Positions 1 to 64,000 of a stretch of 64,000 nucleotides of DNA are shown one piece after another. Each line of letters starts with the position of its first letter. Position 1 is the stretch's first letter. A program made the translations under genes and the position numbers. The notes under the pieces are model-generated. The model did no database searches, was not told where the DNA came from, and saw nothing but the letters and a program-made list of their open reading frames with translations. Source of the DNA: a virus (taxonomy: Duplodnaviria; Caudoviricetes); IMG/VR virus record IMGVR_UViG_3300017791_000194, positions 1 to 64,000 of that record; one strand, 5' to 3'.

Positions 1-219
1 CTCCCATTCGGCGAGGCCATCGGCTTGCAGCACGCCGACGGCGCCGCGCGCCTTGTCTGGGGTGGTGTTGCCGATGAAGGCGAGAGCATGCAGGGTCGGT
101 CTGACCTCGGCGACCTCCAGAATGGCCAGGCGCACCAGCCAGCGCTGCTCCTCGGTCAGGTCTGGATCAACGAGGGTGTGAACCAGGCTCCGCAGATCCA
201 GCCTGGACAGATCAAGCAC
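1..219 (-). CDS. Partial hypothetical protein, possible winged-HTH; runs off window edge
   Basis: GTG at 219 just upstream of the previous gene's stop; open frame MLDLSRLDLRSLVHTL...ADGLAEWE to base 1. Confidence 0.5.
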   Translation of the reverse strand, partial: MLDLSRLDLRSLVHTLVDPDLTEEQRWLVRLAILEVAEVRPTLHALAFIGNTTPDKARGAVGVLQADGLAEWE

Positions 220-460
220 GCTTCGCCTTGGTGCGCGCGAGCATCTCGTGACCATCCTTGATCGCGAGAACCTCTGTGGCAGCGAAGCGGCTGGTCGAGG
301 TTGGGTCACCGGCCTTGTTGAGCACGACAACCGCAATGAACGACTCGTTCCTGCCAGGCATTACCACGTCGATTCTCGATCCATCTTTCGTGGCCTGGAT
401 CTTCTCGACCGTCGCGCCCGCAGGTGTGCGGTATGTGACCTGAACGTAGTCGCCCTTCAC
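212..460 (-). CDS. Hypothetical protein (82 aa)
   Basis: ORF track; coupled to neighbouring genes. Confidence 0.55.
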   Translation of the reverse strand: MKGDYVQVTYRTPAGATVEKIQATKDGSRIDVVMPGRNESFIAVVVLNKAGDPTSTSRFAATEVLAIKDGHEMLARTKAKRA

Positions 461-690
461 TGCTTGATCTGCCTCTTGATTTCTTGTTCCGCATCCGCAC
501 CGACGACCGCCGGGTCGGAGTTAGGAACGCCGAGCGTGGGGGTGATGAGATGGCTGATGTTCGACATGTCCGTCGACCAGGTCGTGTTGGGCAACCAAGT
601 GCCCTTCAATTGTGAGCGGCTGTAGACCTCGACTGGCTCAGTCATGGAGTTGATGTTGCGGAGAAACTCACGAGTAGAAACACGCTTCAT
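457..690 (-). CDS. Phd/YefM-like DNA-binding protein, orphan copy 1
   Basis: MKRVSTREFLRNINSMTEPVEVYSRSQLKGTWLP resembles the Phd/YefM N-terminal fold; GGAGG upstream; paralog at 6065-6379. Confidence 0.5.
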   Translation of the reverse strand: MKRVSTREFLRNINSMTEPVEVYSRSQLKGTWLPNTTWSTDMSNISHLITPTLGVPNSDPAVVGADAEQEIKRQIKQ

Positions 691-705
691 GTATGACAGG
701 ACCTC

Positions 706-746
706 CTGTCTGACAAGTTTGTCTGACAAGTGGTCGTTTGTCAAGC
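706..746 (-). promoter_or_regulatory. TTGACA promoter with two TTGTCWGACAA-type operator palindromes
   Basis: TTGACA (744-739), 17 nt, CAAACT; palindromes CTGTCTGACAA 706-716 and TTGTCTGACAA 719-729. Confidence 0.55.
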
Positions 747-836
747 ATTCCGCAGCCAGATGATGACCAGGAGCTGGAGTGTCGCGGCCAAAAGCAGTCC
801 GACCAGAAGGCCTCGAACGAACCAGGTGGCTGGCAA

Positions 837-1376
837 TCAGGACGCCTTGGCTGGCTTGTAGTCGGTGACGCACATCCGGAACGTCCAGGCGATGGCTTCC
901 TTGGCGGTGCGCGGCGCCCAGGCGATGTCCTTGCCGCACTTCGTGCAGGTTCTGGTGCCCTGTCGATCCCCGCGTGCAGGCACGCGCAGCCAGACCTTCT
1001 TGTACGAGCCGTCTGGCTCAGGCGTGGCGTTGGTGACCTGCACCGCGGTCAACGACTGGCCCCAGACGTCATCACGACCCTCGACGAGCTTGCCCCACTT
1101 GGGGTCGTCATCGACGACGCGCGGCGTGCGCTGCCGGAACATGGTGTCCATCTGGTCGGAGGTCAGCGCGTCGCGACCCACAGCGCGGACACTGGCCCGG
1201 AAGCGTTCCTGCTCTCGCCAGCCAGTGGCCCAGGCGAAGGCGGGCTCCAGAAGCATCACCGCGATCGGCAAGCCGATGAGCGCGTACGGGCCGACGAGTG
1301 CGAGTCCGACTCCGAGCCCCACGGCCAGGTAACCAACGACGATCGCCAGGCGCAGGACTCGGAGCTTTCGGCTCAT
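837..1376 (-). CDS. DUF6745-like protein
   Basis: C-terminal VTNATPEPDGSYKKVWLRVP...TAKEAIAWTF..TDYKP motif. Confidence 0.55.
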   Translation of the reverse strand: MSRKLRVLRLAIVVGYLAVGLGVGLALVGPYALIGLPIAVMLLEPAFAWATGWREQERFRASVRAVGRDALTSDQMDTMFRQRTPRVVDDDPKWGKLVEGRDDVWGQSLTAVQVTNATPEPDGSYKKVWLRVPARGDRQGTRTCTKCGKDIAWAPRTAKEAIAWTFRMCVTDYKPAKAS

Positions 1377-1381
1377 CGGGA

Positions 1382-1735
1382 CTAGTCGCCCAACCTGAGC
1401 GACATGCCGGGGTTGCGAGTGGCCGGGTCAGGAACGAACTGCTCCTGCTGGACCACTCGGTAGGTGCCCTTCGGGACCTTGATGGTGTCGTGCTCCTCAT
1501 GGACGAGAGGTGCGTCGCTCATCAGCTTGAGGAAGCGCCCGTTGTCCTGATCGGACAGCTGCACCGCCTCGGCCTCGGGGGCGTCGATCACGTGTGCGTG
1601 ACCAGTCACCTCGCCGTAGGCGAGGACAAGTCGACCAGCATCTCGCGCAACTCGCGAGAGACGGGCCGGGAGCCAGGACCGCGGGAGCGGCTGCTCGATC
1701 AGCAACACGTCACCCTGACGGTACGTCTTGGCCAT
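1382..1735 (-). CDS. Conserved hypothetical protein usually paired with DUF6745
   Basis: YRQGDVLL, LAYGEVTGHAH, LVHEEHDTIKVPKGTYRVVQQ motifs; GGAGG RBS. Confidence 0.6.
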   Translation of the reverse strand: MAKTYRQGDVLLIEQPLPRSWLPARLSRVARDAGRLVLAYGEVTGHAHVIDAPEAEAVQLSDQDNGRFLKLMSDAPLVHEEHDTIKVPKGTYRVVQQEQFVPDPATRNPGMSLRLGD

Positions 1736-1787
1736 AGACCCTCCATTCACCACGATCACCGAACCGCCCATGGTTCCGTCGCGTCGT

Positions 1788-1818
1788 GTTGTCAGACAAC
1801 GTAGCACGGTTGTCAAGC
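1788..1818 (-). promoter_or_regulatory. Operator palindrome GTTGTCAGACAAC beside a GCTTGACAA box
   Basis: Perfect 13-bp palindrome 1788-1800; TTGACA at 1816-1811; no convincing -10. Confidence 0.45.
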
Positions 1819-1823
1819 AATGT

Positions 1824-2078
1824 CTAGCGGGTTCGCTGGACATTCACCCCGAAGCGCTCCAGCTGCTGCGCGAGGTTGTGCATCGCGCCAGCCGTGCGGT
1901 TGGCGGTCTCGATGGTGAACCGCAACTCGTTCTGGGCCGCTCGCCAGGCTCGGTCGCCATTCGCCCACTCCCGGTAGACGTTCACCATCTGCGTGGCCTG
2001 GACCCGGTACTCACTCACTTCGTTGGTTGCTGTGGTCGAACCGGACCCGGGTTCGGTCTGTCGTGATGAGGTCGGCAC
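1824..2078 (-). CDS. Hypothetical protein (true start may be GTG at 2018)
   Basis: ORF track. Confidence 0.5.
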   Translation of the reverse strand: MPTSSRQTEPGSGSTTATNEVSEYRVQATQMVNVYREWANGDRAWRAAQNELRFTIETANRTAGAMHNLAQQLERFGVNVQRTR

Positions 2079-2232
2079 TGTTGTTCAGCTGGTACATCGA
2101 CGGACCGGCCGAGGTCCAGCTCAGCAGGTTGGTGACCATCCAGGTCGGGATCAAGGCGCCGCCACCATCTCGCTCGCGGGCCCAGAACTCGTAGGCCCCC
2201 CGAGCTTGCTCATTGGCGTCAACTCGCTTCAT
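2011..2232 (-). CDS. Hypothetical protein (73 aa)
   Basis: ORF track; GGAGG upstream. Confidence 0.5.
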   Translation of the reverse strand: MKRVDANEQARGAYEFWARERDGGGALIPTWMVTNLLSWTSAGPSMYQLNNSADLITTDRTRVRFDHSNQRSE

Positions 2233-2593
2233 GGGTTACCTCCAGATCGATCCTGATCTTTGAAGACCGGCGGGGCATGAAGATGCGGTTGGTGTCACCG
2301 AAGACGGTGGCATCGATGTCGTCACTCACATGCTCGACGTTGACGTTGAGGAGCTGGCCCTGACCGACGACCCATTCCTCCTCGTTGAACTGGAGAATCA
2401 GGCGGATTTGTCCTGCTGGGATGGCGACTGCCGTTGCGCTTCCTGGAGGCGGCGCTTGAGGATGAGCCCTTCGAGCCGCCGCGACAGCTTCAGCAACTCC
2501 AGTAACGGCAGTGAACTCATGGCGTCGAGGAGTTCGTCGGGGCCGGGCTGGCGCGCGGGGGCGGCAACTGCGATCCGTTGGGTCATCGGTCAT
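2219..2593 (-). CDS. Hypothetical protein
   Basis: ORF track; a competing ORF (2398-2586) overlaps it. Confidence 0.4.
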   Translation of the reverse strand: MTDDPTDRSCRPRAPARPRRTPRRHEFTAVTGVAEAVAAARRAHPQAPPPGSATAVAIPAGQIRLILQFNEEEWVVGQGQLLNVNVEHVSDDIDATVFGDTNRIFMPRRSSKIRIDLEVTHEAS

Positions 2594-2858
2594 CCTCTTG
2601 CTCCAGCTTCCGGGCCATCTTCAGTAGAGCGTGCTTCTCGCACAGCGAGACTGGAGTGTCGTCATCTGGCCAAACGAACATCCCGGCGGATGGCTGGCGG
2701 CAGGTATTGATCGCGCAGCGACGGGCGGCGAAGGGGACGATCTGACCATCGCGCACCTTGCCGAGGTAGAGACTCCTACGGGTCACGGGCGATGTCTTCC
2801 ATGACCTTACGCAGCGCATCCATGACATCCTGTCGCTCGGGATCTGCCGCGATCTCAT
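2583..2858 (-). CDS. Small Cys/His hypothetical protein (start uncertain)
   Basis: ORF track; CAINTC...LCEKH. Confidence 0.4.
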   Translation of the reverse strand: MRSRQIPSDRMSWMRCVRSWKTSPVTRRSLYLGKVRDGQIVPFAARRCAINTCRQPSAGMFVWPDDDTPVSLCEKHALLKMARKLEQEDDR

Positions 2859-3147
2859 CGAGGTTGCGCTTCATGCTGGCGGACATACTCATGCCGTGAC
2901 GAACGAGCTTGCCGTCAGCGTCGTACTCGGGCTTTGAGATCTCGACCCGGCTCTCGTCGACGAACTCGCTGTTGAGGACGGGGATCTGGCGCTTCATCTG
3001 ATCCCAGGTCGCCCGACAGAGGAAGCAGTTGCCCGGGCCGTCATAGAAGCGCAGTGGGTGGCGCCAGCCAGGGTGGATCGGCCAGCGGTGGAAGACGATC
3101 ATCGCTGTGCGCCACAGTCGGCGCTTCAGCGGCACCCGGTCAGTCAT
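2776..3147 (-). CDS. Hypothetical protein
   Basis: ATG at 3147 overlaps the stop region of the upstream gene. Confidence 0.5.
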   Translation of the reverse strand: MTDRVPLKRRLWRTAMIVFHRWPIHPGWRHPLRFYDGPGNCFLCRATWDQMKRQIPVLNSEFVDESRVEISKPEYDADGKLVRHGMSMSASMKRNLDEIAADPERQDVMDALRKVMEDIARDP

Positions 3148-3997
3148 CAAAGGTAGGCCTTGCCCCCAGACGGGGGAAGGCCTCCTGCTGCTGCGGACCC
3201 TTGACCCAGCGGAGCTGCCGGGCATCCTTGCCTGCCTCCCACAGGTTCCAGGCCTTGATCGAGAGTGCGGCCAGCGGATTCTGGGCGAGGCGGTTGCCGG
3301 GCCCCTTGGCGGCATCGACGAGGATCTGGCGTCGGAGCAGGTACGGCCCTGTCCCGGCCCGCATCTCAAGCCCTGTCGTCATCTGCTCCCAGAACGCATC
3401 CGCCTTGGCCGCATCGCGCTTCGACTCCAGGTAGTGGAGGGCGGCGGCGATGCTGGCCGAGGGGAAGGGGATGCTCTTGATCAGGCGCTTGCCCATGGTC
3501 ACGCTGGTGTAGATTTCACGGTTGGCATCGAGATACTCGAAGATCTCGTCGGGACTGAACGGGTGTGCCGATTGGCCTGACGGCGAGCGACCAGGCGACG
3601 TCTCGAACCAGCGCGCATAGCGAATGGTAGAGGCGAGGGTGATGGCGTTGGGTTCGCCGCGAATGGCCAGAATATCCCCGACCGTGCGCCCAATGCCCGA
3701 GTCGATCGTCGAGACGGCCGCCGAAGGCAGACCCCGCTCGACATAGAACGCCTGGGATGACCCAGACATGACGACCGCCCAGAGTCGGTGCTGGCCGTCA
3801 ACGAGCCTGCCGCTCTCATCGAACCGCAGAACCGAGGAGAACCAGCGCCCGGCGAGCATGTCGCGGGCGTACTGGTCGATTTTGCCTGAACGGGTTGCTC
3901 TGTTGACGGCGGCGTTCTCCAGCCACTCCGTCGCCTGGTTGGGATCGACGAGCACGACGCTCATCGTGGTCCCGATCGCAGGCATGGTCTCAATCAT
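3140..3997 (-). CDS. ParB/Srx-like (DGQHR motif) domain protein
   Basis: NR...KIDQYARDMLAGRW...GRLVDGQHRLWAVV; GGAGG RBS. Confidence 0.65.
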   Translation of the reverse strand: MIETMPAIGTTMSVVLVDPNQATEWLENAAVNRATRSGKIDQYARDMLAGRWFSSVLRFDESGRLVDGQHRLWAVVMSGSSQAFYVERGLPSAAVSTIDSGIGRTVGDILAIRGEPNAITLASTIRYARWFETSPGRSPSGQSAHPFSPDEIFEYLDANREIYTSVTMGKRLIKSIPFPSASIAAALHYLESKRDAAKADAFWEQMTTGLEMRAGTGPYLLRRQILVDAAKGPGNRLAQNPLAALSIKAWNLWEAGKDARQLRWVKGPQQQEAFPRLGARPTFDD

Positions 3998-4038
3998 GCT
4001 GACCTCCGTGTGTTGCCCAGTTTTGTCAAGCATCCTCT

Positions 4039-4059
4039 GTTGTCTGACGTTTGTCAAGC
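4039..4059 (-). promoter_or_regulatory. Promoter/operator 21-mer GCTTGACAAACGTCAGACAAC
   Basis: Exact reverse complement of 17455-17475. Confidence 0.6.
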
Positions 4060-4060
4060 G

Positions 4061-4348
4061 TTACGTCAGGTTCTCCACGAAGTGGAACTCGATGATGTCG
4101 CCCTGGATCAGCGTCTCGTCGATCTGGATGTGGCGATGACCTGGACGCTCCACATAGTGGAAGGGCACGCTGCGCACCTCACCCTGGCTGCGCACGACCA
4201 CCGAGGCGACGCCACTCGCGGCCTCCATCGGGATCGTCCACTGCGCGGCGCCAATTGCGTGCGTCGTGTCGATGACGAGTGGCTCGGTCGGCCGCAGCCG
4301 CCAGCGGTACGCCGCCTCGATCTGCGGCGTAACGTTGATGCGGTTCAT
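4061..4348 (-). CDS. Hypothetical protein
   Basis: MNRINVTPQIE..., ATG coupled to the upstream stop. Confidence 0.5.
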   Translation of the reverse strand: MNRINVTPQIEAAYRWRLRPTEPLVIDTTHAIGAAQWTIPMEAASGVASVVVRSQGEVRSVPFHYVERPGHRHIQIDETLIQGDIIEFHFVENLT

Positions 4349-4986
4349 GTGTCGGCGGGCTGGGAGAGGCGGTGATATTCGGCGGCGACTGCTGCTGCGA
4401 GCGTTTTCAACCACCCGGAGAATGACTCACCCTCGGCGCTTGGGGTCCAGCCTTTTGCCAGTGCCCGCGCCAGCCGCTCCACGTCCAGCGAGGGTTCGCT
4501 TGCGGGCTGGGAGGCACGGTCGGCGGCGATCTTGTATCCGGTGTCATAGCCACGAAGGAACGCGGCCTCGTCGGGTGTGGAGCGGAGTCCGGCGTCGTAG
4601 AGGGCGGCGGCGCTGTGGCGCGTGCTGTGGTCGCACGGCCCGTTCTCCATTCCGGGCGACGCGAAGCAATGGCGGTGGAGCAGCGCACCGATCCGCTCGA
4701 TCTCCGTGTCACGGGAGTTCATCGGGGCATCCGGTCCTCTCCCCACTCCGACCTGGCGTTGGCGTTCTTTCATCCGGTCGCGGATGAAAGCGCTGATTGC
4801 CTCCATGCACTCGGGATTGAACAGGGTGTCGTCGGCAGGGAAGAAGGCGTACTGCCGCCAACGACCGAACCACCGGATCGTGCCCAACGGTTCGAGCCCA
4901 CGCCGGATCGACAGCACGTCCCACTCGGAGGTCTTGCCGCTCGCCGAGTCGCCCATGTGCTCGAACCGAATGTACGGGTTGGTCAC
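4345..4986 (-). CDS. Mosaic-family protein A: phage domain (GTIRWFGRWRQYAFFP) fused to the SRDTEIERI module
   Basis: GTG at 4986; shares 20-35 bp DNA blocks with 4983-5351 and 16332-16853. Confidence 0.55.
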   Translation of the reverse strand: MTNPYIRFEHMGDSASGKTSEWDVLSIRRGLEPLGTIRWFGRWRQYAFFPADDTLFNPECMEAISAFIRDRMKERQRQVGVGRGPDAPMNSRDTEIERIGALLHRHCFASPGMENGPCDHSTRHSAAALYDAGLRSTPDEAAFLRGYDTGYKIAADRASQPASEPSLDVERLARALAKGWTPSAEGESFSGWLKTLAAAVAAEYHRLSQPADT

Positions 4987-5351
4987 GTCGCAGCCTCGTT
5001 GTCGGCGGGCTGGGAGAGGAAATCGGCGAGTTTCGCGAGGGCGTCCGGGAGACGCGCGGCGGCAACGTGCTGACCGTTCGCACTCACGTACCACGGTTCA
5101 TCCGGGAACTCGTCCCAGTACGCGATCTCCATGCCGAACCCGTCGTCGTCACCCTGCGCCGCAATCAGCGCCGCCTCAGCCGCCTTCCACGCCACGTCCA
5201 GCGAGGGTTCGCTTGCGGGCTGGGAGCGGAGTCCGGCGTCGTACAACCGGCTTGCGATCATCGCGGTCGGCAGTTCTGCGACGTAGCCGCCGAGCATCGC
5301 CTTCTCGACTGCCTCCGCGATCCGCTCGATCTCCGTGTCACGGGAGGTCAT
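4983..5351 (-). CDS. Mosaic-family protein B (SRDTEIERI / LYDAGLR / SQPASEPSLDV / LSQPAD)
   Basis: Shared DNA blocks; ATG coupled to the upstream stop. Confidence 0.55.
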   Translation of the reverse strand: MTSRDTEIERIAEAVEKAMLGGYVAELPTAMIASRLYDAGLRSQPASEPSLDVAWKAAEAALIAAQGDDDGFGMEIAYWDEFPDEPWYVSANGQHVAAARLPDALAKLADFLSQPADNEAAT

Positions 5352-5485
5352 CGAGGGTTCCTCTCGGTGATCCTGCCGCATCGTTGGCACCACCACACGC
5401 GAGCGCCATCCGTGACCCGGACTCGATCCCACCACCGATGACGACGACCGGGCACATCGCCGCACGGCCCTTCACGCTGGCTCAT
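5348..5485 (-). CDS. Small CxxC protein (45 aa)
   Basis: MSQREGPC...WWCQRCGRI, coupled at both ends. Confidence 0.4.
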   Translation of the reverse strand: MSQREGPCGDVPGRRHRWWDRVRVTDGARVWWCQRCGRITERNPR

Positions 5486-5814
5486 CGGTCCTCCGTCTCT
5501 GGCGGCTTCTGGCTCTCTTGGGAACGGAGGGCGGCGCGGGCGATGTCGCGCAGCACGCCCGTCTCCCGCCATCCATCCCAGCCAAGACCGGGGTCGTGAT
5601 CGACCACTTCGCGCAGCGCCGCACTCAGTTCCTCAGCACGTCGGATGGCAGCGTCACGCTCGTCCCGCAGCCCGTCACACCCGGCAAGGAGTCTGGACGC
5701 GGCCAACATCATCTCGTTCCCGGCTCGCCACACTGCGGTGCTGTCTCGCGCTGCAAGCGCATCGTTCCAATGGCCGGTCGCCTCGCGTAGTTCGTCGAGC
5801 AGTTCCGCGCTCAC
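5482..5814 (-). CDS. Mosaic-family protein (ERDAAIRRA / ARAALRSQESQKPPETE)
   Basis: 53-bp and 29-bp identities to 15834-16175. Confidence 0.55.
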   Translation of the reverse strand: MSAELLDELREATGHWNDALAARDSTAVWRAGNEMMLAASRLLAGCDGLRDERDAAIRRAEELSAALREVVDHDPGLGWDGWRETGVLRDIARAALRSQESQKPPETEDR

Positions 5815-6068
5815 TCTGACGCTCCGGTGGCTTCGGTGAGGATGGCGCGGACAGACGAAATCGCGTCGTTCCAGCCGAGGTCGTAGCGTTCGTCGCGGCT
5901 CGTCATCGCGCGCCATCCGTCAATCCGCTCCGCTACTTCTCGGAGAGCAGCAGCCCTCGCCTCGGACTCGATAGCTTTCACGTCGTTGACGCGGGCAAGG
6001 AGCCAACCCTGGTTGTCGTTGTATTCGTAGAGCGCCGCGAACAGACGCTCGCTCCCGGGATCGCTCAC
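5811..6068 (-). CDS. Hypothetical protein (85 aa)
   Basis: ORF track; coupled. Confidence 0.5.
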   Translation of the reverse strand: MSDPGSERLFAALYEYNDNQGWLLARVNDVKAIESEARAAALREVAERIDGWRAMTSRDERYDLGWNDAISSVRAILTEATGASE

Positions 6069-6379
6069 TTCTTCTTGCCAGTCTTCGGTACCGGGGTGAA
6101 TGGTCGGCTGTTGAAACTCGTGCCAGGCATGATCGGGCGGACAGTGGTCACCGGCGGCCGACTGGCCAGCTCGCGCTTCAGCCGAGCAATCTCCTCGGCG
6201 GCAAAGCTATCAATGGTGACCGGCGGGGCATCCCTCTTGGCTAGGTCCTCGTAGTGAACCTTGGTGTCCATGCCCGCCGGGTACCAGGTGCCGAGCAGCC
6301 GCCGGTTGGCAGTCACCTCGACTGGTTCGGTCAGGGCGGCATAGCTGACACGGAACTCGCTGCTGGGGATGTTCTTCAT
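6065..6379 (-). CDS. Phd/YefM-like DNA-binding protein, orphan copy 2, probably leaderless
   Basis: MKNIPSSEFRVSYAALTEPVEVTANRRLLGTWYP aligns with 457-690; TACAAT 6 nt upstream of the ATG. Confidence 0.55.
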   Translation of the reverse strand: MKNIPSSEFRVSYAALTEPVEVTANRRLLGTWYPAGMDTKVHYEDLAKRDAPPVTIDSFAAEEIARLKRELASRPPVTTVRPIMPGTSFNSRPFTPVPKTGKKK

Positions 6380-6417
6380 GTACAGATTGTACAACACGTA
6401 CATGTACAAGATGTACA
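6379..6417. promoter_or_regulatory. TGTACA operator cluster
   Basis: TGTACA at 6379, 6388, 6403 and 6412, plus CGTACA at 6397. Confidence 0.6.
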
Positions 6418-6584
6418 GGATGTGCCAGTGGAGGAAGCGAGGCTTGGCTGTGCGGGAGATTTTGGTGGTGACACTCCCCACGTTCTCCGCATTCGCCCAA
6501 AGGGTCCCATCGGCCCGGGGTATGTTGTCCTCGGCGGAGCACTCCGCCCGGCAGGCCCGCACCGACACCGGCGGGCGCACGGAG

Positions 6585-6600
6585 GTGTACACGTGTACAC
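6585..6600. promoter_or_regulatory. Tandem GTGTACAC palindromes over the RBS/start of the first rightward gene
   Basis: GTGTACAC-GTGTACAC directly after GGAG. Confidence 0.55.
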
Positions 6601-6856
6601 GAACGCACAGGTGGCCGCGATCCTCGCTGGCCTCAATGCTCGCCTCGATGCGCTCGAAGGCGCGCGCGTCCCCACGAGCGTGCCCGCGCAGCCGAGCGTG
6701 AGCGCGCCCGTCGTGATCCCCGAGCGCACCGCGAAGGCGAGCCGGTGGGCGTGCTCGCTGCATCCTGACCACAAGGGCCGCGGCTGGTTCACGGCGAACG
6801 GCATCGCGTACCACCGCGCGAACTGCCCCGGCACCGTGACCGAGATCACGCGCTAG
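6593..6856 (+). CDS. Hypothetical protein, first rightward gene
   Basis: GGAGG at 6581, GTG at 6593; C-terminal C-x2-H...H-x3-C. Confidence 0.5.
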   Translation: MYTNAQVAAILAGLNARLDALEGARVPTSVPAQPSVSAPVVIPERTAKASRWACSLHPDHKGRGWFTANGIAYHRANCPGTVTEITR

Positions 6857-7211
6857 CGCCGATGCGGAGCCGCCTTGCCTTCGGGCAGGGCGGCTTTGCC
6901 GTTTACGGCCGACGCTCACAAGGAGGGCACATGGAGTGCTCGTGCGTGCCGTGCTCACTCGCTGGGCGCGGCGATCAGGACGATGACTCGTCGCGAGTCA
7001 CTCGTACGGGCGTCCCGTCTGGACGTGTTGTTACACACATGGCTACTGACCATGTGCGCTCTCGTTGCGTACACCTGCCTGGCTGCGGCGGGTGCGACGT
7101 TCACATCACTCGTGACATCGTGGCGACGGAGGAAGAACTTCGTGCCACGTTGCCACGCTTCGCACTCTCTACCTAGCGCTTTCACGCGCTAGCTCACGGA
7201 GGTACAGCACA

Positions 7212-7529
7212 ATGACCCTCACCGCTCGTGACCTCACGACTGAGGACAGGGTGGCTGCGGCGGGTGCGCGGATGACGCGCGCGCTCACCGACATCGCAAT
7301 CGCACAGGCGGACGTCACTCGCCGTGTGCTCGACGATCTCAACATCACCTACGACACCGCGCTGCCCCAGGCGTGGGTCGATGACGTGGTGCTCGTCACC
7401 AAGATGCAGCCCTACGGCATCGTGTGGCTGTACCCGGAGGACAGCATCTGGGGCATGCCCTTCGCCGTCACCGCGCAGGGTGGCGCCATCCTCGCTCGGT
7501 ACAACACGCTCAAGAAGGAGGCGGACTGA
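7212..7529 (+). CDS. Hypothetical protein (105 aa)
   Basis: GGAGG RBS; ORF track. Confidence 0.6.
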   Translation: MTLTARDLTTEDRVAAAGARMTRALTDIAIAQADVTRRVLDDLNITYDTALPQAWVDDVVLVTKMQPYGIVWLYPEDSIWGMPFAVTAQGGAILARYNTLKKEAD

Positions 7530-7639
7530 TGCCGCTCTGGTACATCGAGCGTCTGATCGCACGGTTGCGGCGGGCGCGCAGCATCGGGGACAGGCTCGCC
7601 ATCGCCACGCTGGAGACAGCGCTGGGCGTGAGCGGCTAG
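7529..7639 (+). CDS. Small hypothetical protein (36 aa)
   Basis: TGATG coupling. Confidence 0.35.
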   Translation: MPLWYIERLIARLRRARSIGDRLAIATLETALGVSG

Positions 7640-7878
7640 CACATCGGGTTCGTACCAAAGGCCCGCATGAGCGGGGCCGGGTCGCACGACCGAACCCATG
7701 CTACGTGAGAGTGCGGCTCTCACGTGAGGCTGGGAGCGGATGAGTTGATCGGACCTCGTGCCTGAACGCAGGTACATCGAGGCCTGTCGTGACTCATTGT
7801 CTGCTCCCAGTCTTCACGTGAGCGGCGCATAGGCTCGCCGACAATCGGCAAGCACACGCTCATACACGGGAGACGCAC

Positions 7879-8265
7879 ATGGGCGTCGATAGGCTGCTCG
7901 ATGATCCTGCTGTGAAGCGGGACTACGAGCGGTACAAGCGCAAGGTCGCAATCATCGAATTCTTCGTGGGCTGGATGCGGCGCATCCCGCTCGTTGGTCG
8001 TCTCATTCACACGTTCTGGTTCGCGCTGCTCGACGAGGGCGTGTACCAGACGCTCAAGCCACGCTGGGGAGCGATCACGTTCTCGTTCCTCAACGATGGC
8101 TTTCGCCCGACGGCGTGGCACACCTGGGCGTCCATCACAAGCCGTGATCCCGGCCTATACGTCGGGCGCAACCCAGTCGATGGCGAGCGGCGCCCGCCGT
8201 ACTCGAAGGCCGAGGCTGATCTGTGGGATCGGCTCTGGCAGGAGCAACGCGAAGCAAGTGAGTGA
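7879..8265 (+). CDS. Hypothetical protein (128 aa)
   Basis: GGAG RBS; ORF track. Confidence 0.55.
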   Translation: MGVDRLLDDPAVKRDYERYKRKVAIIEFFVGWMRRIPLVGRLIHTFWFALLDEGVYQTLKPRWGAITFSFLNDGFRPTAWHTWASITSRDPGLYVGRNPVDGERRPPYSKAEADLWDRLWQEQREASE

Positions 8266-8386
8266 GGGTTGCGGCCCTCACGGGTGGGCACGAGGTGGCT
8301 TCGGCCTACAGGTAGCGCGGGAACAAGCGCGCTTCGTGCTCACCACGTGAGTGCCGCAAGAGAGCACTCAACACAAGGAGGCTGTC

Positions 8387-8722
8387 ATGTACAGCTTGAT
8401 CACGGATGCGGACAGTCGAGACGTAATGGCGGCGTTCGACGCTCCGCAACTCGGCAACCGCAAGGTGCAGCCCGCCATTCGTCTTGCGCTCGGTGAGCCG
8501 GGCGCGATCATCGTGTCGGTGCCTGAGTGGGCAGGCACGATGCTGACGGCGGCGCTCAAGCGCCTGGGCGCATGGTTCGATCGCGCAACGCCTCCGGGTC
8601 GCATCCCGAGTGGGCGACCGATCGTCTCGTATGCGGGTGCATCGAGCATCCGCAATCAGCGCAAGATCGACAAGCAGACGCGCCGCGATCGTGAGATCCG
8701 CCGCGCCATGAAGCAGGCATGA
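8387..8722 (+). CDS. Hypothetical protein
   Basis: AAGGAGG RBS before ATG 8387. Confidence 0.6.
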   Translation: MYSLITDADSRDVMAAFDAPQLGNRKVQPAIRLALGEPGAIIVSVPEWAGTMLTAALKRLGAWFDRATPPGRIPSGRPIVSYAGASSIRNQRKIDKQTRRDREIRRAMKQA

Positions 8723-8883
8723 GCCCGCTGCTCGCGCTCGTCGCGTTGCTCGCGCTCGTGGCCGCGGGGGTCGGGCGTGACCCGCTCCCGTTCCTCGTCA
8801 TCGCACTCGTCCTGTTCATGGTCGCGAGTCGTGAAGCGTGGGGCCCAGTGGCCTCGGGCCAAAGCGGCAAACCACTCGTATGA
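8719..8883 (+). CDS. Small membrane protein (54 aa)
   Basis: ATGA coupling; two hydrophobic stretches. Confidence 0.45.
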   Translation: MSPLLALVALLALVAAGVGRDPLPFLVIALVLFMVASREAWGPVASGQSGKPLV

Positions 8884-9065
8884 ACATCCTGTACGACGCC
8901 CGCTACTTGTGGGCGGTCCTGTGGGGCAACGGGCCACGCATCGCAGGCAAAGTGTTCATGCGTGGTTTGCGCGGCGGGTCAGTGTTCTGCTGGCTCGTCG
9001 TGGCGCTCGTCTTCGGACTGGCGCTCGGCTGGTTCACGGCTGACTTCGGGATCGTGCCCAAGTGA
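8880..9065 (+). CDS. Small membrane protein
   Basis: ATGA coupling; hydrophobic C-terminus. Confidence 0.45.
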   Translation: MNILYDARYLWAVLWGNGPRIAGKVFMRGLRGGSVFCWLVVALVFGLALGWFTADFGIVPK

Positions 9066-9343
9066 GCCTGACCAAGCATCTTCGCATCGAAGTCACACAG
9101 GCTGACATTGATGCAGGCGTCAGGCACGCCTCGTACAAATGCATGATGGCGCTCGCTGTGAAGCGCGCCACTGGCCTTGTGGCGATGGTCACCACGCGGT
9201 TCGTCGCGATTGACGAGCCGATGGGTGGTGCGGCGATCAAGCGCGTCTGGTACGAACTCAACGACACGACGATCAAGCGCGTCTCAGACTTCGATGATGG
9301 GCTGCCCGTGAAGCCCTTCGTCACCTACATCCACGGGATATGA
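9062..9343 (+). CDS. Hypothetical protein (93 aa)
   Basis: GTGA coupling. Confidence 0.55.
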   Translation: MSLTKHLRIEVTQADIDAGVRHASYKCMMALAVKRATGLVAMVTTRFVAIDEPMGGAAIKRVWYELNDTTIKRVSDFDDGLPVKPFVTYIHGI

Positions 9344-9648
9344 ACCTAGAGCAGGCGGCAGAGCGCCTCGCCTCTGGCGATGGCGCGCTCGTATCCGTGA
9401 AGGTGCGCGGCCACTCCATGACACCGCGCATCAAAGACGGCGCGACGGTCACGATCGACCCCTCGCGCCGCCCTGATGTCGGTGATGTGGTTCTCGCGCG
9501 CGTGCGCGGGCGCCTGCTCGTTCATCGCGTGAACATGATCGTTCGCAGTCAAGGCGGCAGCGACGACAAGTACCAGATCACGAACCTGCGCGGCCATGTG
9601 AATGGCTGGGCAAGCAGGGTCTACGGCGTAGTTGTGAGGGTCACGTGA
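9340..9648 (+). CDS. Standalone S24/S26-family serine peptidase
   Basis: VRGHSMTPRIKDG...GDVVLARVRGRLLVHRV. Confidence 0.7.
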   Translation: MNLEQAAERLASGDGALVSVKVRGHSMTPRIKDGATVTIDPSRRPDVGDVVLARVRGRLLVHRVNMIVRSQGGSDDKYQITNLRGHVNGWASRVYGVVVRVT

Positions 9649-9768
9649 CTCTCACTTGTGGGTACGACGAATGCCCGAATGCTCCCGGCAGGGATGGAAC
9701 TGCTGGATCGAGGGTCGTACTCACAAGTGAGCGTCAAGTCGGCGCTCTTGTAGCAAGGAGGTCACCAG

Positions 9769-10200
9769 ATGGTGATCAACGATGCGATCGGGCTTGTTGC
9801 CCTGATCGTGTTTGCACTCGCGCTCGTTCGTGGTGTGCAGCGCAGGGCCGACCTCGCGCTCACGATCTCGGACGCGATCATTGCCCTGGGCGTCGAGTTC
9901 GAGACGCTCGCCAGCAGCCTCTGGCACCGCCAGACGCGAGACATCCCGTACAACGAACGCTGGGGCGTGAAGGAAGGCCGCCTGTTGCGGCTCGTTGATC
10001 GGATCACCAACGCGCTCTTCAACACGGGCTGGGCGATCGAACGCCGAGTTCTCGGCGTGAACTACTACGGCGGCTTCGGTCGCAACTTCAGCGTGTCTGC
10101 CGCATCGCCGGTGGACTACAGCCACTACGGCTACGACTACCTCGACGACGAGGGAGACGAACTGTACGCCGTTCCAGACGACTACGAGTACGACTACTAG
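9769..10200 (+). CDS. Hypothetical membrane-anchored protein with an acidic, Tyr-rich tail
   Basis: AAGGAGG RBS; hydrophobic N-terminus. Confidence 0.55.
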   Translation: MVINDAIGLVALIVFALALVRGVQRRADLALTISDAIIALGVEFETLASSLWHRQTRDIPYNERWGVKEGRLLRLVDRITNALFNTGWAIERRVLGVNYYGGFGRNFSVSAASPVDYSHYGYDYLDDEGDELYAVPDDYEYDY

Positions 10201-10203
10201 ACC

Positions 10204-10575
10204 ATGCCTGAGCGGTACAACGCGGCGAGCGAGATCGTCCTGCCAATGCAGGACAACGACCCGCTCTACGACGCGCTCGAACGGTTCGGGCAACTGGGTG
10301 ATTCGATGGTACTCACGACCCAAGTGACCGGCGCGCCTCCGGGCGCAGCCGTGGTCGGCGGCATGGAGTTCGGCCTCGAACTCGCCCTCGCCGATCCTGC
10401 CGCAGCGCGCAAAATCCTCGTCCACATTGACAGCGCCAAGGCCGCGGCACACAGCCGCGAGTCGGCCTTGGCAAATGCCACCGGCCGCACCGAGAAGGTG
10501 CAGGCGTTGATCGACGCCACGAATGGCGTCAGCATCAACTACACACCACCCGACACCAAGTTCCGCTGGAACTAG
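10204..10575 (+). CDS. Hypothetical protein (123 aa)
   Basis: ORF track. Confidence 0.55.
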   Translation: MPERYNAASEIVLPMQDNDPLYDALERFGQLGDSMVLTTQVTGAPPGAAVVGGMEFGLELALADPAAARKILVHIDSAKAAAHSRESALANATGRTEKVQALIDATNGVSINYTPPDTKFRWN

Positions 10576-10578
10576 GTC

Positions 10579-10899
10579 ATGCTCTTCGTCTTCGCACTCC
10601 TGGTGAGTGCAACCCTGCTCGTGGCCCTCGACCTTGTGCTGCTCGCCCAACGCGAGTGGCACAAGGCGAGGGTCCGGGCCGCCTTCCAGTCACGAGTTCG
10701 CGCTGAACTCGCACGAGACAGCCGCATCCACGATCGGCTGTACCAGATGCCGCTGCCTGAGGAAGCAGATGACTACCTCACGCAGCTCGAAGCCGCCCAG
10801 TTGCGGCTGTACGTGAGTGATCACGTGCATCACGTCAACCCGTACAGCACGAGGACCGGCACGGCTTCGGCTCGGCCGGAACTGGCACGGTCGCTGTGA
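10579..10899 (+). CDS. Hypothetical membrane protein
   Basis: N-terminal transmembrane segment. Confidence 0.55.
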   Translation: MLFVFALLVSATLLVALDLVLLAQREWHKARVRAAFQSRVRAELARDSRIHDRLYQMPLPEEADDYLTQLEAAQLRLYVSDHVHHVNPYSTRTGTASARPELARSL

Positions 10900-11153
10900 G
10901 CGGCTTCCTGCTGCTTCTCAGCCACGGCAACGTGAAAGCCGTGCAGCGCAATCATCCAGATGAGTTCATTGGCGCCCTGCGGGACGTCGAAGCGCTCGTC
11001 GCCCGCACGGCGCTGCCATTCAGCGTCGATGAGCAGCGGCGCCTGGCCGCGCTCGCGGTTCTTCAGGCCAAGGGGCTCTTCTCCGAAGCGCCTCGTCCCA
11101 CTACCACCAAGCGCAAGAAGCGTAAGGCCATCAAGGAGGCTCTGCCCGTATGA
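10896..11153 (+). CDS. Hypothetical protein (85 aa)
   Basis: GTGA coupling. Confidence 0.5.
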   Translation: MSGFLLLLSHGNVKAVQRNHPDEFIGALRDVEALVARTALPFSVDEQRRLAALAVLQAKGLFSEAPRPTTTKRKKRKAIKEALPV

Positions 11154-12703
11154 ATCTCGACAAGGCTGGCGCAGCCGCGAAGAAGCTGGTCGATGTCGTG
11201 GAGGTGAAGCGTCACGGCGACGCAATCATTATCCCCGAGTCGCTCACGCTGGAGCGCGCTGACGCCGCGATCCACGCTCGAATGCAGTACGAGTCCGAGG
11301 TCGTCGCGATCCACGCGCCGATCAAGGCTCCGTTCCCGTTCGAGGGTGCCTTCGCACTCTACGAGATCCTGACCGATCGCTTCGGCTGGGCCAATGGCGT
11401 GCCCACGCCGGGCTTCTTCGGCTCCACGCCACCGGCCATGCTCGCGGTGCCCGTCGGTCCGAACAAGACCGTGCAGGTCCCGTGGGGCAGGTTCAGCCTG
11501 CCGAACGTGGACGGCTACCTGGAGTCGAGCATCGAGCAGGATGACCTCGGTGTCAGCAGCTTCGTGATCTCTGGGCAGGTCAAGCGGATGCACGAGAAGG
11601 TCGTCAACGAGATCGTCGAGGCGGTGCAGGATCGTGTCCGGCACAGCTCGATCTACAAGGGCAAGGCGTTCCGCGTCCGGCTCTACGACGATCGGGGTCG
11701 GCGCATCGAGATGCCCGAGCCCAAGTTCCTCGACCTCAGCAGGCGCATCGAGAGCGAGTTGATCTTGCCCGAGGACACCGAGGAATCGGTGCGGACGAAC
11801 ATCTTCACGCTGATCGAGCGCACGAGCGAGGTCACCGAGATTGGCATCCCACTCAAGCGCGGCATCCTGCTGGCTGGCCCGTTCGGCACCGGCAAGACGA
11901 TGATCGCGCGTGTCACCGCCGAGAAGGCGGTTGACAACGGCTGGACCTACGTCGAAGTCGAGCGCATCGGTGAGTTCGCCGAAGTGGCGCAGCTCGTGGT
12001 TGCGTACGGCGACCAGAAGGCCGGTATCGTCCTGTTCTGCGAGGACATCGACCGGATCATGGCTGGCGACGAGCGACACGAGGGCATCGACATGGTGCTC
12101 AACGTCGTCGATGGCGTCGAGTCCAAGGGCTCGGCCATGATGGTCGTGCTCACGACCAACGATCTGGATGGCATCACCGCAGCGATGCTGCGGCCAGGCC
12201 GTCTCGATGCGGTCATTCCGGTCAATCCGCCTGATGGTCCGGCCGCTGTGCGCCTGGCGCGCCAGTACGGTCGTGGCCTCATCGACACGAACGATCCGCT
12301 GACTGTGAGCGAGACGCTGCTGGCTGGCAACATCCCGGCGGTCATTCGCGAGGCGGTCGAACGATCGAAGCTGCGCGCCCTGCGGCTCACGCCGCATGGC
12401 GAGAAGCTGGTCGTCACCGACGCGGCGCTGTCGATGGCGATCAAGGAGATGGCGGACCACGTCAAGCTCCTGACGCCTGACGAGCCGGACCAGCGGTCCG
12501 AGGTCGTGAAGGCAGCCGAGATCCTGCGTGAGGCGACCATCGAGGCGAGGGCGCTGGTGCCCTTCCCGATCATCCCCGCACACGGTGATGCGAGCTTCGG
12601 TGGTGGCATGTTCGTGGCCTCGGAAGGGGCTCGCCCCAACTCGCAGGCCAAGAGTGGCAAGACCGGCAAGCCCAAGGTCAAAGCCGCAGACGCGGCGAAC
12701 TAG
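11150..12703 (+). CDS. AAA+ ATPase (classic AAA clade)
   Basis: Walker A GPFGTGKT, Walker B VLFCEDID, SRH TTN...LRPGRLD. Confidence 0.9.
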   Translation: MNLDKAGAAAKKLVDVVEVKRHGDAIIIPESLTLERADAAIHARMQYESEVVAIHAPIKAPFPFEGAFALYEILTDRFGWANGVPTPGFFGSTPPAMLAVPVGPNKTVQVPWGRFSLPNVDGYLESSIEQDDLGVSSFVISGQVKRMHEKVVNEIVEAVQDRVRHSSIYKGKAFRVRLYDDRGRRIEMPEPKFLDLSRRIESELILPEDTEESVRTNIFTLIERTSEVTEIGIPLKRGILLAGPFGTGKTMIARVTAEKAVDNGWTYVEVERIGEFAEVAQLVVAYGDQKAGIVLFCEDIDRIMAGDERHEGIDMVLNVVDGVESKGSAMMVVLTTNDLDGITAAMLRPGRLDAVIPVNPPDGPAAVRLARQYGRGLIDTNDPLTVSETLLAGNIPAVIREAVERSKLRALRLTPHGEKLVVTDAALSMAIKEMADHVKLLTPDEPDQRSEVVKAAEILREATIEARALVPFPIIPAHGDASFGGGMFVASEGARPNSQAKSGKTGKPKVKAADAAN

Positions 12704-12710
12704 CGCAACG

Positions 12711-12733
12711 ATCACCCGCATCGTGCGGGTGAT
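12711..12733 (+). terminator. Hairpin after the AAA+ gene
   Basis: ATCACCCGCA-TCG-TGCGGGTGAT. Confidence 0.45.
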
Positions 12734-12877
12734 GCGCAGGTGGTGGTGGGCCCGCACGGGACGTGAATGCGTCCTGTGCGGGTTCGCACACCCACACCCG
12801 GAGGTACGACATGAGTTTCCGTACTGGAGTCATCGCGTGGGCTGGCGCATAGGCTCGGCCCAAACTGGCAAATCCCC

Positions 12878-13471
12878 ATGAACGTCACCGTCCACACGAG
12901 CAGTTACTACTGCGAGGGCGGTGGTCACGCGGGCAACAAACTCGCCACAGACGATAACCCCGTCATTCGGATCAGCACCGACGTCGCCGACACATTTCGC
13001 TGTGCGCGCTGTCTGCTCGACGCCGTCAACAAGCCCGCGACCACCGCGAGTGAAGGCATAACCATCAACTGTCGTGAGTGCGGCGGCGAGATCGACTCAG
13101 ACAACGCCTTCTGTGACGCGCAATGTGCGCTCATGGCTGGCTTCGACGGTGGCCACGAGTGCGAGGGCAGTTGCTCAAACTGTGGTGACACCGCGTCCTA
13201 CTGTTCGGCTGGCTGCGCTATCGCAGATGGCGGATCAAACGAATGCGCGAACTGCACGGAGGCCGCGGCGTATTGCTCGGCCGACTGCGCTATCGCCTGC
13301 GGCGACACGCTGCACTGTGCAACGTGCGGCAAGAATCGCAACGCCACAACCGAGTGCCCGGACTGTCGACACAAAGATGACGCCCCGGTCGCGCTCGCAG
13401 CCGCGAGCAGCACCACCGCCGTCAACGATGACGGTTCCATCGTCGTCGATGGTCTGACCATCCAGTTCTAG
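12878..13471 (+). CDS. Cys-rich multi-zinc-finger protein
   Basis: 21 Cys; three CxxC...CxxxCA repeats. Confidence 0.6.
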   Translation: MNVTVHTSSYYCEGGGHAGNKLATDDNPVIRISTDVADTFRCARCLLDAVNKPATTASEGITINCRECGGEIDSDNAFCDAQCALMAGFDGGHECEGSCSNCGDTASYCSAGCAIADGGSNECANCTEAAAYCSADCAIACGDTLHCATCGKNRNATTECPDCRHKDDAPVALAAASSTTAVNDDGSIVVDGLTIQF

Positions 13472-13486
13472 CAAGGAGGATCTGCA

Positions 13487-14470
13487 ATGAGCAGCCTGTC
13501 CGGTCGAACCTACTCGTTCGGCACCAAGCATCCACAGGATTTCGTGGACGATCTGTACCGCGAATACTTCGACCTGCACCCCGAGGGCAGCATCGTCGAC
13601 GTCGCAGTCGCGGTGTCGATCGACTACGACACAGCCATTGAGACGAAGTCCATGACCGTCGTGGACACCCGCATCATGCGCGTCACCAACCCCGACTTCG
13701 ATGATGTCGAGGTCCTCACGTCCGCACAGCACCGCTACCTGGCAGTCGTGAGCGACGGGCCGATGGACCTGCTCAAGGAGATGCTGCGCTGGGCCAAGGC
13801 CACCGGCGATGCGCTCGTCTGGATTCGCAAGACCCCCGAGGGTTACGCGACGCCGACCGAGCAGGCGGAAGTGTGGCACGAGGCACTTCAGGCGATCGAC
13901 TTCGCCGCAGGTGACGCCGAGCACAAGAACTACGTCATGGCCGCGATCGTGAACCGCAAGGTCAGCCGACCGCTGGCGCAACATTGGATGCCAGCGCCGG
14001 ACACGGGCGATCCAGAGATCGACCTCGCGATCATCAAGCGGCTCGTGACGCGCCCCGCCGTGAAGCACGGCTGGGGCGAAGATCATCCGTTCGTGATCGC
14101 GAGCCGCGAGCATCTCGCCGCGTTCGCGAAGGTCATCGGCCACGAGGACGAACACGGCACCCCTGAGCATGAGGCGGCACATCTGGAGATCGAGCGCACC
14201 TCGCGGATCATGGGCCGCCTCCTCTCCGAGGCGGTTCTCGCTGATCCAACCGAGTCCGCGGATGCCAAGCAAGCTGCCAAACTCACGCTGGCGATGATCG
14301 CCATGACCGACGCGATCAAGAGCAAGGGCCAGCTCGGGTTCCAGGCGCCTGACGCGCCGCCCGCACGGCTCTCGGACATCATGGGCCTGCCGCAGTTCGG
14401 CGTGCCTGCGTCCGACAACACCGAACCGAAGATCGGGTTTCGACCGCCGAAGCCTGACCTTCTCAACTAG
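13487..14470 (+). CDS. Hypothetical protein (327 aa)
   Basis: AAGGAGG RBS; long ORF. Confidence 0.7.
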   Translation: MSSLSGRTYSFGTKHPQDFVDDLYREYFDLHPEGSIVDVAVAVSIDYDTAIETKSMTVVDTRIMRVTNPDFDDVEVLTSAQHRYLAVVSDGPMDLLKEMLRWAKATGDALVWIRKTPEGYATPTEQAEVWHEALQAIDFAAGDAEHKNYVMAAIVNRKVSRPLAQHWMPAPDTGDPEIDLAIIKRLVTRPAVKHGWGEDHPFVIASREHLAAFAKVIGHEDEHGTPEHEAAHLEIERTSRIMGRLLSEAVLADPTESADAKQAAKLTLAMIAMTDAIKSKGQLGFQAPDAPPARLSDIMGLPQFGVPASDNTEPKIGFRPPKPDLLN

Positions 14471-14488
14471 CACACGCGCGCACGTCAC

Positions 14489-14899
14489 ATGACTGCGAGC
14501 GAGGCTCGGGCGGAGTTGTCAATCGCTCCGCCCGAGCGTATATGTGGCCTGTGCCGCAGGCGCTTCACGAACGAGACGAGTCATGTGGCAACGGACGTGC
14601 ATCTGGAGGCGATGGCCGACCAGAGCGTTCGTGAGTGGCTCGCGCTCCCAGACTTCGATCCAGTCGCTGTGGCGTTCACCAAGCAGTTCGCGCGCATGGA
14701 GTTCTATGCGGGCCAGCTCGACAAGTGGTGTCAGGCGATGGATCTACCCGATGATGCGGAGACGCTCTTGGTGGCTCGCCGGATCAGCTGGTGCTGGGTC
14801 AAAGCGATCGGCACCGAGGCGTTCGAGCGACGGATGGCCTACGCCCGCAAGGTGATCGAACTTGAGATCACAGGTGAGGACCATGCCTCGTCCCGGTAA
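14489..14899 (+). CDS. Hypothetical protein (CxxC)
   Basis: ORF track. Confidence 0.5.
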   Translation: MTASEARAELSIAPPERICGLCRRRFTNETSHVATDVHLEAMADQSVREWLALPDFDPVAVAFTKQFARMEFYAGQLDKWCQAMDLPDDAETLLVARRISWCWVKAIGTEAFERRMAYARKVIELEITGEDHASSR

Positions 14900-15542
14900 A
14901 GACGAGAAGATCACGTTCCAGGCACGTGCGTCGTACTGGGGCGGCTATCAGCGCCAGGACGAGCACTCCATCAGCCCGAGTCACATGGTCGCGCTCGGCC
15001 GAAAGAAGTTCGGCCTCATCACCACCAAGAACATCAACTGGTACGGCGCGGGCCGGACTCCGAACTTCGAGGTGGCGAGGCGCAAGACCTGCGCGATCGT
15101 GCAACGTACCGGCTGGTACAGCGGCACGGGCTACTGCTCGAACAGCCACGAAGTACCCGCCATCGACGTCTACAACTACTGCGTCGGCAGCCTCGGCATG
15201 ATCGAGAAGACCGGCGTGACCGAGAAGATCGTCGAGAAGATCGTCGAGAAGATCCGCACGGTCGAGAAGATCGTCGAGGTCAAGATCGAACGTGGCTACC
15301 ACGGCACTTTCGAGAAACGCGAGGTGCTGTCGTTCGCGTTGACGCGTGAACTGCGGGGCACAGAACGTGCCCTGCGCCAGGCATACATCGACAACGACGC
15401 AGATGCATCGCTCCGGCTCGCGGCACGGATGGACGTGATCCGTGAGGTGATGAGCGATCTCACCGTCGATGTCGTCGAGGGCGCGCCACAAGTCGTGGTC
15501 GCCCGCTCACCCATGGAAAGGGGGCTCTTTGATGCCGTGTGA
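14883..15542 (+). CDS. Hypothetical protein with EKIV repeats
   Basis: GAGG RBS; VTEKIVEKIVEKIRTVEKIVE. Confidence 0.6.
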   Translation: MPRPGKDEKITFQARASYWGGYQRQDEHSISPSHMVALGRKKFGLITTKNINWYGAGRTPNFEVARRKTCAIVQRTGWYSGTGYCSNSHEVPAIDVYNYCVGSLGMIEKTGVTEKIVEKIVEKIRTVEKIVEVKIERGYHGTFEKREVLSFALTRELRGTERALRQAYIDNDADASLRLAARMDVIREVMSDLTVDVVEGAPQVVVARSPMERGLFDAV

Positions 15543-15837
15543 CAACATGGTGATCTACCGCGAAGCGATGCGGCGGGTGGATCGCCCGATCCTCGCTGAG
15601 CGTGGGCTCAGCGAGACGCAGATCAACGATCTGGAGGCGCGCGTGGAACTCGCGCGAGAGAAGGCCAAGGCTGCGGCCTTTGGCTCAGGTGAGACGCTGG
15701 AGAGCCAGCGCAAGAAGATCGAGGCGGCGGTCGAGAAGGCCGTCGACGAGTGGCACCGTGACATCCACGCTGAACTCGCTCACGACATGGACACGATCCG
15801 GTTCTTGGGCAAGGTTCGCGCCCAGGTGAAGGCGTGA
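15532..15837 (+). CDS. Hypothetical protein
   Basis: ATG 15532 overlaps the upstream stop region. Confidence 0.5.
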   Translation: MPCDNMVIYREAMRRVDRPILAERGLSETQINDLEARVELAREKAKAAAFGSGETLESQRKKIEAAVEKAVDEWHRDIHAELAHDMDTIRFLGKVRAQVKA

Positions 15838-16175
15838 GCGCGGAGTGGCGGCACGTCTCAACCGACCGGCTTGGTGATCTGCACGGCCTGTGGTGCGACA
15901 TCGACGCTCAGCCGTGGCCCTGCGACGCCGAGCAGATGCGGGTCGAGCGTGACGCTGCCATCCGACGTGCTGCTGACGTGGGCGAGGCGTTCGACGCGGC
16001 GGCAGACGTGGCCGAGCACTTCATCCGCAAGTACGGACTCACGAACACGTCCGGCGATAGGCACGTCACTCGCCGGAACGCCCGGAACTCCACGCTCAAC
16101 GTGATTGCCTTGGCCCGCGCCGCCCTCCGTTCCCAAGAGAGCCAGAAGCCGCCAGAGACGGAGGAGCGGACGTGA
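15834..16175 (+). CDS. Mosaic-family protein (ERDAAIRRA / ARAALRSQESQKPPETE)
   Basis: 53-bp and 29-bp identities to 5482-5814. Confidence 0.55.
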   Translation: MSAEWRHVSTDRLGDLHGLWCDIDAQPWPCDAEQMRVERDAAIRRAADVGEAFDAAADVAEHFIRKYGLTNTSGDRHVTRRNARNSTLNVIALARAALRSQESQKPPETEERT

Positions 16176-16331
16176 ACGAGCGTATTCACAGGGCGCGCAG
16201 TCAATTGCTGCACCGTCGCGCCCGGTTCCTGACGTGGTGGGCATCGTTCACCCACGTCCCGCATCCTCGGTCTGTGTGGTGCGGCAACCAGCGTTGCCCC
16301 TATGCGGTGGAAGTCCGATGACTACCGACGT

Positions 16332-16853
16332 ATGAATGCCTCCCGTGACACGGAGATCGAGCGGATCGCGGCGGTGCTGTTCGATCTGTACGCGAGTCCG
16401 GGCCGGAAGGCATATCCGACTGGCGACGACCTTCGCTCAGAAGCCGCCGCCCTCTACGACGCCGGACTCCGAGCCTCCCAGCCCGCAAGCGAACCAACGA
16501 CATGGGCTGCGCCCACGTCGGCACCCTCGCTGGAACCGACCATCACGATCCCGGTGTCGAAACTCGACGCGCTGGTGGCCGAAGTTGCATCCCGCGAACC
16601 CTCGCTGGATGTGGAGCGGCTGGCGCGGGCGATGCGGTGGGGGACACGAGGTACGCGGGTTCACGTCGGTATCGACGAGGCGCGCGCACTCGCTCCTGAG
16701 ATCGCCGCCGAATACCAGCGCCTCTCCCAGCCCGCCGACAACGAGCATTCACACAGTGATCCTGACGGGACGAACAAGTCCACTCACGCACATGCTGGCG
16801 GCGAGACGGAGCACAGCCACGGCGGCGAGACACTCAAGTACGACCATGGATAG
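16332..16853 (+). CDS. Mosaic-family protein C with His-rich tail
   Basis: SRDTEIERI / LYDAGLR / EPSLDVERLARA / AAEYQRLSQPADN modules. Confidence 0.55.
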   Translation: MNASRDTEIERIAAVLFDLYASPGRKAYPTGDDLRSEAAALYDAGLRASQPASEPTTWAAPTSAPSLEPTITIPVSKLDALVAEVASREPSLDVERLARAMRWGTRGTRVHVGIDEARALAPEIAAEYQRLSQPADNEHSHSDPDGTNKSTHAHAGGETEHSHGGETLKYDHG

Positions 16854-17109
16854 CCCGAGGATCATCCGCATCCGTTACCGGAGCGGCGTGAATGGCAGGG
16901 TGGCGACGGCGTTCTGCAAGGTGCCCTACGGGCAGCTGTACGACCTGACCGAGAAGCTCGCGAGGCTGTTCAGCCAGCAGCAGATCAAGTGGTACCGGAT
17001 CGACCCAGCCACGCCCGTCGAGATTGAACGTGAGCGTGACAAGCTCGTGCGCTGGCCGGTGGCTCTCGCCGAGACGTGCTCAATCACGAAGATCAACCTG
17101 GAGGTGTGA
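16846..17109 (+). CDS. Hypothetical protein
   Basis: ATG 16846; overlaps the upstream stop region. Confidence 0.5.
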   Translation: MDSPRIIRIRYRSGVNGRVATAFCKVPYGQLYDLTEKLARLFSQQQIKWYRIDPATPVEIERERDKLVRWPVALAETCSITKINLEV

Positions 17110-17110
17110 A

Positions 17111-17482
17111 ATGGGCATGTACGACGACATCGTCGTCAAAGTCCCGCTGCCCGATGGCGAGACGATCAACGAGTTCCAGACCAAGAGCCTCGACTGCTTC
17201 CTCGAAGACTACGAGATCCGTGAGGACGGAACACTGTGGCATGAGGAATACGACGTCGAGGATCAAAGCGACCCGACGGCCACCGGGCTGTCTCGATTTG
17301 CCGGGATCGCAACCCGCGTGAACAAGCGCTGGGTGCAGGTCACCGACTTCACTGGCGAGATCGAGTTCCATGGCTGGGACGCCGACGCAAAGGTCGCCTA
17401 CCGGTACTCGACGTACTTTGTCGATGGGCAACTGCAAGTAGGGCCGATACGGATGCTTGACAAACGTCAGACAACCGACTAA
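17111..17482 (+). CDS. Conserved phage hypothetical protein
   Basis: MGMYDDI...EFQTKSLDC.LEDYEIREDGTL motif; GGAGG RBS. Confidence 0.6.
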   Translation: MGMYDDIVVKVPLPDGETINEFQTKSLDCFLEDYEIREDGTLWHEEYDVEDQSDPTATGLSRFAGIATRVNKRWVQVTDFTGEIEFHGWDADAKVAYRYSTYFVDGQLQVGPIRMLDKRQTTD

Positions 17483-17485
17483 GGT
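17455..17485 (+). promoter_or_regulatory. Sigma70-type promoter with operator in the spacer
   Basis: TTGACA (17457-62), 17 nt, TAAGGT (17480-85); first 21 nt identical to 4039-4059 (reverse complement). Confidence 0.7.
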
Positions 17486-17498
17486 TCTCAACACATTG

Positions 17499-18104
17499 AT
17501 GGATCAAGGAGGTAGCGCCCTGAGCGCCCACACAAGAATCCGCGCCCGAGCCGATGGCACTCCCGTGATCACACGGGACCCGGACGACGCAGATACCAAA
17601 CCACAGGTCATTCTCCAGATCGGAGCCATTCGGCTCGACGTGCTCTCGACGCAGACGATCACGTGTGCGTCACGTGTACCAGAGACCTTGGCTCGTCTGG
17701 GATTGGCAAACGAGGCGCAAGAGGTGTTCTGGGTGATCACCTATGACGCCGAGATGAAAGTCCGAACGATCATCGAGATCGCACGGGGGACGTATGCAGG
17801 CGTGATGGTCAATCTGCCCGCATTGTTCAGCGCGATCTTGGCGTCGGGCTGCGACCGGTTTATGGTCGCGCACAACCACCCGTCTGATAACCCGCGCCCG
17901 ACCACGACCGATCAGAAGTTGACGGCGGCGATCATGGATCAGGCGAACGCACTGGGCTTGTACTTCGAGAATCACTTCATCGTGACTCCCTCGGGCAAGT
18001 CCACTGACTTCGTGGCGGCGGGTTTGATGAACCCGGCGCCGTATCACGCTGAGGGCCGCTCTGCTGCGGCCGCATCACACGAGGAGGACGTATGTCCAGA
18101 CTGA
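17499..18104 (+). CDS. RadC-like JAB-domain protein
   Basis: QEVFWVI...HNHPSDNPRPTTTD...NHFIV. Confidence 0.85.
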   Translation: MDQGGSALSAHTRIRARADGTPVITRDPDDADTKPQVILQIGAIRLDVLSTQTITCASRVPETLARLGLANEAQEVFWVITYDAEMKVRTIIEIARGTYAGVMVNLPALFSAILASGCDRFMVAHNHPSDNPRPTTTDQKLTAAIMDQANALGLYFENHFIVTPSGKSTDFVAAGLMNPAPYHAEGRSAAAASHEEDVCPD

Positions 18105-19021
18105 GCCGCACAGACGCGGCCAAGAGCACCATCGCCGTCTGGCGATGGCTGCACACACTGCCCGGCGCACCGATCGTGGAGGGCAACACGACCGTGTTGC
18201 TCCAGGCCCTGCCTATCGAGGTAGGGCACGTGTCGCGCGCGTCCACCACGGGCATGGATGAGCGCATGAAATTGATGGAGACGCTCGGGCTTCTCAGCCG
18301 CAAGGCGCACTATGACCCCCGGACCAACGATCAGGGCGAAAGCCTGTGGCCAACCCGAGGCACCACGAATACGCTCAAGATGAGCGCTGACGAGGGCGCC
18401 AAGCTCATCGCCAAGCACTTTGCCAATGGCGGCTACATGAAGGTGAGCGCCATCGGCAACAAGAAGGTGCTCAGCCGGGATGTACCTGAGAAGCCGGTCT
18501 ACGACGTCGAGCGCGTCGCCGTCCGCACCAACGACAAGGACGAGCCCGTCGAGGCAGTCGTGGGTGAGGATGCTCCGACCCTCGGTGAGGCGCTTGCCAC
18601 ACCTGAGTTGCGCGCCCAGTTCCGTGAGATGCGCAAGGATGAGCCTGCCGCCTTCGTTGAGGCCGCTCGTCAGTACGAGAACCGCAACGAGTTCGTCATC
18701 GCCAAGCTCAAGGAGATCGAGGCGATGGGCGTCGTGATCGACCGCGAGAAGGTGCTCAAGGGCGTCCATCTCCAGCGAGACGACGAACTGGAGGGTGTGG
18801 TCAAGGTCCTGCCCTACATCGCGGAACTGGAGCAGCGGCTCAAGCAGGCCGAAGGCTGGCGCGAGGACATGCTCGCCGCCCAACGCGAGACTCGCACCCT
18901 GCGTGACGAGAAGCGCAAGGCCGAGGCCGAAGTCGCCCGTCAGAAGGAGGCGAACACGCGCCTGGCCGAGAAGATGGCTCGTGAGACCGTCTCACGGCCG
19001 CAGGTGCTCGTGGGCAACTGA
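18092..19021 (+). CDS. Hypothetical protein with C-terminal coiled coil (309 aa)
   Basis: GAGGAGG RBS; E/K/R-rich C-terminus. Confidence 0.7.
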   Translation: MSRLSRTDAAKSTIAVWRWLHTLPGAPIVEGNTTVLLQALPIEVGHVSRASTTGMDERMKLMETLGLLSRKAHYDPRTNDQGESLWPTRGTTNTLKMSADEGAKLIAKHFANGGYMKVSAIGNKKVLSRDVPEKPVYDVERVAVRTNDKDEPVEAVVGEDAPTLGEALATPELRAQFREMRKDEPAAFVEAARQYENRNEFVIAKLKEIEAMGVVIDREKVLKGVHLQRDDELEGVVKVLPYIAELEQRLKQAEGWREDMLAAQRETRTLRDEKRKAEAEVARQKEANTRLAEKMARETVSRPQVLVGN

Positions 19022-19038
19022 CTGACTCGATTGAGAAT

Positions 19039-19066
19039 GAGGCTGCGGCGATGATGCCGCAGCCTC
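19039..19066. terminator. 11-bp hairpin at the 3' end of array A1
   Basis: GAGGCTGCGGC-GATGAT-GCCGCAGCCTC. Confidence 0.6.
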
Positions 19067-19148
19067 CCATGCCACGCCTTGCCAAGCCAAGGCACGCCGA
19101 GCCAAACCATGCCGAGCCACGGCTAGCCATGCCTAGCCACGCCACGGC
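19067..19148 (-). ncRNA. GGY-NN array A1 (16 units), candidate guide RNA divergent from the RAMP gene
   Basis: gccgt ggcgt ggcta ggcat ggcta gccgt ggctc ggcat ggttt ggctc ggcgt gcctt ggctt ggcaa ggcgt ggcat; TACGCT 4 nt upstream. Confidence 0.75.
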
Positions 19149-19172
19149 CTACAGCGTACAAGGAGACGTGCA

Positions 19173-19814
19173 ATGAGCACCACCGACATCGAGAACGGCA
19201 GAGAGCTGACCGCCCTCGATCCCGTCAGCAACGACGGCGAACCAATCATCAAGTTTCAGGAGCCCTTCGTGGCGCGAGTCACGATCCAGGGCGTGAGCGC
19301 GATCTTGTTTCACAGATGGAGCAACGAAGCGGTCGCTGCCAAGGCCGCCGCTGCGAAGAACAGCAAGGCGAAGAAGTCAGACGACGTCGAGTCGTACTTG
19401 TATCGCGCCGACAACGGCAACATCGGCATCCCCGGTGAGTACCTGCGGCGCTCGATCATCACCGCTGCGAAGTTCAAGCAGGACCCTCGCTCGCCACGGA
19501 AGTCGGCGATGGACCTGTACCAGGCGAGCATCATCAGCCTGACCGACCTTGCCGATACCGGCGCCAAGGAGCCCGACTACATCGACCGCCGCCGGGTGAC
19601 CGTGCAGCGATCTGGTGTGACGCGGGAGCGACCGGCGCTGCGGGCTGGCTGGACGGTCACGTTCGATCTGCTCTGCCAGTCTCCCGAGTACATCTCGCCT
19701 CAAGACCTTCTTGACACGATCACTCAGGCTGGCCGACTGGTCGGGATGGCTGACTTCCGCCCGAGCTTCGGCCGCTATCAGGTGACCCGGTTCGAGGTCA
19801 CGCCCGCGGCATGA
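19173..19814 (+). CDS. Standalone Cas7/Csm3-like RAMP protein (Vipr-like candidate effector)
   Basis: RVTIQGVSAILFH, IGIPGEYLRRSI, thumb-like RRRVTVQRSGVTRERP, GWTVTFDL, G-rich loop AGRLVGMADFRPSFGRYQV; AAGGAG RBS. Confidence 0.8.
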   Translation: MSTTDIENGRELTALDPVSNDGEPIIKFQEPFVARVTIQGVSAILFHRWSNEAVAAKAAAAKNSKAKKSDDVESYLYRADNGNIGIPGEYLRRSIITAAKFKQDPRSPRKSAMDLYQASIISLTDLADTGAKEPDYIDRRRVTVQRSGVTRERPALRAGWTVTFDLLCQSPEYISPQDLLDTITQAGRLVGMADFRPSFGRYQVTRFEVTPAA

Positions 19815-20110
19815 CCGAGAACCTGCGCCCACTGGCGGCGTGGGACTCCGACGATCCGGTCGTCAAAGGCGTGGCCTGGTGGTCACGCCTTGACGGTCGG
19901 TATCAAGTCGAGGTCCAGTACGCCGACAGCGACGGCTACAGAGGCACTCTTGTCGTCTTCGATCACAACGATGGCGACCGAGTGATCCACTCAGAAGAGA
20001 CGCCGATCGCGTACGCGGCGCGCTTCGGGCCAGACATGCAAGACGTCGAGCGCTGGCAGACCCGCGTTCTCGAAGTCATCGACCAGTACAACTCAGGAGC
20101 AGTTGTGTAA
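19811..20110 (+). CDS. Hypothetical protein (99 aa)
   Basis: ATGA-coupled to the RAMP gene. Confidence 0.6.
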   Translation: MTENLRPLAAWDSDDPVVKGVAWWSRLDGRYQVEVQYADSDGYRGTLVVFDHNDGDRVIHSEETPIAYAARFGPDMQDVERWQTRVLEVIDQYNSGAVV

Positions 20111-20490
20111 TGCACCGTAACGACAATGGCGAGAACCTCGTGGTCGTCAACAAGCGCGACCTGATCAAGGCACTTCAGGCGAACCGCGAGAACCATCGCG
20201 CTGAGTTCGAGAAGGCCCTTGACGGCTTCGAGAAGACGGCCGTCGAGATCCTGAAGGCACGCCTCGCTGAGGCGAAGAAGGGCATCAAGCGGGCGATCAG
20301 CGTGAACCTGCCGATGCCTGAGGATCACACCCGTGACTACGATCGGCGTATCCGGATGTACGAGATGGACATCGAGGACAACGTCGAGCTGACCGAGGCC
20401 GAGTTCGCGCAGTACGTCCAGGACGACTGGGGCTGGAAGCAACAGTGGACCACGAGCAACACCGCCTACATGGCGGCAAGTGCGAAGTGA
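20110..20490 (+). CDS. Conserved phage hypothetical protein
   Basis: TAATG coupling; IELTEAEFAQYVQDDWGW-type motif. Confidence 0.65.
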   Translation: MHRNDNGENLVVVNKRDLIKALQANRENHRAEFEKALDGFEKTAVEILKARLAEAKKGIKRAISVNLPMPEDHTRDYDRRIRMYEMDIEDNVELTEAEFAQYVQDDWGWKQQWTTSNTAYMAASAK

Positions 20491-20735
20491 GGAACCGCAT
20501 CCTCGCCATCATCGCGATCAGCGTCGTGGGTGCGGCGCTGATCTTCTTCGGCTTCGGGCTGTACCTGTTGTCACAGCCGGACATCGTGACGATGGTCCCG
20601 TCGACACCGCCGCCGACAACCGACGTCGTCACGCATTCGCGTGACTTTGCGTTGGTCACCACGGTCATCGCTGGGGTTGCTGTCGGCCTGGCTGCATTGA
20701 TCGCTGGGATGGCGGCGTCGGAGATGCGCGAGTGA
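20487..20735 (+). CDS. Two-TM membrane protein
   Basis: GTGA coupling; two hydrophobic helices. Confidence 0.55.
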   Translation: MRNRILAIIAISVVGAALIFFGFGLYLLSQPDIVTMVPSTPPPTTDVVTHSRDFALVTTVIAGVAVGLAALIAGMAASEMRE

Positions 20736-20992
20736 GCGACGAGCCGTACAACCCGGTCAAGGCCGTCGTGATCGACACGATCAAGGCGCACATCCCGAGT
20801 CTCTCTGACGAGGATGAGGAAGCAATCCACGAGAAGGTCGTCAACTACACCTTCTCGCGGCTCAAGGACGACGAGGATCTAGCTGACTTCGCGATCCGCA
20901 CCTGTGCGTGCGGCGTGCGGGTTGATGGGTTCTATCAGTACGCAGATCATCTGATCAGCATCTTCGGTGGCGAAAGTCACTTCGGCGGCTGA
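20732..20992 (+). CDS. Hypothetical protein (86 aa)
   Basis: GTGA coupling. Confidence 0.55.
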   Translation: MSDEPYNPVKAVVIDTIKAHIPSLSDEDEEAIHEKVVNYTFSRLKDDEDLADFAIRTCACGVRVDGFYQYADHLISIFGGESHFGG

Positions 20993-20994
20993 TC

Positions 20995-21079
20995 ACCATG
21001 CCATGCCTCGCCATGCCGCACCAAGGCTGACCGAGCCTCAGCCCGCCCCGCCAAGCCACGCCGCGCCATGCCAAGGCTT
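20995..21079 (-). ncRNA. GGY-NN array A2 (about 17 units)
   Basis: Starts gcctt ggcat ggcgc ggcgt, ends ggcat ggcat ggtga; TAGTAT 5 nt upstream. Confidence 0.65.
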
Positions 21080-21090
21080 CACATACTAAA

Positions 21091-21269
21091 GGCAAGCCAA
21101 GCGGAGGCTAGGTGCGGCGTGGCCAGGCTCGCATTGGCGAAGGCCGGGACCGGTACGGCAAGGCTCGGCGAGGCAAGCGATGCCGGGGCTGGGTTCGGCG
21201 GGGTTTGGTGCGGCCGGGCGTTGGCAAGCGGGGGCATTGGCGGGGGCTGGCCCAGGCAGGGCGAGGTTC
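21091..21269 (+). ncRNA. GGY-NN array A3 (about 35 units, degenerate)
   Basis: Phased GGC/GGT with several +1 slips; back-to-back with A2. Confidence 0.6.
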
Positions 21270-21292
21270 ATCTACGCGTACAGGAGATCAAC

Positions 21293-21493
21293 ATGGCAAC
21301 AAGGAACCCTCGGATGCTCAGCCCTGCGGCGCTTGCGAAGCAGCGGGCGTTCGGGACAGAGCGACACACCGTTGAGTCCATCAACTACATCACTGACGAG
21401 CTGACCTGCTCGTGCGGCAACTGGACGGGCCCTGCGCTCGATCTCGCTCCGTTCCGAGCACATCGTCGTCAGTTCTTCAAGTCAAGGCGATGA
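21293..21493 (+). CDS. Small hypothetical protein (66 aa)
   Basis: AGGAG RBS; CSC...H motif. Confidence 0.55.
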   Translation: MATRNPRMLSPAALAKQRAFGTERHTVESINYITDELTCSCGNWTGPALDLAPFRAHRRQFFKSRR

Positions 21494-21495
21494 GC

Positions 21496-21697
21496 GGCGG
21501 GGTGCGGCAGGGCTTGCTACGCCGTGGCATTGGTGGGGCGGGGAAAGCGGAGGCTAGCCGCGGCTAGGTCTGCGATGGCGAGGTGGGGCTTGGCACGGCA
21601 AGGCGTGGCAAGGCAAGCGGTGGTCTGGTCTGGTCTGGCGGGGTCGGGCTCGGGCACGGCAAGCGAAGCCGAGGCTAGCCTTGGCATGGTAAGGTCA
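21496..21697 (+). ncRNA. GGY-NN array A4 (about 40 units, longest)
   Basis: Phased pentamers with two single-base insertions. Confidence 0.65.
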
Positions 21698-22171
21698 CAC
21701 ACCGTGACGACCTACCGCGAGCTTGGTGAACGTCTTGGGGTCGACGTCTGCACCGGCTGCGATCTCGACACGAGCGGCAAGCACGGTCTGAACCATGAGG
21801 CTGGGCGCTGGGGCGCCGACGGCCGGTTCCACTATTTCGAGCGGGCCATGCGCCGGTCGAGCATCCGCAACTTCGTGTGGCGGATCTCGGGATACTGGCC
21901 GCCGCGTGAACATGGTCACGGCCCACGGCAAGCGTGGGAACTCTACTGGGAACGTATCCAGTGGGCCAAGGGAGCGCTTCGCGCGCTCCGCGTACGACTA
22001 CCTTCTCCCGCGTGGGACACGCAACGAGCGACGCTTCGGGCGCTGCTCGCCGTGCCCGCGCGGGATTTTTTTGATGAGGTTTTCACGGAGCACCGAGCGG
22101 TCACTCGTAAGGCGGCCTGGCGCTGGGCGAAGAAGCCCATTGATCACGCTGATCCTTCGTACGATGATTGA
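21686..22171 (+). CDS. Hypothetical protein; ATG supplied by the array's GGCAT-GG unit
   Basis: MVRSHTVTTYRELGERLGVDVCTGCD... Confidence 0.5.
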   Translation: MVRSHTVTTYRELGERLGVDVCTGCDLDTSGKHGLNHEAGRWGADGRFHYFERAMRRSSIRNFVWRISGYWPPREHGHGPRQAWELYWERIQWAKGALRALRVRLPSPAWDTQRATLRALLAVPARDFFDEVFTEHRAVTRKAAWRWAKKPIDHADPSYDD

Positions 22172-22174
22172 CCA

Positions 22175-22420
22175 ATGCCAGCACCGCGCGTCGACCCACT
22201 CTCACAACGGCTTCTGGTTCAGGTTCTGCGGCGTGCCCTGGACCTCCATCTCCACCAGCCTCACGACCGGACTGCCGAACGGCGGGTCCGCGCGATCGTC
22301 CTGCGCAATCCGAAGTCTGCCCTCAGCTCTCACGTACGACACAACCTGGGCAGGCAGCGGCGTGAGGCGCTCGATGCCATCTTGGCCCGAGCCGACGCTC
22401 GTTCGTTGACCGATGGTTGA
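22175..22420 (+). CDS. Hypothetical protein (81 aa)
   Basis: ORF track. Confidence 0.4.
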   Translation: MPAPRVDPLSQRLLVQVLRRALDLHLHQPHDRTAERRVRAIVLRNPKSALSSHVRHNLGRQRREALDAILARADARSLTDG

Positions 22421-22574
22421 GAAGCTCAAGCTCCACGAGTTCAAGCCCCAGCGGGCCAATCGCTTCGCCTGCGAAGAGTGCCCGTATTTGGCGAACAATC
22501 CCGTACACGTTCGCGGGTTCAAGGCTGACGCAACCTACATCAAGGGGGTGGCTCGCCCGAACAAGACGGGCTAG
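22413..22574 (+). CDS. Small CxxC protein (53 aa)
   Basis: MVEKLKLHEF...CEECPY...H. Confidence 0.45.
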   Translation: MVEKLKLHEFKPQRANRFACEECPYLANNPVHVRGFKADATYIKGVARPNKTG

Positions 22575-22581
22575 CCTCAAC

Positions 22582-22709
22582 GCCTTGGCATGGCTGGGCC
22601 GGGTATGGCTGGGCATGGCGGGGCATGGCGGGGTTTGGCTTGGTGAGCCAGGGCTAGGCGCGGCGTGGCTAGGCGTGGCAAGGCATGGTCGTGACAGTCA
22701 GCTGTCACG
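22582..22709 (+). ncRNA. GGY-NN array A5 (22 units in perfect phase) plus 3' hairpin
   Basis: TAGCCT, 4 nt, gcctt ggcat ggctg ... ggcaa ggcat ggtcg; hairpin CGTGACAG-TCAG-CTGTCACG 22690-22709. Confidence 0.8.
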
Positions 22710-22730
22710 GGGAGACCTGATGATGCTGGC

Positions 22731-23504
22731 ATGAATCCCCTGGTGCTGAGCGGCAGCTCTCTGAACACCTGGTTCGAGTGCCCGCGCGAGTGGATGTACC
22801 AGTACCTCTGGCGCAAGGAGATGCCCCTCAGCTACAAGATGGCACTGGGGGTAGCGGCGCACGAGGCGGTCGAGGCGGCCTTCCGGTACCAGAAGGCGAC
22901 CGCCATGCTGGCGCCGCTACAGATCTACGAAGAGGCGTTCAACCATTTCTGGGCTGAGACCACCAAGAACAGCCGCCCGAAGAATAACCAGCCTGCCGAG
23001 AGCGCCGAGACATACCGTCGCTCGGGGCTCCAGGCGGTCGGCTTCTACGCCCGGCAGGTCGCGCCGACCATCGACGTAGTCGCTTTCGAGGAGCCGATGG
23101 CGGCCACGATCAACGGCCACACCTGGACCGGCACCCTCGACCTGATCGATCGGATGCCCGACGGTGGCCTGCGGCTCCGGGACCACAAGTTCACCTCGAA
23201 GAAGCCCAACCCAGACCAATACAAGCGCCCGATGATCGGCTACTACCTGATGGCCCGACAGCGGTACGGCGACATCGCGGCGGTCCAGCTGGACTACATC
23301 ATCCGGGGCAACCGGGACCGCCCGCCGCAGTTCGTACCAGTCTTGCTTGACATCACCGAGGAGGACATACTGGACTTCGCGACCGACGTTGAGGAAGCGG
23401 TCGCGAGCATCAACGTCGGTCGCTTTCCGCCACTGGGCAACCAAACGCTCGCCTGTCGCTGGTGCCCGTACCGGAAGATCTGCCCTGACGCCAGATTGCG
23501 CTAG
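22731..23504 (+). CDS. PD-(D/E)XK (Cas4/RecB-like) exonuclease with Fe-S cysteines
   Basis: SGSSL..WFECPR, GVAAHEAVE, GTLDLIDR...RDHK, CRWCPYRKIC. Confidence 0.85.
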   Translation: MNPLVLSGSSLNTWFECPREWMYQYLWRKEMPLSYKMALGVAAHEAVEAAFRYQKATAMLAPLQIYEEAFNHFWAETTKNSRPKNNQPAESAETYRRSGLQAVGFYARQVAPTIDVVAFEEPMAATINGHTWTGTLDLIDRMPDGGLRLRDHKFTSKKPNPDQYKRPMIGYYLMARQRYGDIAAVQLDYIIRGNRDRPPQFVPVLLDITEEDILDFATDVEEAVASINVGRFPPLGNQTLACRWCPYRKICPDARLR

Positions 23505-23519
23505 CAAGGAGGTTCGCTG

Positions 23520-24458
23520 ATGGCCACGGCAACGAAGACCCGGGTCAATCCCCTGCCTGATACCCCCCCGCCGCCGGAGAACCCACCGCGACCGGAGATG
23601 ACTCCCGAAGAGGGGCGTGCGGTGTTCGAGGAGGCGAAGCGGATCTTCGAGCCCGAGTCGGTCGATGGCATCTACACCGATGCCAAGGGCGAGCCGCTCT
23701 CGCTCGTCAGCCGGATCGCGAAGATCACCGCCAGCCTGCCCGAGGTCAAGCCGGAGGGCGAGAACCAGCACTTCAAGTACAAGTTCGTCACCGACAAGCA
23801 AGTCCTGGGGCTGATCCGGCCAAAGCTGGCCAAGCAGCACATCATCATCGTGCCGGACACCGTCACCGAGCAGGAGCCGATCAACCAGGAGACGCAGCGC
23901 GGCGGACGCTCGATGCTCACTCGTCTGCACGTTGTCTTCCGGGTCATTGATGGCCTGAGCGGCGATACGTTCACGGGTGAGGCCGTGGGCTACGGCGACG
24001 ACTCCGGCGACAAGGGCGCCAACAAGGCGTACACCGCGGCGCTCAAGAACTTCCTGATCAAGCTGTTCATGCTCGGCGGTGCCGATCGCGACATTGAGGA
24101 CGACCCCGAAACGGACAAGCGCGCCTCTGCCCGCGAGCGCGCCGTGGCGCCAGTCCAGGCGGTTGAGGTCAAGGAGACGATCGTTGAGAGCGTCGCCCGG
24201 GGCGGCCGCTCCAGCACTGCCACGCTGGCCCAGGTCCAGGCCGTCAGTCGGCTGGTGGCGTCGCTGGGCCTCACGCCACAACGGCTGGCTGGAGCCATCG
24301 AGATCATCCTCGGCAAGCCCGACCTGGAGTTTCGCAACTTTGGCGACGCCAAGCTGTTCCTCGAAGCTCTGTCGGGCGAGGAGATCGGTCAGGTCATCGA
24401 GTCGCTGAGCAACGACGAGGAGGCTCAGGTCGGCGAGGAGGCCGGGCCGGATGCCTGA
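23520..24458 (+). CDS. ERF-family ssDNA-annealing protein
   Basis: GENQHFKYKF...GYGDDSGDKGANKAYTAALKNFL. Confidence 0.8.
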   Translation: MATATKTRVNPLPDTPPPPENPPRPEMTPEEGRAVFEEAKRIFEPESVDGIYTDAKGEPLSLVSRIAKITASLPEVKPEGENQHFKYKFVTDKQVLGLIRPKLAKQHIIIVPDTVTEQEPINQETQRGGRSMLTRLHVVFRVIDGLSGDTFTGEAVGYGDDSGDKGANKAYTAALKNFLIKLFMLGGADRDIEDDPETDKRASARERAVAPVQAVEVKETIVESVARGGRSSTATLAQVQAVSRLVASLGLTPQRLAGAIEIILGKPDLEFRNFGDAKLFLEALSGEEIGQVIESLSNDEEAQVGEEAGPDA

Positions 24459-24690
24459 GCCTGAGTACACCAACGGCCGCATCCGGGTTCGCCCGGAACA
24501 GATCGACTACCTCGACAACCTGCTCCATCTGACCTGGCTCGACGTCTCGCGCCAGCGGGCGCAGGTCAAGCAGGTACTGGCATCGATCAGCGAGCCAGCC
24601 ATCGTGACCGAGATGAATCGCGAGCTGCGGCTGATCAAGAGCATCCAGGAAGAAGTTCGGCGGACCAAGGAGGATATGGGCCGTGCCTGA
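24451..24690 (+). CDS. Hypothetical protein (79 aa)
   Basis: ORF track. Confidence 0.55.
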   Translation: MPEPEYTNGRIRVRPEQIDYLDNLLHLTWLDVSRQRAQVKQVLASISEPAIVTEMNRELRLIKSIQEEVRRTKEDMGRA

Positions 24691-25090
24691 ACGGCAGTTC
24701 CCGATCGAGCGAACACCAGATGGTGGCTACAGGCTGCGTGAGCTGACCTGCTGGGACTGTGGCGGCACCTACACCCTGCCCTACGGCGACCATGCCTCGT
24801 CGGCAGCGCACCGGGCCTGGCTCGCCGAGAAGCGCGCCAAGACCGAGATCACCGCGTTCGACAATATCCCCGACGAACCCACAGTACCTGTGGAGAACCC
24901 TCAGAAACTCGTCTTCGGCGACGTCAAGGTGTGCCCCCGTTGTCGCGGCACGCTACGCCCGGAACGGCGCGACCGCAAGGGCGTGCTGCTGCCCGCCGAT
25001 ACGTTCACCCACGACCCCCTCGACCGGGAGGGGCGCTGCTCGAAGTGTCAGGGCACGGGCATCGTGGCCCTTGAAGGCCGGAGTGGATGA
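24683..25090 (+). CDS. Zinc-finger protein
   Basis: CWDCG, CPRCRG, CSKCQGTG. Confidence 0.55.
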   Translation: MPERQFPIERTPDGGYRLRELTCWDCGGTYTLPYGDHASSAAHRAWLAEKRAKTEITAFDNIPDEPTVPVENPQKLVFGDVKVCPRCRGTLRPERRDRKGVLLPADTFTHDPLDREGRCSKCQGTGIVALEGRSG

Positions 25091-25334
25091 TCTGGTCGTC
25101 GGGCTCCAGAAGGCTCGGCTACTGGTCTTCCTGCGCCGGTTCGCGTCCTTCTCCAACGATGACCGCGACGCCCTGCTGCTGATCGGCCTGGCCGTGGGCC
25201 TGCGTCTGGCCGCAAAACATCCCGAAGCCGCGGCGAACATCCTCGTTGACCTCGGCCCGCCGATCATGGATCAGTCGCTCGACTGGGTCGTGCGGGGCAG
25301 TGATGAGATCGATCCGGAGCTGCCTGTCAACTAG
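25083..25334 (+). CDS. Hypothetical protein
   Basis: GTG 25083; overlaps the upstream stop region. Confidence 0.45.
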   Translation: MDDLVVGLQKARLLVFLRRFASFSNDDRDALLLIGLAVGLRLAAKHPEAAANILVDLGPPIMDQSLDWVVRGSDEIDPELPVN

Positions 25335-25462
25335 CCTTGCAGCGGCATTGCAGGAGGAGTACCTTCGACAGCCTTGGTACGTCGCCCGCAGACGGGCATA
25401 GAAAAGGGCCCCGACGAGTCTGACAGCGCCGGGGCCCCAACACAGGAAGGAACGAGCTTCCC

Positions 25463-25921
25463 ATGTCCCACAGGGACTATACCGCTCCCCTGGGCCGCTT
25501 GACAACACCAGTCGACTGGCAGCGCCGCCTCGCAGGGACGAACCCACAACCCATTGTCGTGAAGGGCATGCACCGCGTCTTCTGGGTGCCCGCGAAGTAC
25601 GTCAGCGTCGCCGCCGTGTTGTTCGATGGCCGCAAGCACACCAATCGCGAGATCGCGGCCCGCACTGGCTACAGCGTGAAGGGTGCCTGGGCTGCCATCC
25701 GGGCGCTGGAGAGGATGGCCATCCTTGCAGTCGTGACGACCGTCAAGGGCTGTAAGGGCTGGACGCGCGCCAGGGTCGCCGCCGACGCTCAGGTCCAGAA
25801 TGTTTCCACCACAGTAGAGACGTTCCTCAAAGAGACCCGTACTGTGGTGGAAACATTCATCTGGGGGGCGCCTCCCGGGGCCCGAACTGGCCTCGGGGCT
25901 GCCGCCCTTCCAGCCAGGTGA
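25463..25921 (+). CDS. Winged-HTH protein, putative replication initiator
   Basis: TNREIAARTGYSVKGAWAAIRALE; internal 19-bp inverted repeat. Confidence 0.5.
   Translation: MSHRDYTAPLGRLTTPVDWQRRLAGTNPQPIVVKGMHRVFWVPAKYVSVAAVLFDGRKHTNREIAARTGYSVKGAWAAIRALERMAILAVVTTVKGCKGWTRARVAADAQVQNVSTTVETFLKETRTVVETFIWGAPPGARTGLGAAALPAR
25798..25858. repeat. Perfect 19-bp inverted repeat (candidate origin)
   Basis: GAATGTTTCCACCACAGTA, 23 nt, TACTGTGGTGGAAACATTC. Confidence 0.8.
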
Positions 25922-26078
25922 ACCCCGAGAAGCGCCGATTGCAACGCAAGGCCAAGGCCAAGGCCTCCAGGCATCGCCCTCGACCTGTCGATCGCGACCT
26001 CAACCTGGAGCTGACCCCGAAGGGAGCAGCGATCCTGGCCTACGATCGAGCCATTGGTGGCATGGACGAGGAGGCGGA

Positions 26079-26618
26079 GTGAAGCCCACCGGACCGCGCT
26101 GCATCTTCCACACAACCTTCCTCCGTCGGGAGGTGGACCCGCGCGTGGCGGCGCTGTGGCCCTCGAAGCCAGTCCCGTTTGGCGATCTGCGCCGGACCTG
26201 GCGACTCAGGCACTGCGCCACGGTGAATCCATACTGGGACTCCGAGATGTGCCCGTATCCAGCCAGCAACTGCGCCCTGGCCTTCCTCGCGGCCGTCCAG
26301 ACCGCTACATTCACTGGCGTTCGTAATCCGATGGGGCTCTTCCGGACCCTGGCTCGGAGCGATGGGCTCCGGCGGCTCGAAGACAAGCCGCTGGCGAGGG
26401 ACCAGGCTCGTGGCCAGGAAGGACCCAGTCTCACCGGAGCTGCGCCAGCTGGTGCTGAATCGGGACTACGCGGCGATGCGGGCAGCGGGCCTGCACGCGA
26501 AGGGACAGACGTGCGTGGCGCCCCTCGTCGACCCGTCACAGTGGGGACTGTGCTGGGGTCGCTCAACCTTGGACCACATCAAGGACCAGGCCCGGATGGG
26601 CCTGCGAGCGCCGAGTGA
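26079..26618 (+). CDS. Hypothetical protein, possibly replication-associated
   Basis: VRNPMGLFRTLAR resembles initiator C-termini; 3' part overlaps the next gene. Confidence 0.4.
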   Translation: MKPTGPRCIFHTTFLRREVDPRVAALWPSKPVPFGDLRRTWRLRHCATVNPYWDSEMCPYPASNCALAFLAAVQTATFTGVRNPMGLFRTLARSDGLRRLEDKPLARDQARGQEGPSLTGAAPAGAESGLRGDAGSGPAREGTDVRGAPRRPVTVGTVLGSLNLGPHQGPGPDGPASAE

Positions 26619-26757
26619 CGAGACCCACCTGGTCGCGCTCTGTGAGGGCCACACCGAGGCCGGAGCGCGTGCTGGCTATCAGTGGAACACAGCGCATCGA
26701 CCCGAACTCCGTGTCTACCTGGCTCTCGCAGTGGTGGAAGACACCGAGGATGAATGA
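26410..26757 (+). CDS. HNH-like endonuclease
   Basis: LRQLVLNRD...C...C.GRSTLDHIK...HLVALCEGH. Confidence 0.6.
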   Translation: MARKDPVSPELRQLVLNRDYAAMRAAGLHAKGQTCVAPLVDPSQWGLCWGRSTLDHIKDQARMGLRAPSDETHLVALCEGHTEAGARAGYQWNTAHRPELRVYLALAVVEDTEDE

Positions 26758-26920
26758 CCCAGAGTTCGCCATCTGGCGCTTCTGGGCCTGGTTCAAGCAC
26801 CTGTTCTGGGTCCACACCTGGGTACCCCGCGAAGATTGGAAGATGACCGAGAACGGCGCCGAGATCACGATCATCGGCTACATCTGCTGGCTTTGCCCGG
26901 CCAAGCGAGATCTTGACTGA
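26750..26920 (+). CDS. Small Trp-rich hypothetical protein
   Basis: GAGG RBS; H...CWLC. Confidence 0.4.
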   Translation: MNDPEFAIWRFWAWFKHLFWVHTWVPREDWKMTENGAEITIIGYICWLCPAKRDLD

Positions 26921-27168
26921 TGGGTTACGTCCCGCCGCTTCCGCCGCCCGATCCCGCGTTGATCAGTACCGAGTACGGCCGCCCGCGCGACCTGTTCCGC
27001 CCGAACCTCGACCGGTTCGGGATGCCCCGTGATTTCGCGACATACATGTGGGCGACCTACGGGCCTGGCCGCGACCTCGACCCCGAGCGGCGCCGATTCC
27101 TCTACCCACCGCGCGAAGACCCAGTGTTCGAGCACCACGCCTTCGGCCAGCAGATCTGCATGCGCTGA
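26920..27168 (+). CDS. Hypothetical protein (82 aa)
   Basis: TGATG coupling. Confidence 0.5.
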   Translation: MGYVPPLPPPDPALISTEYGRPRDLFRPNLDRFGMPRDFATYMWATYGPGRDLDPERRRFLYPPREDPVFEHHAFGQQICMR

Positions 27169-27608
27169 TGACCCAGACCGCTGTACAGCGCCGGTTCGTC
27201 CGACTTGCGGGCAGTATGAACGCCCGGGCTGCGAGGCTGGGACGCAACGGCCGGGTCGTCTCGGGTGACCTGCTCAAGGTGTTCCTGCACACCGCCTACC
27301 AATGCCCCTACTGCGGCATTGGGATCACGCCCCTCGATTGCTCGTTTGATCACGTCGTCCCGTTCGATGCTGGCGGCGAAAACGAGAAGGGCAACCTCGT
27401 TGCTTGTTGCCTCAGCTGCCAGCGCCAGAAGGCTCGTCGCTTGGCCCACGAGTTCGCCCTCGCGCGCGCGTACACGGCTTCCTGTGAGGTCTGCGGCCGG
27501 AACTTCAAACCCCGCTGGGCCGACGTCCGCAGAGGCTACGGCACGACCTGCTCTGCGCAATGTGCGGGCAAGAAGGGTCGTGCGATACGATCAGCGAGCG
27601 CGGCGTGA
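27168..27608 (+). CDS. HNH endonuclease with C-terminal zinc finger
   Basis: CPYCG...FDHVVP...GGENEKGNLVACCLSCQRQK; CEVCG...CSAQC. Confidence 0.8.
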   Translation: MTQTAVQRRFVRLAGSMNARAARLGRNGRVVSGDLLKVFLHTAYQCPYCGIGITPLDCSFDHVVPFDAGGENEKGNLVACCLSCQRQKARRLAHEFALARAYTASCEVCGRNFKPRWADVRRGYGTTCSAQCAGKKGRAIRSASAA

Positions 27609-27731
27609 CAAGGCACGCCATGGCCTGGAGTGGTGGGCCAAGGCTAGGTCAGGCTGGGCGAGGTGAGGCTTGGTTCGCTCGGGCGAGCCGTGGCCTGGTG
27701 GAGCGGGGCGAGGCAAGGTAGGGCATGGCAT
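27602..27731 (+). ncRNA. GGY-NN array A6 (26 units)
   Basis: In phase from the HNH stop into the RusA start; ends ggcat ggcat. Confidence 0.7.
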
Positions 27732-28120
27732 GGACCGTCATCATCCCGCGTCCGCCATCGGTCAACAGTCTGTACCGCGTGGTGCTGCGAACAGCGCGAG
27801 ATGGGCGGCGGTTCCACGGGATCGCGAAGACCGAGGAGGGCACACGGTTCCATGAGGACTCGCTCTGGCTTCTGCGGGCGGCGCCGCGCAACGGCTGGAA
27901 ACCACCCGCCGAGGGCTACATCAGGATCAAGGTCCGCCCGTTCCTGGTTCGACCGATCGATTCAGACAACTTGTTGAAGGCCCTGAGCGACGTGATCCAG
28001 GCGGCCATTGGCGTCGATGATTCCAGATTCGTTTGGTGTACGTTCCCGCCCAAACTCGGGGTGCGCAAGGCCGACGCCCGGATCGAGCTTGAAATCCTGG
28101 ACGACGCCGGGCACGATTGA
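27725..28120 (+). CDS. rusA: RusA-like Holliday junction resolvase
   Basis: PPSVNSLY...DSDNLLKALSD...VDDSR. Confidence 0.8.
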   Translation: MAWTVIIPRPPSVNSLYRVVLRTARDGRRFHGIAKTEEGTRFHEDSLWLLRAAPRNGWKPPAEGYIRIKVRPFLVRPIDSDNLLKALSDVIQAAIGVDDSRFVWCTFPPKLGVRKADARIELEILDDAGHD

Positions 28121-28127
28121 CGTTCAT

Positions 28128-28282
28128 GGCGAGGCACGGCCTGCCGAGGCACGGCTGGGGTTGGCTAGGCCGGGCAAGCCGTGGCTAGGCGAGGTCTGGC
28201 TGGGCAAGGCTGGGCTGGGGGAGGCGTGGCGAGGCTAGCCAGGGCTGGGCAAGGCGAGGCAAGGCCGGGTGAGGCGTGGCAA
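28128..28282 (+). ncRNA. GGY-NN array A7 (31 units)
   Basis: Perfect 5-nt phase across 155 nt. Confidence 0.75.
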
Positions 28283-28710
28283 GGGTTGTTGTAGCTGGTT
28301 CTCGGGACATCGAGGATGCTGACGGGGCGGCTTGGTGGCTGTTCGATGTCATTCGCGTGATGGATGACCCGACAGTGATCATGCGGCGCGGCCGGGAGAC
28401 CGAGCCGGGACCGCTCGAAGAGGCCGTGGCGTTCCAGTGTCGCGACTATGGCATCCCGATCGAGTGGCGCGTGCCTGCACCCGGCGGTCGCCAGGAGGTC
28501 TTCAACCGGGACATGGACATGGTCACTGGCGCCGATCTCGTCCTGGCCGTGTTCTCACCGGAGCGAGCGATGTCAGGCGGCACGGCGCACGTCGTCGAGA
28601 AGGCGATGGACATCCGCGTGCCCGCCTACGCCTTCGCGTACACAGGCAGGCTGGAGCGAGTGGGCGAGTTCGACCCAGATGACATCTGGAGCAAACACAT
28701 CAAGCTCTAG
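28276..28710 (+). CDS. SLOG-superfamily (DUF2493/YspA-like) protein
   Basis: VVVAGSRD...RDMDMV...VLAV...SGGTAHVVEKA. Confidence 0.65.
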   Translation: MARVVVAGSRDIEDADGAAWWLFDVIRVMDDPTVIMRRGRETEPGPLEEAVAFQCRDYGIPIEWRVPAPGGRQEVFNRDMDMVTGADLVLAVFSPERAMSGGTAHVVEKAMDIRVPAYAFAYTGRLERVGEFDPDDIWSKHIKL

Positions 28711-28922
28711 ACTCTGGCTGTATACCAGCGCCCGGGAAACAGGTGGGGGTCGACGGTATCGGCTGCGACGCCTTCGGGACGCAAGCCGGGCTGGCGCAGA
28801 GACAACAGACATGTGGCTCGCTCCCACGGAAGCGCCGGGGTTGATGAGAGGCCCGGCGTGGCAACGCCAGTAGCTCCGTCCCGTGAGGTGCCTGCTGTAA
28901 TCGGGGTCGGCGCTGGTATACA

Positions 28923-29366
28923 GTGCGCGCGATGGACGCGACCGCGCAGATGCTCACCCAGTCGGAGCGCCTGCTCAAGCACTTCCGTGCAGAGTTCGAG
29001 CGCGAGATCCCGATCCGCATCCACAGTCGCGACACAGCCGACGACGGAGCGCCGCAATGGCACCCCGAGTTCGCCCGCTGGTTGACCGCGAAGGAGTCCG
29101 ACACCAACAGCTACATCACCAACGGCGAGCATCGGCTCCGGACAAGGCGTGCGATGCGCAAGCTGCGCGGCACCTCGATTCGGGGCTTCGAGGTAACCTG
29201 GCGAGTCTTCGGTGGCGAACGTGTGGAGGACACCGCCCGATGGCTCAACGACCGCGCCGAGCGCAACGCACTGCCGCTCCCGCCAGGGCGAACGACCCAC
29301 TACCGAACGAAGGACGCGCTGGCCATCCTGTACGCCTCACTGCTCTTCATGGAGTGGGCGTACTAG
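28923..29366 (+). CDS. Hypothetical protein, possible transcription regulator
   Basis: ORF track; position before the late boundary; function inferred only weakly. Confidence 0.5.
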   Translation: MRAMDATAQMLTQSERLLKHFRAEFEREIPIRIHSRDTADDGAPQWHPEFARWLTAKESDTNSYITNGEHRLRTRRAMRKLRGTSIRGFEVTWRVFGGERVEDTARWLNDRAERNALPLPPGRTTHYRTKDALAILYASLLFMEWAY

Positions 29367-29373
29367 GCACATT

Positions 29374-29513
29374 GGCGAGGCGTGCCGTGGCTGGCCAGGG
29401 TCTGGCATGGCGGGGCAGGGCGAGGCGGGGTCTGGCTTGGTTCGGCATGGCTAGGTCAGGCGTGGCCAGCCACGGCTGGGCTCGGCGCGGCATGGCGGGG
29501 CTTGGCATGGTGA
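29374..29513 (+). ncRNA. GGY-NN array A8 (28 units)
   Basis: Perfect phase; ends ggctt ggcat ggtga. Confidence 0.75.
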
Positions 29514-30016
29514 TCTTGCTGGCGGCGCCAGCCACCGCGGTGGCGCCGTCAGCACCTCGATCGATCCCTGACGCGGCGTTCGCGCCGGTGACCGTTCCGC
29601 AGGTCATCTACGATTTCCCCGAGCCAATGCCCGGGCAGCGGCCGGTGATCAAGCTGCCGAACAAGCCGATCGTTGAGGTGCAGCACCATGTAGATCGATC
29701 ACGACCGGAAGCTTCCATCGGCCGGTCGATTTCTGGGCAAGCCAGCTGGTATTGCCGCGCTGGTGTCTCGGCTTGCCGCTACGCCTACCCAGACGGGCCA
29801 GGCTTCGATGCCTATGCCGCAGCTGGCCCGAAGCTCCGTGCGGCGCTCGGCGACTGGCGCGGCCGGGTCGTCACCGTCAACGGCATCCGCGTGAAGCTCA
29901 TCGACTGGTGTCAGTGCTCGAAGGGCAAGCCGGGCGAGAAGATCATCGATCTGTACTTCGATGTTGCCCGTGCTCTGGGCATCACCGGAGTCGGCCCGGT
30001 CACGATACGCTGGTAG
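29507..30016 (+). CDS. RlpA-like double-psi beta-barrel protein (putative lytic transglycosylase)
   Basis: GQASWY...AAA...KLIDWC...IIDLYFDVARALG...VGPVTIRW. Confidence 0.65.
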   Translation: MVILLAAPATAVAPSAPRSIPDAAFAPVTVPQVIYDFPEPMPGQRPVIKLPNKPIVEVQHHVDRSRPEASIGRSISGQASWYCRAGVSACRYAYPDGPGFDAYAAAGPKLRAALGDWRGRVVTVNGIRVKLIDWCQCSKGKPGEKIIDLYFDVARALGITGVGPVTIRW

Positions 30017-30113
30017 GCCGTGGCGCGGCCGGGCAGGGCAAGGCCTGAGCGGGCCGGGGCTCGGCGAGGCAGGGCAAGGTGGGGCTGGGCTAGGGCGTGG
30101 CATGGCATGGCAT
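30017..30113 (+). ncRNA. GGY-NN array A9 (about 19 units)
   Basis: TACGCT-ggtag-GCCGT leader nearly identical to A1; ends ggcat x3. Confidence 0.7.
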
Positions 30114-30120
30114 GGAACGC

Positions 30121-30148
30121 TTGACAACCTGACTGAACGTGTTAGCCT
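30121..30148 (+). promoter_or_regulatory. Promoter upstream of the tRNA region
   Basis: TTGACA, 16 nt, TAGCCT with a TGn extension. Confidence 0.55.
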
Positions 30149-30382
30149 GCCATTCCTGGTCAGATTTCCAATGGACCGGAGGACTGATCAGGTAGAGTGC
30201 TTGCCCCTGGACGGACAAGGCTTTGGCCCCGAGCAAATAGGGCTTGCCCCCTGAAGCGCACAACGGGGATGGGTAGCGAGTGGTCCAGGGGCATCCGAAG
30301 GAGGCTCTCGATGTTCACGCGATAGGGACGGCATCACGAAGTGCCGTCCACATGACGGCCGCCGTCCCGCGCAAGGGACATC

Positions 30383-30574
30383 ATGGGCGTCGACAAGCAA
30401 TCCAAGAAGGTCAAGAGGGCAACCCTCTCGGCCAAGCCGCGCTACGGGGGCGACCCGTACGTGGACCGTCACGGAGTGTCAACCGAAAATCATCTTCAGC
30501 TCTGGCGTCGCCTGGTGGCGAACGGACCCGTGATGCACGGGCCTCCGGGCCCACCGCGACCCCACAAGAGCTGA
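30383..30574 (+). CDS. Small basic protein (63 aa)
   Basis: ORF track; AAGGGA upstream. Confidence 0.4.
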   Translation: MGVDKQSKKVKRATLSAKPRYGGDPYVDRHGVSTENHLQLWRRLVANGPVMHGPPGPPRPHKS

Positions 30575-30649
30575 ACCACGCCACGCCATGCCTGGGCTTG
30601 CCTCGCCGTGCCGAGCCATGGCCCACCGTGCCCGGCCTGGCCTCGCCAA
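30575..30649 (-). ncRNA. GGY-NN array A10 (15 units), divergent from tRNA-Gln
   Basis: TATGAT (30662-30657) upstream on the minus strand. Confidence 0.65.
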
Positions 30650-30663
30650 GATGTTCATCATAG

Positions 30664-30739
30664 TGCCGGGTGGCCAAGTAGGTAAGGCACCGCGCTCTGA
30701 ACGCGGCAATCGCTGGTTCGAGTCCAGCCCCGGCAACCA
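30664..30739 (+). tRNA. tRNA-Gln (CTG)
   Basis: UGCCGGG/CCCGGCA acceptor, CCGCG-CT-CTG-AA-CGCGG, GGTTCGAGTCC, encoded CCA. Confidence 0.92.
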
Positions 30740-30877
30740 ATCAACATGGCGGCAGACGGGATGTCCGCGGCAGTCCCGCCAACCAGACAGAGACGGTGAG
30801 ACCGGACCCGGTTCCGCCCGGGCGAGCACTCTGCCGATCGAAGGACCGAGCCCAGGGTCGTGGGCAGCCGTCTCCAT

Positions 30878-30962
30878 GGCATAGGGAAGCGCTGGGGTCA
30901 GCGCGCTGGCTGGTGAGTGCCTCGACAGCCAGAGGTCTGGGTTCGAGTCCCGGCCCTGTGCC
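30878..30962 (+). ncRNA. tRNA-like element with extended anticodon arm
   Basis: GGCATAGGG/CCCTGTGCC stem, GCGC D-stem, CTGGCTG-13 nt-CAGCCAG, CTGGG-TTCGAGT-CCCGG; no CCA. Confidence 0.6.
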
Positions 30963-30968
30963 GCCTTC

Positions 30969-31044
30969 GCCGACGTAGCTCAGTGGACAGAGCGGCTGGT
31001 TTCTACCCAGCATGTCGCGGGTTCGACTCCTGCCGTCGGCGCCA
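30969..31044 (+). tRNA. tRNA-Arg (TCT)
   Basis: GCCGACG/CGTCGGC, GCTGG-TT-TCT-AC-CCAGC, encoded CCA. Confidence 0.92.
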
Positions 31045-31047
31045 TCG

Positions 31048-31124
31048 GGGCGGCTAGCTCAGTTGGTCAGAGCATCTGGTCGACATCCAGAAGGCCGCTG
31101 GTTCAAGTCCAGCGCCGCCCACCA
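31048..31124 (+). tRNA. tRNA-Val (GAC)
   Basis: GGGCGGC/GCCGCCC, TCTGG-TC-GAC-AT-CCAGA, encoded CCA. Confidence 0.92.
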
Positions 31125-31134
31125 GGACAAACTG

Positions 31135-31186
31135 AAACCCCCTGGACTGACAGACCCTTGCGGGGCTGCCCTTCCAGGGGGTTTTT
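31135..31186. terminator. Bidirectional intrinsic terminator
   Basis: AAACCCCCTGGA...TCCAGGGGGTTT followed by TT. Confidence 0.7.
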
Positions 31187-31481
31187 ACATGGTGGCGGGA
31201 CTGCCTACCCGCACGGACGTCGCGACTTGTGGTTCAAGTACAACTTGCGTCCGACACACCCGTCGTCAGTGGCTAGCTGACTAGTCGTTCAGAGATCACC
31301 TCCCTCGCCATCAACCCTTTGGTCGATGGTCCGGGTCTCCTCCACCTGCGCGCCTCACCCTCGTAGGCCTTGACAACGCTGGCGTTTCCTGAACCGGGCG
31401 CTCCGTTTCACCAGGGGCCGCGAAGCCCCGGTCATTCCGGCATCACCCTGCGATGCTCCGTCGAACACCGCATTGTCAAGC

Positions 31482-31511
31482 ATTCTAGGTGTGTTCTGGT
31501 AGGCTTGTCAA
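31482..31511 (-). promoter_or_regulatory. Near-consensus leftward promoter
   Basis: TTGACA, 18 nt, TAGAAT. Confidence 0.65.
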
Positions 31512-31517
31512 GCAAGC

Positions 31518-31607
31518 GGCGCGGCTAGGTTGGGCTAGCCGTGGCTGGGCATGGTGCGGCGTGGCTGGGCAGGGCATGGCTAGGTGTGGCCCGGTCAGGC
31601 TGGGCGT
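31518..31607 (+). ncRNA. GGY-NN array A11 (18 units)
   Basis: Perfect phase; convergent with the end of the late operon. Confidence 0.75.
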
Positions 31608-31789
31608 CTTCGAGCACGGACGAGTTCCGTGCCGCAGTGCGGGCACGGCTCAGCCTTCTCACCAGGCAGCTTCAACCTGCCGTAGTAGGCGGTGCATTTT
31701 GGGCACCGCAACGGCAAGCCGTGGGGCTGCGCGAGGGCTTCTGGGGCGAGTGGGCGACGGGGCCGACGGTACAGCCCCGGCCCGGTCAA
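31595..31789 (-). CDS. Zinc-ribbon protein (64 aa)
   Basis: CPKC...CPHCG. Confidence 0.5.
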   Translation of the reverse strand: MTGPGLYRRPRRPLAPEALAQPHGLPLRCPKCTAYYGRLKLPGEKAEPCPHCGTELVRARRRPA

Positions 31790-32256
31790 CCGTCTGGAGG
31801 AAGGGGCACCCCGTCGGTGCCATCAGTGGGCATTTCAGAAGACACCTCAGGCGGGATCATGGACTTGATGATGCCGCGCGTTCGGATCGCGTAGTAGATC
31901 GTGGCCGCCAGAAACGCGACCGTCACAATCCCGGAGACAAACGAGCGGGCAACTGGATCTGGCAGAGGCAGATCGACGAGCTTGTAGCGAGTCAGGATCG
32001 TCCCCACGATGACATAGGCGAACCAGGTGAAGGTCAGCAGCTTGAGGCTATTGGCATCAAGCAGCATCCGAAAAAACTGAGATCGGGGCCGCGGGGTCGA
32101 GTAGTAGATGCGGTAGAGATCGAGGAGGGCCACAATCGCCCCCAAGAACGTCGTCACGATGGACACAGTGATCGCGATGCCTGGGTCAACGCCGATCGCC
32201 AGAGCGATCACCGTTGGCACCATGAGCAGCGCCACGATCAGTGCGTAGAGCTTCAC
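31786..32256 (-). CDS. Multi-TM membrane protein (lysis region)
   Basis: About four hydrophobic segments. Confidence 0.6.
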   Translation of the reverse strand: MKLYALIVALLMVPTVIALAIGVDPGIAITVSIVTTFLGAIVALLDLYRIYYSTPRPRSQFFRMLLDANSLKLLTFTWFAYVIVGTILTRYKLVDLPLPDPVARSFVSGIVTVAFLAATIYYAIRTRGIIKSMIPPEVSSEMPTDGTDGVPLPPDG

Positions 32257-32462
32257 CCGCTACCTCTCCGTTTCGCGACAACCTGAAAGACCTGGTCGGC
32301 AGTGGCCAATGCTCGTTTGGTCGCCTCGGCTTGGGCCTGAAGGCGCTGACGATGTCGTCGCTCTGCTTCGGCGAGTGCCTTGTGCTCTTCGTCTGGCACC
32401 TTGGGATTCTGACGAAGGAACATGGTGGCCACCTGCTGTAGAAGCTTCATCAACGACATCAT
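32253..32462 (-). CDS. Small helical protein
   Basis: Coupled ORF. Confidence 0.5.
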   Translation of the reverse strand: MMSLMKLLQQVATMFLRQNPKVPDEEHKALAEAERRHRQRLQAQAEATKRALATADQVFQVVAKRRGSG

Positions 32463-32794
32463 CGTCGCACACCCCCGTTCGGGGAAGTGTCCTGTAACCT
32501 GCGAATGATCTCCTCAACGGCCTCTTTTAGCGCCGTCTCGCGCTGTTTTCGCAAGGCTTCCACAGAACCCGTGAGGGCCTGCACGGCAACGGTCAGATCG
32601 GCCATGCCCTTGCTGGATGTTTCGGCGATCGACTGCCATCGATCACGCGCCGTTTTGACGTCGAGGATGTACTCCCGGACGAGCGAGAGCAGGACTTTGC
32701 CGCCGTACCAAATCAGCAGGATCGCCGCGACTGTGAGCCCGAGGGGCCCCAGGAGCTGGTCGAAGGGGATTGTGTCGGCGGTGACGACTGGCAC
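32459..32794 (-). CDS. Membrane protein with coiled coil (holin/lysis accessory)
   Basis: N-terminal TM segment plus heptad C-terminus. Confidence 0.55.
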   Translation of the reverse strand: MPVVTADTIPFDQLLGPLGLTVAAILLIWYGGKVLLSLVREYILDVKTARDRWQSIAETSSKGMADLTVAVQALTGSVEALRKQRETALKEAVEEIIRRLQDTSPNGGVRR

Positions 32795-32813
32795 AACAAC
32801 CCCCTCCGATCAC

Positions 32814-33230
32814 CTACTTCGATGTACCGGACAGGCTCGCGGCCACGCCAGAGGGCTTGAGCGCCTTGTCGTAGAACGCTGAGGTGAAACCTGCCAGGTT
32901 GACCCACGCCATGAATGTAAGGAACCCACTGGCGACGGTCAGCTGAGCACCGGTCTGGTTGAACGCAATCGCGATCAACACCGCATCGACGATCATCGAG
33001 AACACGCTCTCGTGGCCAGGCACGAGCGGAAGGCGCTTCGCAACCTCAAGGATCGAGGACACGATCGCGCCCGCAATGGGGATACCGCCTGCGGTCAGCA
33101 GAAGCGCGAAGTCAATGGTCTGTGGGTCGACGACCTCGCTCGTTGTCGCGAGGACGATCCCCGCGAGTAGGGACATGGCTGACGCTGCGAGGAGCAGCGC
33201 CACGCCGACGATCTTGATGTTCCTTGCCAT
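32814..33230 (-). CDS. Putative holin
   Basis: 3-4 TM segments, next to the peptidase gene. Confidence 0.5.
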   Translation of the reverse strand: MARNIKIVGVALLLAASAMSLLAGIVLATTSEVVDPQTIDFALLLTAGGIPIAGAIVSSILEVAKRLPLVPGHESVFSMIVDAVLIAIAFNQTGAQLTVASGFLTFMAWVNLAGFTSAFYDKALKPSGVAASLSGTSK

Positions 33231-33260
33231 CTCTCTCCTCTCCTCTTTCTGTCGCGTGAC

Positions 33261-34049
33261 TCAGAAGTCAACCGTCCGATGGATCACGCGAGCACGCCAG
33301 ATGTGCGTGTAGGGCAGGGCGACCCGCCCGTTGACGCCATAGTCAGTGCCCCATGAGTTCTGGAACCAGATCCCAATGTTGTCGTTGTAGCCGTAGCACC
33401 AGATCTCGTGGTAGCCGATGAAGTAGTCGGGCGCGGGCAGCTTGCCCGACGCCAGCGGGTGCTCCCAGCTGTGGAAGAACGGCAGCAGAAACAAGACGCC
33501 ATGGTCATGGCTGATCGCGGTCTTGATCGCGTTGACGGTCTTGTCCAGGACGATCGCCTTCCTGATCCGGTGGACCGAAGCATGCGGCGTCGAATCGTCC
33601 TCGGGGTAACCCCGGTCGATGCGCTCTTGATTGGCGGCGTCGATCGATGCGCCGTAGGCGTTGCCGCCGATGCGGTAGAAGAACTTCTCCTCGTCGAGGT
33701 CGAAGAACTGGCCCAGCTCCGGCCGGTCGTGCTGGTTCTGGTCGTAGGCACTGGCGTGCGCCACGCACCGAGGTGTCGTCCCTTGGTTGGTGACCGGGGG
33801 CCGCGTCTTGAGCGGGATGTAGTCGTACGACGGATAGCCCGCTCCAGCGAGCGGTGAGCCAGCCAGAGCGAGGACCGGCCCTGCCTCGACGTCCTCGTCA
33901 GCGTCCGGATCTTCGGCCTTCTTGTCGATGAGACCAGGCAGCACGATCACGCCACGGCCGTGCTCATGTGGGCCATGGCCATTGTCCTTTTTGCCGTGTT
34001 CCTTTGACTTTTCCTTCGGCTTCTGCTTGTCATCCCATGGACTAGGCAT
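33261..34049 (-). CDS. Papain-like (C1A) cysteine peptidase, endolysin candidate
   Basis: QGTTPRCVAHA, YHEIWCYGY, FQNSWG.DYG.NG. Confidence 0.8.
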   Translation of the reverse strand: MPSPWDDKQKPKEKSKEHGKKDNGHGPHEHGRGVIVLPGLIDKKAEDPDADEDVEAGPVLALAGSPLAGAGYPSYDYIPLKTRPPVTNQGTTPRCVAHASAYDQNQHDRPELGQFFDLDEEKFFYRIGGNAYGASIDAANQERIDRGYPEDDSTPHASVHRIRKAIVLDKTVNAIKTAISHDHGVLFLLPFFHSWEHPLASGKLPAPDYFIGYHEIWCYGYNDNIGIWFQNSWGTDYGVNGRVALPYTHIWRARVIHRTVDF

Positions 34050-34070
34050 CCTGATGGTTCTCCTTTCCGC

Positions 34071-35453
34071 TCATGCTTCTTCGACCAGGACCCATGAGCC
34101 AGCCTGCGCCGACCCACGCGATGCCCCATCGAGATTGACGGTGTTGCTGCCGGTCGTCGACCAGTACAGCTTCACGGTGTACGTTGTGCCCGGTGTAAGG
34201 CCGGTGAAGATGTAGCCGATGGCGACATTCTTACGATCGGCAACGCCGTCCCACCCACCAGCTCCGCAGTTGAACTTGTTGGTGCCGCCATCGATGCTGG
34301 CGGAGATGATCGTATCGGCAGTGACGGCGCCCATCTTCAGGACCAACTCACCGATCATCTTGACCCGGCCTGTCTGGCCACAGACGATCGAGACGTCCAT
34401 CGACGAGCTGATCGCGGGCGCCGAGCCGCTGCTCGTGCTTAGGTCGGTCGACGGCGCCTCCGTTCGGCTCGGCGGGTTCGGGAGGTCAGCTGGCTTCGAG
34501 TCGATCCGCATGATGGAGAAGTGTGCTTGCGCCTCGTAGGCCGAGGCGTGCCCAACCGTCCTGTTGCCCGTGAAGTAAACCTCGATGTAGTCGCCCGCCG
34601 CGAGGTCATACACGCCGCCGCCTGATACATAGTCACCGCCGCTTCCGTGACCCTCGTTGAGCGAGATCAAGCCCGAACCGTTGAGCCGCACTCGGCAGAA
34701 CTCCCCAGCCCCGAGCGAGGCAACCACCGCGCCGTACTCGAACAGGTACTTGCCGCCCATCCCGGCGGGGATCGTCAGACGACCCGTGTTCGACCCTGTG
34801 GAGTGGAACCCGTCGGTGTCGAACTTCTCCGAGTTGAACAGGATCACGTCGTTGTTGACGGTCTGCGTCGTGTTGTGATAGACGAGCGCCCCGACGCCGG
34901 ACCCGACACGACCACCGTCGAGCTTGACGAGCTGCGCGGCGGCGCGGTAGATGTTGAAGGCCCCGCCAGAGCCGTAGTCGCACCAAGCGTACAGTTCCAC
35001 AAAGTCGCCAGAAGCAAGATCGAGTATCGCGCTGATGGACAACGCATTTGAGTGTCCATTGAGCACCGAGTTCGTGATCCGTGTTACTTCGTTGGCGTTG
35101 ACCCGAACGTAGATTTCCATATCGGTGCCCGCGGTGTCGGTGGTGGTGTAGCTGCCCTCGAACAGGTATTTGCCACCGAGGCCTGCCGGGATCGTGAACC
35201 GACTCGGATTCGTGGTGTTGTCGTGAAAGCCATCAGTATCGAAAACCTCGTGCTTGATCGGTACGGAAGCGTAGGTAGACCGCGTCACTGTTTGAGCGTC
35301 GCCGGAGTCTGTGTAGCCGCCCGCGCCGATGAAGCTGGCCGGGAGCGCGCCCTCGATGGTGTGATCCGCGTTCCAGTTCGACGGGCGCACCAAGGTGGCA
35401 TCACCGCCGTCGCTCTTGGCGCTGACGAATGGGTGGTAGACGCGAGTGGTCAT
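34071..35453 (-). CDS. Tail fibre / receptor-binding protein with tandem C1q-like domains
   Basis: Duplicated FDTDGFH...RxTIPAGxGGKYLF modules. Confidence 0.65.
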   Translation of the reverse strand: MTTRVYHPFVSAKSDGGDATLVRPSNWNADHTIEGALPASFIGAGGYTDSGDAQTVTRSTYASVPIKHEVFDTDGFHDNTTNPSRFTIPAGLGGKYLFEGSYTTTDTAGTDMEIYVRVNANEVTRITNSVLNGHSNALSISAILDLASGDFVELYAWCDYGSGGAFNIYRAAAQLVKLDGGRVGSGVGALVYHNTTQTVNNDVILFNSEKFDTDGFHSTGSNTGRLTIPAGMGGKYLFEYGAVVASLGAGEFCRVRLNGSGLISLNEGHGSGGDYVSGGGVYDLAAGDYIEVYFTGNRTVGHASAYEAQAHFSIMRIDSKPADLPNPPSRTEAPSTDLSTSSGSAPAISSSMDVSIVCGQTGRVKMIGELVLKMGAVTADTIISASIDGGTNKFNCGAGGWDGVADRKNVAIGYIFTGLTPGTTYTVKLYWSTTGSNTVNLDGASRGSAQAGSWVLVEEA

Positions 35454-35461
35454 CGGTCCCT

Positions 35462-36112
35462 CTACTCGAAGGTGTCGGACTGGAAGGCGTCGGACTGGAA
35501 GTCCGAGCTGCCGCCGCTAGCGATCGATGCATCAGCAGTGAAGCGACCCGGGATGAAGGCGTCGGCTATCCAGGTCCCGCTGATTGTCTGCTTGATGTCG
35601 GCGTCAGCCGTCAGGCTGTTGTTCTGGGTCCGCAGGAGATCTGCATCTCCAGTGAACGAACCGGACTGCGTGCGCAACGCCACAGCGTTAGCGGCGAAGC
35701 CGAAGAACGTCGCGGCTGTGGATTGGGCGTCGGCCGTGAACGATCCCGTCTGTACCCGCAGGAGCGTCGAGTCGCCGGTGAGCGCGGCACTGATTGCTCG
35801 CAGCAGGTCAGCATCCGCTGTCCACGAGCCCGACTGGCTGCGGCGAAGTGTCGAGTCGCCGGTGATGGACCCAGTCTGGTCGCGGCGAATAGCAGCATTG
35901 GCGGTGTGAGATCCAGTCTGCGTCTTGCGCTTGATCGCGTTGGCGGTGAAGCGGTTCTCCAGAGCAGCAACGCTGGCATTGAGGGCGACCAAGAAGTCGT
36001 GGAGCGTCGTGCCTGCGGTGTTGCTGCCGATCGTTGCCGACAGCTCGACGCCGTCATCGGGCGTTTGGCCGACATGAAACACATCGCCCCGAACATGCGT
36101 GAACCGGCTCAT
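35462..36112 (-). CDS. Minor virion protein with FTADA repeats
   Basis: Repeated GSxTAD(A/S)xxxRxQT. Confidence 0.6.
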   Translation of the reverse strand: MSRFTHVRGDVFHVGQTPDDGVELSATIGSNTAGTTLHDFLVALNASVAALENRFTANAIKRKTQTGSHTANAAIRRDQTGSITGDSTLRRSQSGSWTADADLLRAISAALTGDSTLLRVQTGSFTADAQSTAATFFGFAANAVALRTQSGSFTGDADLLRTQNNSLTADADIKQTISGTWIADAFIPGRFTADASIASGGSSDFQSDAFQSDTFE

Positions 36113-36321
36113 ACGATCACCGCATCGGCCGTGAACGTGCTCCGGACTGCGAATGCCGCTCGGATGCGAGCCTCAAGATCAATGAGCATTGCCTGCACGT
36201 CGGTGCCCGCTGGGTAGCGGCCGATGGCAGATGAGAGCGCGACCTGGCTGGCGTTTTCGGTACCTGTGTGATCACGGTCCCGGTAGTGACGGAGGCGGGC
36301 TGTCATTGGGTTCGAGCCCAC
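36109..36321 (-). CDS. Small virion-associated protein (HYRDRDH motif)
   Basis: Paralog of 36303-36488; ends FTADAVIV. Confidence 0.45.
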   Translation of the reverse strand: MGSNPMTARLRHYRDRDHTGTENASQVALSSAIGRYPAGTDVQAMLIDLEARIRAAFAVRSTFTADAVIV

Positions 36322-36488
36322 AGATCGGCAAGAACGCTCGCCAACGTGTCGCCAGCGTTGTAGGTGCTGAAGTCGGCGTCGATCAGAACATCGACGTCCG
36401 TCTCGGTACCCTGGTGGTCACGATCCCGGTAGTGGGTCTGAACGATCTGGCCAGCCGTGACGACCGCGTCGGCGGTGAAGCTGCCCAT
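36303..36488 (-). CDS. Small virion-associated protein (HYRDRDH motif)
   Basis: Starts GSFTADAVV; HYRDRDHQGTE. Confidence 0.45.
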   Translation of the reverse strand: MGSFTADAVVTAGQIVQTHYRDRDHQGTETDVDVLIDADFSTYNAGDTLASVLADLWARTQ

Positions 36489-36491
36489 GGT

Positions 36492-37979
36492 TCACCCCCC
36501 ACTGATGTACTCAACGAACAGCGAGTCGCCCGTGAGGGGCGCGTCGGTGAAGGTGAACTCGCCTGCGGACGGGTCAGACTCCGTGTACTCAATCGTGGGC
36601 CGCTGAAGCAGGCCATTCATCCAGACTCGCAGCGAGCCCGCGACGTACGAATCGGTGACGGAGAAGACTGTGGTCGCCCCGTCTGTAGCCGGAGTCGGCT
36701 CCATCGTCACGGTCGAACCAGCCGGAGAGGGCGCGCTGCCATCGGACACGGTGACTGGCTCGGTAGTGACGACGTTCGCGTCGCCCTGAAGCTTGCGCAT
36801 GTACTTCCACAGGGTCCAGGGGTCCTCGGTGAGGATGCCGAAGAAGCCCTCGAAGCGAGCCTCTGAGGGTGTGACGAAGGTGACCCTGATGTTCCGGACC
36901 GGCAGGACGACGGTGAAGCCGAAGGTGTTCAGGGCAACGGTGACCACCGACCCTGGAATCAGAGGTGTGGGCGTAGTGCCAGAGAACCAAACCATTCGAA
37001 CTTGCTTCTGGGGGTTGACGAGGCCGCGGACCGTGTCGTTGAGACCCGCACCCGCCGCGCCTGGTGCTCCCTCCACGATCACCTTGGCATGAATGGCGCA
37101 GTTGGCGTCGCTCGCGAACCCGTTCTCATTGAAGTGCGCCTCACCGATCTGCCAGCGGCCACGGGCAGAGAGGCTCGTGCTGTTGGTGTAACGGCCGAAG
37201 TTCACGACTGATGTGGCGCCGGTTGAGGTCCAGGCGGCGCCACCCCAGACCAGGGCATCGTTGACCAGGTTCGTGCCGTCCTCGGTGTACTCGAACTCAC
37301 GGAAGCCGAAGGTGGTCACTCGATCCGGTGTGTCGGAGAAGCTCCAGCCTGGAGTGGACGTCTCCAGCGACTGGTAGTGCAGGGCTTGCTCGTGGTCAAA
37401 GTAATACTGGGCGCCGGTCCACTGAACGATGTCGTTCATCAGCTCCCGGATCTTCGTGCCCGGGGTGTCGTAGACATACCTATTGGAGTCAGTGCCGTAC
37501 GGATTGCCGACATGCTCGACAAAGGTCGTGAAGTCGATGCTCGTGTCGGCGATGTCGATGTAGTCCGTGAAGGCAAGTTGGATCACGTCGAAGTCGTCGG
37601 GCGAGCCTGTGAAGTCAGGGATGCCGTCGACCGGCGACGCCTTGTTGAACAACACCCGCTTGTCGAACCAGATGTTGTAGTCCACGCCGCGCAGGACCCA
37701 TTGCCGGGTCTTCACGCCAGCGGCGCCAGCGGTAACCGTGTCGTCCACGGGCAACGCCAGCTTGCGGCCAACCTGAGTCACGATGCCGCCGAAGTACAGC
37801 GAGCCGTCGATCGTCAGGGTGATGTGCTTGCCGGTTGTGAACGAGTACGTCTGGGCCTCGTCCTTGACAGTGACCTGGAACGAGCCCGGGATGCCGCCCA
37901 TCTGCGACTCAAAGGTCGCGGTCGCCCACTGCACATCGGCAATGGGCGTCCCGTCGTAGGTGAAGACAATCGTGCTCAT
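36492..37979 (-). CDS. Minor tail protein (paralog 2)
   Basis: Downstream of the tape measure; similar to 37976-41434. Confidence 0.7.
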   Translation of the reverse strand: MSTIVFTYDGTPIADVQWATATFESQMGGIPGSFQVTVKDEAQTYSFTTGKHITLTIDGSLYFGGIVTQVGRKLALPVDDTVTAGAAGVKTRQWVLRGVDYNIWFDKRVLFNKASPVDGIPDFTGSPDDFDVIQLAFTDYIDIADTSIDFTTFVEHVGNPYGTDSNRYVYDTPGTKIRELMNDIVQWTGAQYYFDHEQALHYQSLETSTPGWSFSDTPDRVTTFGFREFEYTEDGTNLVNDALVWGGAAWTSTGATSVVNFGRYTNSTSLSARGRWQIGEAHFNENGFASDANCAIHAKVIVEGAPGAAGAGLNDTVRGLVNPQKQVRMVWFSGTTPTPLIPGSVVTVALNTFGFTVVLPVRNIRVTFVTPSEARFEGFFGILTEDPWTLWKYMRKLQGDANVVTTEPVTVSDGSAPSPAGSTVTMEPTPATDGATTVFSVTDSYVAGSLRVWMNGLLQRPTIEYTESDPSAGEFTFTDAPLTGDSLFVEYISGG

Positions 37980-40900
37980 TTCCCAATCGCCATGTAGCAG
38001 CAGTAGACGGACTCGGCGACGACCGGTCGGCCGAAGTAGAAGTGCTTGTGATCGGGGTCCTCGAAGTAGTCGACCCCTGGCCGCTGACGCGTTCCATTCA
38101 GGTAGACATCCAGCGTCCCAGAGATGAACTCGTACGTCGTCGCTCGGATGAAGTCAGAGATGACGGTCGGCGCCTCGCAGCCGAACGACCCAGCCTCTGG
38201 GGTGCCTGGACTCCCTGCTGATGGGCCGACGACCCGATCACCCATCGTGATGTCCTCGAATTCCACCCGCATTGACTCGATGATGTTGCCGCCGGTGTCG
38301 TGCGTGTTGTAGTTCCGACAGAAGATCCTGAACAGGCCGCTGAGCGACCACGAGTTGTAGTCGCCGCCGGAGTCCCAACTCACCTGCCAGTCTGGGCGAG
38401 ATTCGAGGTCAAGTCGCCATACCCGCATCTGGACGATGCCCGAGTGCAGGAACTGGGCCTCGATCTGGTACATCGCCCCGCCGACCCAGTTGATCTTGCT
38501 CAACGTCGCTGATCCCGTGAGAGTGTCCCCGGAGCCGGGCCGGATGGCGATGCCGCCCTTGCCCGACTCGCTTGATACCGCGATCCCGAAGTTGAGTTCG
38601 TCAAATGATCCGTCCGTCTCCCAGCGGAACTGGAGCTTCAACGGACCACGATCGCTGACGCCGTCAGGGATGATCGACGGCATCCGCACCTTCAATGACA
38701 GGATCGGTTCGTCGCCGATGGGCGGCGGGACCGGGTAGAGGTCAGCAGACCACTCGCCGGGTGACAGGCTGTGGTTAACCCGGGATTCACGGATGTAGCG
38801 CCCCACCTGGAGTCCACCGCCGACGCTCGACCCAACGCCGAAGTAGGCATTCTCGCTGGACACGTTGATGTCCCACACGGCCCCGCAGGAAGCTGTGCCC
38901 CATGATCCCGCCGAGTCCGTTCCAATGGCCGGAGTGCCGTCCGGCAGGACCCTGTTGAAATCGTCGATGCCAGCCGCCCCGAGATAACACGCCTTCCCGT
39001 CGTAGTCGAAGTCGATGAACTCGAACTGCGCCGTATGATCCGTGGTGATCGCCTGATTCGATGAATCGAAGTTGATATTGAAGAAGAACAAGGGATCGGT
39101 TGGTCCGTCGTCTATGTCGATGAGCCACGACGACGGCTCGGGATCATCAATGTTCCACACTCGAACTTTGTTCGACGTGCCGGGGACGACTTCCCATTTC
39201 ACGTACATCATCGTCCCGTTGATCCAATCAGAATAATTGACTGAGGTAACGGGCGATGATTGGGTCGCGGTGTCCCAGAAGACCTGAATCTGATCTCCGC
39301 CAATATCTAACGTCAACTGTCGGTCGGCTGAGTCCTGATCGTCAAATCTGAGCCTGAGTCGTTCTACTGTCATATCGCCAACGACATCCCACAACATCAA
39401 CATGGTGTAGCCACCGTCCGCCATCCAGAGATCGGTACGACCGCTGGCGTCGACGTGGATGTTGTAATTGCCCGATGCGTCGAAGTTGTTGCCAATGAGC
39501 TTGATGATGCCCTTGCCACCGTCCACCGACCCAGTGGCTTGCCCAATCCCGCCGCGAACCCACTCTACGAGGAAATCTGATGTGCCCCAATTCGGCACGA
39601 CGACGCGCCTGAAGTTGTCGAATCGGAACTCGGTGCAGCGATTGAAATCGGTGACGTCGAGGTACTCGATGAAGATCGAGTCCGGGGCACTGTTCGATGG
39701 ATCATCGGCCCAGTCGAGGCTAAGTGACGTGGCGGGCGCAGTGATGGTCGCCGTCACCTCCCAGCTCCCCGGCTCTGGGTCGCTCGCCAACCAGACTTTG
39801 GCACTGACCGTACTGACGCCGTCCCAATACAGCTTGGCGATGTAGTCCACATCGGCGGTGAACGTCCGGTCGTTGTCGTAGTCCTGCGTGCCGCCAACCC
39901 CACTGTTGCCGATAACGACCCGTCCATAACCGGTGCCGCTGGCGAAGGCATCGCTGAAGGTGACCTCGAAGAACCAGCGGGCCGTGGCCCCATCCATGCC
40001 AAAGATGTGGAAGTTCGCGAACAGGTCTGTAGCAGATGGAGGGATGTGATCCACTGAGAAGCGACAGCTCGCCGTAAATGCCCCGGCAGGCAGGGTCGAC
40101 GTGAACATTGCGATCTCAGACGAGTCTGATGTCAACACACCCTGCGTGCCATTGACGCTCGACGATGTCCCTGCCGGGCTATCAGCAGTCCAGTTGAACC
40201 CAGCATCTGCCATGCCCCAGCCGCTATCAGTTACTCGCGTGAACGTATCTGTAATCCCGCAATCGCCGCACCCACTCGGGGGCGGAGGGCTCCAGATCGG
40301 GGGCAATCCCGGGAGGCGGAACCTCGGGATCTTCGGGAAGTTGTGGTATGACAACGGACGATCAATCTCATAGGACAGCTGGAGGTCGTACAGCGCGTCC
40401 GTGGGCGTCGGGAACGTCATCGTCATGTTCCGAATCGGCAACACCTTGCTGATGCCGAAGACATTGCTGGTGATGTGAACCTTGTCGCCAGGAGTCAACC
40501 CGGGCTTCTTCACCCGGCAGGTGACCATCTGTGAGTCGTCCTTGCCGCCGTGGAGGTTCTGGGGCGAGCCGTAGACGATGGAGTTGCTGATCAGATTGGC
40601 TGTTGTCTGGCGGTAGACGTCGCCTCGCAGAATGCCGCTTTGCCAGCGGCCATGGTCCGCGATTGAGGCGGCGTCTTGCACCCGGGAGATGACCATCCTC
40701 GATGAGCCCAGCCCGGCGCCCCAGAACAGCGAGTCATTGGCGAGCTTGGTCCCATCGAACACCCAGTCCATATCTGAATAGCCGAACGAGGTCGTGTTGT
40801 TCGGCGTGTCAGACAGACGAAATGGCGCACTTTCGGTGTCGTCGTCTTCGTAGAACACGGTGCGGTCGGGCCGGATACCGAACACGCCGCCAGGCAGCTG

Positions 40901-41434
40901 TGAGATGTTCAACATCGCCGTCTGCCAGATGTCGCCCAGCGCGAAGGGCAAGCCCTTCTCATCAGGGGTGATGACACCGACCTCACTGAAGCTGGTCGTC
41001 AGCCCGTCGCCAGCAAGATCCAGGAAGTCTGTGAAGAGCGTGGTCAGGGCGGCCTGATCGGTCGTCCCGACCGGGAAGTCGTCTGGCTTCTCTTTCGGAT
41101 TGCTCGCCTTGTAGACATATCGCTTCTGAAACAGGATGTTGACGTCGACGCCGCGAAGATGCCACATCAGCACCTGGGGCTGCTGGCTCGTGTCGACCAC
41201 GTAGAAGGCGAACTCTTTGCTCGCCTGGAAAACGTAGCCATCGAAGCTCCGGATGCCGTCGATGTCGAGGGTGATGTTGTCCGATGCCTTGAAGTCATAG
41301 GCAGCGGTCGGGTCCTTGACGCGAATGTCGAACTGACCCGGGAAGGCACCGATGGAGGTTGTGAAGGTGGCGTCGGCGAGGATGACATCAGCGGTGATGT
41401 CGGTACCTTCGATCTTGATCGCGATCGTGCTCAC
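37976..41434 (-). CDS. Large minor tail protein (paralog 1) with central insertion
   Basis: First gene after the tape measure; shared N- and C-terminal domains. Confidence 0.75.
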   Translation of the reverse strand: MSTIAIKIEGTDITADVILADATFTTSIGAFPGQFDIRVKDPTAAYDFKASDNITLDIDGIRSFDGYVFQASKEFAFYVVDTSQQPQVLMWHLRGVDVNILFQKRYVYKASNPKEKPDDFPVGTTDQAALTTLFTDFLDLAGDGLTTSFSEVGVITPDEKGLPFALGDIWQTAMLNISQLPGGVFGIRPDRTVFYEDDDTESAPFRLSDTPNNTTSFGYSDMDWVFDGTKLANDSLFWGAGLGSSRMVISRVQDAASIADHGRWQSGILRGDVYRQTTANLISNSIVYGSPQNLHGGKDDSQMVTCRVKKPGLTPGDKVHITSNVFGISKVLPIRNMTMTFPTPTDALYDLQLSYEIDRPLSYHNFPKIPRFRLPGLPPIWSPPPPSGCGDCGITDTFTRVTDSGWGMADAGFNWTADSPAGTSSSVNGTQGVLTSDSSEIAMFTSTLPAGAFTASCRFSVDHIPPSATDLFANFHIFGMDGATARWFFEVTFSDAFASGTGYGRVVIGNSGVGGTQDYDNDRTFTADVDYIAKLYWDGVSTVSAKVWLASDPEPGSWEVTATITAPATSLSLDWADDPSNSAPDSIFIEYLDVTDFNRCTEFRFDNFRRVVVPNWGTSDFLVEWVRGGIGQATGSVDGGKGIIKLIGNNFDASGNYNIHVDASGRTDLWMADGGYTMLMLWDVVGDMTVERLRLRFDDQDSADRQLTLDIGGDQIQVFWDTATQSSPVTSVNYSDWINGTMMYVKWEVVPGTSNKVRVWNIDDPEPSSWLIDIDDGPTDPLFFFNINFDSSNQAITTDHTAQFEFIDFDYDGKACYLGAAGIDDFNRVLPDGTPAIGTDSAGSWGTASCGAVWDINVSSENAYFGVGSSVGGGLQVGRYIRESRVNHSLSPGEWSADLYPVPPPIGDEPILSLKVRMPSIIPDGVSDRGPLKLQFRWETDGSFDELNFGIAVSSESGKGGIAIRPGSGDTLTGSATLSKINWVGGAMYQIEAQFLHSGIVQMRVWRLDLESRPDWQVSWDSGGDYNSWSLSGLFRIFCRNYNTHDTGGNIIESMRVEFEDITMGDRVVGPSAGSPGTPEAGSFGCEAPTVISDFIRATTYEFISGTLDVYLNGTRQRPGVDYFEDPDHKHFYFGRPVVAESVYCCYMAIGK

Positions 41435-41436
41435 AT

Positions 41437-44400
41437 CTAGCGCAGTCCCTGGAGCTGCATTCGACGGTTGAGTGCCTCTTCGACCTGGCGCACGAGCTTC
41501 TGGAGATCGCCATCGTCGCGCACGGACGGGTTGTTGAAGATGATGTTGATCACCGGCGCCGCCGAGCCCCCACCGTCCCAGCTCATCTTCTGGGGATTGC
41601 GCAGGATGGCCACCGCCTCACCCTTGGCCTCGCCGACCGTGATGTCGGTCTGGCCTGGGGCGTAGCCGACAAGGCCGGTCTGGGCACCGATCCGGCCGTT
41701 GCCATTGAGGTCCGTATTGGTCAGACGCTCCAGGAGTCGGAGGTCAGTCTGTTCCTGACGCTCATCGGGAGAACCAGACGAGTTCAGGCCCGGGATAGAT
41801 GTCGTCGCAGCCGCGAGCGTGGCGGCCACGACATAATCGACCGCGGCCTTGCCCGCCGCCTTCCCGGCCTTCTGGAAGGCCGTGATCAGGTTCGCGAACT
41901 CCTTCTCGCGGATATCGAGCGCCTTGCCCGTGGCTGCCTCGATGTCGTGCCAGATGCCCAGCAGCACCTGTTCGTTCTGGACCTGCTGATCAAACCGAGA
42001 CTGTGCATCCTGATCAAGCAGTTGCAGCTCGGCCTCCATGTTCTTGATCGCTTCCTGCGCCGCGAACGAGTCGATAGCGAAGGACTTGCCCTCCCGGAGC
42101 AGCGCGATCTGCGCGGTCAGATCGGTAATGGCGTTGGCATTCTCCTTGAGCCCAATGGCGAACTCGTTGCCGCTGAGCTGCTTCTGGAGATTGAGCTGTT
42201 CCTGCGCGAGCTTGGCCTGGGCCTCTGCGTCATCGCGGCGCGCGGCGCGCTCCTCGGATGTTTCACCCGGTGTCTGGAACCCGGCCAGTGCGAGCTGGAG
42301 ATTGATCTGGCGCTGCTGAAGCTCCTGCTGGAGTAGCTGGAGCTGCCGACCGAGCGCGTAGTTTTGACCCTGAAGACCACCGATCGTGTCCTTGACGTTG
42401 CCCTTGATCGCCTTGGTGAAGTCCTGGGCAATGCCCAGCTGCCGAGTCGCGATCCGGATCTCGTTGTTGTACTGGCTGACCTCCAGGTTCAGGCTGCGCT
42501 GGCTGAGCCCCAGCTGGATGTCCTGGATGCTCTTGCCCAACGTCGTGATGTCGTTGAGCAGATCAGGGCCGATCCAGGACTGGAGGGTCGCCCGCCCTTT
42601 CTCGATCTGCTCGTTGATCCGAGCCTGGGCGGGCTCGGCGAACTTTGCGTACTTCTCGAAGGCGGTCTGGTACTGGCCGACCGTGTTCTCGGTATCAGCG
42701 AATGCCCGGCCCGGCAGCGGCGCCGACGGCCGGAGACGCGGGTCGTTGAAGGGCACCAGCGGCTGATTGGCGAAGGCCAGTGCCTGCTGCGCGGGCAGAA
42801 CCGTCTCGCGCTGGAAGCCTGCCCGACGGCTGATGTCGCGGAGCTGGACATCGAGCTGATTGAGGCCGCCCTGCTCAGGCGCGAGCCCGCCGATCGGCGA
42901 GGTCAGCTGGGCGACGATGTTGCCAACCGATGGCCGCAAGCCAGCCTGCTGCTGGGCGCTCAGGAACTGCGCCGCCAGGAAGTCAGAGATAGCACCAGTC
43001 AGCGCCAGGCCCTGTCCCTTGTCTGCGCGAGCACGCAGCGACTGCGCAAGGTCGTCAGCGCCGACAGACTCGAATGCCTTGATCGTCGCGTCGATCCGCG
43101 CCTGGTCCGCCTCGCGGACGAGCTGGCTGAGCGAGCCACCCTTCTGGCCACGTTCAGTGACCGTCTTGAGCCAGTCGTTCAGCGCCTCATCCGCCTTGGC
43201 CTGCTCCTTCTCGATGGAGCTGCCTGGAGGAACGCCGAGGAACCCAGTGCCCGGACCTGCGCCACGACCAATGAAGGTGCCCGGCGCAGACATGCCTCGG
43301 AACGGTCCTGCGCCACCACCGAATGATTGGCTACCACCACCGGGTACCTGGTTCAGCGAGTTGCGCAGGATGTCCGAGGTAGATCGATCAGACAGGACGC
43401 CCGGCAGCAGACCCAGATTGAACGGACCACCGGTCGAGCGAACAAGCGAAGCATCAAACCCCGCAGGGAGTCCCTGCGGGCGACCCTGGCCGATATTTTG
43501 CGCGGCCGCAATCTGGACGACCTGTTCCTGAAGCGCCTGGTTACCAGCAACGCCCTGTGCTCGACCGGCCAGCGCCGGGGCGACTTGTTTGCTTGTTTCA
43601 TCAGCCAAGCCGCTAGCAGCCAACGTGGCGGCAGTAGCTGCCTTCGCCGAGCTACCACTGGCCCGGGCGCCCTTGGCCAGCTCTTCGCTCAGTGCCGCTG
43701 TGGCATTGCTGTAGTTCGTGGATCGCTCGGTAACATCCGCGATGGCCTTGGCCCCAGTCTCGAAGGCAGCGTTGAAGGCCGCGAACGTCGTGGTGAAAGC
43801 CACGCCAGCGCCGATCGCAGAGATGCCCCCCACAGCCAGGTTGCGGAAGGCGCTGCTGGCACCATCGATCTTGTCGATGGCCGCGTCGGTCGTCTTCGCA
43901 GCGTCTCGGGATGCGTCGCGAAGGAACAGCACGCTCTTTGCAAGCCGCGGCAGGCTAACTTCGAGGCTGGCGAGAACACCCAGCTGCTCCGTTGTCGCCG
44001 CGCCGCCAAGCCTGCGTATGGCACGTCGGTTGGCCAGACCGAACTGGAACTCCCTCCGGCGCGACTCAAACGTCTGCTCGGTGCGCTGCTGTTCAGAGAT
44101 AGCAGCCTGCGCCGCCTTTACGTTCTTGGTCAGCTCGCCACGACCAGCAAGAGTCTGAACAACCTGGCTGACGGATGTGGTGAACGCTCGGACTGGGTTG
44201 AGGGCCTGGTCGATCGCCAGCTGGGCTCGTTCAGCCTGGCCACCTGAACGCCCCGCTCCCAGTCGCCCCTGACTGGCGAACGCAACCCGCGTTCGGAAGA
44301 ACGGGTCCTGGCTGGGCAGGAGTTCTGGGATGGGCTGTCCCGCTGCAACGCCCCCGACCCCCGGCAACGGACCCGGGGGTGTGACGACTGCTGGGCCACC

Positions 44401-47301
44401 CCCGCCACCAGGCTGGCGCGTTCCGCTCGCAGCGCCCATATGCAGGGGCGCGCCGGTTGGGGCTGTCTGGGTAACCCGAACGGATCGTCCACCAGGCTGG
44501 CCGGTCAGGGCAGCTGGCCAGTTCACGATGAAGACGCGCTGGACCAAGCCCTGGGCATTGATGACGTGCTGTGTGGGAGGCGGCACGAAGCCTGTGGCAC
44601 CGTGGAACGAGATCCCGCCGCCATCAGCGCGGCCGGTCAGATCCTTGCCAAAGCCCTTGCCCTGCCGGGCGCGCGCCAGCCAGGTCGGCACCTGGTGCGT
44701 CGGGACGACCTCAGCTTCGCCGTTGGGCCCCTGGACGATCAGCTCAGGGCCGCGCTCACCAACCTGAGTGACGCTGAAGCCAGGCGGCAGCTCGGCTGTT
44801 CCACGTGCAACCATCCGGCCCAGCAGACCGGTGTGCTTGACCTGGCCGCCCTCAGCGTTCTTCTCCATGAACGACTCGGGGAAGTCGCCAGGGCTCATGC
44901 CGACCAGCGGGTCGGTCTTGAACCCCATCGCGCGATCAGCTGGATGAAGCTGATCAGCAGGCGGTCGCTCCTCCGGCGAGTAGAGCGGATGGTAGAAATC
45001 ATGCTGGCCTTCTGGCTGGCCACTTCGCCACAGCCAGTAGGCGTCAACGTCGGCGTCCTGCTCACTCAGCTGGCCGAGGTTGGCGAGCTGGATGAGCCCA
45101 AGGCGACGCTTCCAGCCAGGCATAGGGCCGCCCTCAGCCCGGCCCGGCGGCCCCCAGCCAATCTGGTCGCGCTTGCCGCGCGTGTTGCAGTTCTTGCAGG
45201 CGGTCGTGATGTTCCTTCGGTCGAAGGGGGAGCCACCCTTGGACAGCGGCTTGATGTGGTCAGCTTGGAGTGGGTTCTTCTCCGAGCCGAACGTGCCGCA
45301 GTAGGTGCAGAACGGCTGGAAGGCCCGCTGGCGCAGCGACATCTGGCGCCACTGGTTGGTGTGATGGACGCGCCCGCCCTCGGCGTAGCCCCGAATCTCA
45401 CGGAGACGCTCTTCGCGCTCCTTCGCCAGGCGCAATGCCCGGGCGATTGAAGATTCGCGCTCAGCACCAGGTTCACGCTCAACCGTGGCGGGCCTGGTCG
45501 TGATCGGCGTGAAGGACTCAGCCTTCGGTGCCTGTTCCGGCGCGACCGGGCGGTCAGGCGCCAGATCGACGAGACCAGCTCTGATGGCCGACATGCGCGC
45601 AGCCGTATCTGCATCAGGGGCCTGAGCACGAACGTTGGTCTTGGCTGATGGGCGGGGGGCGGCGAGCCCGCCAGGCGGGATCTCCGGCTCCTTATCCGAG
45701 ATATTCTTCAGAAGCCGCTTGTCGATCAGTGTCTTGGCACGCTTGGGCAGCGACATCGCCGCCTGCTTCTGGCCCTGCTCAACTGCCCCGCCCGTGACCT
45801 GACCGCCGCCACTGGCCCGCCCGCCCTTGCGGGCGCCAGCATTGACGTTGGCGATGCCGCCGCCGGTCTCCTCAGCTGCGGTCGCGAACCGTGATGCCGG
45901 GATGAGCATGAGGCGCTGCCAGGCCTGGATGATCTTCGGATCGTTGATGGGATTGAGCGCGCCGCCAGCCGCCGTCTCGACCGTTGACGGGAGACCCAGG
46001 TGCTGGAACAGCTCCTCGCGCTGGCGCGGCTTCAGGGCGCGCAGCTGCGCGCGGGCGTCCTCGATGGACATCGTCTCGACATCGCCGAGTCCGGCTGCCT
46101 TGTATTCCCCAGCGAAGGCGAGCAGGCCCTTCTTGCGCTGCACGCTCTCGCCCAGTTCGCGCAGAGCCGCGCTGAACGGGTTGACCGTTTCGGGTGTCTC
46201 GCCTTGCTTGACCTCGGCAGCGATGTCCTCTGGGCGAATCCTCATGCCCAGATCAGCCCGCAGCTGACCCTCTGCGGTCAGTTCACGACCGGCCGCCATG
46301 AGGTCGCGCGGTGCGACGGATCGCCGGAACTTTTCGTCCTTGCCCTTGCCCACGAAGTTGGCCAGCGGATCACCACGCCGCCCAACAGGCGGACGTTCAG
46401 TCCCTGGAATCTGCGTGGCACTACCGGCACGTGGCTGGTTCGGAGCGCCTGTGGCTGCCTGTTTGGCTGCCCGCTGTGCAGCACGCTGGCCCGCCCTGCG
46501 GCCACCGATACCGGCGGCCTCGGGCGCGACTGGTTCGGCAGGCGGAACCGCGGCGCCCTTCTGTTCGGCGCGTCGCTCCTTGGCCAGACGGGTCCGCTCA
46601 GCCTCAGCTCGCTTGACCTCGTCGTTGGCCTTCTGGAGCGCCTCCTGATCAGAGGCTGCCTCGGCCTTCTTGCGTGCAGACATCGCGCCGCGCAGGCGCT
46701 CGTCGTTGGCCTTCTGGGCAGCGGTCCGTGGCGCCTTGGTCGCAGTGCCACTACCACCCGCTGTGGGCTGTGGCATGGCCCCGCCACCACCGCCACCACC
46801 ACCACCGCCCTTGCCCGGCGGGGGCCCGAAGCCACCGGCGCCACCCCAGCCTTCGGGCGGCTGCGGCCAGCCACCCTTGGGCTGCGAGGCAAGCTGCCAG
46901 TCGACAGTGATGACACCAATAGCCGCACGCAGGTCACGGGCGGTGGCTGCCTGCTCCTTCTTGGTCAGGTTGGTGTCGAGGACGACTGGGACCTTGACGC
47001 CACCGCCCGGGAGGCCCTTGAGATCGTCGGTCAGCTGCTTGGCGATCGGGGCCGCGTCGAAGTTGGCCAGGCCGACCTTGACGTCGATCTGGCCGAGCTT
47101 GTCCATCTTGGCCTTGAGATCGCCCAGGACCTTGTCGACCGAGCGCTCGCCGGACTTGTTCTCCTTGAGGGAGAGGGTGACCTCGGCGGTGCGCTTCTTG
47201 CGCAGCTCGGCGTCCATGACCGAACTAACGCGACGAATGCCCGTCGCGACCTCGCTCGCATCAACCGCAAGCTTGATTCGGATGTCGTCAATCGTTGCCA
47301 T
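41437..47301 (-). CDS. Tape measure protein with in-frame HNH domain
   Basis: 1954 aa, Ala/Gly-rich helical; follows the chaperones; A(E/D)GG and VGExG(P/E) motifs. Confidence 0.85.
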   Translation of the reverse strand: MATIDDIRIKLAVDASEVATGIRRVSSVMDAELRKKRTAEVTLSLKENKSGERSVDKVLGDLKAKMDKLGQIDVKVGLANFDAAPIAKQLTDDLKGLPGGGVKVPVVLDTNLTKKEQAATARDLRAAIGVITVDWQLASQPKGGWPQPPEGWGGAGGFGPPPGKGGGGGGGGGGAMPQPTAGGSGTATKAPRTAAQKANDERLRGAMSARKKAEAASDQEALQKANDEVKRAEAERTRLAKERRAEQKGAAVPPAEPVAPEAAGIGGRRAGQRAAQRAAKQAATGAPNQPRAGSATQIPGTERPPVGRRGDPLANFVGKGKDEKFRRSVAPRDLMAAGRELTAEGQLRADLGMRIRPEDIAAEVKQGETPETVNPFSAALRELGESVQRKKGLLAFAGEYKAAGLGDVETMSIEDARAQLRALKPRQREELFQHLGLPSTVETAAGGALNPINDPKIIQAWQRLMLIPASRFATAAEETGGGIANVNAGARKGGRASGGGQVTGGAVEQGQKQAAMSLPKRAKTLIDKRLLKNISDKEPEIPPGGLAAPRPSAKTNVRAQAPDADTAARMSAIRAGLVDLAPDRPVAPEQAPKAESFTPITTRPATVEREPGAERESSIARALRLAKEREERLREIRGYAEGGRVHHTNQWRQMSLRQRAFQPFCTYCGTFGSEKNPLQADHIKPLSKGGSPFDRRNITTACKNCNTRGKRDQIGWGPPGRAEGGPMPGWKRRLGLIQLANLGQLSEQDADVDAYWLWRSGQPEGQHDFYHPLYSPEERPPADQLHPADRAMGFKTDPLVGMSPGDFPESFMEKNAEGGQVKHTGLLGRMVARGTAELPPGFSVTQVGERGPELIVQGPNGEAEVVPTHQVPTWLARARQGKGFGKDLTGRADGGGISFHGATGFVPPPTQHVINAQGLVQRVFIVNWPAALTGQPGGRSVRVTQTAPTGAPLHMGAASGTRQPGGGGGPAVVTPPGPLPGVGGVAAGQPIPELLPSQDPFFRTRVAFASQGRLGAGRSGGQAERAQLAIDQALNPVRAFTTSVSQVVQTLAGRGELTKNVKAAQAAISEQQRTEQTFESRRREFQFGLANRRAIRRLGGAATTEQLGVLASLEVSLPRLAKSVLFLRDASRDAAKTTDAAIDKIDGASSAFRNLAVGGISAIGAGVAFTTTFAAFNAAFETGAKAIADVTERSTNYSNATAALSEELAKGARASGSSAKAATAATLAASGLADETSKQVAPALAGRAQGVAGNQALQEQVVQIAAAQNIGQGRPQGLPAGFDASLVRSTGGPFNLGLLPGVLSDRSTSDILRNSLNQVPGGGSQSFGGGAGPFRGMSAPGTFIGRGAGPGTGFLGVPPGSSIEKEQAKADEALNDWLKTVTERGQKGGSLSQLVREADQARIDATIKAFESVGADDLAQSLRARADKGQGLALTGAISDFLAAQFLSAQQQAGLRPSVGNIVAQLTSPIGGLAPEQGGLNQLDVQLRDISRRAGFQRETVLPAQQALAFANQPLVPFNDPRLRPSAPLPGRAFADTENTVGQYQTAFEKYAKFAEPAQARINEQIEKGRATLQSWIGPDLLNDITTLGKSIQDIQLGLSQRSLNLEVSQYNNEIRIATRQLGIAQDFTKAIKGNVKDTIGGLQGQNYALGRQLQLLQQELQQRQINLQLALAGFQTPGETSEERAARRDDAEAQAKLAQEQLNLQKQLSGNEFAIGLKENANAITDLTAQIALLREGKSFAIDSFAAQEAIKNMEAELQLLDQDAQSRFDQQVQNEQVLLGIWHDIEAATGKALDIREKEFANLITAFQKAGKAAGKAAVDYVVAATLAAATTSIPGLNSSGSPDERQEQTDLRLLERLTNTDLNGNGRIGAQTGLVGYAPGQTDITVGEAKGEAVAILRNPQKMSWDGGGSAAPVINIIFNNPSVRDDGDLQKLVRQVEEALNRRMQLQGLR

Positions 47302-47313
47302 GGTTGGCTCCGA

Positions 47314-47870
47314 TCAGGTCATCGGACCCGTGAGCGACTCGCCTTCCCAGTCGAAGTCGCCGTCCTCGTCCTCGTCAGGAGGCTTGCTCGCCTCGATGAC
47401 GTGGTCGCGGAGTTCTTTGAAGTAGCGGAATGGGTAGCGCCAGATCACGTGAGGCATCACGCCCCACCATTTGGCCATGACGAACGCCATCTGGCGGTTC
47501 GTCAGGCGGCGTTTCCCTGGGGGGTCTCCTCGGGCTCTGGCTCAGTCTCGATCTTCACCGGCTCGTCGCCGTAGTGCAGATCGCTGACCAGCTTCTGGAT
47601 CGCGCGGTAGTAGCGCACGCCCAGCTTCAGTAGCTGGTCTGGCTTCGGCCGAACGGCATCGAGGATCATCAGGCGCATCAGCGTGAGCTGATCGATGTCC
47701 TCTTCATCCTCGCCGGTGATGTCGTTGCGGGTCTTGGTCGTTGCCTTCGCGAGCAGCTCGTTGTAGCGCTCCATCGACAACTCGGTCACGGTGTAGGTGG
47801 TGCCGCGGATCGTGGCCCGAATGCTGGCGGGGACGTCAGACGGCGCTGGAAGATCAACCTTGGCGCTCAT
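47314..47870 (-). CDS. Tail assembly chaperone, long -1 frameshift product
   Basis: In-frame G GGA AAC at 47517-47511; -1 frame open to TGA at 47316-47314. Confidence 0.75.
47502..47870 (-). CDS. Tail assembly chaperone, short form
   Basis: Position between major tail and tape measure; slippery site 3 codons before the stop. Confidence 0.75.
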   Translation of the reverse strand: MSAKVDLPAPSDVPASIRATIRGTTYTVTELSMERYNELLAKATTKTRNDITGEDEEDIDQLTLMRLMILDAVRPKPDQLLKLGVRYYRAIQKLVSDLHYGDEPVKIETEPEPEETPQGNAA

Positions 47871-48174
47871 AGAGTTTCACTCCTTTGACGAGTAGGACTC
47901 GACCGGTGAGTACCGTTTCCTCTGCCTCGGTCAGCTGAGCCCGGAACTCTTTGCTTCTGCCGATCACGAGCTGCGCTTCTTTGGTGTAGTCCGGATCGTT
48001 GAACAGAAGTGGGTTGACAAAAGAAAACACGGCGCGGAGGTCGTAGCGGTAGGTACCGCTGTCTGCTCCACGCCGCGTGAGTTCCCATTTTTCAGTGACG
48101 CCGACAACGGCGCCGAGATCGGGGATGGTGATCTGGCCCCTCACACCAGAAATGCGCTTGAACAAATAGGGCAC
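47854..48174 (-). CDS. Tail-region hypothetical protein
   Basis: GGAGG RBS; synteny. Confidence 0.55.
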   Translation of the reverse strand: MPYLFKRISGVRGQITIPDLGAVVGVTEKWELTRRGADSGTYRYDLRAVFSFVNPLLFNDPDYTKEAQLVIGRSKEFRAQLTEAEETVLTGRVLLVKGVKLYERQG

Positions 48175-48206
48175 GGCCTCCTCCGTAACGGAGTGAAGGA
48201 CTAGAA

Positions 48207-48240
48207 CTGTGGTCCCGCAGCGAACACTACGGGACCACAG
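48207..48240 (-). terminator. Hairpin after the major tail gene
   Basis: CTGTGGTCCCG / CGGGACCACAG, 11 bp. Confidence 0.5.
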
Positions 48241-48268
48241 AACTCACATGTTGTTGATCAGCTGTGGA

Positions 48269-48694
48269 TTACAGCGAGCCGTCGCTGAAGACTGTCCACG
48301 CACCCGACGCCCGGAAGTTGCCCGAGACGCGGATGGCGTCGGTATTCGACGCGGTGATCGTTGCATCGAACAGGCCCGGGCCGTATGCGATGCAGATCTC
48401 GTTGCTGGTGCGATCGTCTGCATACAGGTAGATCAGCTGGTCATCAGAGTTGGTCGTGTTGACCAGAAGATCACCGGACACGTCGAGCAAGCCGTTGAAG
48501 CTGCCCTGGATGTCCTTGAGGCCGACGAGGTAGGTCTTGTTGGTGTCACCGAAGACGGTGGCATCAACATAGTCACGGTTCAGGTTGAGCGTCCACTCGC
48601 TCTTCGCCGCGACCTTAGTGCCCACGTTCTTCGGGCCACCAACATAGATCGCGCCGTTCTTGCCATGACGCTTGGTTCCGGCATTTGCAGCCAC
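48269..48694 (-). CDS. Major tail (tube) protein
   Basis: SEWTLNLNRDYVDATVFGD...VGLKDIQGSFNG; synteny. Confidence 0.75.
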   Translation of the reverse strand: MAANAGTKRHGKNGAIYVGGPKNVGTKVAAKSEWTLNLNRDYVDATVFGDTNKTYLVGLKDIQGSFNGLLDVSGDLLVNTTNSDDQLIYLYADDRTSNEICIAYGPGLFDATITASNTDAIRVSGNFRASGAWTVFSDGSL

Positions 48695-48722
48695 AGGGCG
48701 TTCCCTTCATACATGACCGAGG

Positions 48723-49142
48723 TCACAACGACTGATCGGTCCAGACTTCGTAGGACCCGCCGACCTGGTAGAACTTCCGGCCCTCTGCGGTCTCGCTGAC
48801 GGCACCGGGTTGGTCCGCCATGCGATAGCAGATCAGGTTCGTCTGCCCGGTCACACTCAGCGACGCTCCATCGAGCGTGTTGAGGACGAGCTGGTCGACG
48901 TTGTTGGCGACGACCGGGTTCTCCGCGTGGACGAAGACATCCACCAACGCCACGATCATGCGGTGGCCCCAGTCGTCGGCGTAGGGGGCTGCCACAAGGT
49001 TGTACGTGAGCAGTGGATAGGTCTGGACTCGCGCGGGGGCAAAGCCCTCGTGGATTCCGCCAGTCAAGGCGGCCTTGAGTGTTCCGTTGCCGCGGAGGGC
49101 GGCGACGATGCTCTGCTTGATCGCGGCGGACGTTGTAGCCAT
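48723..49142 (-). CDS. Tail terminator / completion protein
   Basis: Synteny; YPLLTY...VDVFVHAEN. Confidence 0.65.
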   Translation of the reverse strand: MATTSAAIKQSIVAALRGNGTLKAALTGGIHEGFAPARVQTYPLLTYNLVAAPYADDWGHRMIVALVDVFVHAENPVVANNVDQLVLNTLDGASLSVTGQTNLICYRMADQPGAVSETAEGRKFYQVGGSYEVWTDQSL

Positions 49143-49154
49143 GGCTGTCCGTCC

Positions 49155-49964
49155 TTACCGAAGTGCTCGGTCAAGCTTGTTCCCGAACCTACGCAGCGCA
49201 TCTCCGCCAGTAGGTTTGAGGACCAACTCGATGGACCCGGCGACAACACGAACCGGATAGGTCCCTCGCTGGAGGGCCGTCTTGATCGCGGTCCGTTGTG
49301 AGGCACCGAGCTTTGAGAGGTAATTGCGCAGCGCGGGTCGGAGGTATGGCTGTGGCGCGTTGTGCGCCGTACCCATCTCCTGCGCGTAGGCGTAGTTGAA
49401 GCCATGCTCGATCGCCGATGCCTTGACGTAGCCGACGATCCGATAGCCACCTCTGGTTGGCCCTTCGGGTTCGATGGAGTCGCGCAGCGTGCCGCCGTAC
49501 TCAACACCGGATTTGCCGCCAGGCAGGACGTGGAGACCGGCGCCGCGAGCGAGGTCGCGCCTGGCACGGGCCAGGATCTGTTTGCCCGCGATCCGGTGCC
49601 TGCCAAGCCTGAATCTGAACGCGACGTTGAAGCCGGGCTCACGCTCGACTTCGCGAAACTCCTGGCCGCCGAGACGGCCCGCCTTCAGGCGACGAGTGAC
49701 CGGAGCTGAACTATTTGGCGCGCCCCTGACGAACTCGCCCTCCAGCGTGCGCCCAACGCGCTTGGCCATGGAGTACGGCTTGCCGGTGACCTCATGGTTG
49801 TGGACACCGATGTGTGCGCTGATCGCGCGTCGGCCACCACCCTTGAACAGCTTGCGCACTGGCGCCAGGCGCCGTGCATCAGTGGCGATCTCATTGAGTG
49901 ATTGCTCGACGCCCTCTTCGGCCGCAGCAATGATCGAGTCGACCAGACGCTGGAAGTCGATCAT
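49155..49964 (-). CDS. HK97 gp10-like neck protein
   Basis: GGTLRDSI...YAYAQEMGT...PQPYLRPAL. Confidence 0.7.
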   Translation of the reverse strand: MIDFQRLVDSIIAAAEEGVEQSLNEIATDARRLAPVRKLFKGGGRRAISAHIGVHNHEVTGKPYSMAKRVGRTLEGEFVRGAPNSSAPVTRRLKAGRLGGQEFREVEREPGFNVAFRFRLGRHRIAGKQILARARRDLARGAGLHVLPGGKSGVEYGGTLRDSIEPEGPTRGGYRIVGYVKASAIEHGFNYAYAQEMGTAHNAPQPYLRPALRNYLSKLGASQRTAIKTALQRGTYPVRVVAGSIELVLKPTGGDALRRFGNKLDRALR

Positions 49965-49966
49965 GG

Positions 49967-50353
49967 CTACTCCAGGGTCTTGACCATCAAGCCCAGATAG
50001 GCAGGCCAGGTCTCGCCGTTGTTCACGTCGTTGACCACGTACTCGACGCCTGCAATCAGCACGTGATCGCCGTTGGTAACTTCGGTGCCGACCGGGACCC
50101 AGAGCCTGTGGTCATGGACCGCGACGAGCTGCCCGGACTCGATCTGAAGGGTGTTGTTGGCGACCGAATGGAGCATGCCCATCACGGTCTTCGCCGTCGA
50201 GGCCGAGGCGTAGCTGACGGACGAACCGTAGGGATCGTCGGTCACTTCCAGGCCCGTGGTTGCGGTCTGGGGCAAGATCGTGACCTCGGTCTGCATGCCC
50301 AGTTCCGCGAGGCGCTGAATGGCGCCCAGCTGCGCATCAGAGAGCAGCTTCAT
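49967..50353 (-). CDS. Head-closure protein
   Basis: Synteny; VPVGTEVTNGDHVLIAGVEYVV. Confidence 0.65.
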   Translation of the reverse strand: MKLLSDAQLGAIQRLAELGMQTEVTILPQTATTGLEVTDDPYGSSVSYASASTAKTVMGMLHSVANNTLQIESGQLVAVHDHRLWVPVGTEVTNGDHVLIAGVEYVVNDVNNGETWPAYLGLMVKTLE

Positions 50354-51234
50354 CGGACCGTCAAATAGCGGTAGCCATCGAGCAGCCAGGCGGCTTGCGG
50401 GATGAGCTGATCGAGATTGACGCTGGTCAGGCGCATCACAGGCGTGCTCATGGAGACTTCGCCGACCTTGAGCGTCTGGAACCCAGCCATCTGGGACTCC
50501 TGCACCCGGCGCCCGGTGATCAGATAGGTCGCGATCTGCCCGACTGCGTCCCGGATCTCACCGGGCAGGCGGTAGTCGTAATCCATGCTTACCGTATCGG
50601 TCGCACCAAGCTGACTGTTGAAAGTGACCGTACCTTCGATCAGATCGACGGTGTAGTCGCTGGGACTGGCAGGAGTGCCATTGACGTAGACGACTGGGTC
50701 GTTGTCTTCGTCGGTCCAGAACTGGTTCGCGGCGCGGTAGGTCCGCGCGTCGGTTGCGTAGCAGGTTTCACCGACCACGCTCATCAACCAGCCGTACGTG
50801 TAGCTGATCGAGGCGATCGGAGTGAGTAGGCCAATCCCCGGGATGCCCGCACCGAAGAGCCCCACGCTGGTGAACGCGAACGAGGTGACTTCGACATAGC
50901 GGTCGGCGTTGTTGATGAACAGCTCCGACGGCGCAACCTCGACGTACTGCGTGTTGGTCGCGTTGACCCGGAAGCTGGACACCGCCTTCACTGGCCAGTG
51001 ATACGGCCAGACGCGACGCCGCGGCATCTCATCGACATGAATGGGCAACGTCCAGTCATGCTGCTCGCCCGTGATGGAACCGCCGAAGAAACTATGTCCC
51101 AACGGGACGGCGCAGTACCCCTCTGCCAGGGAGGATGCTCGTCCGAGGATCGACGCCAGCTCGACATCCTCGATGTCCGCCAGGTCGCTCCCGAACCCCA
51201 TAGTCCGGTACTTCTCAGGCGTGACGTAGAGCAC
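50350..51234 (-). CDS. Head-tail adaptor with inserted domain
   Basis: YVTPEKY...RASSLAEGYC...LPGEIRDAV...LLDGYR. Confidence 0.7.
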   Translation of the reverse strand: MLYVTPEKYRTMGFGSDLADIEDVELASILGRASSLAEGYCAVPLGHSFFGGSITGEQHDWTLPIHVDEMPRRRVWPYHWPVKAVSSFRVNATNTQYVEVAPSELFINNADRYVEVTSFAFTSVGLFGAGIPGIGLLTPIASISYTYGWLMSVVGETCYATDARTYRAANQFWTDEDNDPVVYVNGTPASPSDYTVDLIEGTVTFNSQLGATDTVSMDYDYRLPGEIRDAVGQIATYLITGRRVQESQMAGFQTLKVGEVSMSTPVMRLTSVNLDQLIPQAAWLLDGYRYLTVR

Positions 51235-51255
51235 GCATTGCTCCTGTCAGGTAGG

Positions 51256-51291
51256 CCCGGCGGCGGGTGTGGAGGGCAACCCGCCGCCGGG
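51256..51291 (-). terminator. 13-bp hairpin after the major capsid gene
   Basis: CCCGGCGGCGGGT / ACCCGCCGCCGGG. Confidence 0.55.
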
Positions 51292-51300
51292 GTTAGAGGG

Positions 51301-52647
51301 TTAAGCGACCTTGACGCGCACCTTGTTCGAGAAGGTCGGCGCCTTGACGGCGAGACCCCACATGCCGAACACGATGTACAGATGCACGAGCTGGCCGCTG
51401 ATGCCGACCGGGATGTCGAGGACCGTGGGGCCCTCGGAACCGAGGTACGGCAGGCTGATCGTGCTCTCATCCAGGATGTACAAATCCCGGACATCGTTGC
51501 CGCTGTACGTGCTGGTGGCGGTGTAGTTGTCGATCGCGTCACCAGGGACGATAGCCCACGGAAGCTCACCCGCGACCGTGTTCACCGTGGAGGCAGTGAC
51601 GCCCACCGCGATGTTCACCTGGTTCGGGATGACGATCCTGGTCTTGCTGTCCTGCTGCTGGTGGAACGTCCGCTTCTCAGTCGGATGGCTCCACAGGATC
51701 GACGGCATCCCGCCGCCCTCCTGGGCGATGTTCTCGACCGCCTCATCGATGGCTCGCTGCATGTTGCCGGTCGTGTCCGGGCTCGTTGCCGGATCGACGT
51801 TGGTCGCGCGGGCCGAGTTGAGGATCGAGCGCAGGCCGGTGAAGGCGTTGGCGTCGTAGGCGCCAAGCTCGTTCGAGCTGGTGCCGCCTGAGTCGGTCGA
51901 ATGGCCAGAGAAGATCTGCTGCTGCATGCGATGTGCGATGGAGCGCAGGCCGCCCTGGAGTTCGATCTGCTCGGGGTTGTAGCTCATGCCACCCGCGGGG
52001 ACGGCTGCACGGGCCTTCAGCGAGATACCGCGTCGGGTCGAGATGATCGCGACGTTGGTTGTCTCGCGGTTGTACGTGCTCTTGTCGTCCTGCACGGTGC
52101 CCAGCTCAGCCATGAACTGCGCATCGCCGTAGGCGGTGATCTGGTTCCACGTGTGGGTCAGGCCGTTCGCGGGCTCTCGGCGGAACCGATCGAACGCCGG
52201 GAACGTACGAATGAACAGCTCGTAGAGGACCGGCTCAAGGTCCTGCCGGATGAGCGCGGCGGCGCCGCCGGTGTCCAGGGCCCGGAGGACGTCCGGGGTG
52301 AGCTGGCTACCGATGCCGTTGAAGCGCTCCATGGTGCCCTGGCCACCGGCGCTGAGCCAGTAGTCGAGCGGAATGCCGGTGTCCTTGCGCGACGCCTGCT
52401 CGGCGAAGAGCATCTCAAGCTCGGCGACCGACTTCGAGCGAAGTGCGGTGCGCAGGTTGAACTGCTCGCCCCGAGACAGGAGCCGTCGATTGGACGGCGG
52501 CTGGGTGATCTGCTCACCCACACCCTGGGCCTGCGCGGGCGCAGGTGCGGTGTTGGGGTTGTCGTTGAGGCTATCGAGAGCCGTCCCGAAGCGCTCCAGC
52601 GTTTCCGCCAGCGAGCGCTTGAGGGCGGCAAGCTCCTCGTGATCCAT
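51301..52647 (-). CDS. Major capsid protein (HK97-like)
   Basis: Follows the protease; ALDTGGAAALIRQDLEP...; followed by a hairpin and the neck genes. Confidence 0.8.
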   Translation of the reverse strand: MDHEELAALKRSLAETLERFGTALDSLNDNPNTAPAPAQAQGVGEQITQPPSNRRLLSRGEQFNLRTALRSKSVAELEMLFAEQASRKDTGIPLDYWLSAGGQGTMERFNGIGSQLTPDVLRALDTGGAAALIRQDLEPVLYELFIRTFPAFDRFRREPANGLTHTWNQITAYGDAQFMAELGTVQDDKSTYNRETTNVAIISTRRGISLKARAAVPAGGMSYNPEQIELQGGLRSIAHRMQQQIFSGHSTDSGGTSSNELGAYDANAFTGLRSILNSARATNVDPATSPDTTGNMQRAIDEAVENIAQEGGGMPSILWSHPTEKRTFHQQQDSKTRIVIPNQVNIAVGVTASTVNTVAGELPWAIVPGDAIDNYTATSTYSGNDVRDLYILDESTISLPYLGSEGPTVLDIPVGISGQLVHLYIVFGMWGLAVKAPTFSNKVRVKVA

Positions 52648-52650
52648 TGA

Positions 52651-53901
52651 TTAGCTCCTCAGAACTTCAAGGAAGTCGCGGGAGTAGATGCCCTCCAGAT
52701 CGGAGAGATCACTCTGTGCCGCGTCGCGGACTACAGCCGCGCGTGGGCCGAGCGGAAGCTCGGCAAGCTTTGCCACGATGGCCTTGGTGCTGGAGATTGC
52801 CTCCGCAGCCTCGGACATCGCCTTGTCACGCTGCTGCTCTGCGGCAGCCTTGGCAGCCTTGATCGAGGCCAGCTCAGCCGTGAGCCTCTCAACCAAATCG
52901 CCAAGCATCGCGAACGCGGACGTGACTTCCGCGTCCATGCCGACCACTGCCTCCTGCGCCTGGGCGACCGTCTCGCTGGCCGAGTTGGTCACGTCGTCGC
53001 TGGGGGGCTCGCTCTGGGGAGCTGCCTGGGTCTCGGGGTCCACTGACGCCGCCACCACTTCTGGCTCAGCGTCCTTGTGGTAGCCGTTGTCACATCCCGT
53101 TGCACTCTTGCCCTTGCCACAGCTCGGGCAGGAGTCAGCGTCTGTGATTTCGGGGTCGGGAGTTGGGGCGACGATCTCGTCGTCGCTCTGGGGGAAGGTG
53201 AACTGGAGCAGGTTGTTGCTGGTGTTCGCCGAGGTCGTAGTCATTGGCACGTAGCCGATGGTCTGTGTGACCACCGGCGGGAGCGCCTCAACTGCCTCGG
53301 GCTCGATCGAGGCGGGGGCCTCGAAGTAGCTCTTGCGAGCGCTATCGACCCAGCTCCGGGGGTTCGCCGGAATGGCGACGATCGAGGTCTCCAGGAGTTC
53401 GAGGTGCTCGATGATCAGGCGCTTGGTCTTCTTGTCGACCTTGGCGCCGCCTTCGGGGATCATGGCGCCGATGGACAGGCCGAGCTTGGTGCCCTTGCGG
53501 ATGGCCTTCCAGGTCTTGACCGCGCGATCGTTCTCTTCGTTGATGATGATCGACATCCGGAGGTCGTGAACCGGGTCGCCGGTCTTGGTCTGTGCGACCG
53601 AACGGGCGAGCACCGCTGCCTCGACGGAGCCGAAGACATCCTCGGGAACCTCGTACTTGTGGTTGCCAAAGATGGTCAGGTTGTTGTTGGCCGCAGTCTC
53701 CATGTCGAGCAGGCCAGACTCGGTGATCTCATCACCGTGAAGGTCCTTGATCGTGGACGATGCGGTGCCCGAGAGGCGCATCTGCTTGCCGTCCGTGCTG
53801 ACGCTTGCGGTCAGCGGCGCAGGCAGGAACTCATTGTTCTCAGCGTCGAACGCTCGGGTGTAGATCTTGAACTTGATCGGGGTTTCGTTGTAATCAAGCA
53901 C
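52651..53901 (-). CDS. HK97-type prohead protease with scaffold-like C-terminus
   Basis: GTASSTIKDLHGD...HKY...GLSIG...LLETSIVAIPANP; GGAGG before GTG 53901. Confidence 0.8.
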   Translation of the reverse strand: MLDYNETPIKFKIYTRAFDAENNEFLPAPLTASVSTDGKQMRLSGTASSTIKDLHGDEITESGLLDMETAANNNLTIFGNHKYEVPEDVFGSVEAAVLARSVAQTKTGDPVHDLRMSIIINEENDRAVKTWKAIRKGTKLGLSIGAMIPEGGAKVDKKTKRLIIEHLELLETSIVAIPANPRSWVDSARKSYFEAPASIEPEAVEALPPVVTQTIGYVPMTTTSANTSNNLLQFTFPQSDDEIVAPTPDPEITDADSCPSCGKGKSATGCDNGYHKDAEPEVVAASVDPETQAAPQSEPPSDDVTNSASETVAQAQEAVVGMDAEVTSAFAMLGDLVERLTAELASIKAAKAAAEQQRDKAMSEAAEAISSTKAIVAKLAELPLGPRAAVVRDAAQSDLSDLEGIYSRDFLEVLRS

Positions 53902-55174
53902 TGACGGGAACCTCCTCAGCGGGATTGCTGGCAGACGCCAGCGCCCTGATGTACTCGTCGAACTTCGCTGCGGCGAAGTCCCAGGAGAAGTTGGCGCGCA
54001 CGTGAGCAACACCCTTCTCGCCGAGATCGCGACGCAGCCCGGACGAGCTGTAGAGACGCTCGATCGCTTCGGTAAAGCCAGCGACGTCGGGCATCCAGAG
54101 GTCCTCGCCCGACGGGACGGTGACCATCACACCTGACGGCTCAACAAGAGATCCGCCAGGACCGACCACTTCAGGAATCGCAGAGACGTTCTGGGCGACG
54201 ACCGGGATGCCGCACGCGGCAGCCTCTGAGAGCGTCATCCCGAAGCCCTCTCCGCGGCTCGTCGATACGAAGATGTCGAAGGCGTTGTACAGCGCATTCA
54301 TGTCTTGCTGCGACCAGCCGACGAAGGAGTTGTACAGACCCGGCTGATGGACTCGCTGCTTGATCGCGGCGGCGTCGAGGAACCTGGTGAACATCAGCGG
54401 GATGTTGACCCCGGAGACATTCTCGGTTGCCGCGCAGTGAGCGTAGAACTCGATGTCGCTGTACTTCCTCATCAGCGGCCCGATCGTTCGGATCAGAGCG
54501 CCCCAGTCCTTGCGGCCAGAGTTCTTATCGACTCGACCCACAACGAATGACTTGGGATCGAAGCCGAAGGCCCGTTTGGCGTCCCGCTTGTTCCTGATCA
54601 CGGAGCCATTCGACATCGTGATCGGCTTCTCGGACACCGGCCAGAACTCGTTGGTGTCGACGCCGTGGTACACGAGCTTTGAGCCGGGGTAGTGGTCTTG
54701 GCCCCAGCGGCTCATGGCCACGACGTTGGTGATCTGAGGGATCTTCTCGATCCACGATGGCGGGAGGTTGGTCCCGTCGCACGGGATGTAGCTGATGATC
54801 GGGCGGTACCGAAGGAGATAGCGCTCTTTGTCGTAGTTGTTCTCGAACAGCAGTTGCAACAGCACCTGCGGGTCGGTCAGCATGAACACGACATCGAGCC
54901 CGAGCCCCGGCGTCTCGCCGAGCATCCCGAGTAGCTCCAGCACGCGCGTCTGGCCGTGGATGTCATCGGCCAGGAACTTCGTCGGGTTGTAGAGCTTGAG
55001 ATAGGTGGGCTTGTCGGGTTCCAGGATCGAGGGGAAGTAGTCGCCCTGATAGTTCACCGCGAGGACGTGGATGTCGTGGCCGTAGTCACGCACCAATCGC
55101 TCGCCGATGGCATGCATCACGTTCCCGAAGCCGGTATGACACCCGGCGTCGGTCATGGCGAAGATCCTGGCCAA
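53894..55174 (-). CDS. GT4 (GT-B) glycosyltransferase
   Basis: HTGFGNV, VGRVDKNSGRKD, YNAFDIFVSTSRGEGFGMTLSEAAACG. Confidence 0.9.
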   Translation of the reverse strand: MARIFAMTDAGCHTGFGNVMHAIGERLVRDYGHDIHVLAVNYQGDYFPSILEPDKPTYLKLYNPTKFLADDIHGQTRVLELLGMLGETPGLGLDVVFMLTDPQVLLQLLFENNYDKERYLLRYRPIISYIPCDGTNLPPSWIEKIPQITNVVAMSRWGQDHYPGSKLVYHGVDTNEFWPVSEKPITMSNGSVIRNKRDAKRAFGFDPKSFVVGRVDKNSGRKDWGALIRTIGPLMRKYSDIEFYAHCAATENVSGVNIPLMFTRFLDAAAIKQRVHQPGLYNSFVGWSQQDMNALYNAFDIFVSTSRGEGFGMTLSEAAACGIPVVAQNVSAIPEVVGPGGSLVEPSGVMVTVPSGEDLWMPDVAGFTEAIERLYSSSGLRRDLGEKGVAHVRANFSWDFAAAKFDEYIRALASASNPAEEVPVSA

Positions 55175-55205
55175 GAACCCCTCCCACGCCCATACGGGCT
55201 GATGG

Positions 55206-55532
55206 CTATTGGCGACGAACCCTGATCAGATTCGGAGTCGCAGTGGTCTGAATGCGCAGATCCGGGAAGGTGACTTCCCACTGCACGTTGTAATCACCTG
55301 GCACGGCGAGGTCGTTCGTGTCCCACTGATACACAACCTCACCGCCGTCGGCGTCGACGATGTCCGCTGCGGCATCCACGGTGAACGTACGGTCATCGCC
55401 CTTGCGCATCTGAAAGCGCACGGTGGCATCGGTCAGGTCGATGGGGGTTGTGGGGTCGCCCTTGACGTGGAGCACAGCGCCGAGATCTGGCGCCGTGTCG
55501 CCCTGGACGAAGACCAGCTCGGGCTCGGCCAT
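55206..55532 (-). CDS. BppU-N-like virion protein
   Basis: QGDT...IDLTDATVRF...GEVVYQWDTNDLAVPGDY. Confidence 0.65.
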   Translation of the reverse strand: MAEPELVFVQGDTAPDLGAVLHVKGDPTTPIDLTDATVRFQMRKGDDRTFTVDAAADIVDADGGEVVYQWDTNDLAVPGDYNVQWEVTFPDLRIQTTATPNLIRVRRQ

Positions 55533-55540
55533 CGTTGCTC

Positions 55541-58500
55541 CTAGACAATCACGGCGTCGACTGTGAACGAACTACCACGAGGCAGAAAGGTCGTCGCTTC
55601 GATCACGGTCGCGCTGAGGGTCGCCGCAGACATCCTCGCCGACAGCGTTGCCGCGGCGAAGGGGCCGCTGACGAGTTGCGCTTCAACGTGACCGAAATGC
55701 GCAACCCGAACGACGGCCGATGCCGTGAATGACCCAGCCTGGGTCCGCCGGATAACTGCCTGGGCAGTGAGGGCGGCGACCATGGCCGGTGCCGAGATGA
55801 TGGCGTCGGCTACGAAGACGCCTGAATTGATCTGGGCGAGATACGCATCGAGCGTCGCTGCACCTGATCGGGGAGACAGGATCACCGCACTGGCGGTAAT
55901 CCCGTCCGTTCGGGTTGCCAGGATGTCTGCGTTGGCAGCAATCGAGGCTGGCGACGTCTTCTCGATGACCGCAGCAGTTGTCAGAGACCCTGTTGCAGTA
56001 ACGCGACGGATCGCGTCGATCGCGAATGTAGCAGACCGAGTGCTGAAAAGAACAGCCTGTGCGTTAAAAGACCCGGGAACTGCACGCAAGAGCACCGCGT
56101 CGGCCGTGACAGAGCCAGAAACCGCCTGGCTCACGCGCGCATCAGTTGTAAGCGAACCGGTCGCCGTGATCTTCGTGACAGCGTCCGCAGTGACTGCGCC
56201 GGTGGCCTGACGCAAGATCAGTGCGTCACTAGTGAACGATCCCGTCTGCGTTCGGCGGACGACTGCATCAACTGTTGCCTGGCCCTGTGCAGTCGCGCGC
56301 TGGGTTGCGTCTGCGGTCAGGCTGCCGCTCTGTGTCCGCAGGACGACTGCGTCGCCTGAGAAGGCGAAGGTGCCGACACCCTGGACAAAGGCGTCGGCGG
56401 TGAACGTCTCGGTCTGGGTGCGCCGAATGACGGCGTCTTCGGCGACGCGGCCAGGAACGAAGGCGTCAGCAGTGACGGCGCCAGTCTGAACTCGGCGGAC
56501 AACTGCATCGGCGAACAGATGTCCGGCGATGAAGCTATCCGCCGAGAACGCGCCGCTCTGGCTGCGTGAGATTACCGCGTCGGCGGTGGCAGATCCAGTC
56601 TGGGCTCGCAGCAGAGTTGCATCAGCGATGACAGCGCCCGTGCGCTCACGCTGGAGGATCGCGTCGGCGTTGAACGTGCCAGACTGGCTGCGGGTGACGA
56701 CCGCGTCTGCCGTGGCATTCCCAGTGAGCGTGGCCTTGTTGGTCGCGTCCGCCGTGAATGTCGCAGACCTTGTAGCTGCAAGAACTGCATCCGCACTGAA
56801 CGAGGCGCTGGATGTGCGGAAAACGACAGCGTCGGCTGTGACCGCGCCTGACTGCGTCCGCCGGGAAACCGCGTCAGCGGTGATGGCCCCGGCGGATGTA
56901 GTCCGCAGGGCCGCATCCGCCGTGAGTGCGCCCGTCTGCGTGCGCAGGATGACGGCATCGCCCGAGAAGGCAAAGATGCCAACCCCGGCCACGAAGGCGT
57001 CTGCGGTGAACGATCCCGGCTGCGTTCGCAACAGCGTCGCGTCAGCTCGGAACGAGGCGTGGATGAATGCGTTGGCCGTGAAGCTCCCGGTCTGTCCCGC
57101 CCGGAAAATGACCGCATCTGCGATGAAGCCGATCTCGTGGGTGGTGACGATCGGTTGGCCGACCTCGAACTCGAACCACGTCACCCGGAGGCGCGTCTGC
57201 GGACCACCGCCCGTGGTCGCCCCGACGAAGCGGATCTTGAGCCGGGTGTAGTCAACGATCGAGTCGGCTTCGGCGCCAGTGAGCGTGTACGCAGTCGTGA
57301 TGGCGGTGTCTTGCGTCGGGCTGACCTGGAAGGACGCGACGTCGCCGCCCGCCTGGAAGAGGGTGGCCGTGATGGTGGCTGCGCGGCTGCCCGTCTTCAG
57401 GTGGCGCAGACGCAGGATGTGACCATCCGACCGAAGCGGGTCCTCGACTGGCTGGACGTTGCCCTCGTACGTCGCCGCGGTCGGATTGTCGTCGGTCCGG
57501 ATGTAGTCGTTGTCGTCGGCGCTCGGCTCGTCAATCGACTGGAAGATGTCGATCGTGCCGCCGTTCTGGTCGTACCAGATCGAGTTCAGCGTGTCATTGA
57601 TGACCTTGCCACGCTGCTTGCCGGTGACCTTGGCGTCAGCCGTGAACGAGCCAGACTGCGTGCGCAGGATGACGGCATTGGCGGTGAACGAGCTACTGAT
57701 GGTTGCCCTGAGAGCCGCGTCGGCTGTGAGGACCGCCGAAGTTGGCCGTACCACCACGGCATTGGCTGTGAACGAACCTGTCTGGATTTGGCGGACAACT
57801 GCATCGGCGGACAAATGCCCGGCGATGAAGCTATCGGCGGAGAACGTGCCAGACTGTGTGCGGGTGGTAACCGCGTCGGCGGTGACCGAGCCCGTCTGCG
57901 TGCGCTTGATGACGGCGTTGGCCGAGAACGAACTGCTGATCGTCTTCTTGGTGACCGCATCAGCAACGAGGAACGTCGTGGACGGTTGCACCGCCACGGT
58001 GGCCGCTGTCGGGAAGTACGGGCCGTCAACCCACGAGAATGCTCCGGGGTCTTCGGATGCAGCCGCGAGCTGCCGCTCGGCGGAGCCGATGCTCGACTCT
58101 CCGAACAGCGGGGCCATGCCGTTGCTGTAGCTCGACGGGTAGCCCGTGATGTTCCCTGACCAGTTGCCCCCGCCGCCCCCTGTGGTGTACGCCGACGAGA
58201 GCGCGATCCAGAGCGTGTTGGCCGTGCCCCACGACGGAGTCAGGCTCGGCGGATCGGCGCTGCCGACCCACCCGGCGACCTCCATGGAGGAGGCGGCGCG
58301 GCACAAGTAGCTGACCCAGGAAGTCGACGTAGCGAGCGCGCCGAAGTCGACGGTTACCGAGCCTGTGGCAATGTCGCCGGAATCGAGAACCTTGTAGCGA
58401 GCCTCCTCGACATGCTGGCCCGGAGAGGAGAGCCCCAGGAGGGATACCCAGCCGGACGGCCAGGTGTTAGACCCCCCGCCGAAACGGTGGGAGTACGCGA

Positions 58501-60241
58501 TGAGGAGCAGGTCACCAACCTGCGCTGACCCAGAGATTGGGACTGTGGTGAAGGTCTGGGTGTTGTTGCCCCCGCTGGAACGAGCGACGATGTTGACTGT
58601 GCCGGGCAGGCCAGTCTGCGTGCGCAGGATGACGGCATCGGCGGTGAACGAACCGGTAGCGGTGAGTCGTCTGGTGGCATCGGCGGTGAACGTCCCGGTC
58701 TGGGTCTTCTTGATAGCCGCGTCGGCGGCGAAGTGGCCCGCGATGAACGCATCACCGGTGAATGAGCCGCTCTGCGTCCTGAAGACAACGGCATTCGCTG
58801 TGAGTGAACTGGAGACCGTTGCCTTGGTTACCGCATCAGCAGTGAACGATGACCCGATCGTCTTCTTGATTACTGCGTTGGCGGTGAAGCTGCCATTGAT
58901 TGTTGTTGCTCCCGCGAAGATGTAGGCGTCAGCAGTGAAGCCGGGCGGGGCGACCTGAACACGGAAGATAAGGTCGGCGCTGATGACTTCCGACCATGCG
59001 CTGCTGAAATACCGAGAGGCAGTTCCGCCGCCATAGCTCGTGTTGGTATTGACCGTGACGTAGTTGTCCGTCGCGTTCAACGAGCCCGATCGCTTGAACA
59101 CCAGCCAGTACTTCGTGCCGCTCGCGACCTGCGCAGAGCAGGCGTCGGTGCGCAGCCCCGGCGTGGTGCTCAGTGACGCGCCAGAGACGGTGGCGAGCGT
59201 CCCGATGACCGTTTCGCTTGGCGCATTGGATGCATCGGTTTGTAGTTCAACGACAACGTTATCGGCGGGCGCGCCGTTCTTGCCGATGTCCCAGGCGATC
59301 TCGATCAGTTCGCCAGTAGCTGGGGCGAGGAACGATTGAGCGCGGCGTTCAGGGTTCGTGCTGGTCTCAGCATCGCTGCCGAAGTTCGAGGTGATTACCC
59401 CCGCCAAGACAGTTTGCTCGTACTTCTCGCCCGGCCTGACCGTACGCAAGAGCACAGCATCAGCGGTGAAGCCACCGGTGATCGTCTTCTTGATGACAGC
59501 ATCGGCGGTAAAAGCGGAGGAGATCGTTGCCTTGATGACCGCGTCAGCGGTGAGCGTGTTGCGGACGTTCGAGCGCAGGGCAAACGTCCACTGAAGGCCA
59601 TCATCGGTTGAGGCGCCGCCCAGGGTCCACGCACCCGGATTGGAGGTCGTGCCCGCCGCGACATCGAGCAGCCACGCGAAGCCCGAGCTACCGTCCGTGC
59701 CACCCGTCTCGTCGTATCGAGCCGCCGTGTCGCCGGAGTAGGTCGCGGGGACCGTGATCGAGCCGCCGTAGTCGTTGTTCTTCGCGAAGACGGTGGCAAC
59801 CACGTCCTTGTCGAGGATGGTCGCCGCCGACAATGCAGGCGGATCTGGGCTCTGGGTGTTGCTGAATGTCGCCGGGTTGGCGGCGGACGTACGCTCGAAC
59901 GGGTCGGCGGCCGAGCCGTTGACGTCGCGGAACACGACTGTGTAGAAGCCATCGGTGTTGTTGGTCGAGCTGGTGGCTGTCCACGCGAAGGTCGTGTCAC
60001 CGGCGACAAGCGTGCGGTAGCCGATGAACAGATGGCCGAAGCCCGCGCTGGAGAAGTCAACCTTCTGGGTGACCGTGCCGGGTTCGGTGAAGGTTCTGCC
60101 CGACTCGCGGCTGGCCCAGACGAAGATCGCGAAGTCACCTGGCAACCAATTAGCAGGCAGCGCCCAGCTGCCAGATGTCAGGTTATTCCCGGAGTTTCCG
60201 AAGCTCGCCCCGACAAACGTGACGCCACGCACAGCAGCCAT
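55541..60241 (-). CDS. Giant repeat-rich fibre/decoration protein (1566 aa)
   Basis: Dozens of ~13-aa GSFTADAVIxRTQ repeats separating globular domains. Confidence 0.75.
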   Translation of the reverse strand: MAAVRGVTFVGASFGNSGNNLTSGSWALPANWLPGDFAIFVWASRESGRTFTEPGTVTQKVDFSSAGFGHLFIGYRTLVAGDTTFAWTATSSTNNTDGFYTVVFRDVNGSAADPFERTSAANPATFSNTQSPDPPALSAATILDKDVVATVFAKNNDYGGSITVPATYSGDTAARYDETGGTDGSSGFAWLLDVAAGTTSNPGAWTLGGASTDDGLQWTFALRSNVRNTLTADAVIKATISSAFTADAVIKKTITGGFTADAVLLRTVRPGEKYEQTVLAGVITSNFGSDAETSTNPERRAQSFLAPATGELIEIAWDIGKNGAPADNVVVELQTDASNAPSETVIGTLATVSGASLSTTPGLRTDACSAQVASGTKYWLVFKRSGSLNATDNYVTVNTNTSYGGGTASRYFSSAWSEVISADLIFRVQVAPPGFTADAYIFAGATTINGSFTANAVIKKTIGSSFTADAVTKATVSSSLTANAVVFRTQSGSFTGDAFIAGHFAADAAIKKTQTGTFTADATRRLTATGSFTADAVILRTQTGLPGTVNIVARSSGGNNTQTFTTVPISGSAQVGDLLLIAYSHRFGGGSNTWPSGWVSLLGLSSPGQHVEEARYKVLDSGDIATGSVTVDFGALATSTSWVSYLCRAASSMEVAGWVGSADPPSLTPSWGTANTLWIALSSAYTTGGGGGNWSGNITGYPSSYSNGMAPLFGESSIGSAERQLAAASEDPGAFSWVDGPYFPTAATVAVQPSTTFLVADAVTKKTISSSFSANAVIKRTQTGSVTADAVTTRTQSGTFSADSFIAGHLSADAVVRQIQTGSFTANAVVVRPTSAVLTADAALRATISSSFTANAVILRTQSGSFTADAKVTGKQRGKVINDTLNSIWYDQNGGTIDIFQSIDEPSADDNDYIRTDDNPTAATYEGNVQPVEDPLRSDGHILRLRHLKTGSRAATITATLFQAGGDVASFQVSPTQDTAITTAYTLTGAEADSIVDYTRLKIRFVGATTGGGPQTRLRVTWFEFEVGQPIVTTHEIGFIADAVIFRAGQTGSFTANAFIHASFRADATLLRTQPGSFTADAFVAGVGIFAFSGDAVILRTQTGALTADAALRTTSAGAITADAVSRRTQSGAVTADAVVFRTSSASFSADAVLAATRSATFTADATNKATLTGNATADAVVTRSQSGTFNADAILQRERTGAVIADATLLRAQTGSATADAVISRSQSGAFSADSFIAGHLFADAVVRRVQTGAVTADAFVPGRVAEDAVIRRTQTETFTADAFVQGVGTFAFSGDAVVLRTQSGSLTADATQRATAQGQATVDAVVRRTQTGSFTSDALILRQATGAVTADAVTKITATGSLTTDARVSQAVSGSVTADAVLLRAVPGSFNAQAVLFSTRSATFAIDAIRRVTATGSLTTAAVIEKTSPASIAANADILATRTDGITASAVILSPRSGAATLDAYLAQINSGVFVADAIISAPAMVAALTAQAVIRRTQAGSFTASAVVRVAHFGHVEAQLVSGPFAAATLSARMSAATLSATVIEATTFLPRGSSFTVDAVIV

Positions 60242-60260
60242 CAGCGTTCACCGGGCACGC

Positions 60261-60288
60261 AAAAGCCGGGCCCCCGAAGGAGCCCGGC
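60261..60288 (-). terminator. Intrinsic terminator
   Basis: GCCGGGCTCC-TTCG-GGGGCCCGGC-TTTT on the minus strand. Confidence 0.7.
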
Positions 60289-60444
60289 GGTGCGTGTAGT
60301 TGTGCTGATGGTGGTCGGCATGGGATTGCCTCTCGGTCAGCCCATTGGATTGGGCTGGACTAGATCACTTCCACAATGAAACGAGAAGGCCCAGGAGGGC
60401 GAGCAGCCCCGGCCCGGCGAGGACGATGAGCCTAGTACGACGAG

Positions 60445-60915
60445 TCATGGAGCGGTGTCCGGGGAGGGGTGCGAGGTTGAGCCAGCCGGGTAGCTAGCGA
60501 GGCCTGCGCGCCCCTCCCGAGAGACCGCTCGAAGACGACGCCATTCACGAATCACCTCTGACTGGCCGAAGCGAGCCACCACGGCGTCGATCGTCTCGCC
60601 ACTCGGGACTTGTTCGCCCCGGCAGATGCGCCAGACCGCGCTGTGATCCACGGCTAGCTCACGACCCATCTGATGCGCCGATGCGCGCGACATCAGCGAG
60701 CGAATCACATCGGTGAACAAGATCTCGGGTCGATCATCGTTCTGCCGCGCGCGGCGCAATGCTGAACGCTGACGTTCGCGTTCGCGGTACTCGGGGTGGT
60801 CCGCCTTCCAGGCCTTGGACCGAGCGCTCCAGAATTCTGGGTCGTCGCTGTGCTGTTTACCGTGACCGCCGCGGGAGCCCACACCGGTCTGGACGCTGCG
60901 GGCTGACCGCTTCAA
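60445..60915 (-). CDS. Protein with C-terminal XRE-like HTH
   Basis: SAHQMGRELAVDHSAVWRICRGEQVPSGETI. Confidence 0.5.
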   Translation of the reverse strand: MKRSARSVQTGVGSRGGHGKQHSDDPEFWSARSKAWKADHPEYRERERQRSALRRARQNDDRPEILFTDVIRSLMSRASAHQMGRELAVDHSAVWRICRGEQVPSGETIDAVVARFGQSEVIREWRRLRAVSREGRAGLASYPAGSTSHPSPDTAP

Positions 60916-60918
60916 ATC

Positions 60919-61302
60919 TCACCGTGGCCCTCGTGCTTTGACCTGGAGGATGCCGAGCTGGTCGACGTCATCGCCGCCGACCACAACGCCGTCGGGCATC
61001 ACCCACAGACGCTGTTCGATCCCGTTGACAAGCTTCTTGCCGATGCCGTAGGCGATGATCTCGTTGCTGCCGCCAGATCCAGCGATGCCGACATGACGAG
61101 CCGTGTAGTACGGCTGATCACCAGGGTTGACCCGGACGGTCAGCACGATGGCTGAGTCACTCTTGCGGCGTAGCAGCCACCAGCCGGGGCGCCGCAGCCA
61201 AGATGAGTACGTGGCATGCCACTGATGCTCTTCAACATCAACAAACAGAACAGCTTGATCATCATCAACGATCATCAGATCGTAGGGCGTTGATTCGTTC
61301 AT
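60919..61302 (-). CDS. Hypothetical protein
   Basis: ATG 61302; the longer ORF's N-terminus is array sequence. Confidence 0.55.
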   Translation of the reverse strand: MNESTPYDLMIVDDDQAVLFVDVEEHQWHATYSSWLRRPGWWLLRRKSDSAIVLTVRVNPGDQPYYTARHVGIAGSGGSNEIIAYGIGKKLVNGIEQRLWVMPDGVVVGGDDVDQLGILQVKARGPR

Positions 61303-61310
61303 ACTGCCCT

Positions 61311-61405
61311 GCCTTGGCACGGCGAGTCTGGGCATGGCCGGGTCGGGCCTGGCGGGGTTGGGCTGGGCATGGCGTGGGAGGAGCTGTTCATCCGAGCAGC
61401 TCCTC
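61311..61405 (+). ncRNA. GGY-NN array A12 (13 units) plus 3' hairpin, antisense to the late operon
   Basis: CATACT, 5 nt, gcctt ggcac...ggcat ggcgt; hairpin GAGGAGCTGTTC-ATCC-GAGCAGCTCCTC 61378-61405. Confidence 0.75.
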
Positions 61406-62203
61406 AATCCGCTCTCGCGTCAAGGTCGGCAGGCCCATCGAGTCGTTGATCCTCTGGCGCTCGGCGCTGACTTCGGGATCGCGGTCACGTACTTCCTGGA
61501 GGAAGTGGCGCCTGCGGACTTCGATCTCGGAAACGTGACCAATCTCGATTCGGGTATCGACGAAGATGCGCGCGCCCACGGCCTTTGCGTCCTGGCAAAA
61601 CTGAAGGTCCTCCCCAAAGACGCCCGTCCAGCGGAAGAACTCCGTGGGGTTCATCCCGATCCGCACGCCGTATGGCGGCATTGGGCTCCCGATGATCATC
61701 TCGAAGACACGCTTGTGGATGAGCACGAAGGCCATCCCCGTCGCGTCGACCTCGACGATGTCTTCGGTCCAGTCTTCGAGGTAGTTGTAGGCGCCCGAGG
61801 TCGGGTTCTCCCGCATGAACAGCGTGGGCTGGTACGGTGCCGATCGGCGGAAGCACAGGGCGCCCATGATGTCGGCGTCGACCTCGTCGCGGGCTGCGAC
61901 CAGGCGCCCGATGTCTTTGGGATACCAGACCATGTCGTCGTCGATGAACATCAGCCAGTCGCCGATCATCCGCTGCACCGCGCCGTTGCGCTGGAGCGGC
62001 AGGATGTTGCCCTGGATGATGTTCCGGTTGACGTAGCGGCCTGGCGGTATCCAGGTCCAGTCAGTGTGGGTCAGGGCGGTGGCCGTGGCCGCGTTGACGG
62101 TGTCACGAACCGGGATCGAGATCGTCCCGACACAGGCGGGATCGTCGCCTTCAGGGAAGTTTCCCAGGAGACGCAGCTCAGAGAACTGCACCTGGCTCTT
62201 CAT
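61388..62203 (-). CDS. GT2-like (GT-A) glycosyltransferase
   Basis: WLMFIDDD, VDATGMAFVLI, GEDLQFC. Confidence 0.8.
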   Translation of the reverse strand: MKSQVQFSELRLLGNFPEGDDPACVGTISIPVRDTVNAATATALTHTDWTWIPPGRYVNRNIIQGNILPLQRNGAVQRMIGDWLMFIDDDMVWYPKDIGRLVAARDEVDADIMGALCFRRSAPYQPTLFMRENPTSGAYNYLEDWTEDIVEVDATGMAFVLIHKRVFEMIIGSPMPPYGVRIGMNPTEFFRWTGVFGEDLQFCQDAKAVGARIFVDTRIEIGHVSEIEVRRRHFLQEVRDRDPEVSAERQRINDSMGLPTLTRERIEELLG

Positions 62204-62241
62204 CTGTCCTCCAGGAGTGACCTTGAGAGGTTGTCAGCTGG

Positions 62242-62460
62242 CTAGCGCTTGCCGCCGCCAAAGCCAAAGATTGGCCCGCCAGTGAAGAACCAGATCAACC
62301 CGACGAGAACGCCGATGGCCCAGCCCCACTGGACGAAGAAGTTGCCCGCGATCTGAGCGATCGGCGCGGGCAACGACTTGATGATCGGCCCGAGCAGGTA
62401 GACGAGCAGCGCCCCGACGATGATCGCGATGACGACTGCAACAACGATGGCCTCAATCAT
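62242..62460 (-). CDS. Two-TM membrane protein
   Basis: GGAG RBS; hydrophobic. Confidence 0.55.
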   Translation of the reverse strand: MIEAIVVAVVIAIIVGALLVYLLGPIIKSLPAPIAQIAGNFFVQWGWAIGVLVGLIWFFTGGPIFGFGGGKR

Positions 62461-62642
62461 GCTGGCTCCTTTGGTGCGCGCGCCTGGATACGCAGGCATG
62501 TCTCACACGACTTCTCATCCGCAGGGAAGACATCGAGCGTTTCCCCGTGGGCGGTTTTGCCACACACCGTGACATAGGTATCGAACGCCCGGGTGGGCGT
62601 CCGGACCGCGTGCCATGAGCGGATCTTGACCCAGCCCCACAT
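62457..62642 (-). CDS. Small zinc-finger protein
   Basis: WH...CG...CETC. Confidence 0.5.
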   Translation of the reverse strand: MWGWVKIRSWHAVRTPTRAFDTYVTVCGKTAHGETLDVFPADEKSCETCLRIQARAPKEPA

Positions 62643-62643
62643 G

Positions 62644-62970
62644 TCAGGCCTGGGCGGTGACGGTCACGGACGCTGTCGCGACGCTCGAATCATCCGAGGC
62701 GTCGTTGAGCCGGATCGTCCAGCTGCCATCATCGGGGAACACATAGTTGTTGAACTCATGGGTTCCGTCGTCATTGGTGCCGAAGACGTAGCTTCGACCC
62801 ATCTCTGTGCCGCCCAGCTCGAAGGTGAGGTAGTAGTTCACCGCCGGGCTGGCCGGGTAGTTGTTGGCGTCGTAACCGGTGTCGGTGTTATCGGGCGCAT
62901 CGTCCACGGTGACTCGGCAGGCATCGGTGATTGCCTCCGGGGAGGCGGGGACGCAGGTGATGGTTGCCAT
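62644..62970 (-). CDS. Ig-like virion protein
   Basis: Beta-rich; GSWTIRLND...ATASVTVT. Confidence 0.5.
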   Translation of the reverse strand: MATITCVPASPEAITDACRVTVDDAPDNTDTGYDANNYPASPAVNYYLTFELGGTEMGRSYVFGTNDDGTHEFNNYVFPDDGSWTIRLNDASDDSSVATASVTVTAQA

Positions 62971-63798
62971 CTAGATCTCCTCTGTAACTGTGACCCGAGC
63001 TGGGTCGAACGGCAGGATGACCTCCGCTTTGAAGAGCGGGGCATCATCGTCGGCCCGCAGATACGGGCACTTTCGACAGGCAGTGAACGCGACGTCGTTG
63101 ATGACCGGAGCCCTCGTCAGCAGGTGCTCCGCGCAGAGGTTGGTGACGGCCGGGCTTGGTTGAGGTGGAGATTTCAACGGATGCCAGGCGAACGGTGGCT
63201 CCCAGATGAAGACCCGGTCCTGCCCCCGTGCCTGGAGAGCGCGGTAGCCCAGATTCTGGTCCTCCGAGCCATGCCGACCCATGAACAGCATGTCGAAGCC
63301 ATGCAGGGCGATGAGGAAGTTGCGATGAGCCCCGAACATCCCGGCGTAGCTGCTCCAGTGGCCGTGCAGTGCGTTCGGGGGATGCTCTCGCTCCGTGCCC
63401 TCCTCGGGTGCCATGTGCAGTAGATCTGCCACGCCATGGGTCTCGAAGTCGATGAACCGGTGATGGCCCCAGAAGATCATGTCGAGGACCAGACGTTGCT
63501 CGGCCGCAGCCAGCATGCCAGCCGGAGCTACCTGGTCATCGTCCTGAAACACCAGCCAGTCGGCCTTCGCCGTCCAGATGCCGACGTTGCGGCGCAGGAC
63601 GACGTCGTTCTTGCCGTAGCCGTAGAAGTCTGAGTCGAAGTGCAGTACGCGCACCGGGTAGGGCAGGCCCTTGGGCAGCTCGACCTCGTTCGATACGACG
63701 GTGACGAGGTCTGGCGGCCGGGTCTGATAGGCCAGCGACGCGAGGAGCTTGGTGGGCTCGCGTAGAGCGGGAACGATGACCTCAAGCGAGGGCGACAT
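62971..63798 (-). CDS. GT2 (GT-A) glycosyltransferase
   Basis: VIVPAL, RRNVGIWTAKADWLVFQDDD, FDMLFMGRHGSED. Confidence 0.85.
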   Translation of the reverse strand: MSPSLEVIVPALREPTKLLASLAYQTRPPDLVTVVSNEVELPKGLPYPVRVLHFDSDFYGYGKNDVVLRRNVGIWTAKADWLVFQDDDQVAPAGMLAAAEQRLVLDMIFWGHHRFIDFETHGVADLLHMAPEEGTEREHPPNALHGHWSSYAGMFGAHRNFLIALHGFDMLFMGRHGSEDQNLGYRALQARGQDRVFIWEPPFAWHPLKSPPQPSPAVTNLCAEHLLTRAPVINDVAFTACRKCPYLRADDDAPLFKAEVILPFDPARVTVTEEI

Positions 63799-64000
63799 CG
63801 ATCAACTTGATGCGCTCGTTGTACAGGGCTGTGTCGTGATCCCAGCCCTGCATCGCGTTGGTGTAGGTCGAGTCCCAGGGCAGCGAGCGCTGACCCTGGA
63901 ATAGGGGGTGAAGATGCTCGACGTAGCTCTGCATCGCCCGGACAATGACACCCCGCTTCGTGGCGGTGTAGAACTGCTCGGTGTCGGCGTAGTTGTGGAG
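63782..64000 (-). CDS. Partial glycosyltransferase-like gene (3' end only)
   Basis: HNYADTE...KRG...SYVEHLHP...WDSTY, open to the window edge. Confidence 0.55.
   Translation of the reverse strand, partial: LHNYADTEQFYTATKRGVIVRAMQSYVEHLHPLFQGQRSLPWDSTYTNAMQGWDHDTALYNERIKLIDVALA

Follow-up and report, generated by a model that had tools for sequence, protein, structure and literature searches.

A phage genome that carries short repeat arrays scattered over both strands raises the question of how each array is transcribed. The initial annotation of this locus quoted leader strings for seven arrays (A1, A2, A3, A5, A9, A10 and A12), all of which were found in the sequence. It described them as a -10-like hexamer followed by a GCC(G/T)T first unit and proposed that many arrays are independent transcription units with -10-only promoters. 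The window analyzed here is a 64-kb stretch of the complete 74-kb (74,082-bp) genome of an uncultured high-GC phage.

Identity of the system and organization of the arrays

The phage genome contains 14 arrays of GGC-NN pentamers (A1 to A14), of which 12 lie inside the window and two (A13 and A14) beyond it. Judged from their sequence, the arrays are the vrRNA (guide RNA) genes of a VIPR system, a CRISPR-like phage system described in 2026 preprints. This identity is established by the profile match of the Vipr protein, its Cas7/Csm3-like model and the GGY-NN units, which are like those of published vrRNAs. The VIPR identity had not been recognized in the initial annotation.

The ORF at 19173-19814 is identified as Vipr, a minimal RAMP protein with a predicted Cas7-like RRM fold. 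A profile of 44 homologues matched PDB entry 36pp_D ("SUSP1 Vipr protein") with an E-value of 5.9e-12, and the best Foldseek matches of the AF2 model (pLDDT 85) were Csm3, Cas7 and gRAMP chains (E-values 2.7e-7 to 1e-5). The ORF has 6126 homologues, and no Pfam family was found for it. One homologue, with 58 % identity, lies on an Acidimicrobiaceae MAG contig and is the sole hint of a host. VIPR systems can have an accessory vap gene beside vipr; downstream of vipr here are four small ORFs (19811-20992) that are syntenic in the closest relative, L161. None of the four has an assigned function, and one of them belongs to phrog_34511 (unknown function).

The arrays have 12 to 31 units each and are spread across 52 kb on both strands, unclustered relative to vipr, with A12 to A14 located 41 to 52 kb away from it. 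A total of 281 units were counted over the 14 arrays, of which 246 are GGY (194 GGC and 52 GGT), and all 16 dinucleotides are present at the NN positions. The features are as follows.

19039..19066, minus strand: 11-bp hairpin directly behind A1 (tail or terminator); mfe -27.8, z -4.8 (200 shuffles)
19069..19148, minus strand: array A1, GCCGT and 15 units, ending in GGCAT; antisense, directly upstream of vipr
19144-19148 and 19149-19152, minus strand: A1 leader, GCCGT and gtag, respectively
19153..19158, minus strand: A1 hexamer TACGCT, first base 15 nt upstream of the first GGC unit
19173..19814, plus strand: vipr, 213 aa, predicted Cas7-like guide-binding protein (family profile and AF2 model)
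20993..21077, minus strand: array A2, GCCTT (21073-21077) and 16 units
21083..21088, minus strand: A2 hexamer TAGTAT, spacer gtgaa
21082-21087, plus strand: CATACT assigned to A3 in the initial annotation, then aaa-GGC
21090..21262, plus strand: array A3, several phases, without a perfect hexamer of its own
21494..21696, plus strand: array A4, directly after the stop of ORF 21293-21493, without hexamer; its terminal GGCATGG provides the ATG of ORF 21686-22171
22572..22577, plus strand: A5 hexamer TAGCCT, spacer caac; TAG is the stop codon of ORF 22413-22574
22582..22691, plus strand: array A5, GCCTT (22582-22586) and 21 units, then a hairpin at 22690-22709 (z -1.9)
27586..27591, plus strand: A6 hexamer TACGAT, within the end of the upstream coding frame
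27602..27731, plus strand: array A6, 26 units; terminal CATGG overlaps the start of a RusA-like ORF at 27725
28112-28117, plus strand: A7 near-hexamer CACGAT, last codons of the RusA-like ORF
28128..28282, plus strand: array A7, 31 units
29361-29366, plus strand: A8 near-hexamer TACTAG, contains a stop codon
29374..29513, plus strand: array A8, 28 units, strong hairpin behind (z -2.9)
30006..30011, plus strand: A9 hexamer TACGCT, within the last codons of ORF 29510-30016
30017..30113, plus strand: array A9, preceded by ggtag (30012-30016); GCCGT (30017-30021), three phase-shifted blocks, ending in GGCATGGCATGGCATGG
30573..30652, minus strand: array A10, leader unit ATCTT and 15 units, between ORF 30383-30574 and tRNA-Gln; antisense
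30657..30662, minus strand: A10 hexamer TATGAT, then 7 nt, tt and GGC from 30647
31500..31505, plus strand: A11 hexamer TAGGCT; second candidate TAGGTT at 31526-31531, 6 nt before an internal GCCGT
31518..31607, plus strand: array A11, 18 units, hairpin behind
61300..61305, plus strand: A12 hexamer-like CATACT, in which only A2 and T6 fit; CAT is the start codon of divergent ORF 60919-61302
61311..61375, plus strand: array A12, GCCTT (61311-61315, after gccct) and 12 units, antisense to late genes; hairpin at 61378-61405 (z -4.8)
Beyond the window: A13 and A14 hexamers, both TAGACT

The hexamers of A6, A11, A13 and A14 were not in the list of the initial annotation.

The terminal sequence GGCATGG is found in 10 of the 14 arrays. 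Hairpins lie behind most arrays, with z between -1.7 and -4.8 in six of them. No common sequence that could form a shared vrRNA tail was found over the 14 arrays, and the hairpins after GGCATGG are unrelated to one another. As the published VIPR types differ in architecture, the missing tail lowers the likeness to type II but not the membership in VIPR. The hairpins behind A5 and A14 are also present in a relative that has neither array and thus are not array-specific tails.

Position of the hexamer

Array starts were defined by a script that was blind to hexamers, and the strict pattern TANNNT was searched in the whole 74,082-bp genome, where it occurs only 179 times on both strands. The position of the hexamer is established by this count: TANNNT begins at -18 to -15 from the first GGC unit in 8 of the 14 arrays (background 0.0048; binomial p 8.7e-16), and in 9 when A9 is re-anchored behind its GCCGT unit. 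Every other non-overlapping 4-nt window from -60 to -6 holds TANNNT in at most one array. The hexamers, often of the form TAG/TAC-N-CT, thus precede the arrays far above chance. Among 15 arrays with a hexamer, 12 (11 scored by script, and A9 by hand) have their first YNNGGY unit 7 to 9 nt past it.

The other parts of the proposed leader held less well. Only five of the 14 arrays have GCC(G/T)T as the unit preceding the first GGC; this is an enrichment over all internal units (7/281; Fisher 7e-5), though not over those internal units that are not GGY (7/35; p 0.29). It also occurs inside guides, and is an ordinary variant unit. The near-identical leader reported for A1 and A9 comes down to the shared TACGCTG(G)TAGGCCGTGGCG, with nothing else in common on either flank. 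CATACT of A3, listed separately, lies in the same 7-mer (CATACTA) as TAGTAT of A2 on the opposite strand; to judge from this overlap, it is probably the A2 hexamer read on the other strand and no promoter of its own.

The presence of the hexamer follows a strand logic. All six arrays that are antisense to their neighbours (A1, A2, A10, A12, A13 and A14) have one, five of them perfect and A12 with CATACT. A3, A4, A7 and A8, where the consensus position holds no hexamer or a poor one, all have the orientation of an upstream gene or array and begin no more than about 10 nt behind it; they may therefore be co-transcribed with it.

Elsewhere in the phage, two-box promoters (TTGACA-N17-TAGCCT at 30118-30148 and TTGACA-N18-TAGAAT) contain hexamers that resemble those of the arrays; the -35 box of the latter, which is divergent, lies within the A11 spacer. 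A two-hexamer scan of 18800-32000 found no two-box promoter with a -35 box at 16 to 18 nt at any array, so that an array promoter would be of the "-10-only" kind.

Comparison with relatives

The arrays were compared with a syntenic relative (G006 and G007 taken together; 66 to 85 % nucleotide identity over aligned segments), with L161 and with another relative, G005. In the syntenic relative, the hexamer precedes four of nine arrays (p 3e-7), and in G005 it precedes both stand-alone arrays (TATGCT and TAGACT; p 1e-4). Conservation is established for the three shared hexamer-bearing arrays, which keep the hexamer in the syntenic relative: A6 (TACGAT/TACGCT, 5/6 identical), A11 (TAGGCT/TAGACT, 5/6) and A13 (TAGACT/TAGACT, 6/6). 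In this small sample T1, A2 and T6 are kept, while the 25 nt upstream of the hexamer are only 7/25 identical for A11 and A13 and the guides differ. As the A6 hexamer is inside a coding frame, its conservation may reflect coding constraint.

Other arrays come and go. A1, A2, A5, A10 and A14 are missing from the syntenic relative, A1 and A2 from L161, and A2 also from G007. Compared with the syntenic relative, A14 corresponds to a precise insert of about 110 nt, with its hexamer 4 nt from the insertion edge. At the place of the A2 hexamer L161 has CATCTA and no A2, and the start of A3 is conserved in both L161 and G007. The syntenic relative has TGA instead of the TAG stop at A5, and no array. 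It also lacks ORF 29510-30016, and A8 and A9 form one cluster there. No TANNNT was found in it at the place of the A12 hexamer.

The hexamer is absent from all 31 arrays that lie close downstream of vipr in related loci and present in only 22 of 263 mixed array clusters; this grammar is not general for VIPR.

Guide-target matches

Targets were searched under the 1-nt-skip (NNx) rule, under which shuffled guides reach at most 16/18 or 13-14/16. The following matches were found. Units 4-12 of A1 match the vipr genes of relatives (rivals) at 17/18 and the phage's own vipr at 14/18. Units 1-9 of A2 fit the homologue of ORF 20732-20992 in L161 at 17/18, at its 3' end. Units 0-7 of A13 match the homologue of the neighbouring gene at 16/16 in three relatives, and this match starts exactly at the first unit, the preceding unit failing to match. 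The guide core of A12 reaches 14/16 in the adjacent ORF and 15/16 in the homologue of that ORF in the relative, and the best near-match of A10 (14/16) is also in the adjacent ORF. For the co-oriented arrays A4-A8 and A11 no match clearly above the shuffles was found; A6 gave 14/16 against a maximum of 13 among five shuffles.

Interpretation of the hexamer

On the basis of these sequence patterns, we consider it reasonably likely that the hexamers are promoters and that the arrays are mostly self-contained vrRNA cassettes with a -10 element. Each cassette would begin with a sigma-70-family -10 element (TANNNT) that has no recognizable -35, and the spacer would place the expected start site, about 7 nt past the hexamer, at the first YNNGG unit. 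There would follow 12 to 31 GGY-NN units, the terminal GGCAUGG and a hairpin ending or capping the RNA. The "GCC" of the first unit may then be one or two initiating or discriminator bases plus the C at the start of the first C-NN-GG unit. We infer the use of the hexamer by RNA polymerase as well as the start and end points of the RNA. The earlier proposal of independent -10-only units thus gains from the position of the hexamer, the strand logic, its conservation, the presence and absence of whole cassettes and the guide match that starts at the first unit; against it count the limited occurrence of GCC(G/T)T, the duplicate at A3 and the lack of a perfect hexamer in A3, A4, A7 and A8. Together with A12, which is antisense and expected to need its own promoter, five arrays are without a perfect hexamer. 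Other points that speak against the promoter reading are the missing -35 boxes, the alternative reasons for some hexamers given below, the rarity of the hexamer in other VIPR loci, the different leaders of SUSP1, and the hairpins of A5 and A14 that exist in the relative without arrays.

It is unlikely that the arrays lie inside longer RNAs from distant promoters (operon read-through or antisense), with a nuclease cutting the vrRNA 5' ends and the hexamer and spacer serving as a processing or protein-recognition leader. Eight arrays are indeed co-oriented with upstream genes and start 0 to 15 nt behind them, the vipr-adjacent arrays of relatives lack the hexamer, SUSP1 vrRNAs are preceded by conserved structured leaders, and in the available text of the first VIPR preprint arrays of other types are processed, staggered and ribozyme-separated. 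However, conservation is limited to T1, A2 and T6 and the three inner bases are variable, as in a -10 element and unlike an RNA motif; six arrays run antisense to all of their neighbours; the spacing of 7 to 9 nt to the first unit suits initiation; and the only Rfam matches in the phage DNA are three tRNAs, with no ribozyme or other family found.

That the hexamer arises as a side effect of array location or arrival (stop codons, start regions, ribosome-binding sites of divergent genes, neighbouring promoters or a preferred TA-containing insertion site) is quite unlikely. Several hexamers do have other reasons to exist: TAG stops overlap A5 and A8, the A6 and A9 hexamers are within coding sequence, a start codon overlaps A12, the near-hexamers of A7 and A8 are conserved as codons, the A13 and A14 leaders overlap ribosome-binding sites of divergent genes, and a divergent -35 box lies in the A11 spacer. 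In A1, A5 and A14 the cassette edge is also 0 to 5 nt away from the hexamer, and the hexamer of A2 is derived from pre-existing sequence. Against this, the hexamer is always on the strand of the array and at a fixed distance to the first unit, regardless of upstream context; a mirror control at array 3' ends (261 clusters) gave 6 occurrences versus 23, and the other cassette edge is without TA. A chance match is highly improbable. The hand-picked pattern was flexible, allowing several hexamers, spacers of 3 to 7 nt and three kinds of first unit, and it included CATACT, which is not TANNNT, and the A3 duplicate of A2. A chance origin is contradicted by the statistics with script-defined anchors and strict TANNNT (8.7e-16 here, 3e-7 in the syntenic relative and 1e-4 in G005).

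Beyond the promoter reading, we tentatively suggest, as a possibility rather than a probability, that the dispersed vrRNA genes are small cassettes able to insert, each made of a -10 hexamer and guide units. Such a cassette would land before a pre-existing hairpin, be gained or lost between close relatives, and lie antisense beside the phage's own escape-mutated copy of the gene silenced in rivals. If so, weapon and immunity, in the form of the guide and the resistant allele, would sit in a single closely linked module and be passed on together. A remnant of an earlier target sequence next to A2 may give a clue to the origin of new guides, which the available text of the VIPR papers leaves open.

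Relation to known systems

The finding is an addition to the known VIPR system and not a new kind of system. In type II VIPR of Escherichia phage SUSP1 and a P. fulva prophage (bioRxiv 10.64898/2026.04.26.720920; 10.64898/2026.04.26.720927), Vipr has the Cas7-like fold; the protein described here is related to it in sequence (E-value 5.9e-12) and is predicted to share this fold. The GGY-NN pentamer guides, the 1-nt-skip code and targets in rival phage genes, including the rival vipr, are also the same (bioRxiv 10.64898/2026.04.26.720920). According to that source, SUSP1-type VIPR has one array upstream and three downstream of vipr with 9 to 16 units, whereas here 14 arrays of 12 to 31 units extend over 52 kb on both strands. 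Unlike in SUSP1-type VIPR as described there, the arrays here end in GGCAUGG and unrelated hairpins, without a shared tail or pseudoknot. TANNNT lies 9 to 12 nt before the first GGC here, in contrast to the conserved leaders of about 35 nt in SUSP1, where a clear sigma-70 promoter is located about 70 nt upstream of vrRNA1.

Satellites and phages without vipr carry solo vrRNAs that are likewise stand-alone and far from vipr; they must be expressed alone, and some target the vipr genes of competitors (available text of bioRxiv 10.64898/2026.10.15.759431). The far arrays A12-A14 differ from these in residing in a phage with its own vipr and in lacking the conserved SUSP1-type tail.

A text search of the available parts of the 2026 VIPR preprints showed no discussion of vrRNA promoters or start sites: the word "promoter" is confined to passages on cloning and reporters, and "transcription start", "terminator" and "biogenesis" had no matches where searched. 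How vrRNAs are produced is not explained in these parts. If the hexamers are promoters, each guide RNA, starting at the first unit, would be a primary transcript from the first repeat whose 5' end is set by initiation and not by cleavage, no 5' processing would be needed, and guide genes could be placed anywhere in the genome on either strand. The hexamer would then also serve as a rule by which to search high-GC phages for stand-alone guides, and the cassette as a minimal unit for guide testing and engineering.

In high-GC Gram-positive bacteria (mycobacteria, Streptomyces and Corynebacterium), -10-only TANNNT promoters have a weak or absent -35 and a start about 7 nt downstream. The array hexamers share this TANNNT consensus and have no recognizable -35, and the expected start lies at a like distance. 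In type II-C CRISPR systems of Neisseria and Campylobacter, each repeat contains a promoter and crRNAs start by initiation and not by processing. The guide 5' end is here likewise predicted to be set by an upstream -10 element without 5' processing, but the repeat-spacer logic and the proteins differ, and there would be one promoter per array and not per repeat.

Identity of the arrays

When the whole genome was scanned with a script scoring GGC at period 5, 14 array clusters (A1 to A14, numbered by position) were observed, of which 12 lie inside the window. Of the 281 array units, 194 open with GGC, 52 with GGT and 21 with GCC, and the next two bases are highly variable. These arrays are the vrRNA genes of VIPR, a known kind of element. 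A bioRxiv preprint (10.64898/2026.04.26.720920, June 2026) describes VIPR systems as consisting of a phage-encoded Cas7-like protein, Vipr, and guide RNAs (vrRNAs) of 9-16 GGY/NN repeats with a 3' tail. According to the same preprint, double-stranded DNA is recognised, the NN bases alone pair and one target base is skipped per unit.

The product of ORF 19173-19814, which has arrays on its flanks, is the Vipr protein. With 44 homologues combined into a profile, the PDB chain 'SUSP1 Vipr protein' was matched at an E-value of 5.9e-12. The closest matches of an AlphaFold model built with that alignment (pLDDT 85) were Csm3, Cas7 and gRAMP chains. The alignment-based fold was used because the single-sequence model was poor (pLDDT 43). 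An Rfam search returned three tRNAs only and no ribozyme between arrays. The tRNA genes Gln-CTG, Arg-TCT and Val-GAC are located between A10 and A11 (30664-31124).

Genome organization and relatives

The window covers bases 1-64,000 of a virus record of 74,082 bp, which has direct terminal repeats and is estimated to be complete; the GC content is about 64%. Early and DNA-metabolism genes, among them those for an AAA ATPase, a PD-(D/E)XK nuclease, ERF and RusA, occupy the plus strand between about 7.2 and 31 kb. From 31.8 kb onwards to the genome end, the minus strand carries structural genes, such as those for the capsid protein, the prohead protease and a tape-measure-like protein of 1954 aa. 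An HNH endonuclease domain was found at residues 665-708 of the tape-measure-like ORF 41437-47301 (Pfam E-value 5.7e-10).

No relative was found in the phage collection by megablast of 19000-31700 or tblastn of the capsid protein. Two contigs from the same sample, G006 (25.6 kb) and G007 (35 kb), represent a syntenic relative with 66-85% nucleotide identity over aligned segments. The closest vipr locus, L161, is 85% identical, and the Vipr of a more distant relative with two stand-alone arrays, G005, is 62% identical. Among the relatives examined (loci L355-L358 of G007 and G006, and loci L253-L267), arrays are scattered through the genome only in this phage, its close relative (G006/G007) and G005. 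They lie solely beside vipr in G001 and G002 (complete or near-complete) and in the fragments G003 and G004, in clusters of up to 63 units.

ORF 29510-30016 (168 aa) is inserted between A8 and A9, and in the relative without this insertion the two arrays form a single 39-unit cluster. The product looks secreted, with a signal-peptide-like start, and is Cys-rich. It had no family match in PHROGs, and we take it to be reminiscent of RlpA/DPBB lytic proteins.

A hexamer ahead of the arrays

The initial annotation listed seven leaders in which a -10-like hexamer precedes the array, and all seven were found where it had placed them. The signal is no chance pattern and is stronger than it had claimed. 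TANNNT, of which the whole genome holds just 179 copies on both strands, starts 15-18 nt before the first GGC unit in 8/14 arrays (background 0.48%, p 8.7e-16), with the array anchors set by a script blind to hexamers. A9 becomes the ninth hexamer-bearing array once it is anchored behind its GCCGT unit. The hexamers previously overlooked are those of A6 (TACGAT), A11 (TAGGCT) and the two arrays beyond the window:

A13 hexamer: genome 67131, plus strand, TAGACT, outside the window
A14 hexamer: genome 71246, plus strand, TAGACT, outside the window

Near-matches occur at the same distance in A12 (CATACT), A7 (CACGAT) and A8 (TACTAG), and A4 has neither a hexamer nor a near-match there. The CATACT of A3 is the TAGTAT of A2 read from the opposite strand and is probably not a separate promoter. 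On visual inspection, a G at -14, an extended -10 feature (TGn or G at -14), is present in about 6 of 11 leaders. The strict pattern TANNNT-N4 or N5-GCCKT-(GGCNN)3-GGC had no match in IMG/VR beyond the phage's own record. This pattern is too narrow, because the relative's TAGACT-gtac-GCCTT array, whose third unit is GCC, escapes it.

Hexamers as candidate promoters

The earlier proposal that many arrays are separate small transcription units, each with a -10-only promoter and a defined 5' end, is likely to be correct, judging from strand placement, resemblance to other promoters of the phage, conservation, the gain and loss of cassettes, spacing and guide-target matches. A1, A2 and A10 run antisense among plus-strand genes and A12, A13 and A14 among minus-strand genes, so that these six are unable to ride on their neighbours' transcripts; each has the hexamer, five in perfect form. 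The arrays with no or a poor hexamer at the consensus position (A3, A4, A7 and A8) are all co-oriented and begin no more than about 10 nt after the gene or array that precedes them. The second box of this phage's two-box promoters is the same kind of hexamer (TTGACA-N17-TAGCCT at 30118-30148; TTGACA-N18-TAGAAT on the minus strand).

In G006/G007, TANNNT lies at -15..-17 in 4/9 arrays (p 3e-7). The hexamer is kept in each of the three shared arrays that bear it in this phage (this phage/relative: A6 TACGAT/TACGCT, A11 TAGGCT/TAGACT, A13 TAGACT/TAGACT), with T1, A2 and T6 constant and the inner bases varying across the three. The 25 nt upstream of the A11 and A13 hexamers are only 7/25 identical to the relative, and the guides of shared arrays are entirely different. 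Both stand-alone arrays of G005 also have a hexamer (TATGCT and TAGACT). Homology between the gene upstream of A13 and the neighbour of the TAGACT array in G005 was considered; it was not established, as the proteins look unrelated, and the two TAGACT hexamers were therefore treated as independent cases.

Sigma-70-type polymerases usually start 7-9 nt after the -10 hexamer. In 12/15 hexamer-bearing arrays across the three phages (11 found by the script, A9 by hand), the 7th-9th base after the hexamer opens the first full Y-NN-GG-Y unit. A11 and its homologue deviate, with the -35 box of a divergent promoter in their spacer, as does one array that the script pattern matched too early. Units 0-7 of A13 match the last eight codons of the adjoining 162-aa gene at 16/16 in three relatives, and the pentamer ahead of its first unit has no match (1/2). 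Since the first unit after the hexamer is precisely where the match opens, the RNA must include that unit and need not begin earlier.

Against the promoter reading, no -35 box was found at the arrays, A12 and its homologue in the relative lack a perfect hexamer despite their antisense placement, and several of the hexamers share bases with stop codons, start codons or coding sequence. The hexamer rule is also not general for VIPR. It was present at 0/31 arrays just behind vipr in related loci. Mixed array clusters (261-263) were modestly enriched, with 23 hexamers at -19..-14 versus 6 in the mirror control (22 clusters in all), and on reading of the leaders some are textbook two-box promoters (L018, TTGACG-N17-TACTGT; L064, TTGCAC-N17-TACAGT). 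In SUSP1 (L252, NC_028808, 27490-29520), by contrast with this phage, every vrRNA stands behind one of two conserved ~35-nt leaders with an inverted repeat (cacttaa...ttaagtg, or ccttttt/aaaaagg), and vrRNA1 has a strong TTGACA-N16-TATACT promoter about 70 nt upstream.

The first unit

GCC(G/T)T had also been put forward as the first unit of the arrays, which holds only in part. It opens 5/14 arrays, as well as a syntenic array in the relative (TAGACT-gtac-GCCTT), and one such leader may lie inside A11 (TAGGTT-gggcta-GCCGT). It is also found inside arrays. Among variant units of this phage, GCC is by far the most frequent (21/35 non-GGY units); it is frequent in this Vipr clade too (84/424), but not in unrelated arrays (31/322 non-GGY units). 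At GCCKT-GGY sites on array edges in other loci, a hexamer was at the right place in 0/12. Internal GCC units were also considered as boundaries between guides. This was rejected because the internal GCCTT of A1 lies within a perfectly matched guide core (2/2 in all targets) and GCC is no special variant in unrelated arrays; GCC units thus mark neither boundaries nor 5' ends. The G or GC at the 5' edge may either immediately precede the start or be the first RNA bases, and the following C would open the first C-NN-GG unit. With no NN ahead of this unit to be presented, an upstream GG would not be needed there.

All six genome copies of the palindrome GGCTAGCC are in arrays or an array leader (19121, 21552, 21673, 22569, 28233 and 31533).

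The 3' side of the arrays

GGCATGG terminates 10/14 arrays, and a hairpin follows most of them (z versus shuffles: A1 -4.8, A12 -4.8, A8 -2.9, A14 -2.7, A5 -1.9, A13 -1.7). The hairpins have no common sequence, and the relative, which lacks A5 and A14, still has the hairpins found behind these two arrays. Rather than resembling the conserved pseudoknot tail of SUSP1, the hairpins look like ordinary intergenic ones in front of which cassettes landed. In the co-oriented A4, A6 and A8, the following gene takes its ATG from GGCATGG or has an ATG that overlaps it (21686, 27725 and 29505-29513); GGCATGG also closes antisense arrays with no gene behind.

A1 is fully antisense to the stretch from the upstream hairpin to the vipr ribosome-binding site (19069-19172), within which no plus-strand TANNNT was found. 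The A1 vrRNA would thus be complementary to the leader of the vipr mRNA, with a possible bearing on regulation.

Guide targets

Guides were matched to targets with the published skip rule, and scores were compared with those of shuffled guides. Self-targets of whole arrays and 9-unit windows gave nothing above shuffled guides, and the exact 10-unit target pattern of A12 had 0 matches in IMG/VR. A target signal emerged only on examining flanks and relatives. Near-matches within 400 nt were enriched for six antisense arrays (combined p 5e-4) and not for six co-oriented ones (p 0.69). As a side result, the antisense, hexamer-bearing arrays aim at the adjoining gene.

Table. Adjoining-gene targets of antisense arrays (rivals, copies in other phages)
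A1, 19069-19148, minus strand: vipr; rivals 17/18 in several relatives, own copy 14/18
A2, 20993-21077, minus strand: end of ORF 20732-20992; rivals 17/18 in L161, own copy differs, e.g. Ser AGT for TCA
A10, 30573-30652, minus strand: ORF 30383-30574; rivals 14/16, own copy 14/16
A12, 61311-61375, plus strand: ORF 60919-61302; relative 15/16, own copy 14/16
A13, genome 67143-67247, plus strand: end of the 162-aa ORF; three relatives 16/16, own copy 14/16, again Ser AGT for TCN

For A1, A2, A12 and A13 the match is closer in rival phages than in this phage's own copy. These matches suggest that guide and escape allele may be kept linked.

Gain and loss of array cassettes

A1 and A2 are absent from L161, and A5 (22582-22691), A10 and A14 (genome 71257-71351) are absent from G006/G007, which carry one array missing from this phage (leader TACACT-cgag-CCCTT-GGCGT). 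At A14, ~110 nt are cleanly inserted between two genes that in the relative have a stop-to-start overlap, and the A14 hexamer is 4 nt from the left edge of the insertion. The relative has a gene of ~600 nt at the A5 site and 318 nt of other sequence at the A10 site.

A2 is bordered on one side by the present end of ORF 20732-20992 (20960-20992, with Ser AGT) and on the other by a relic of an older gene end (21073-21100). The relic reads ttcacatactaaaggcaagcc, and the relative has tcacatctagcaagctaagcc. The older end of this ORF is the sequence targeted by A2, and the A2 hexamer is derived from the relic.
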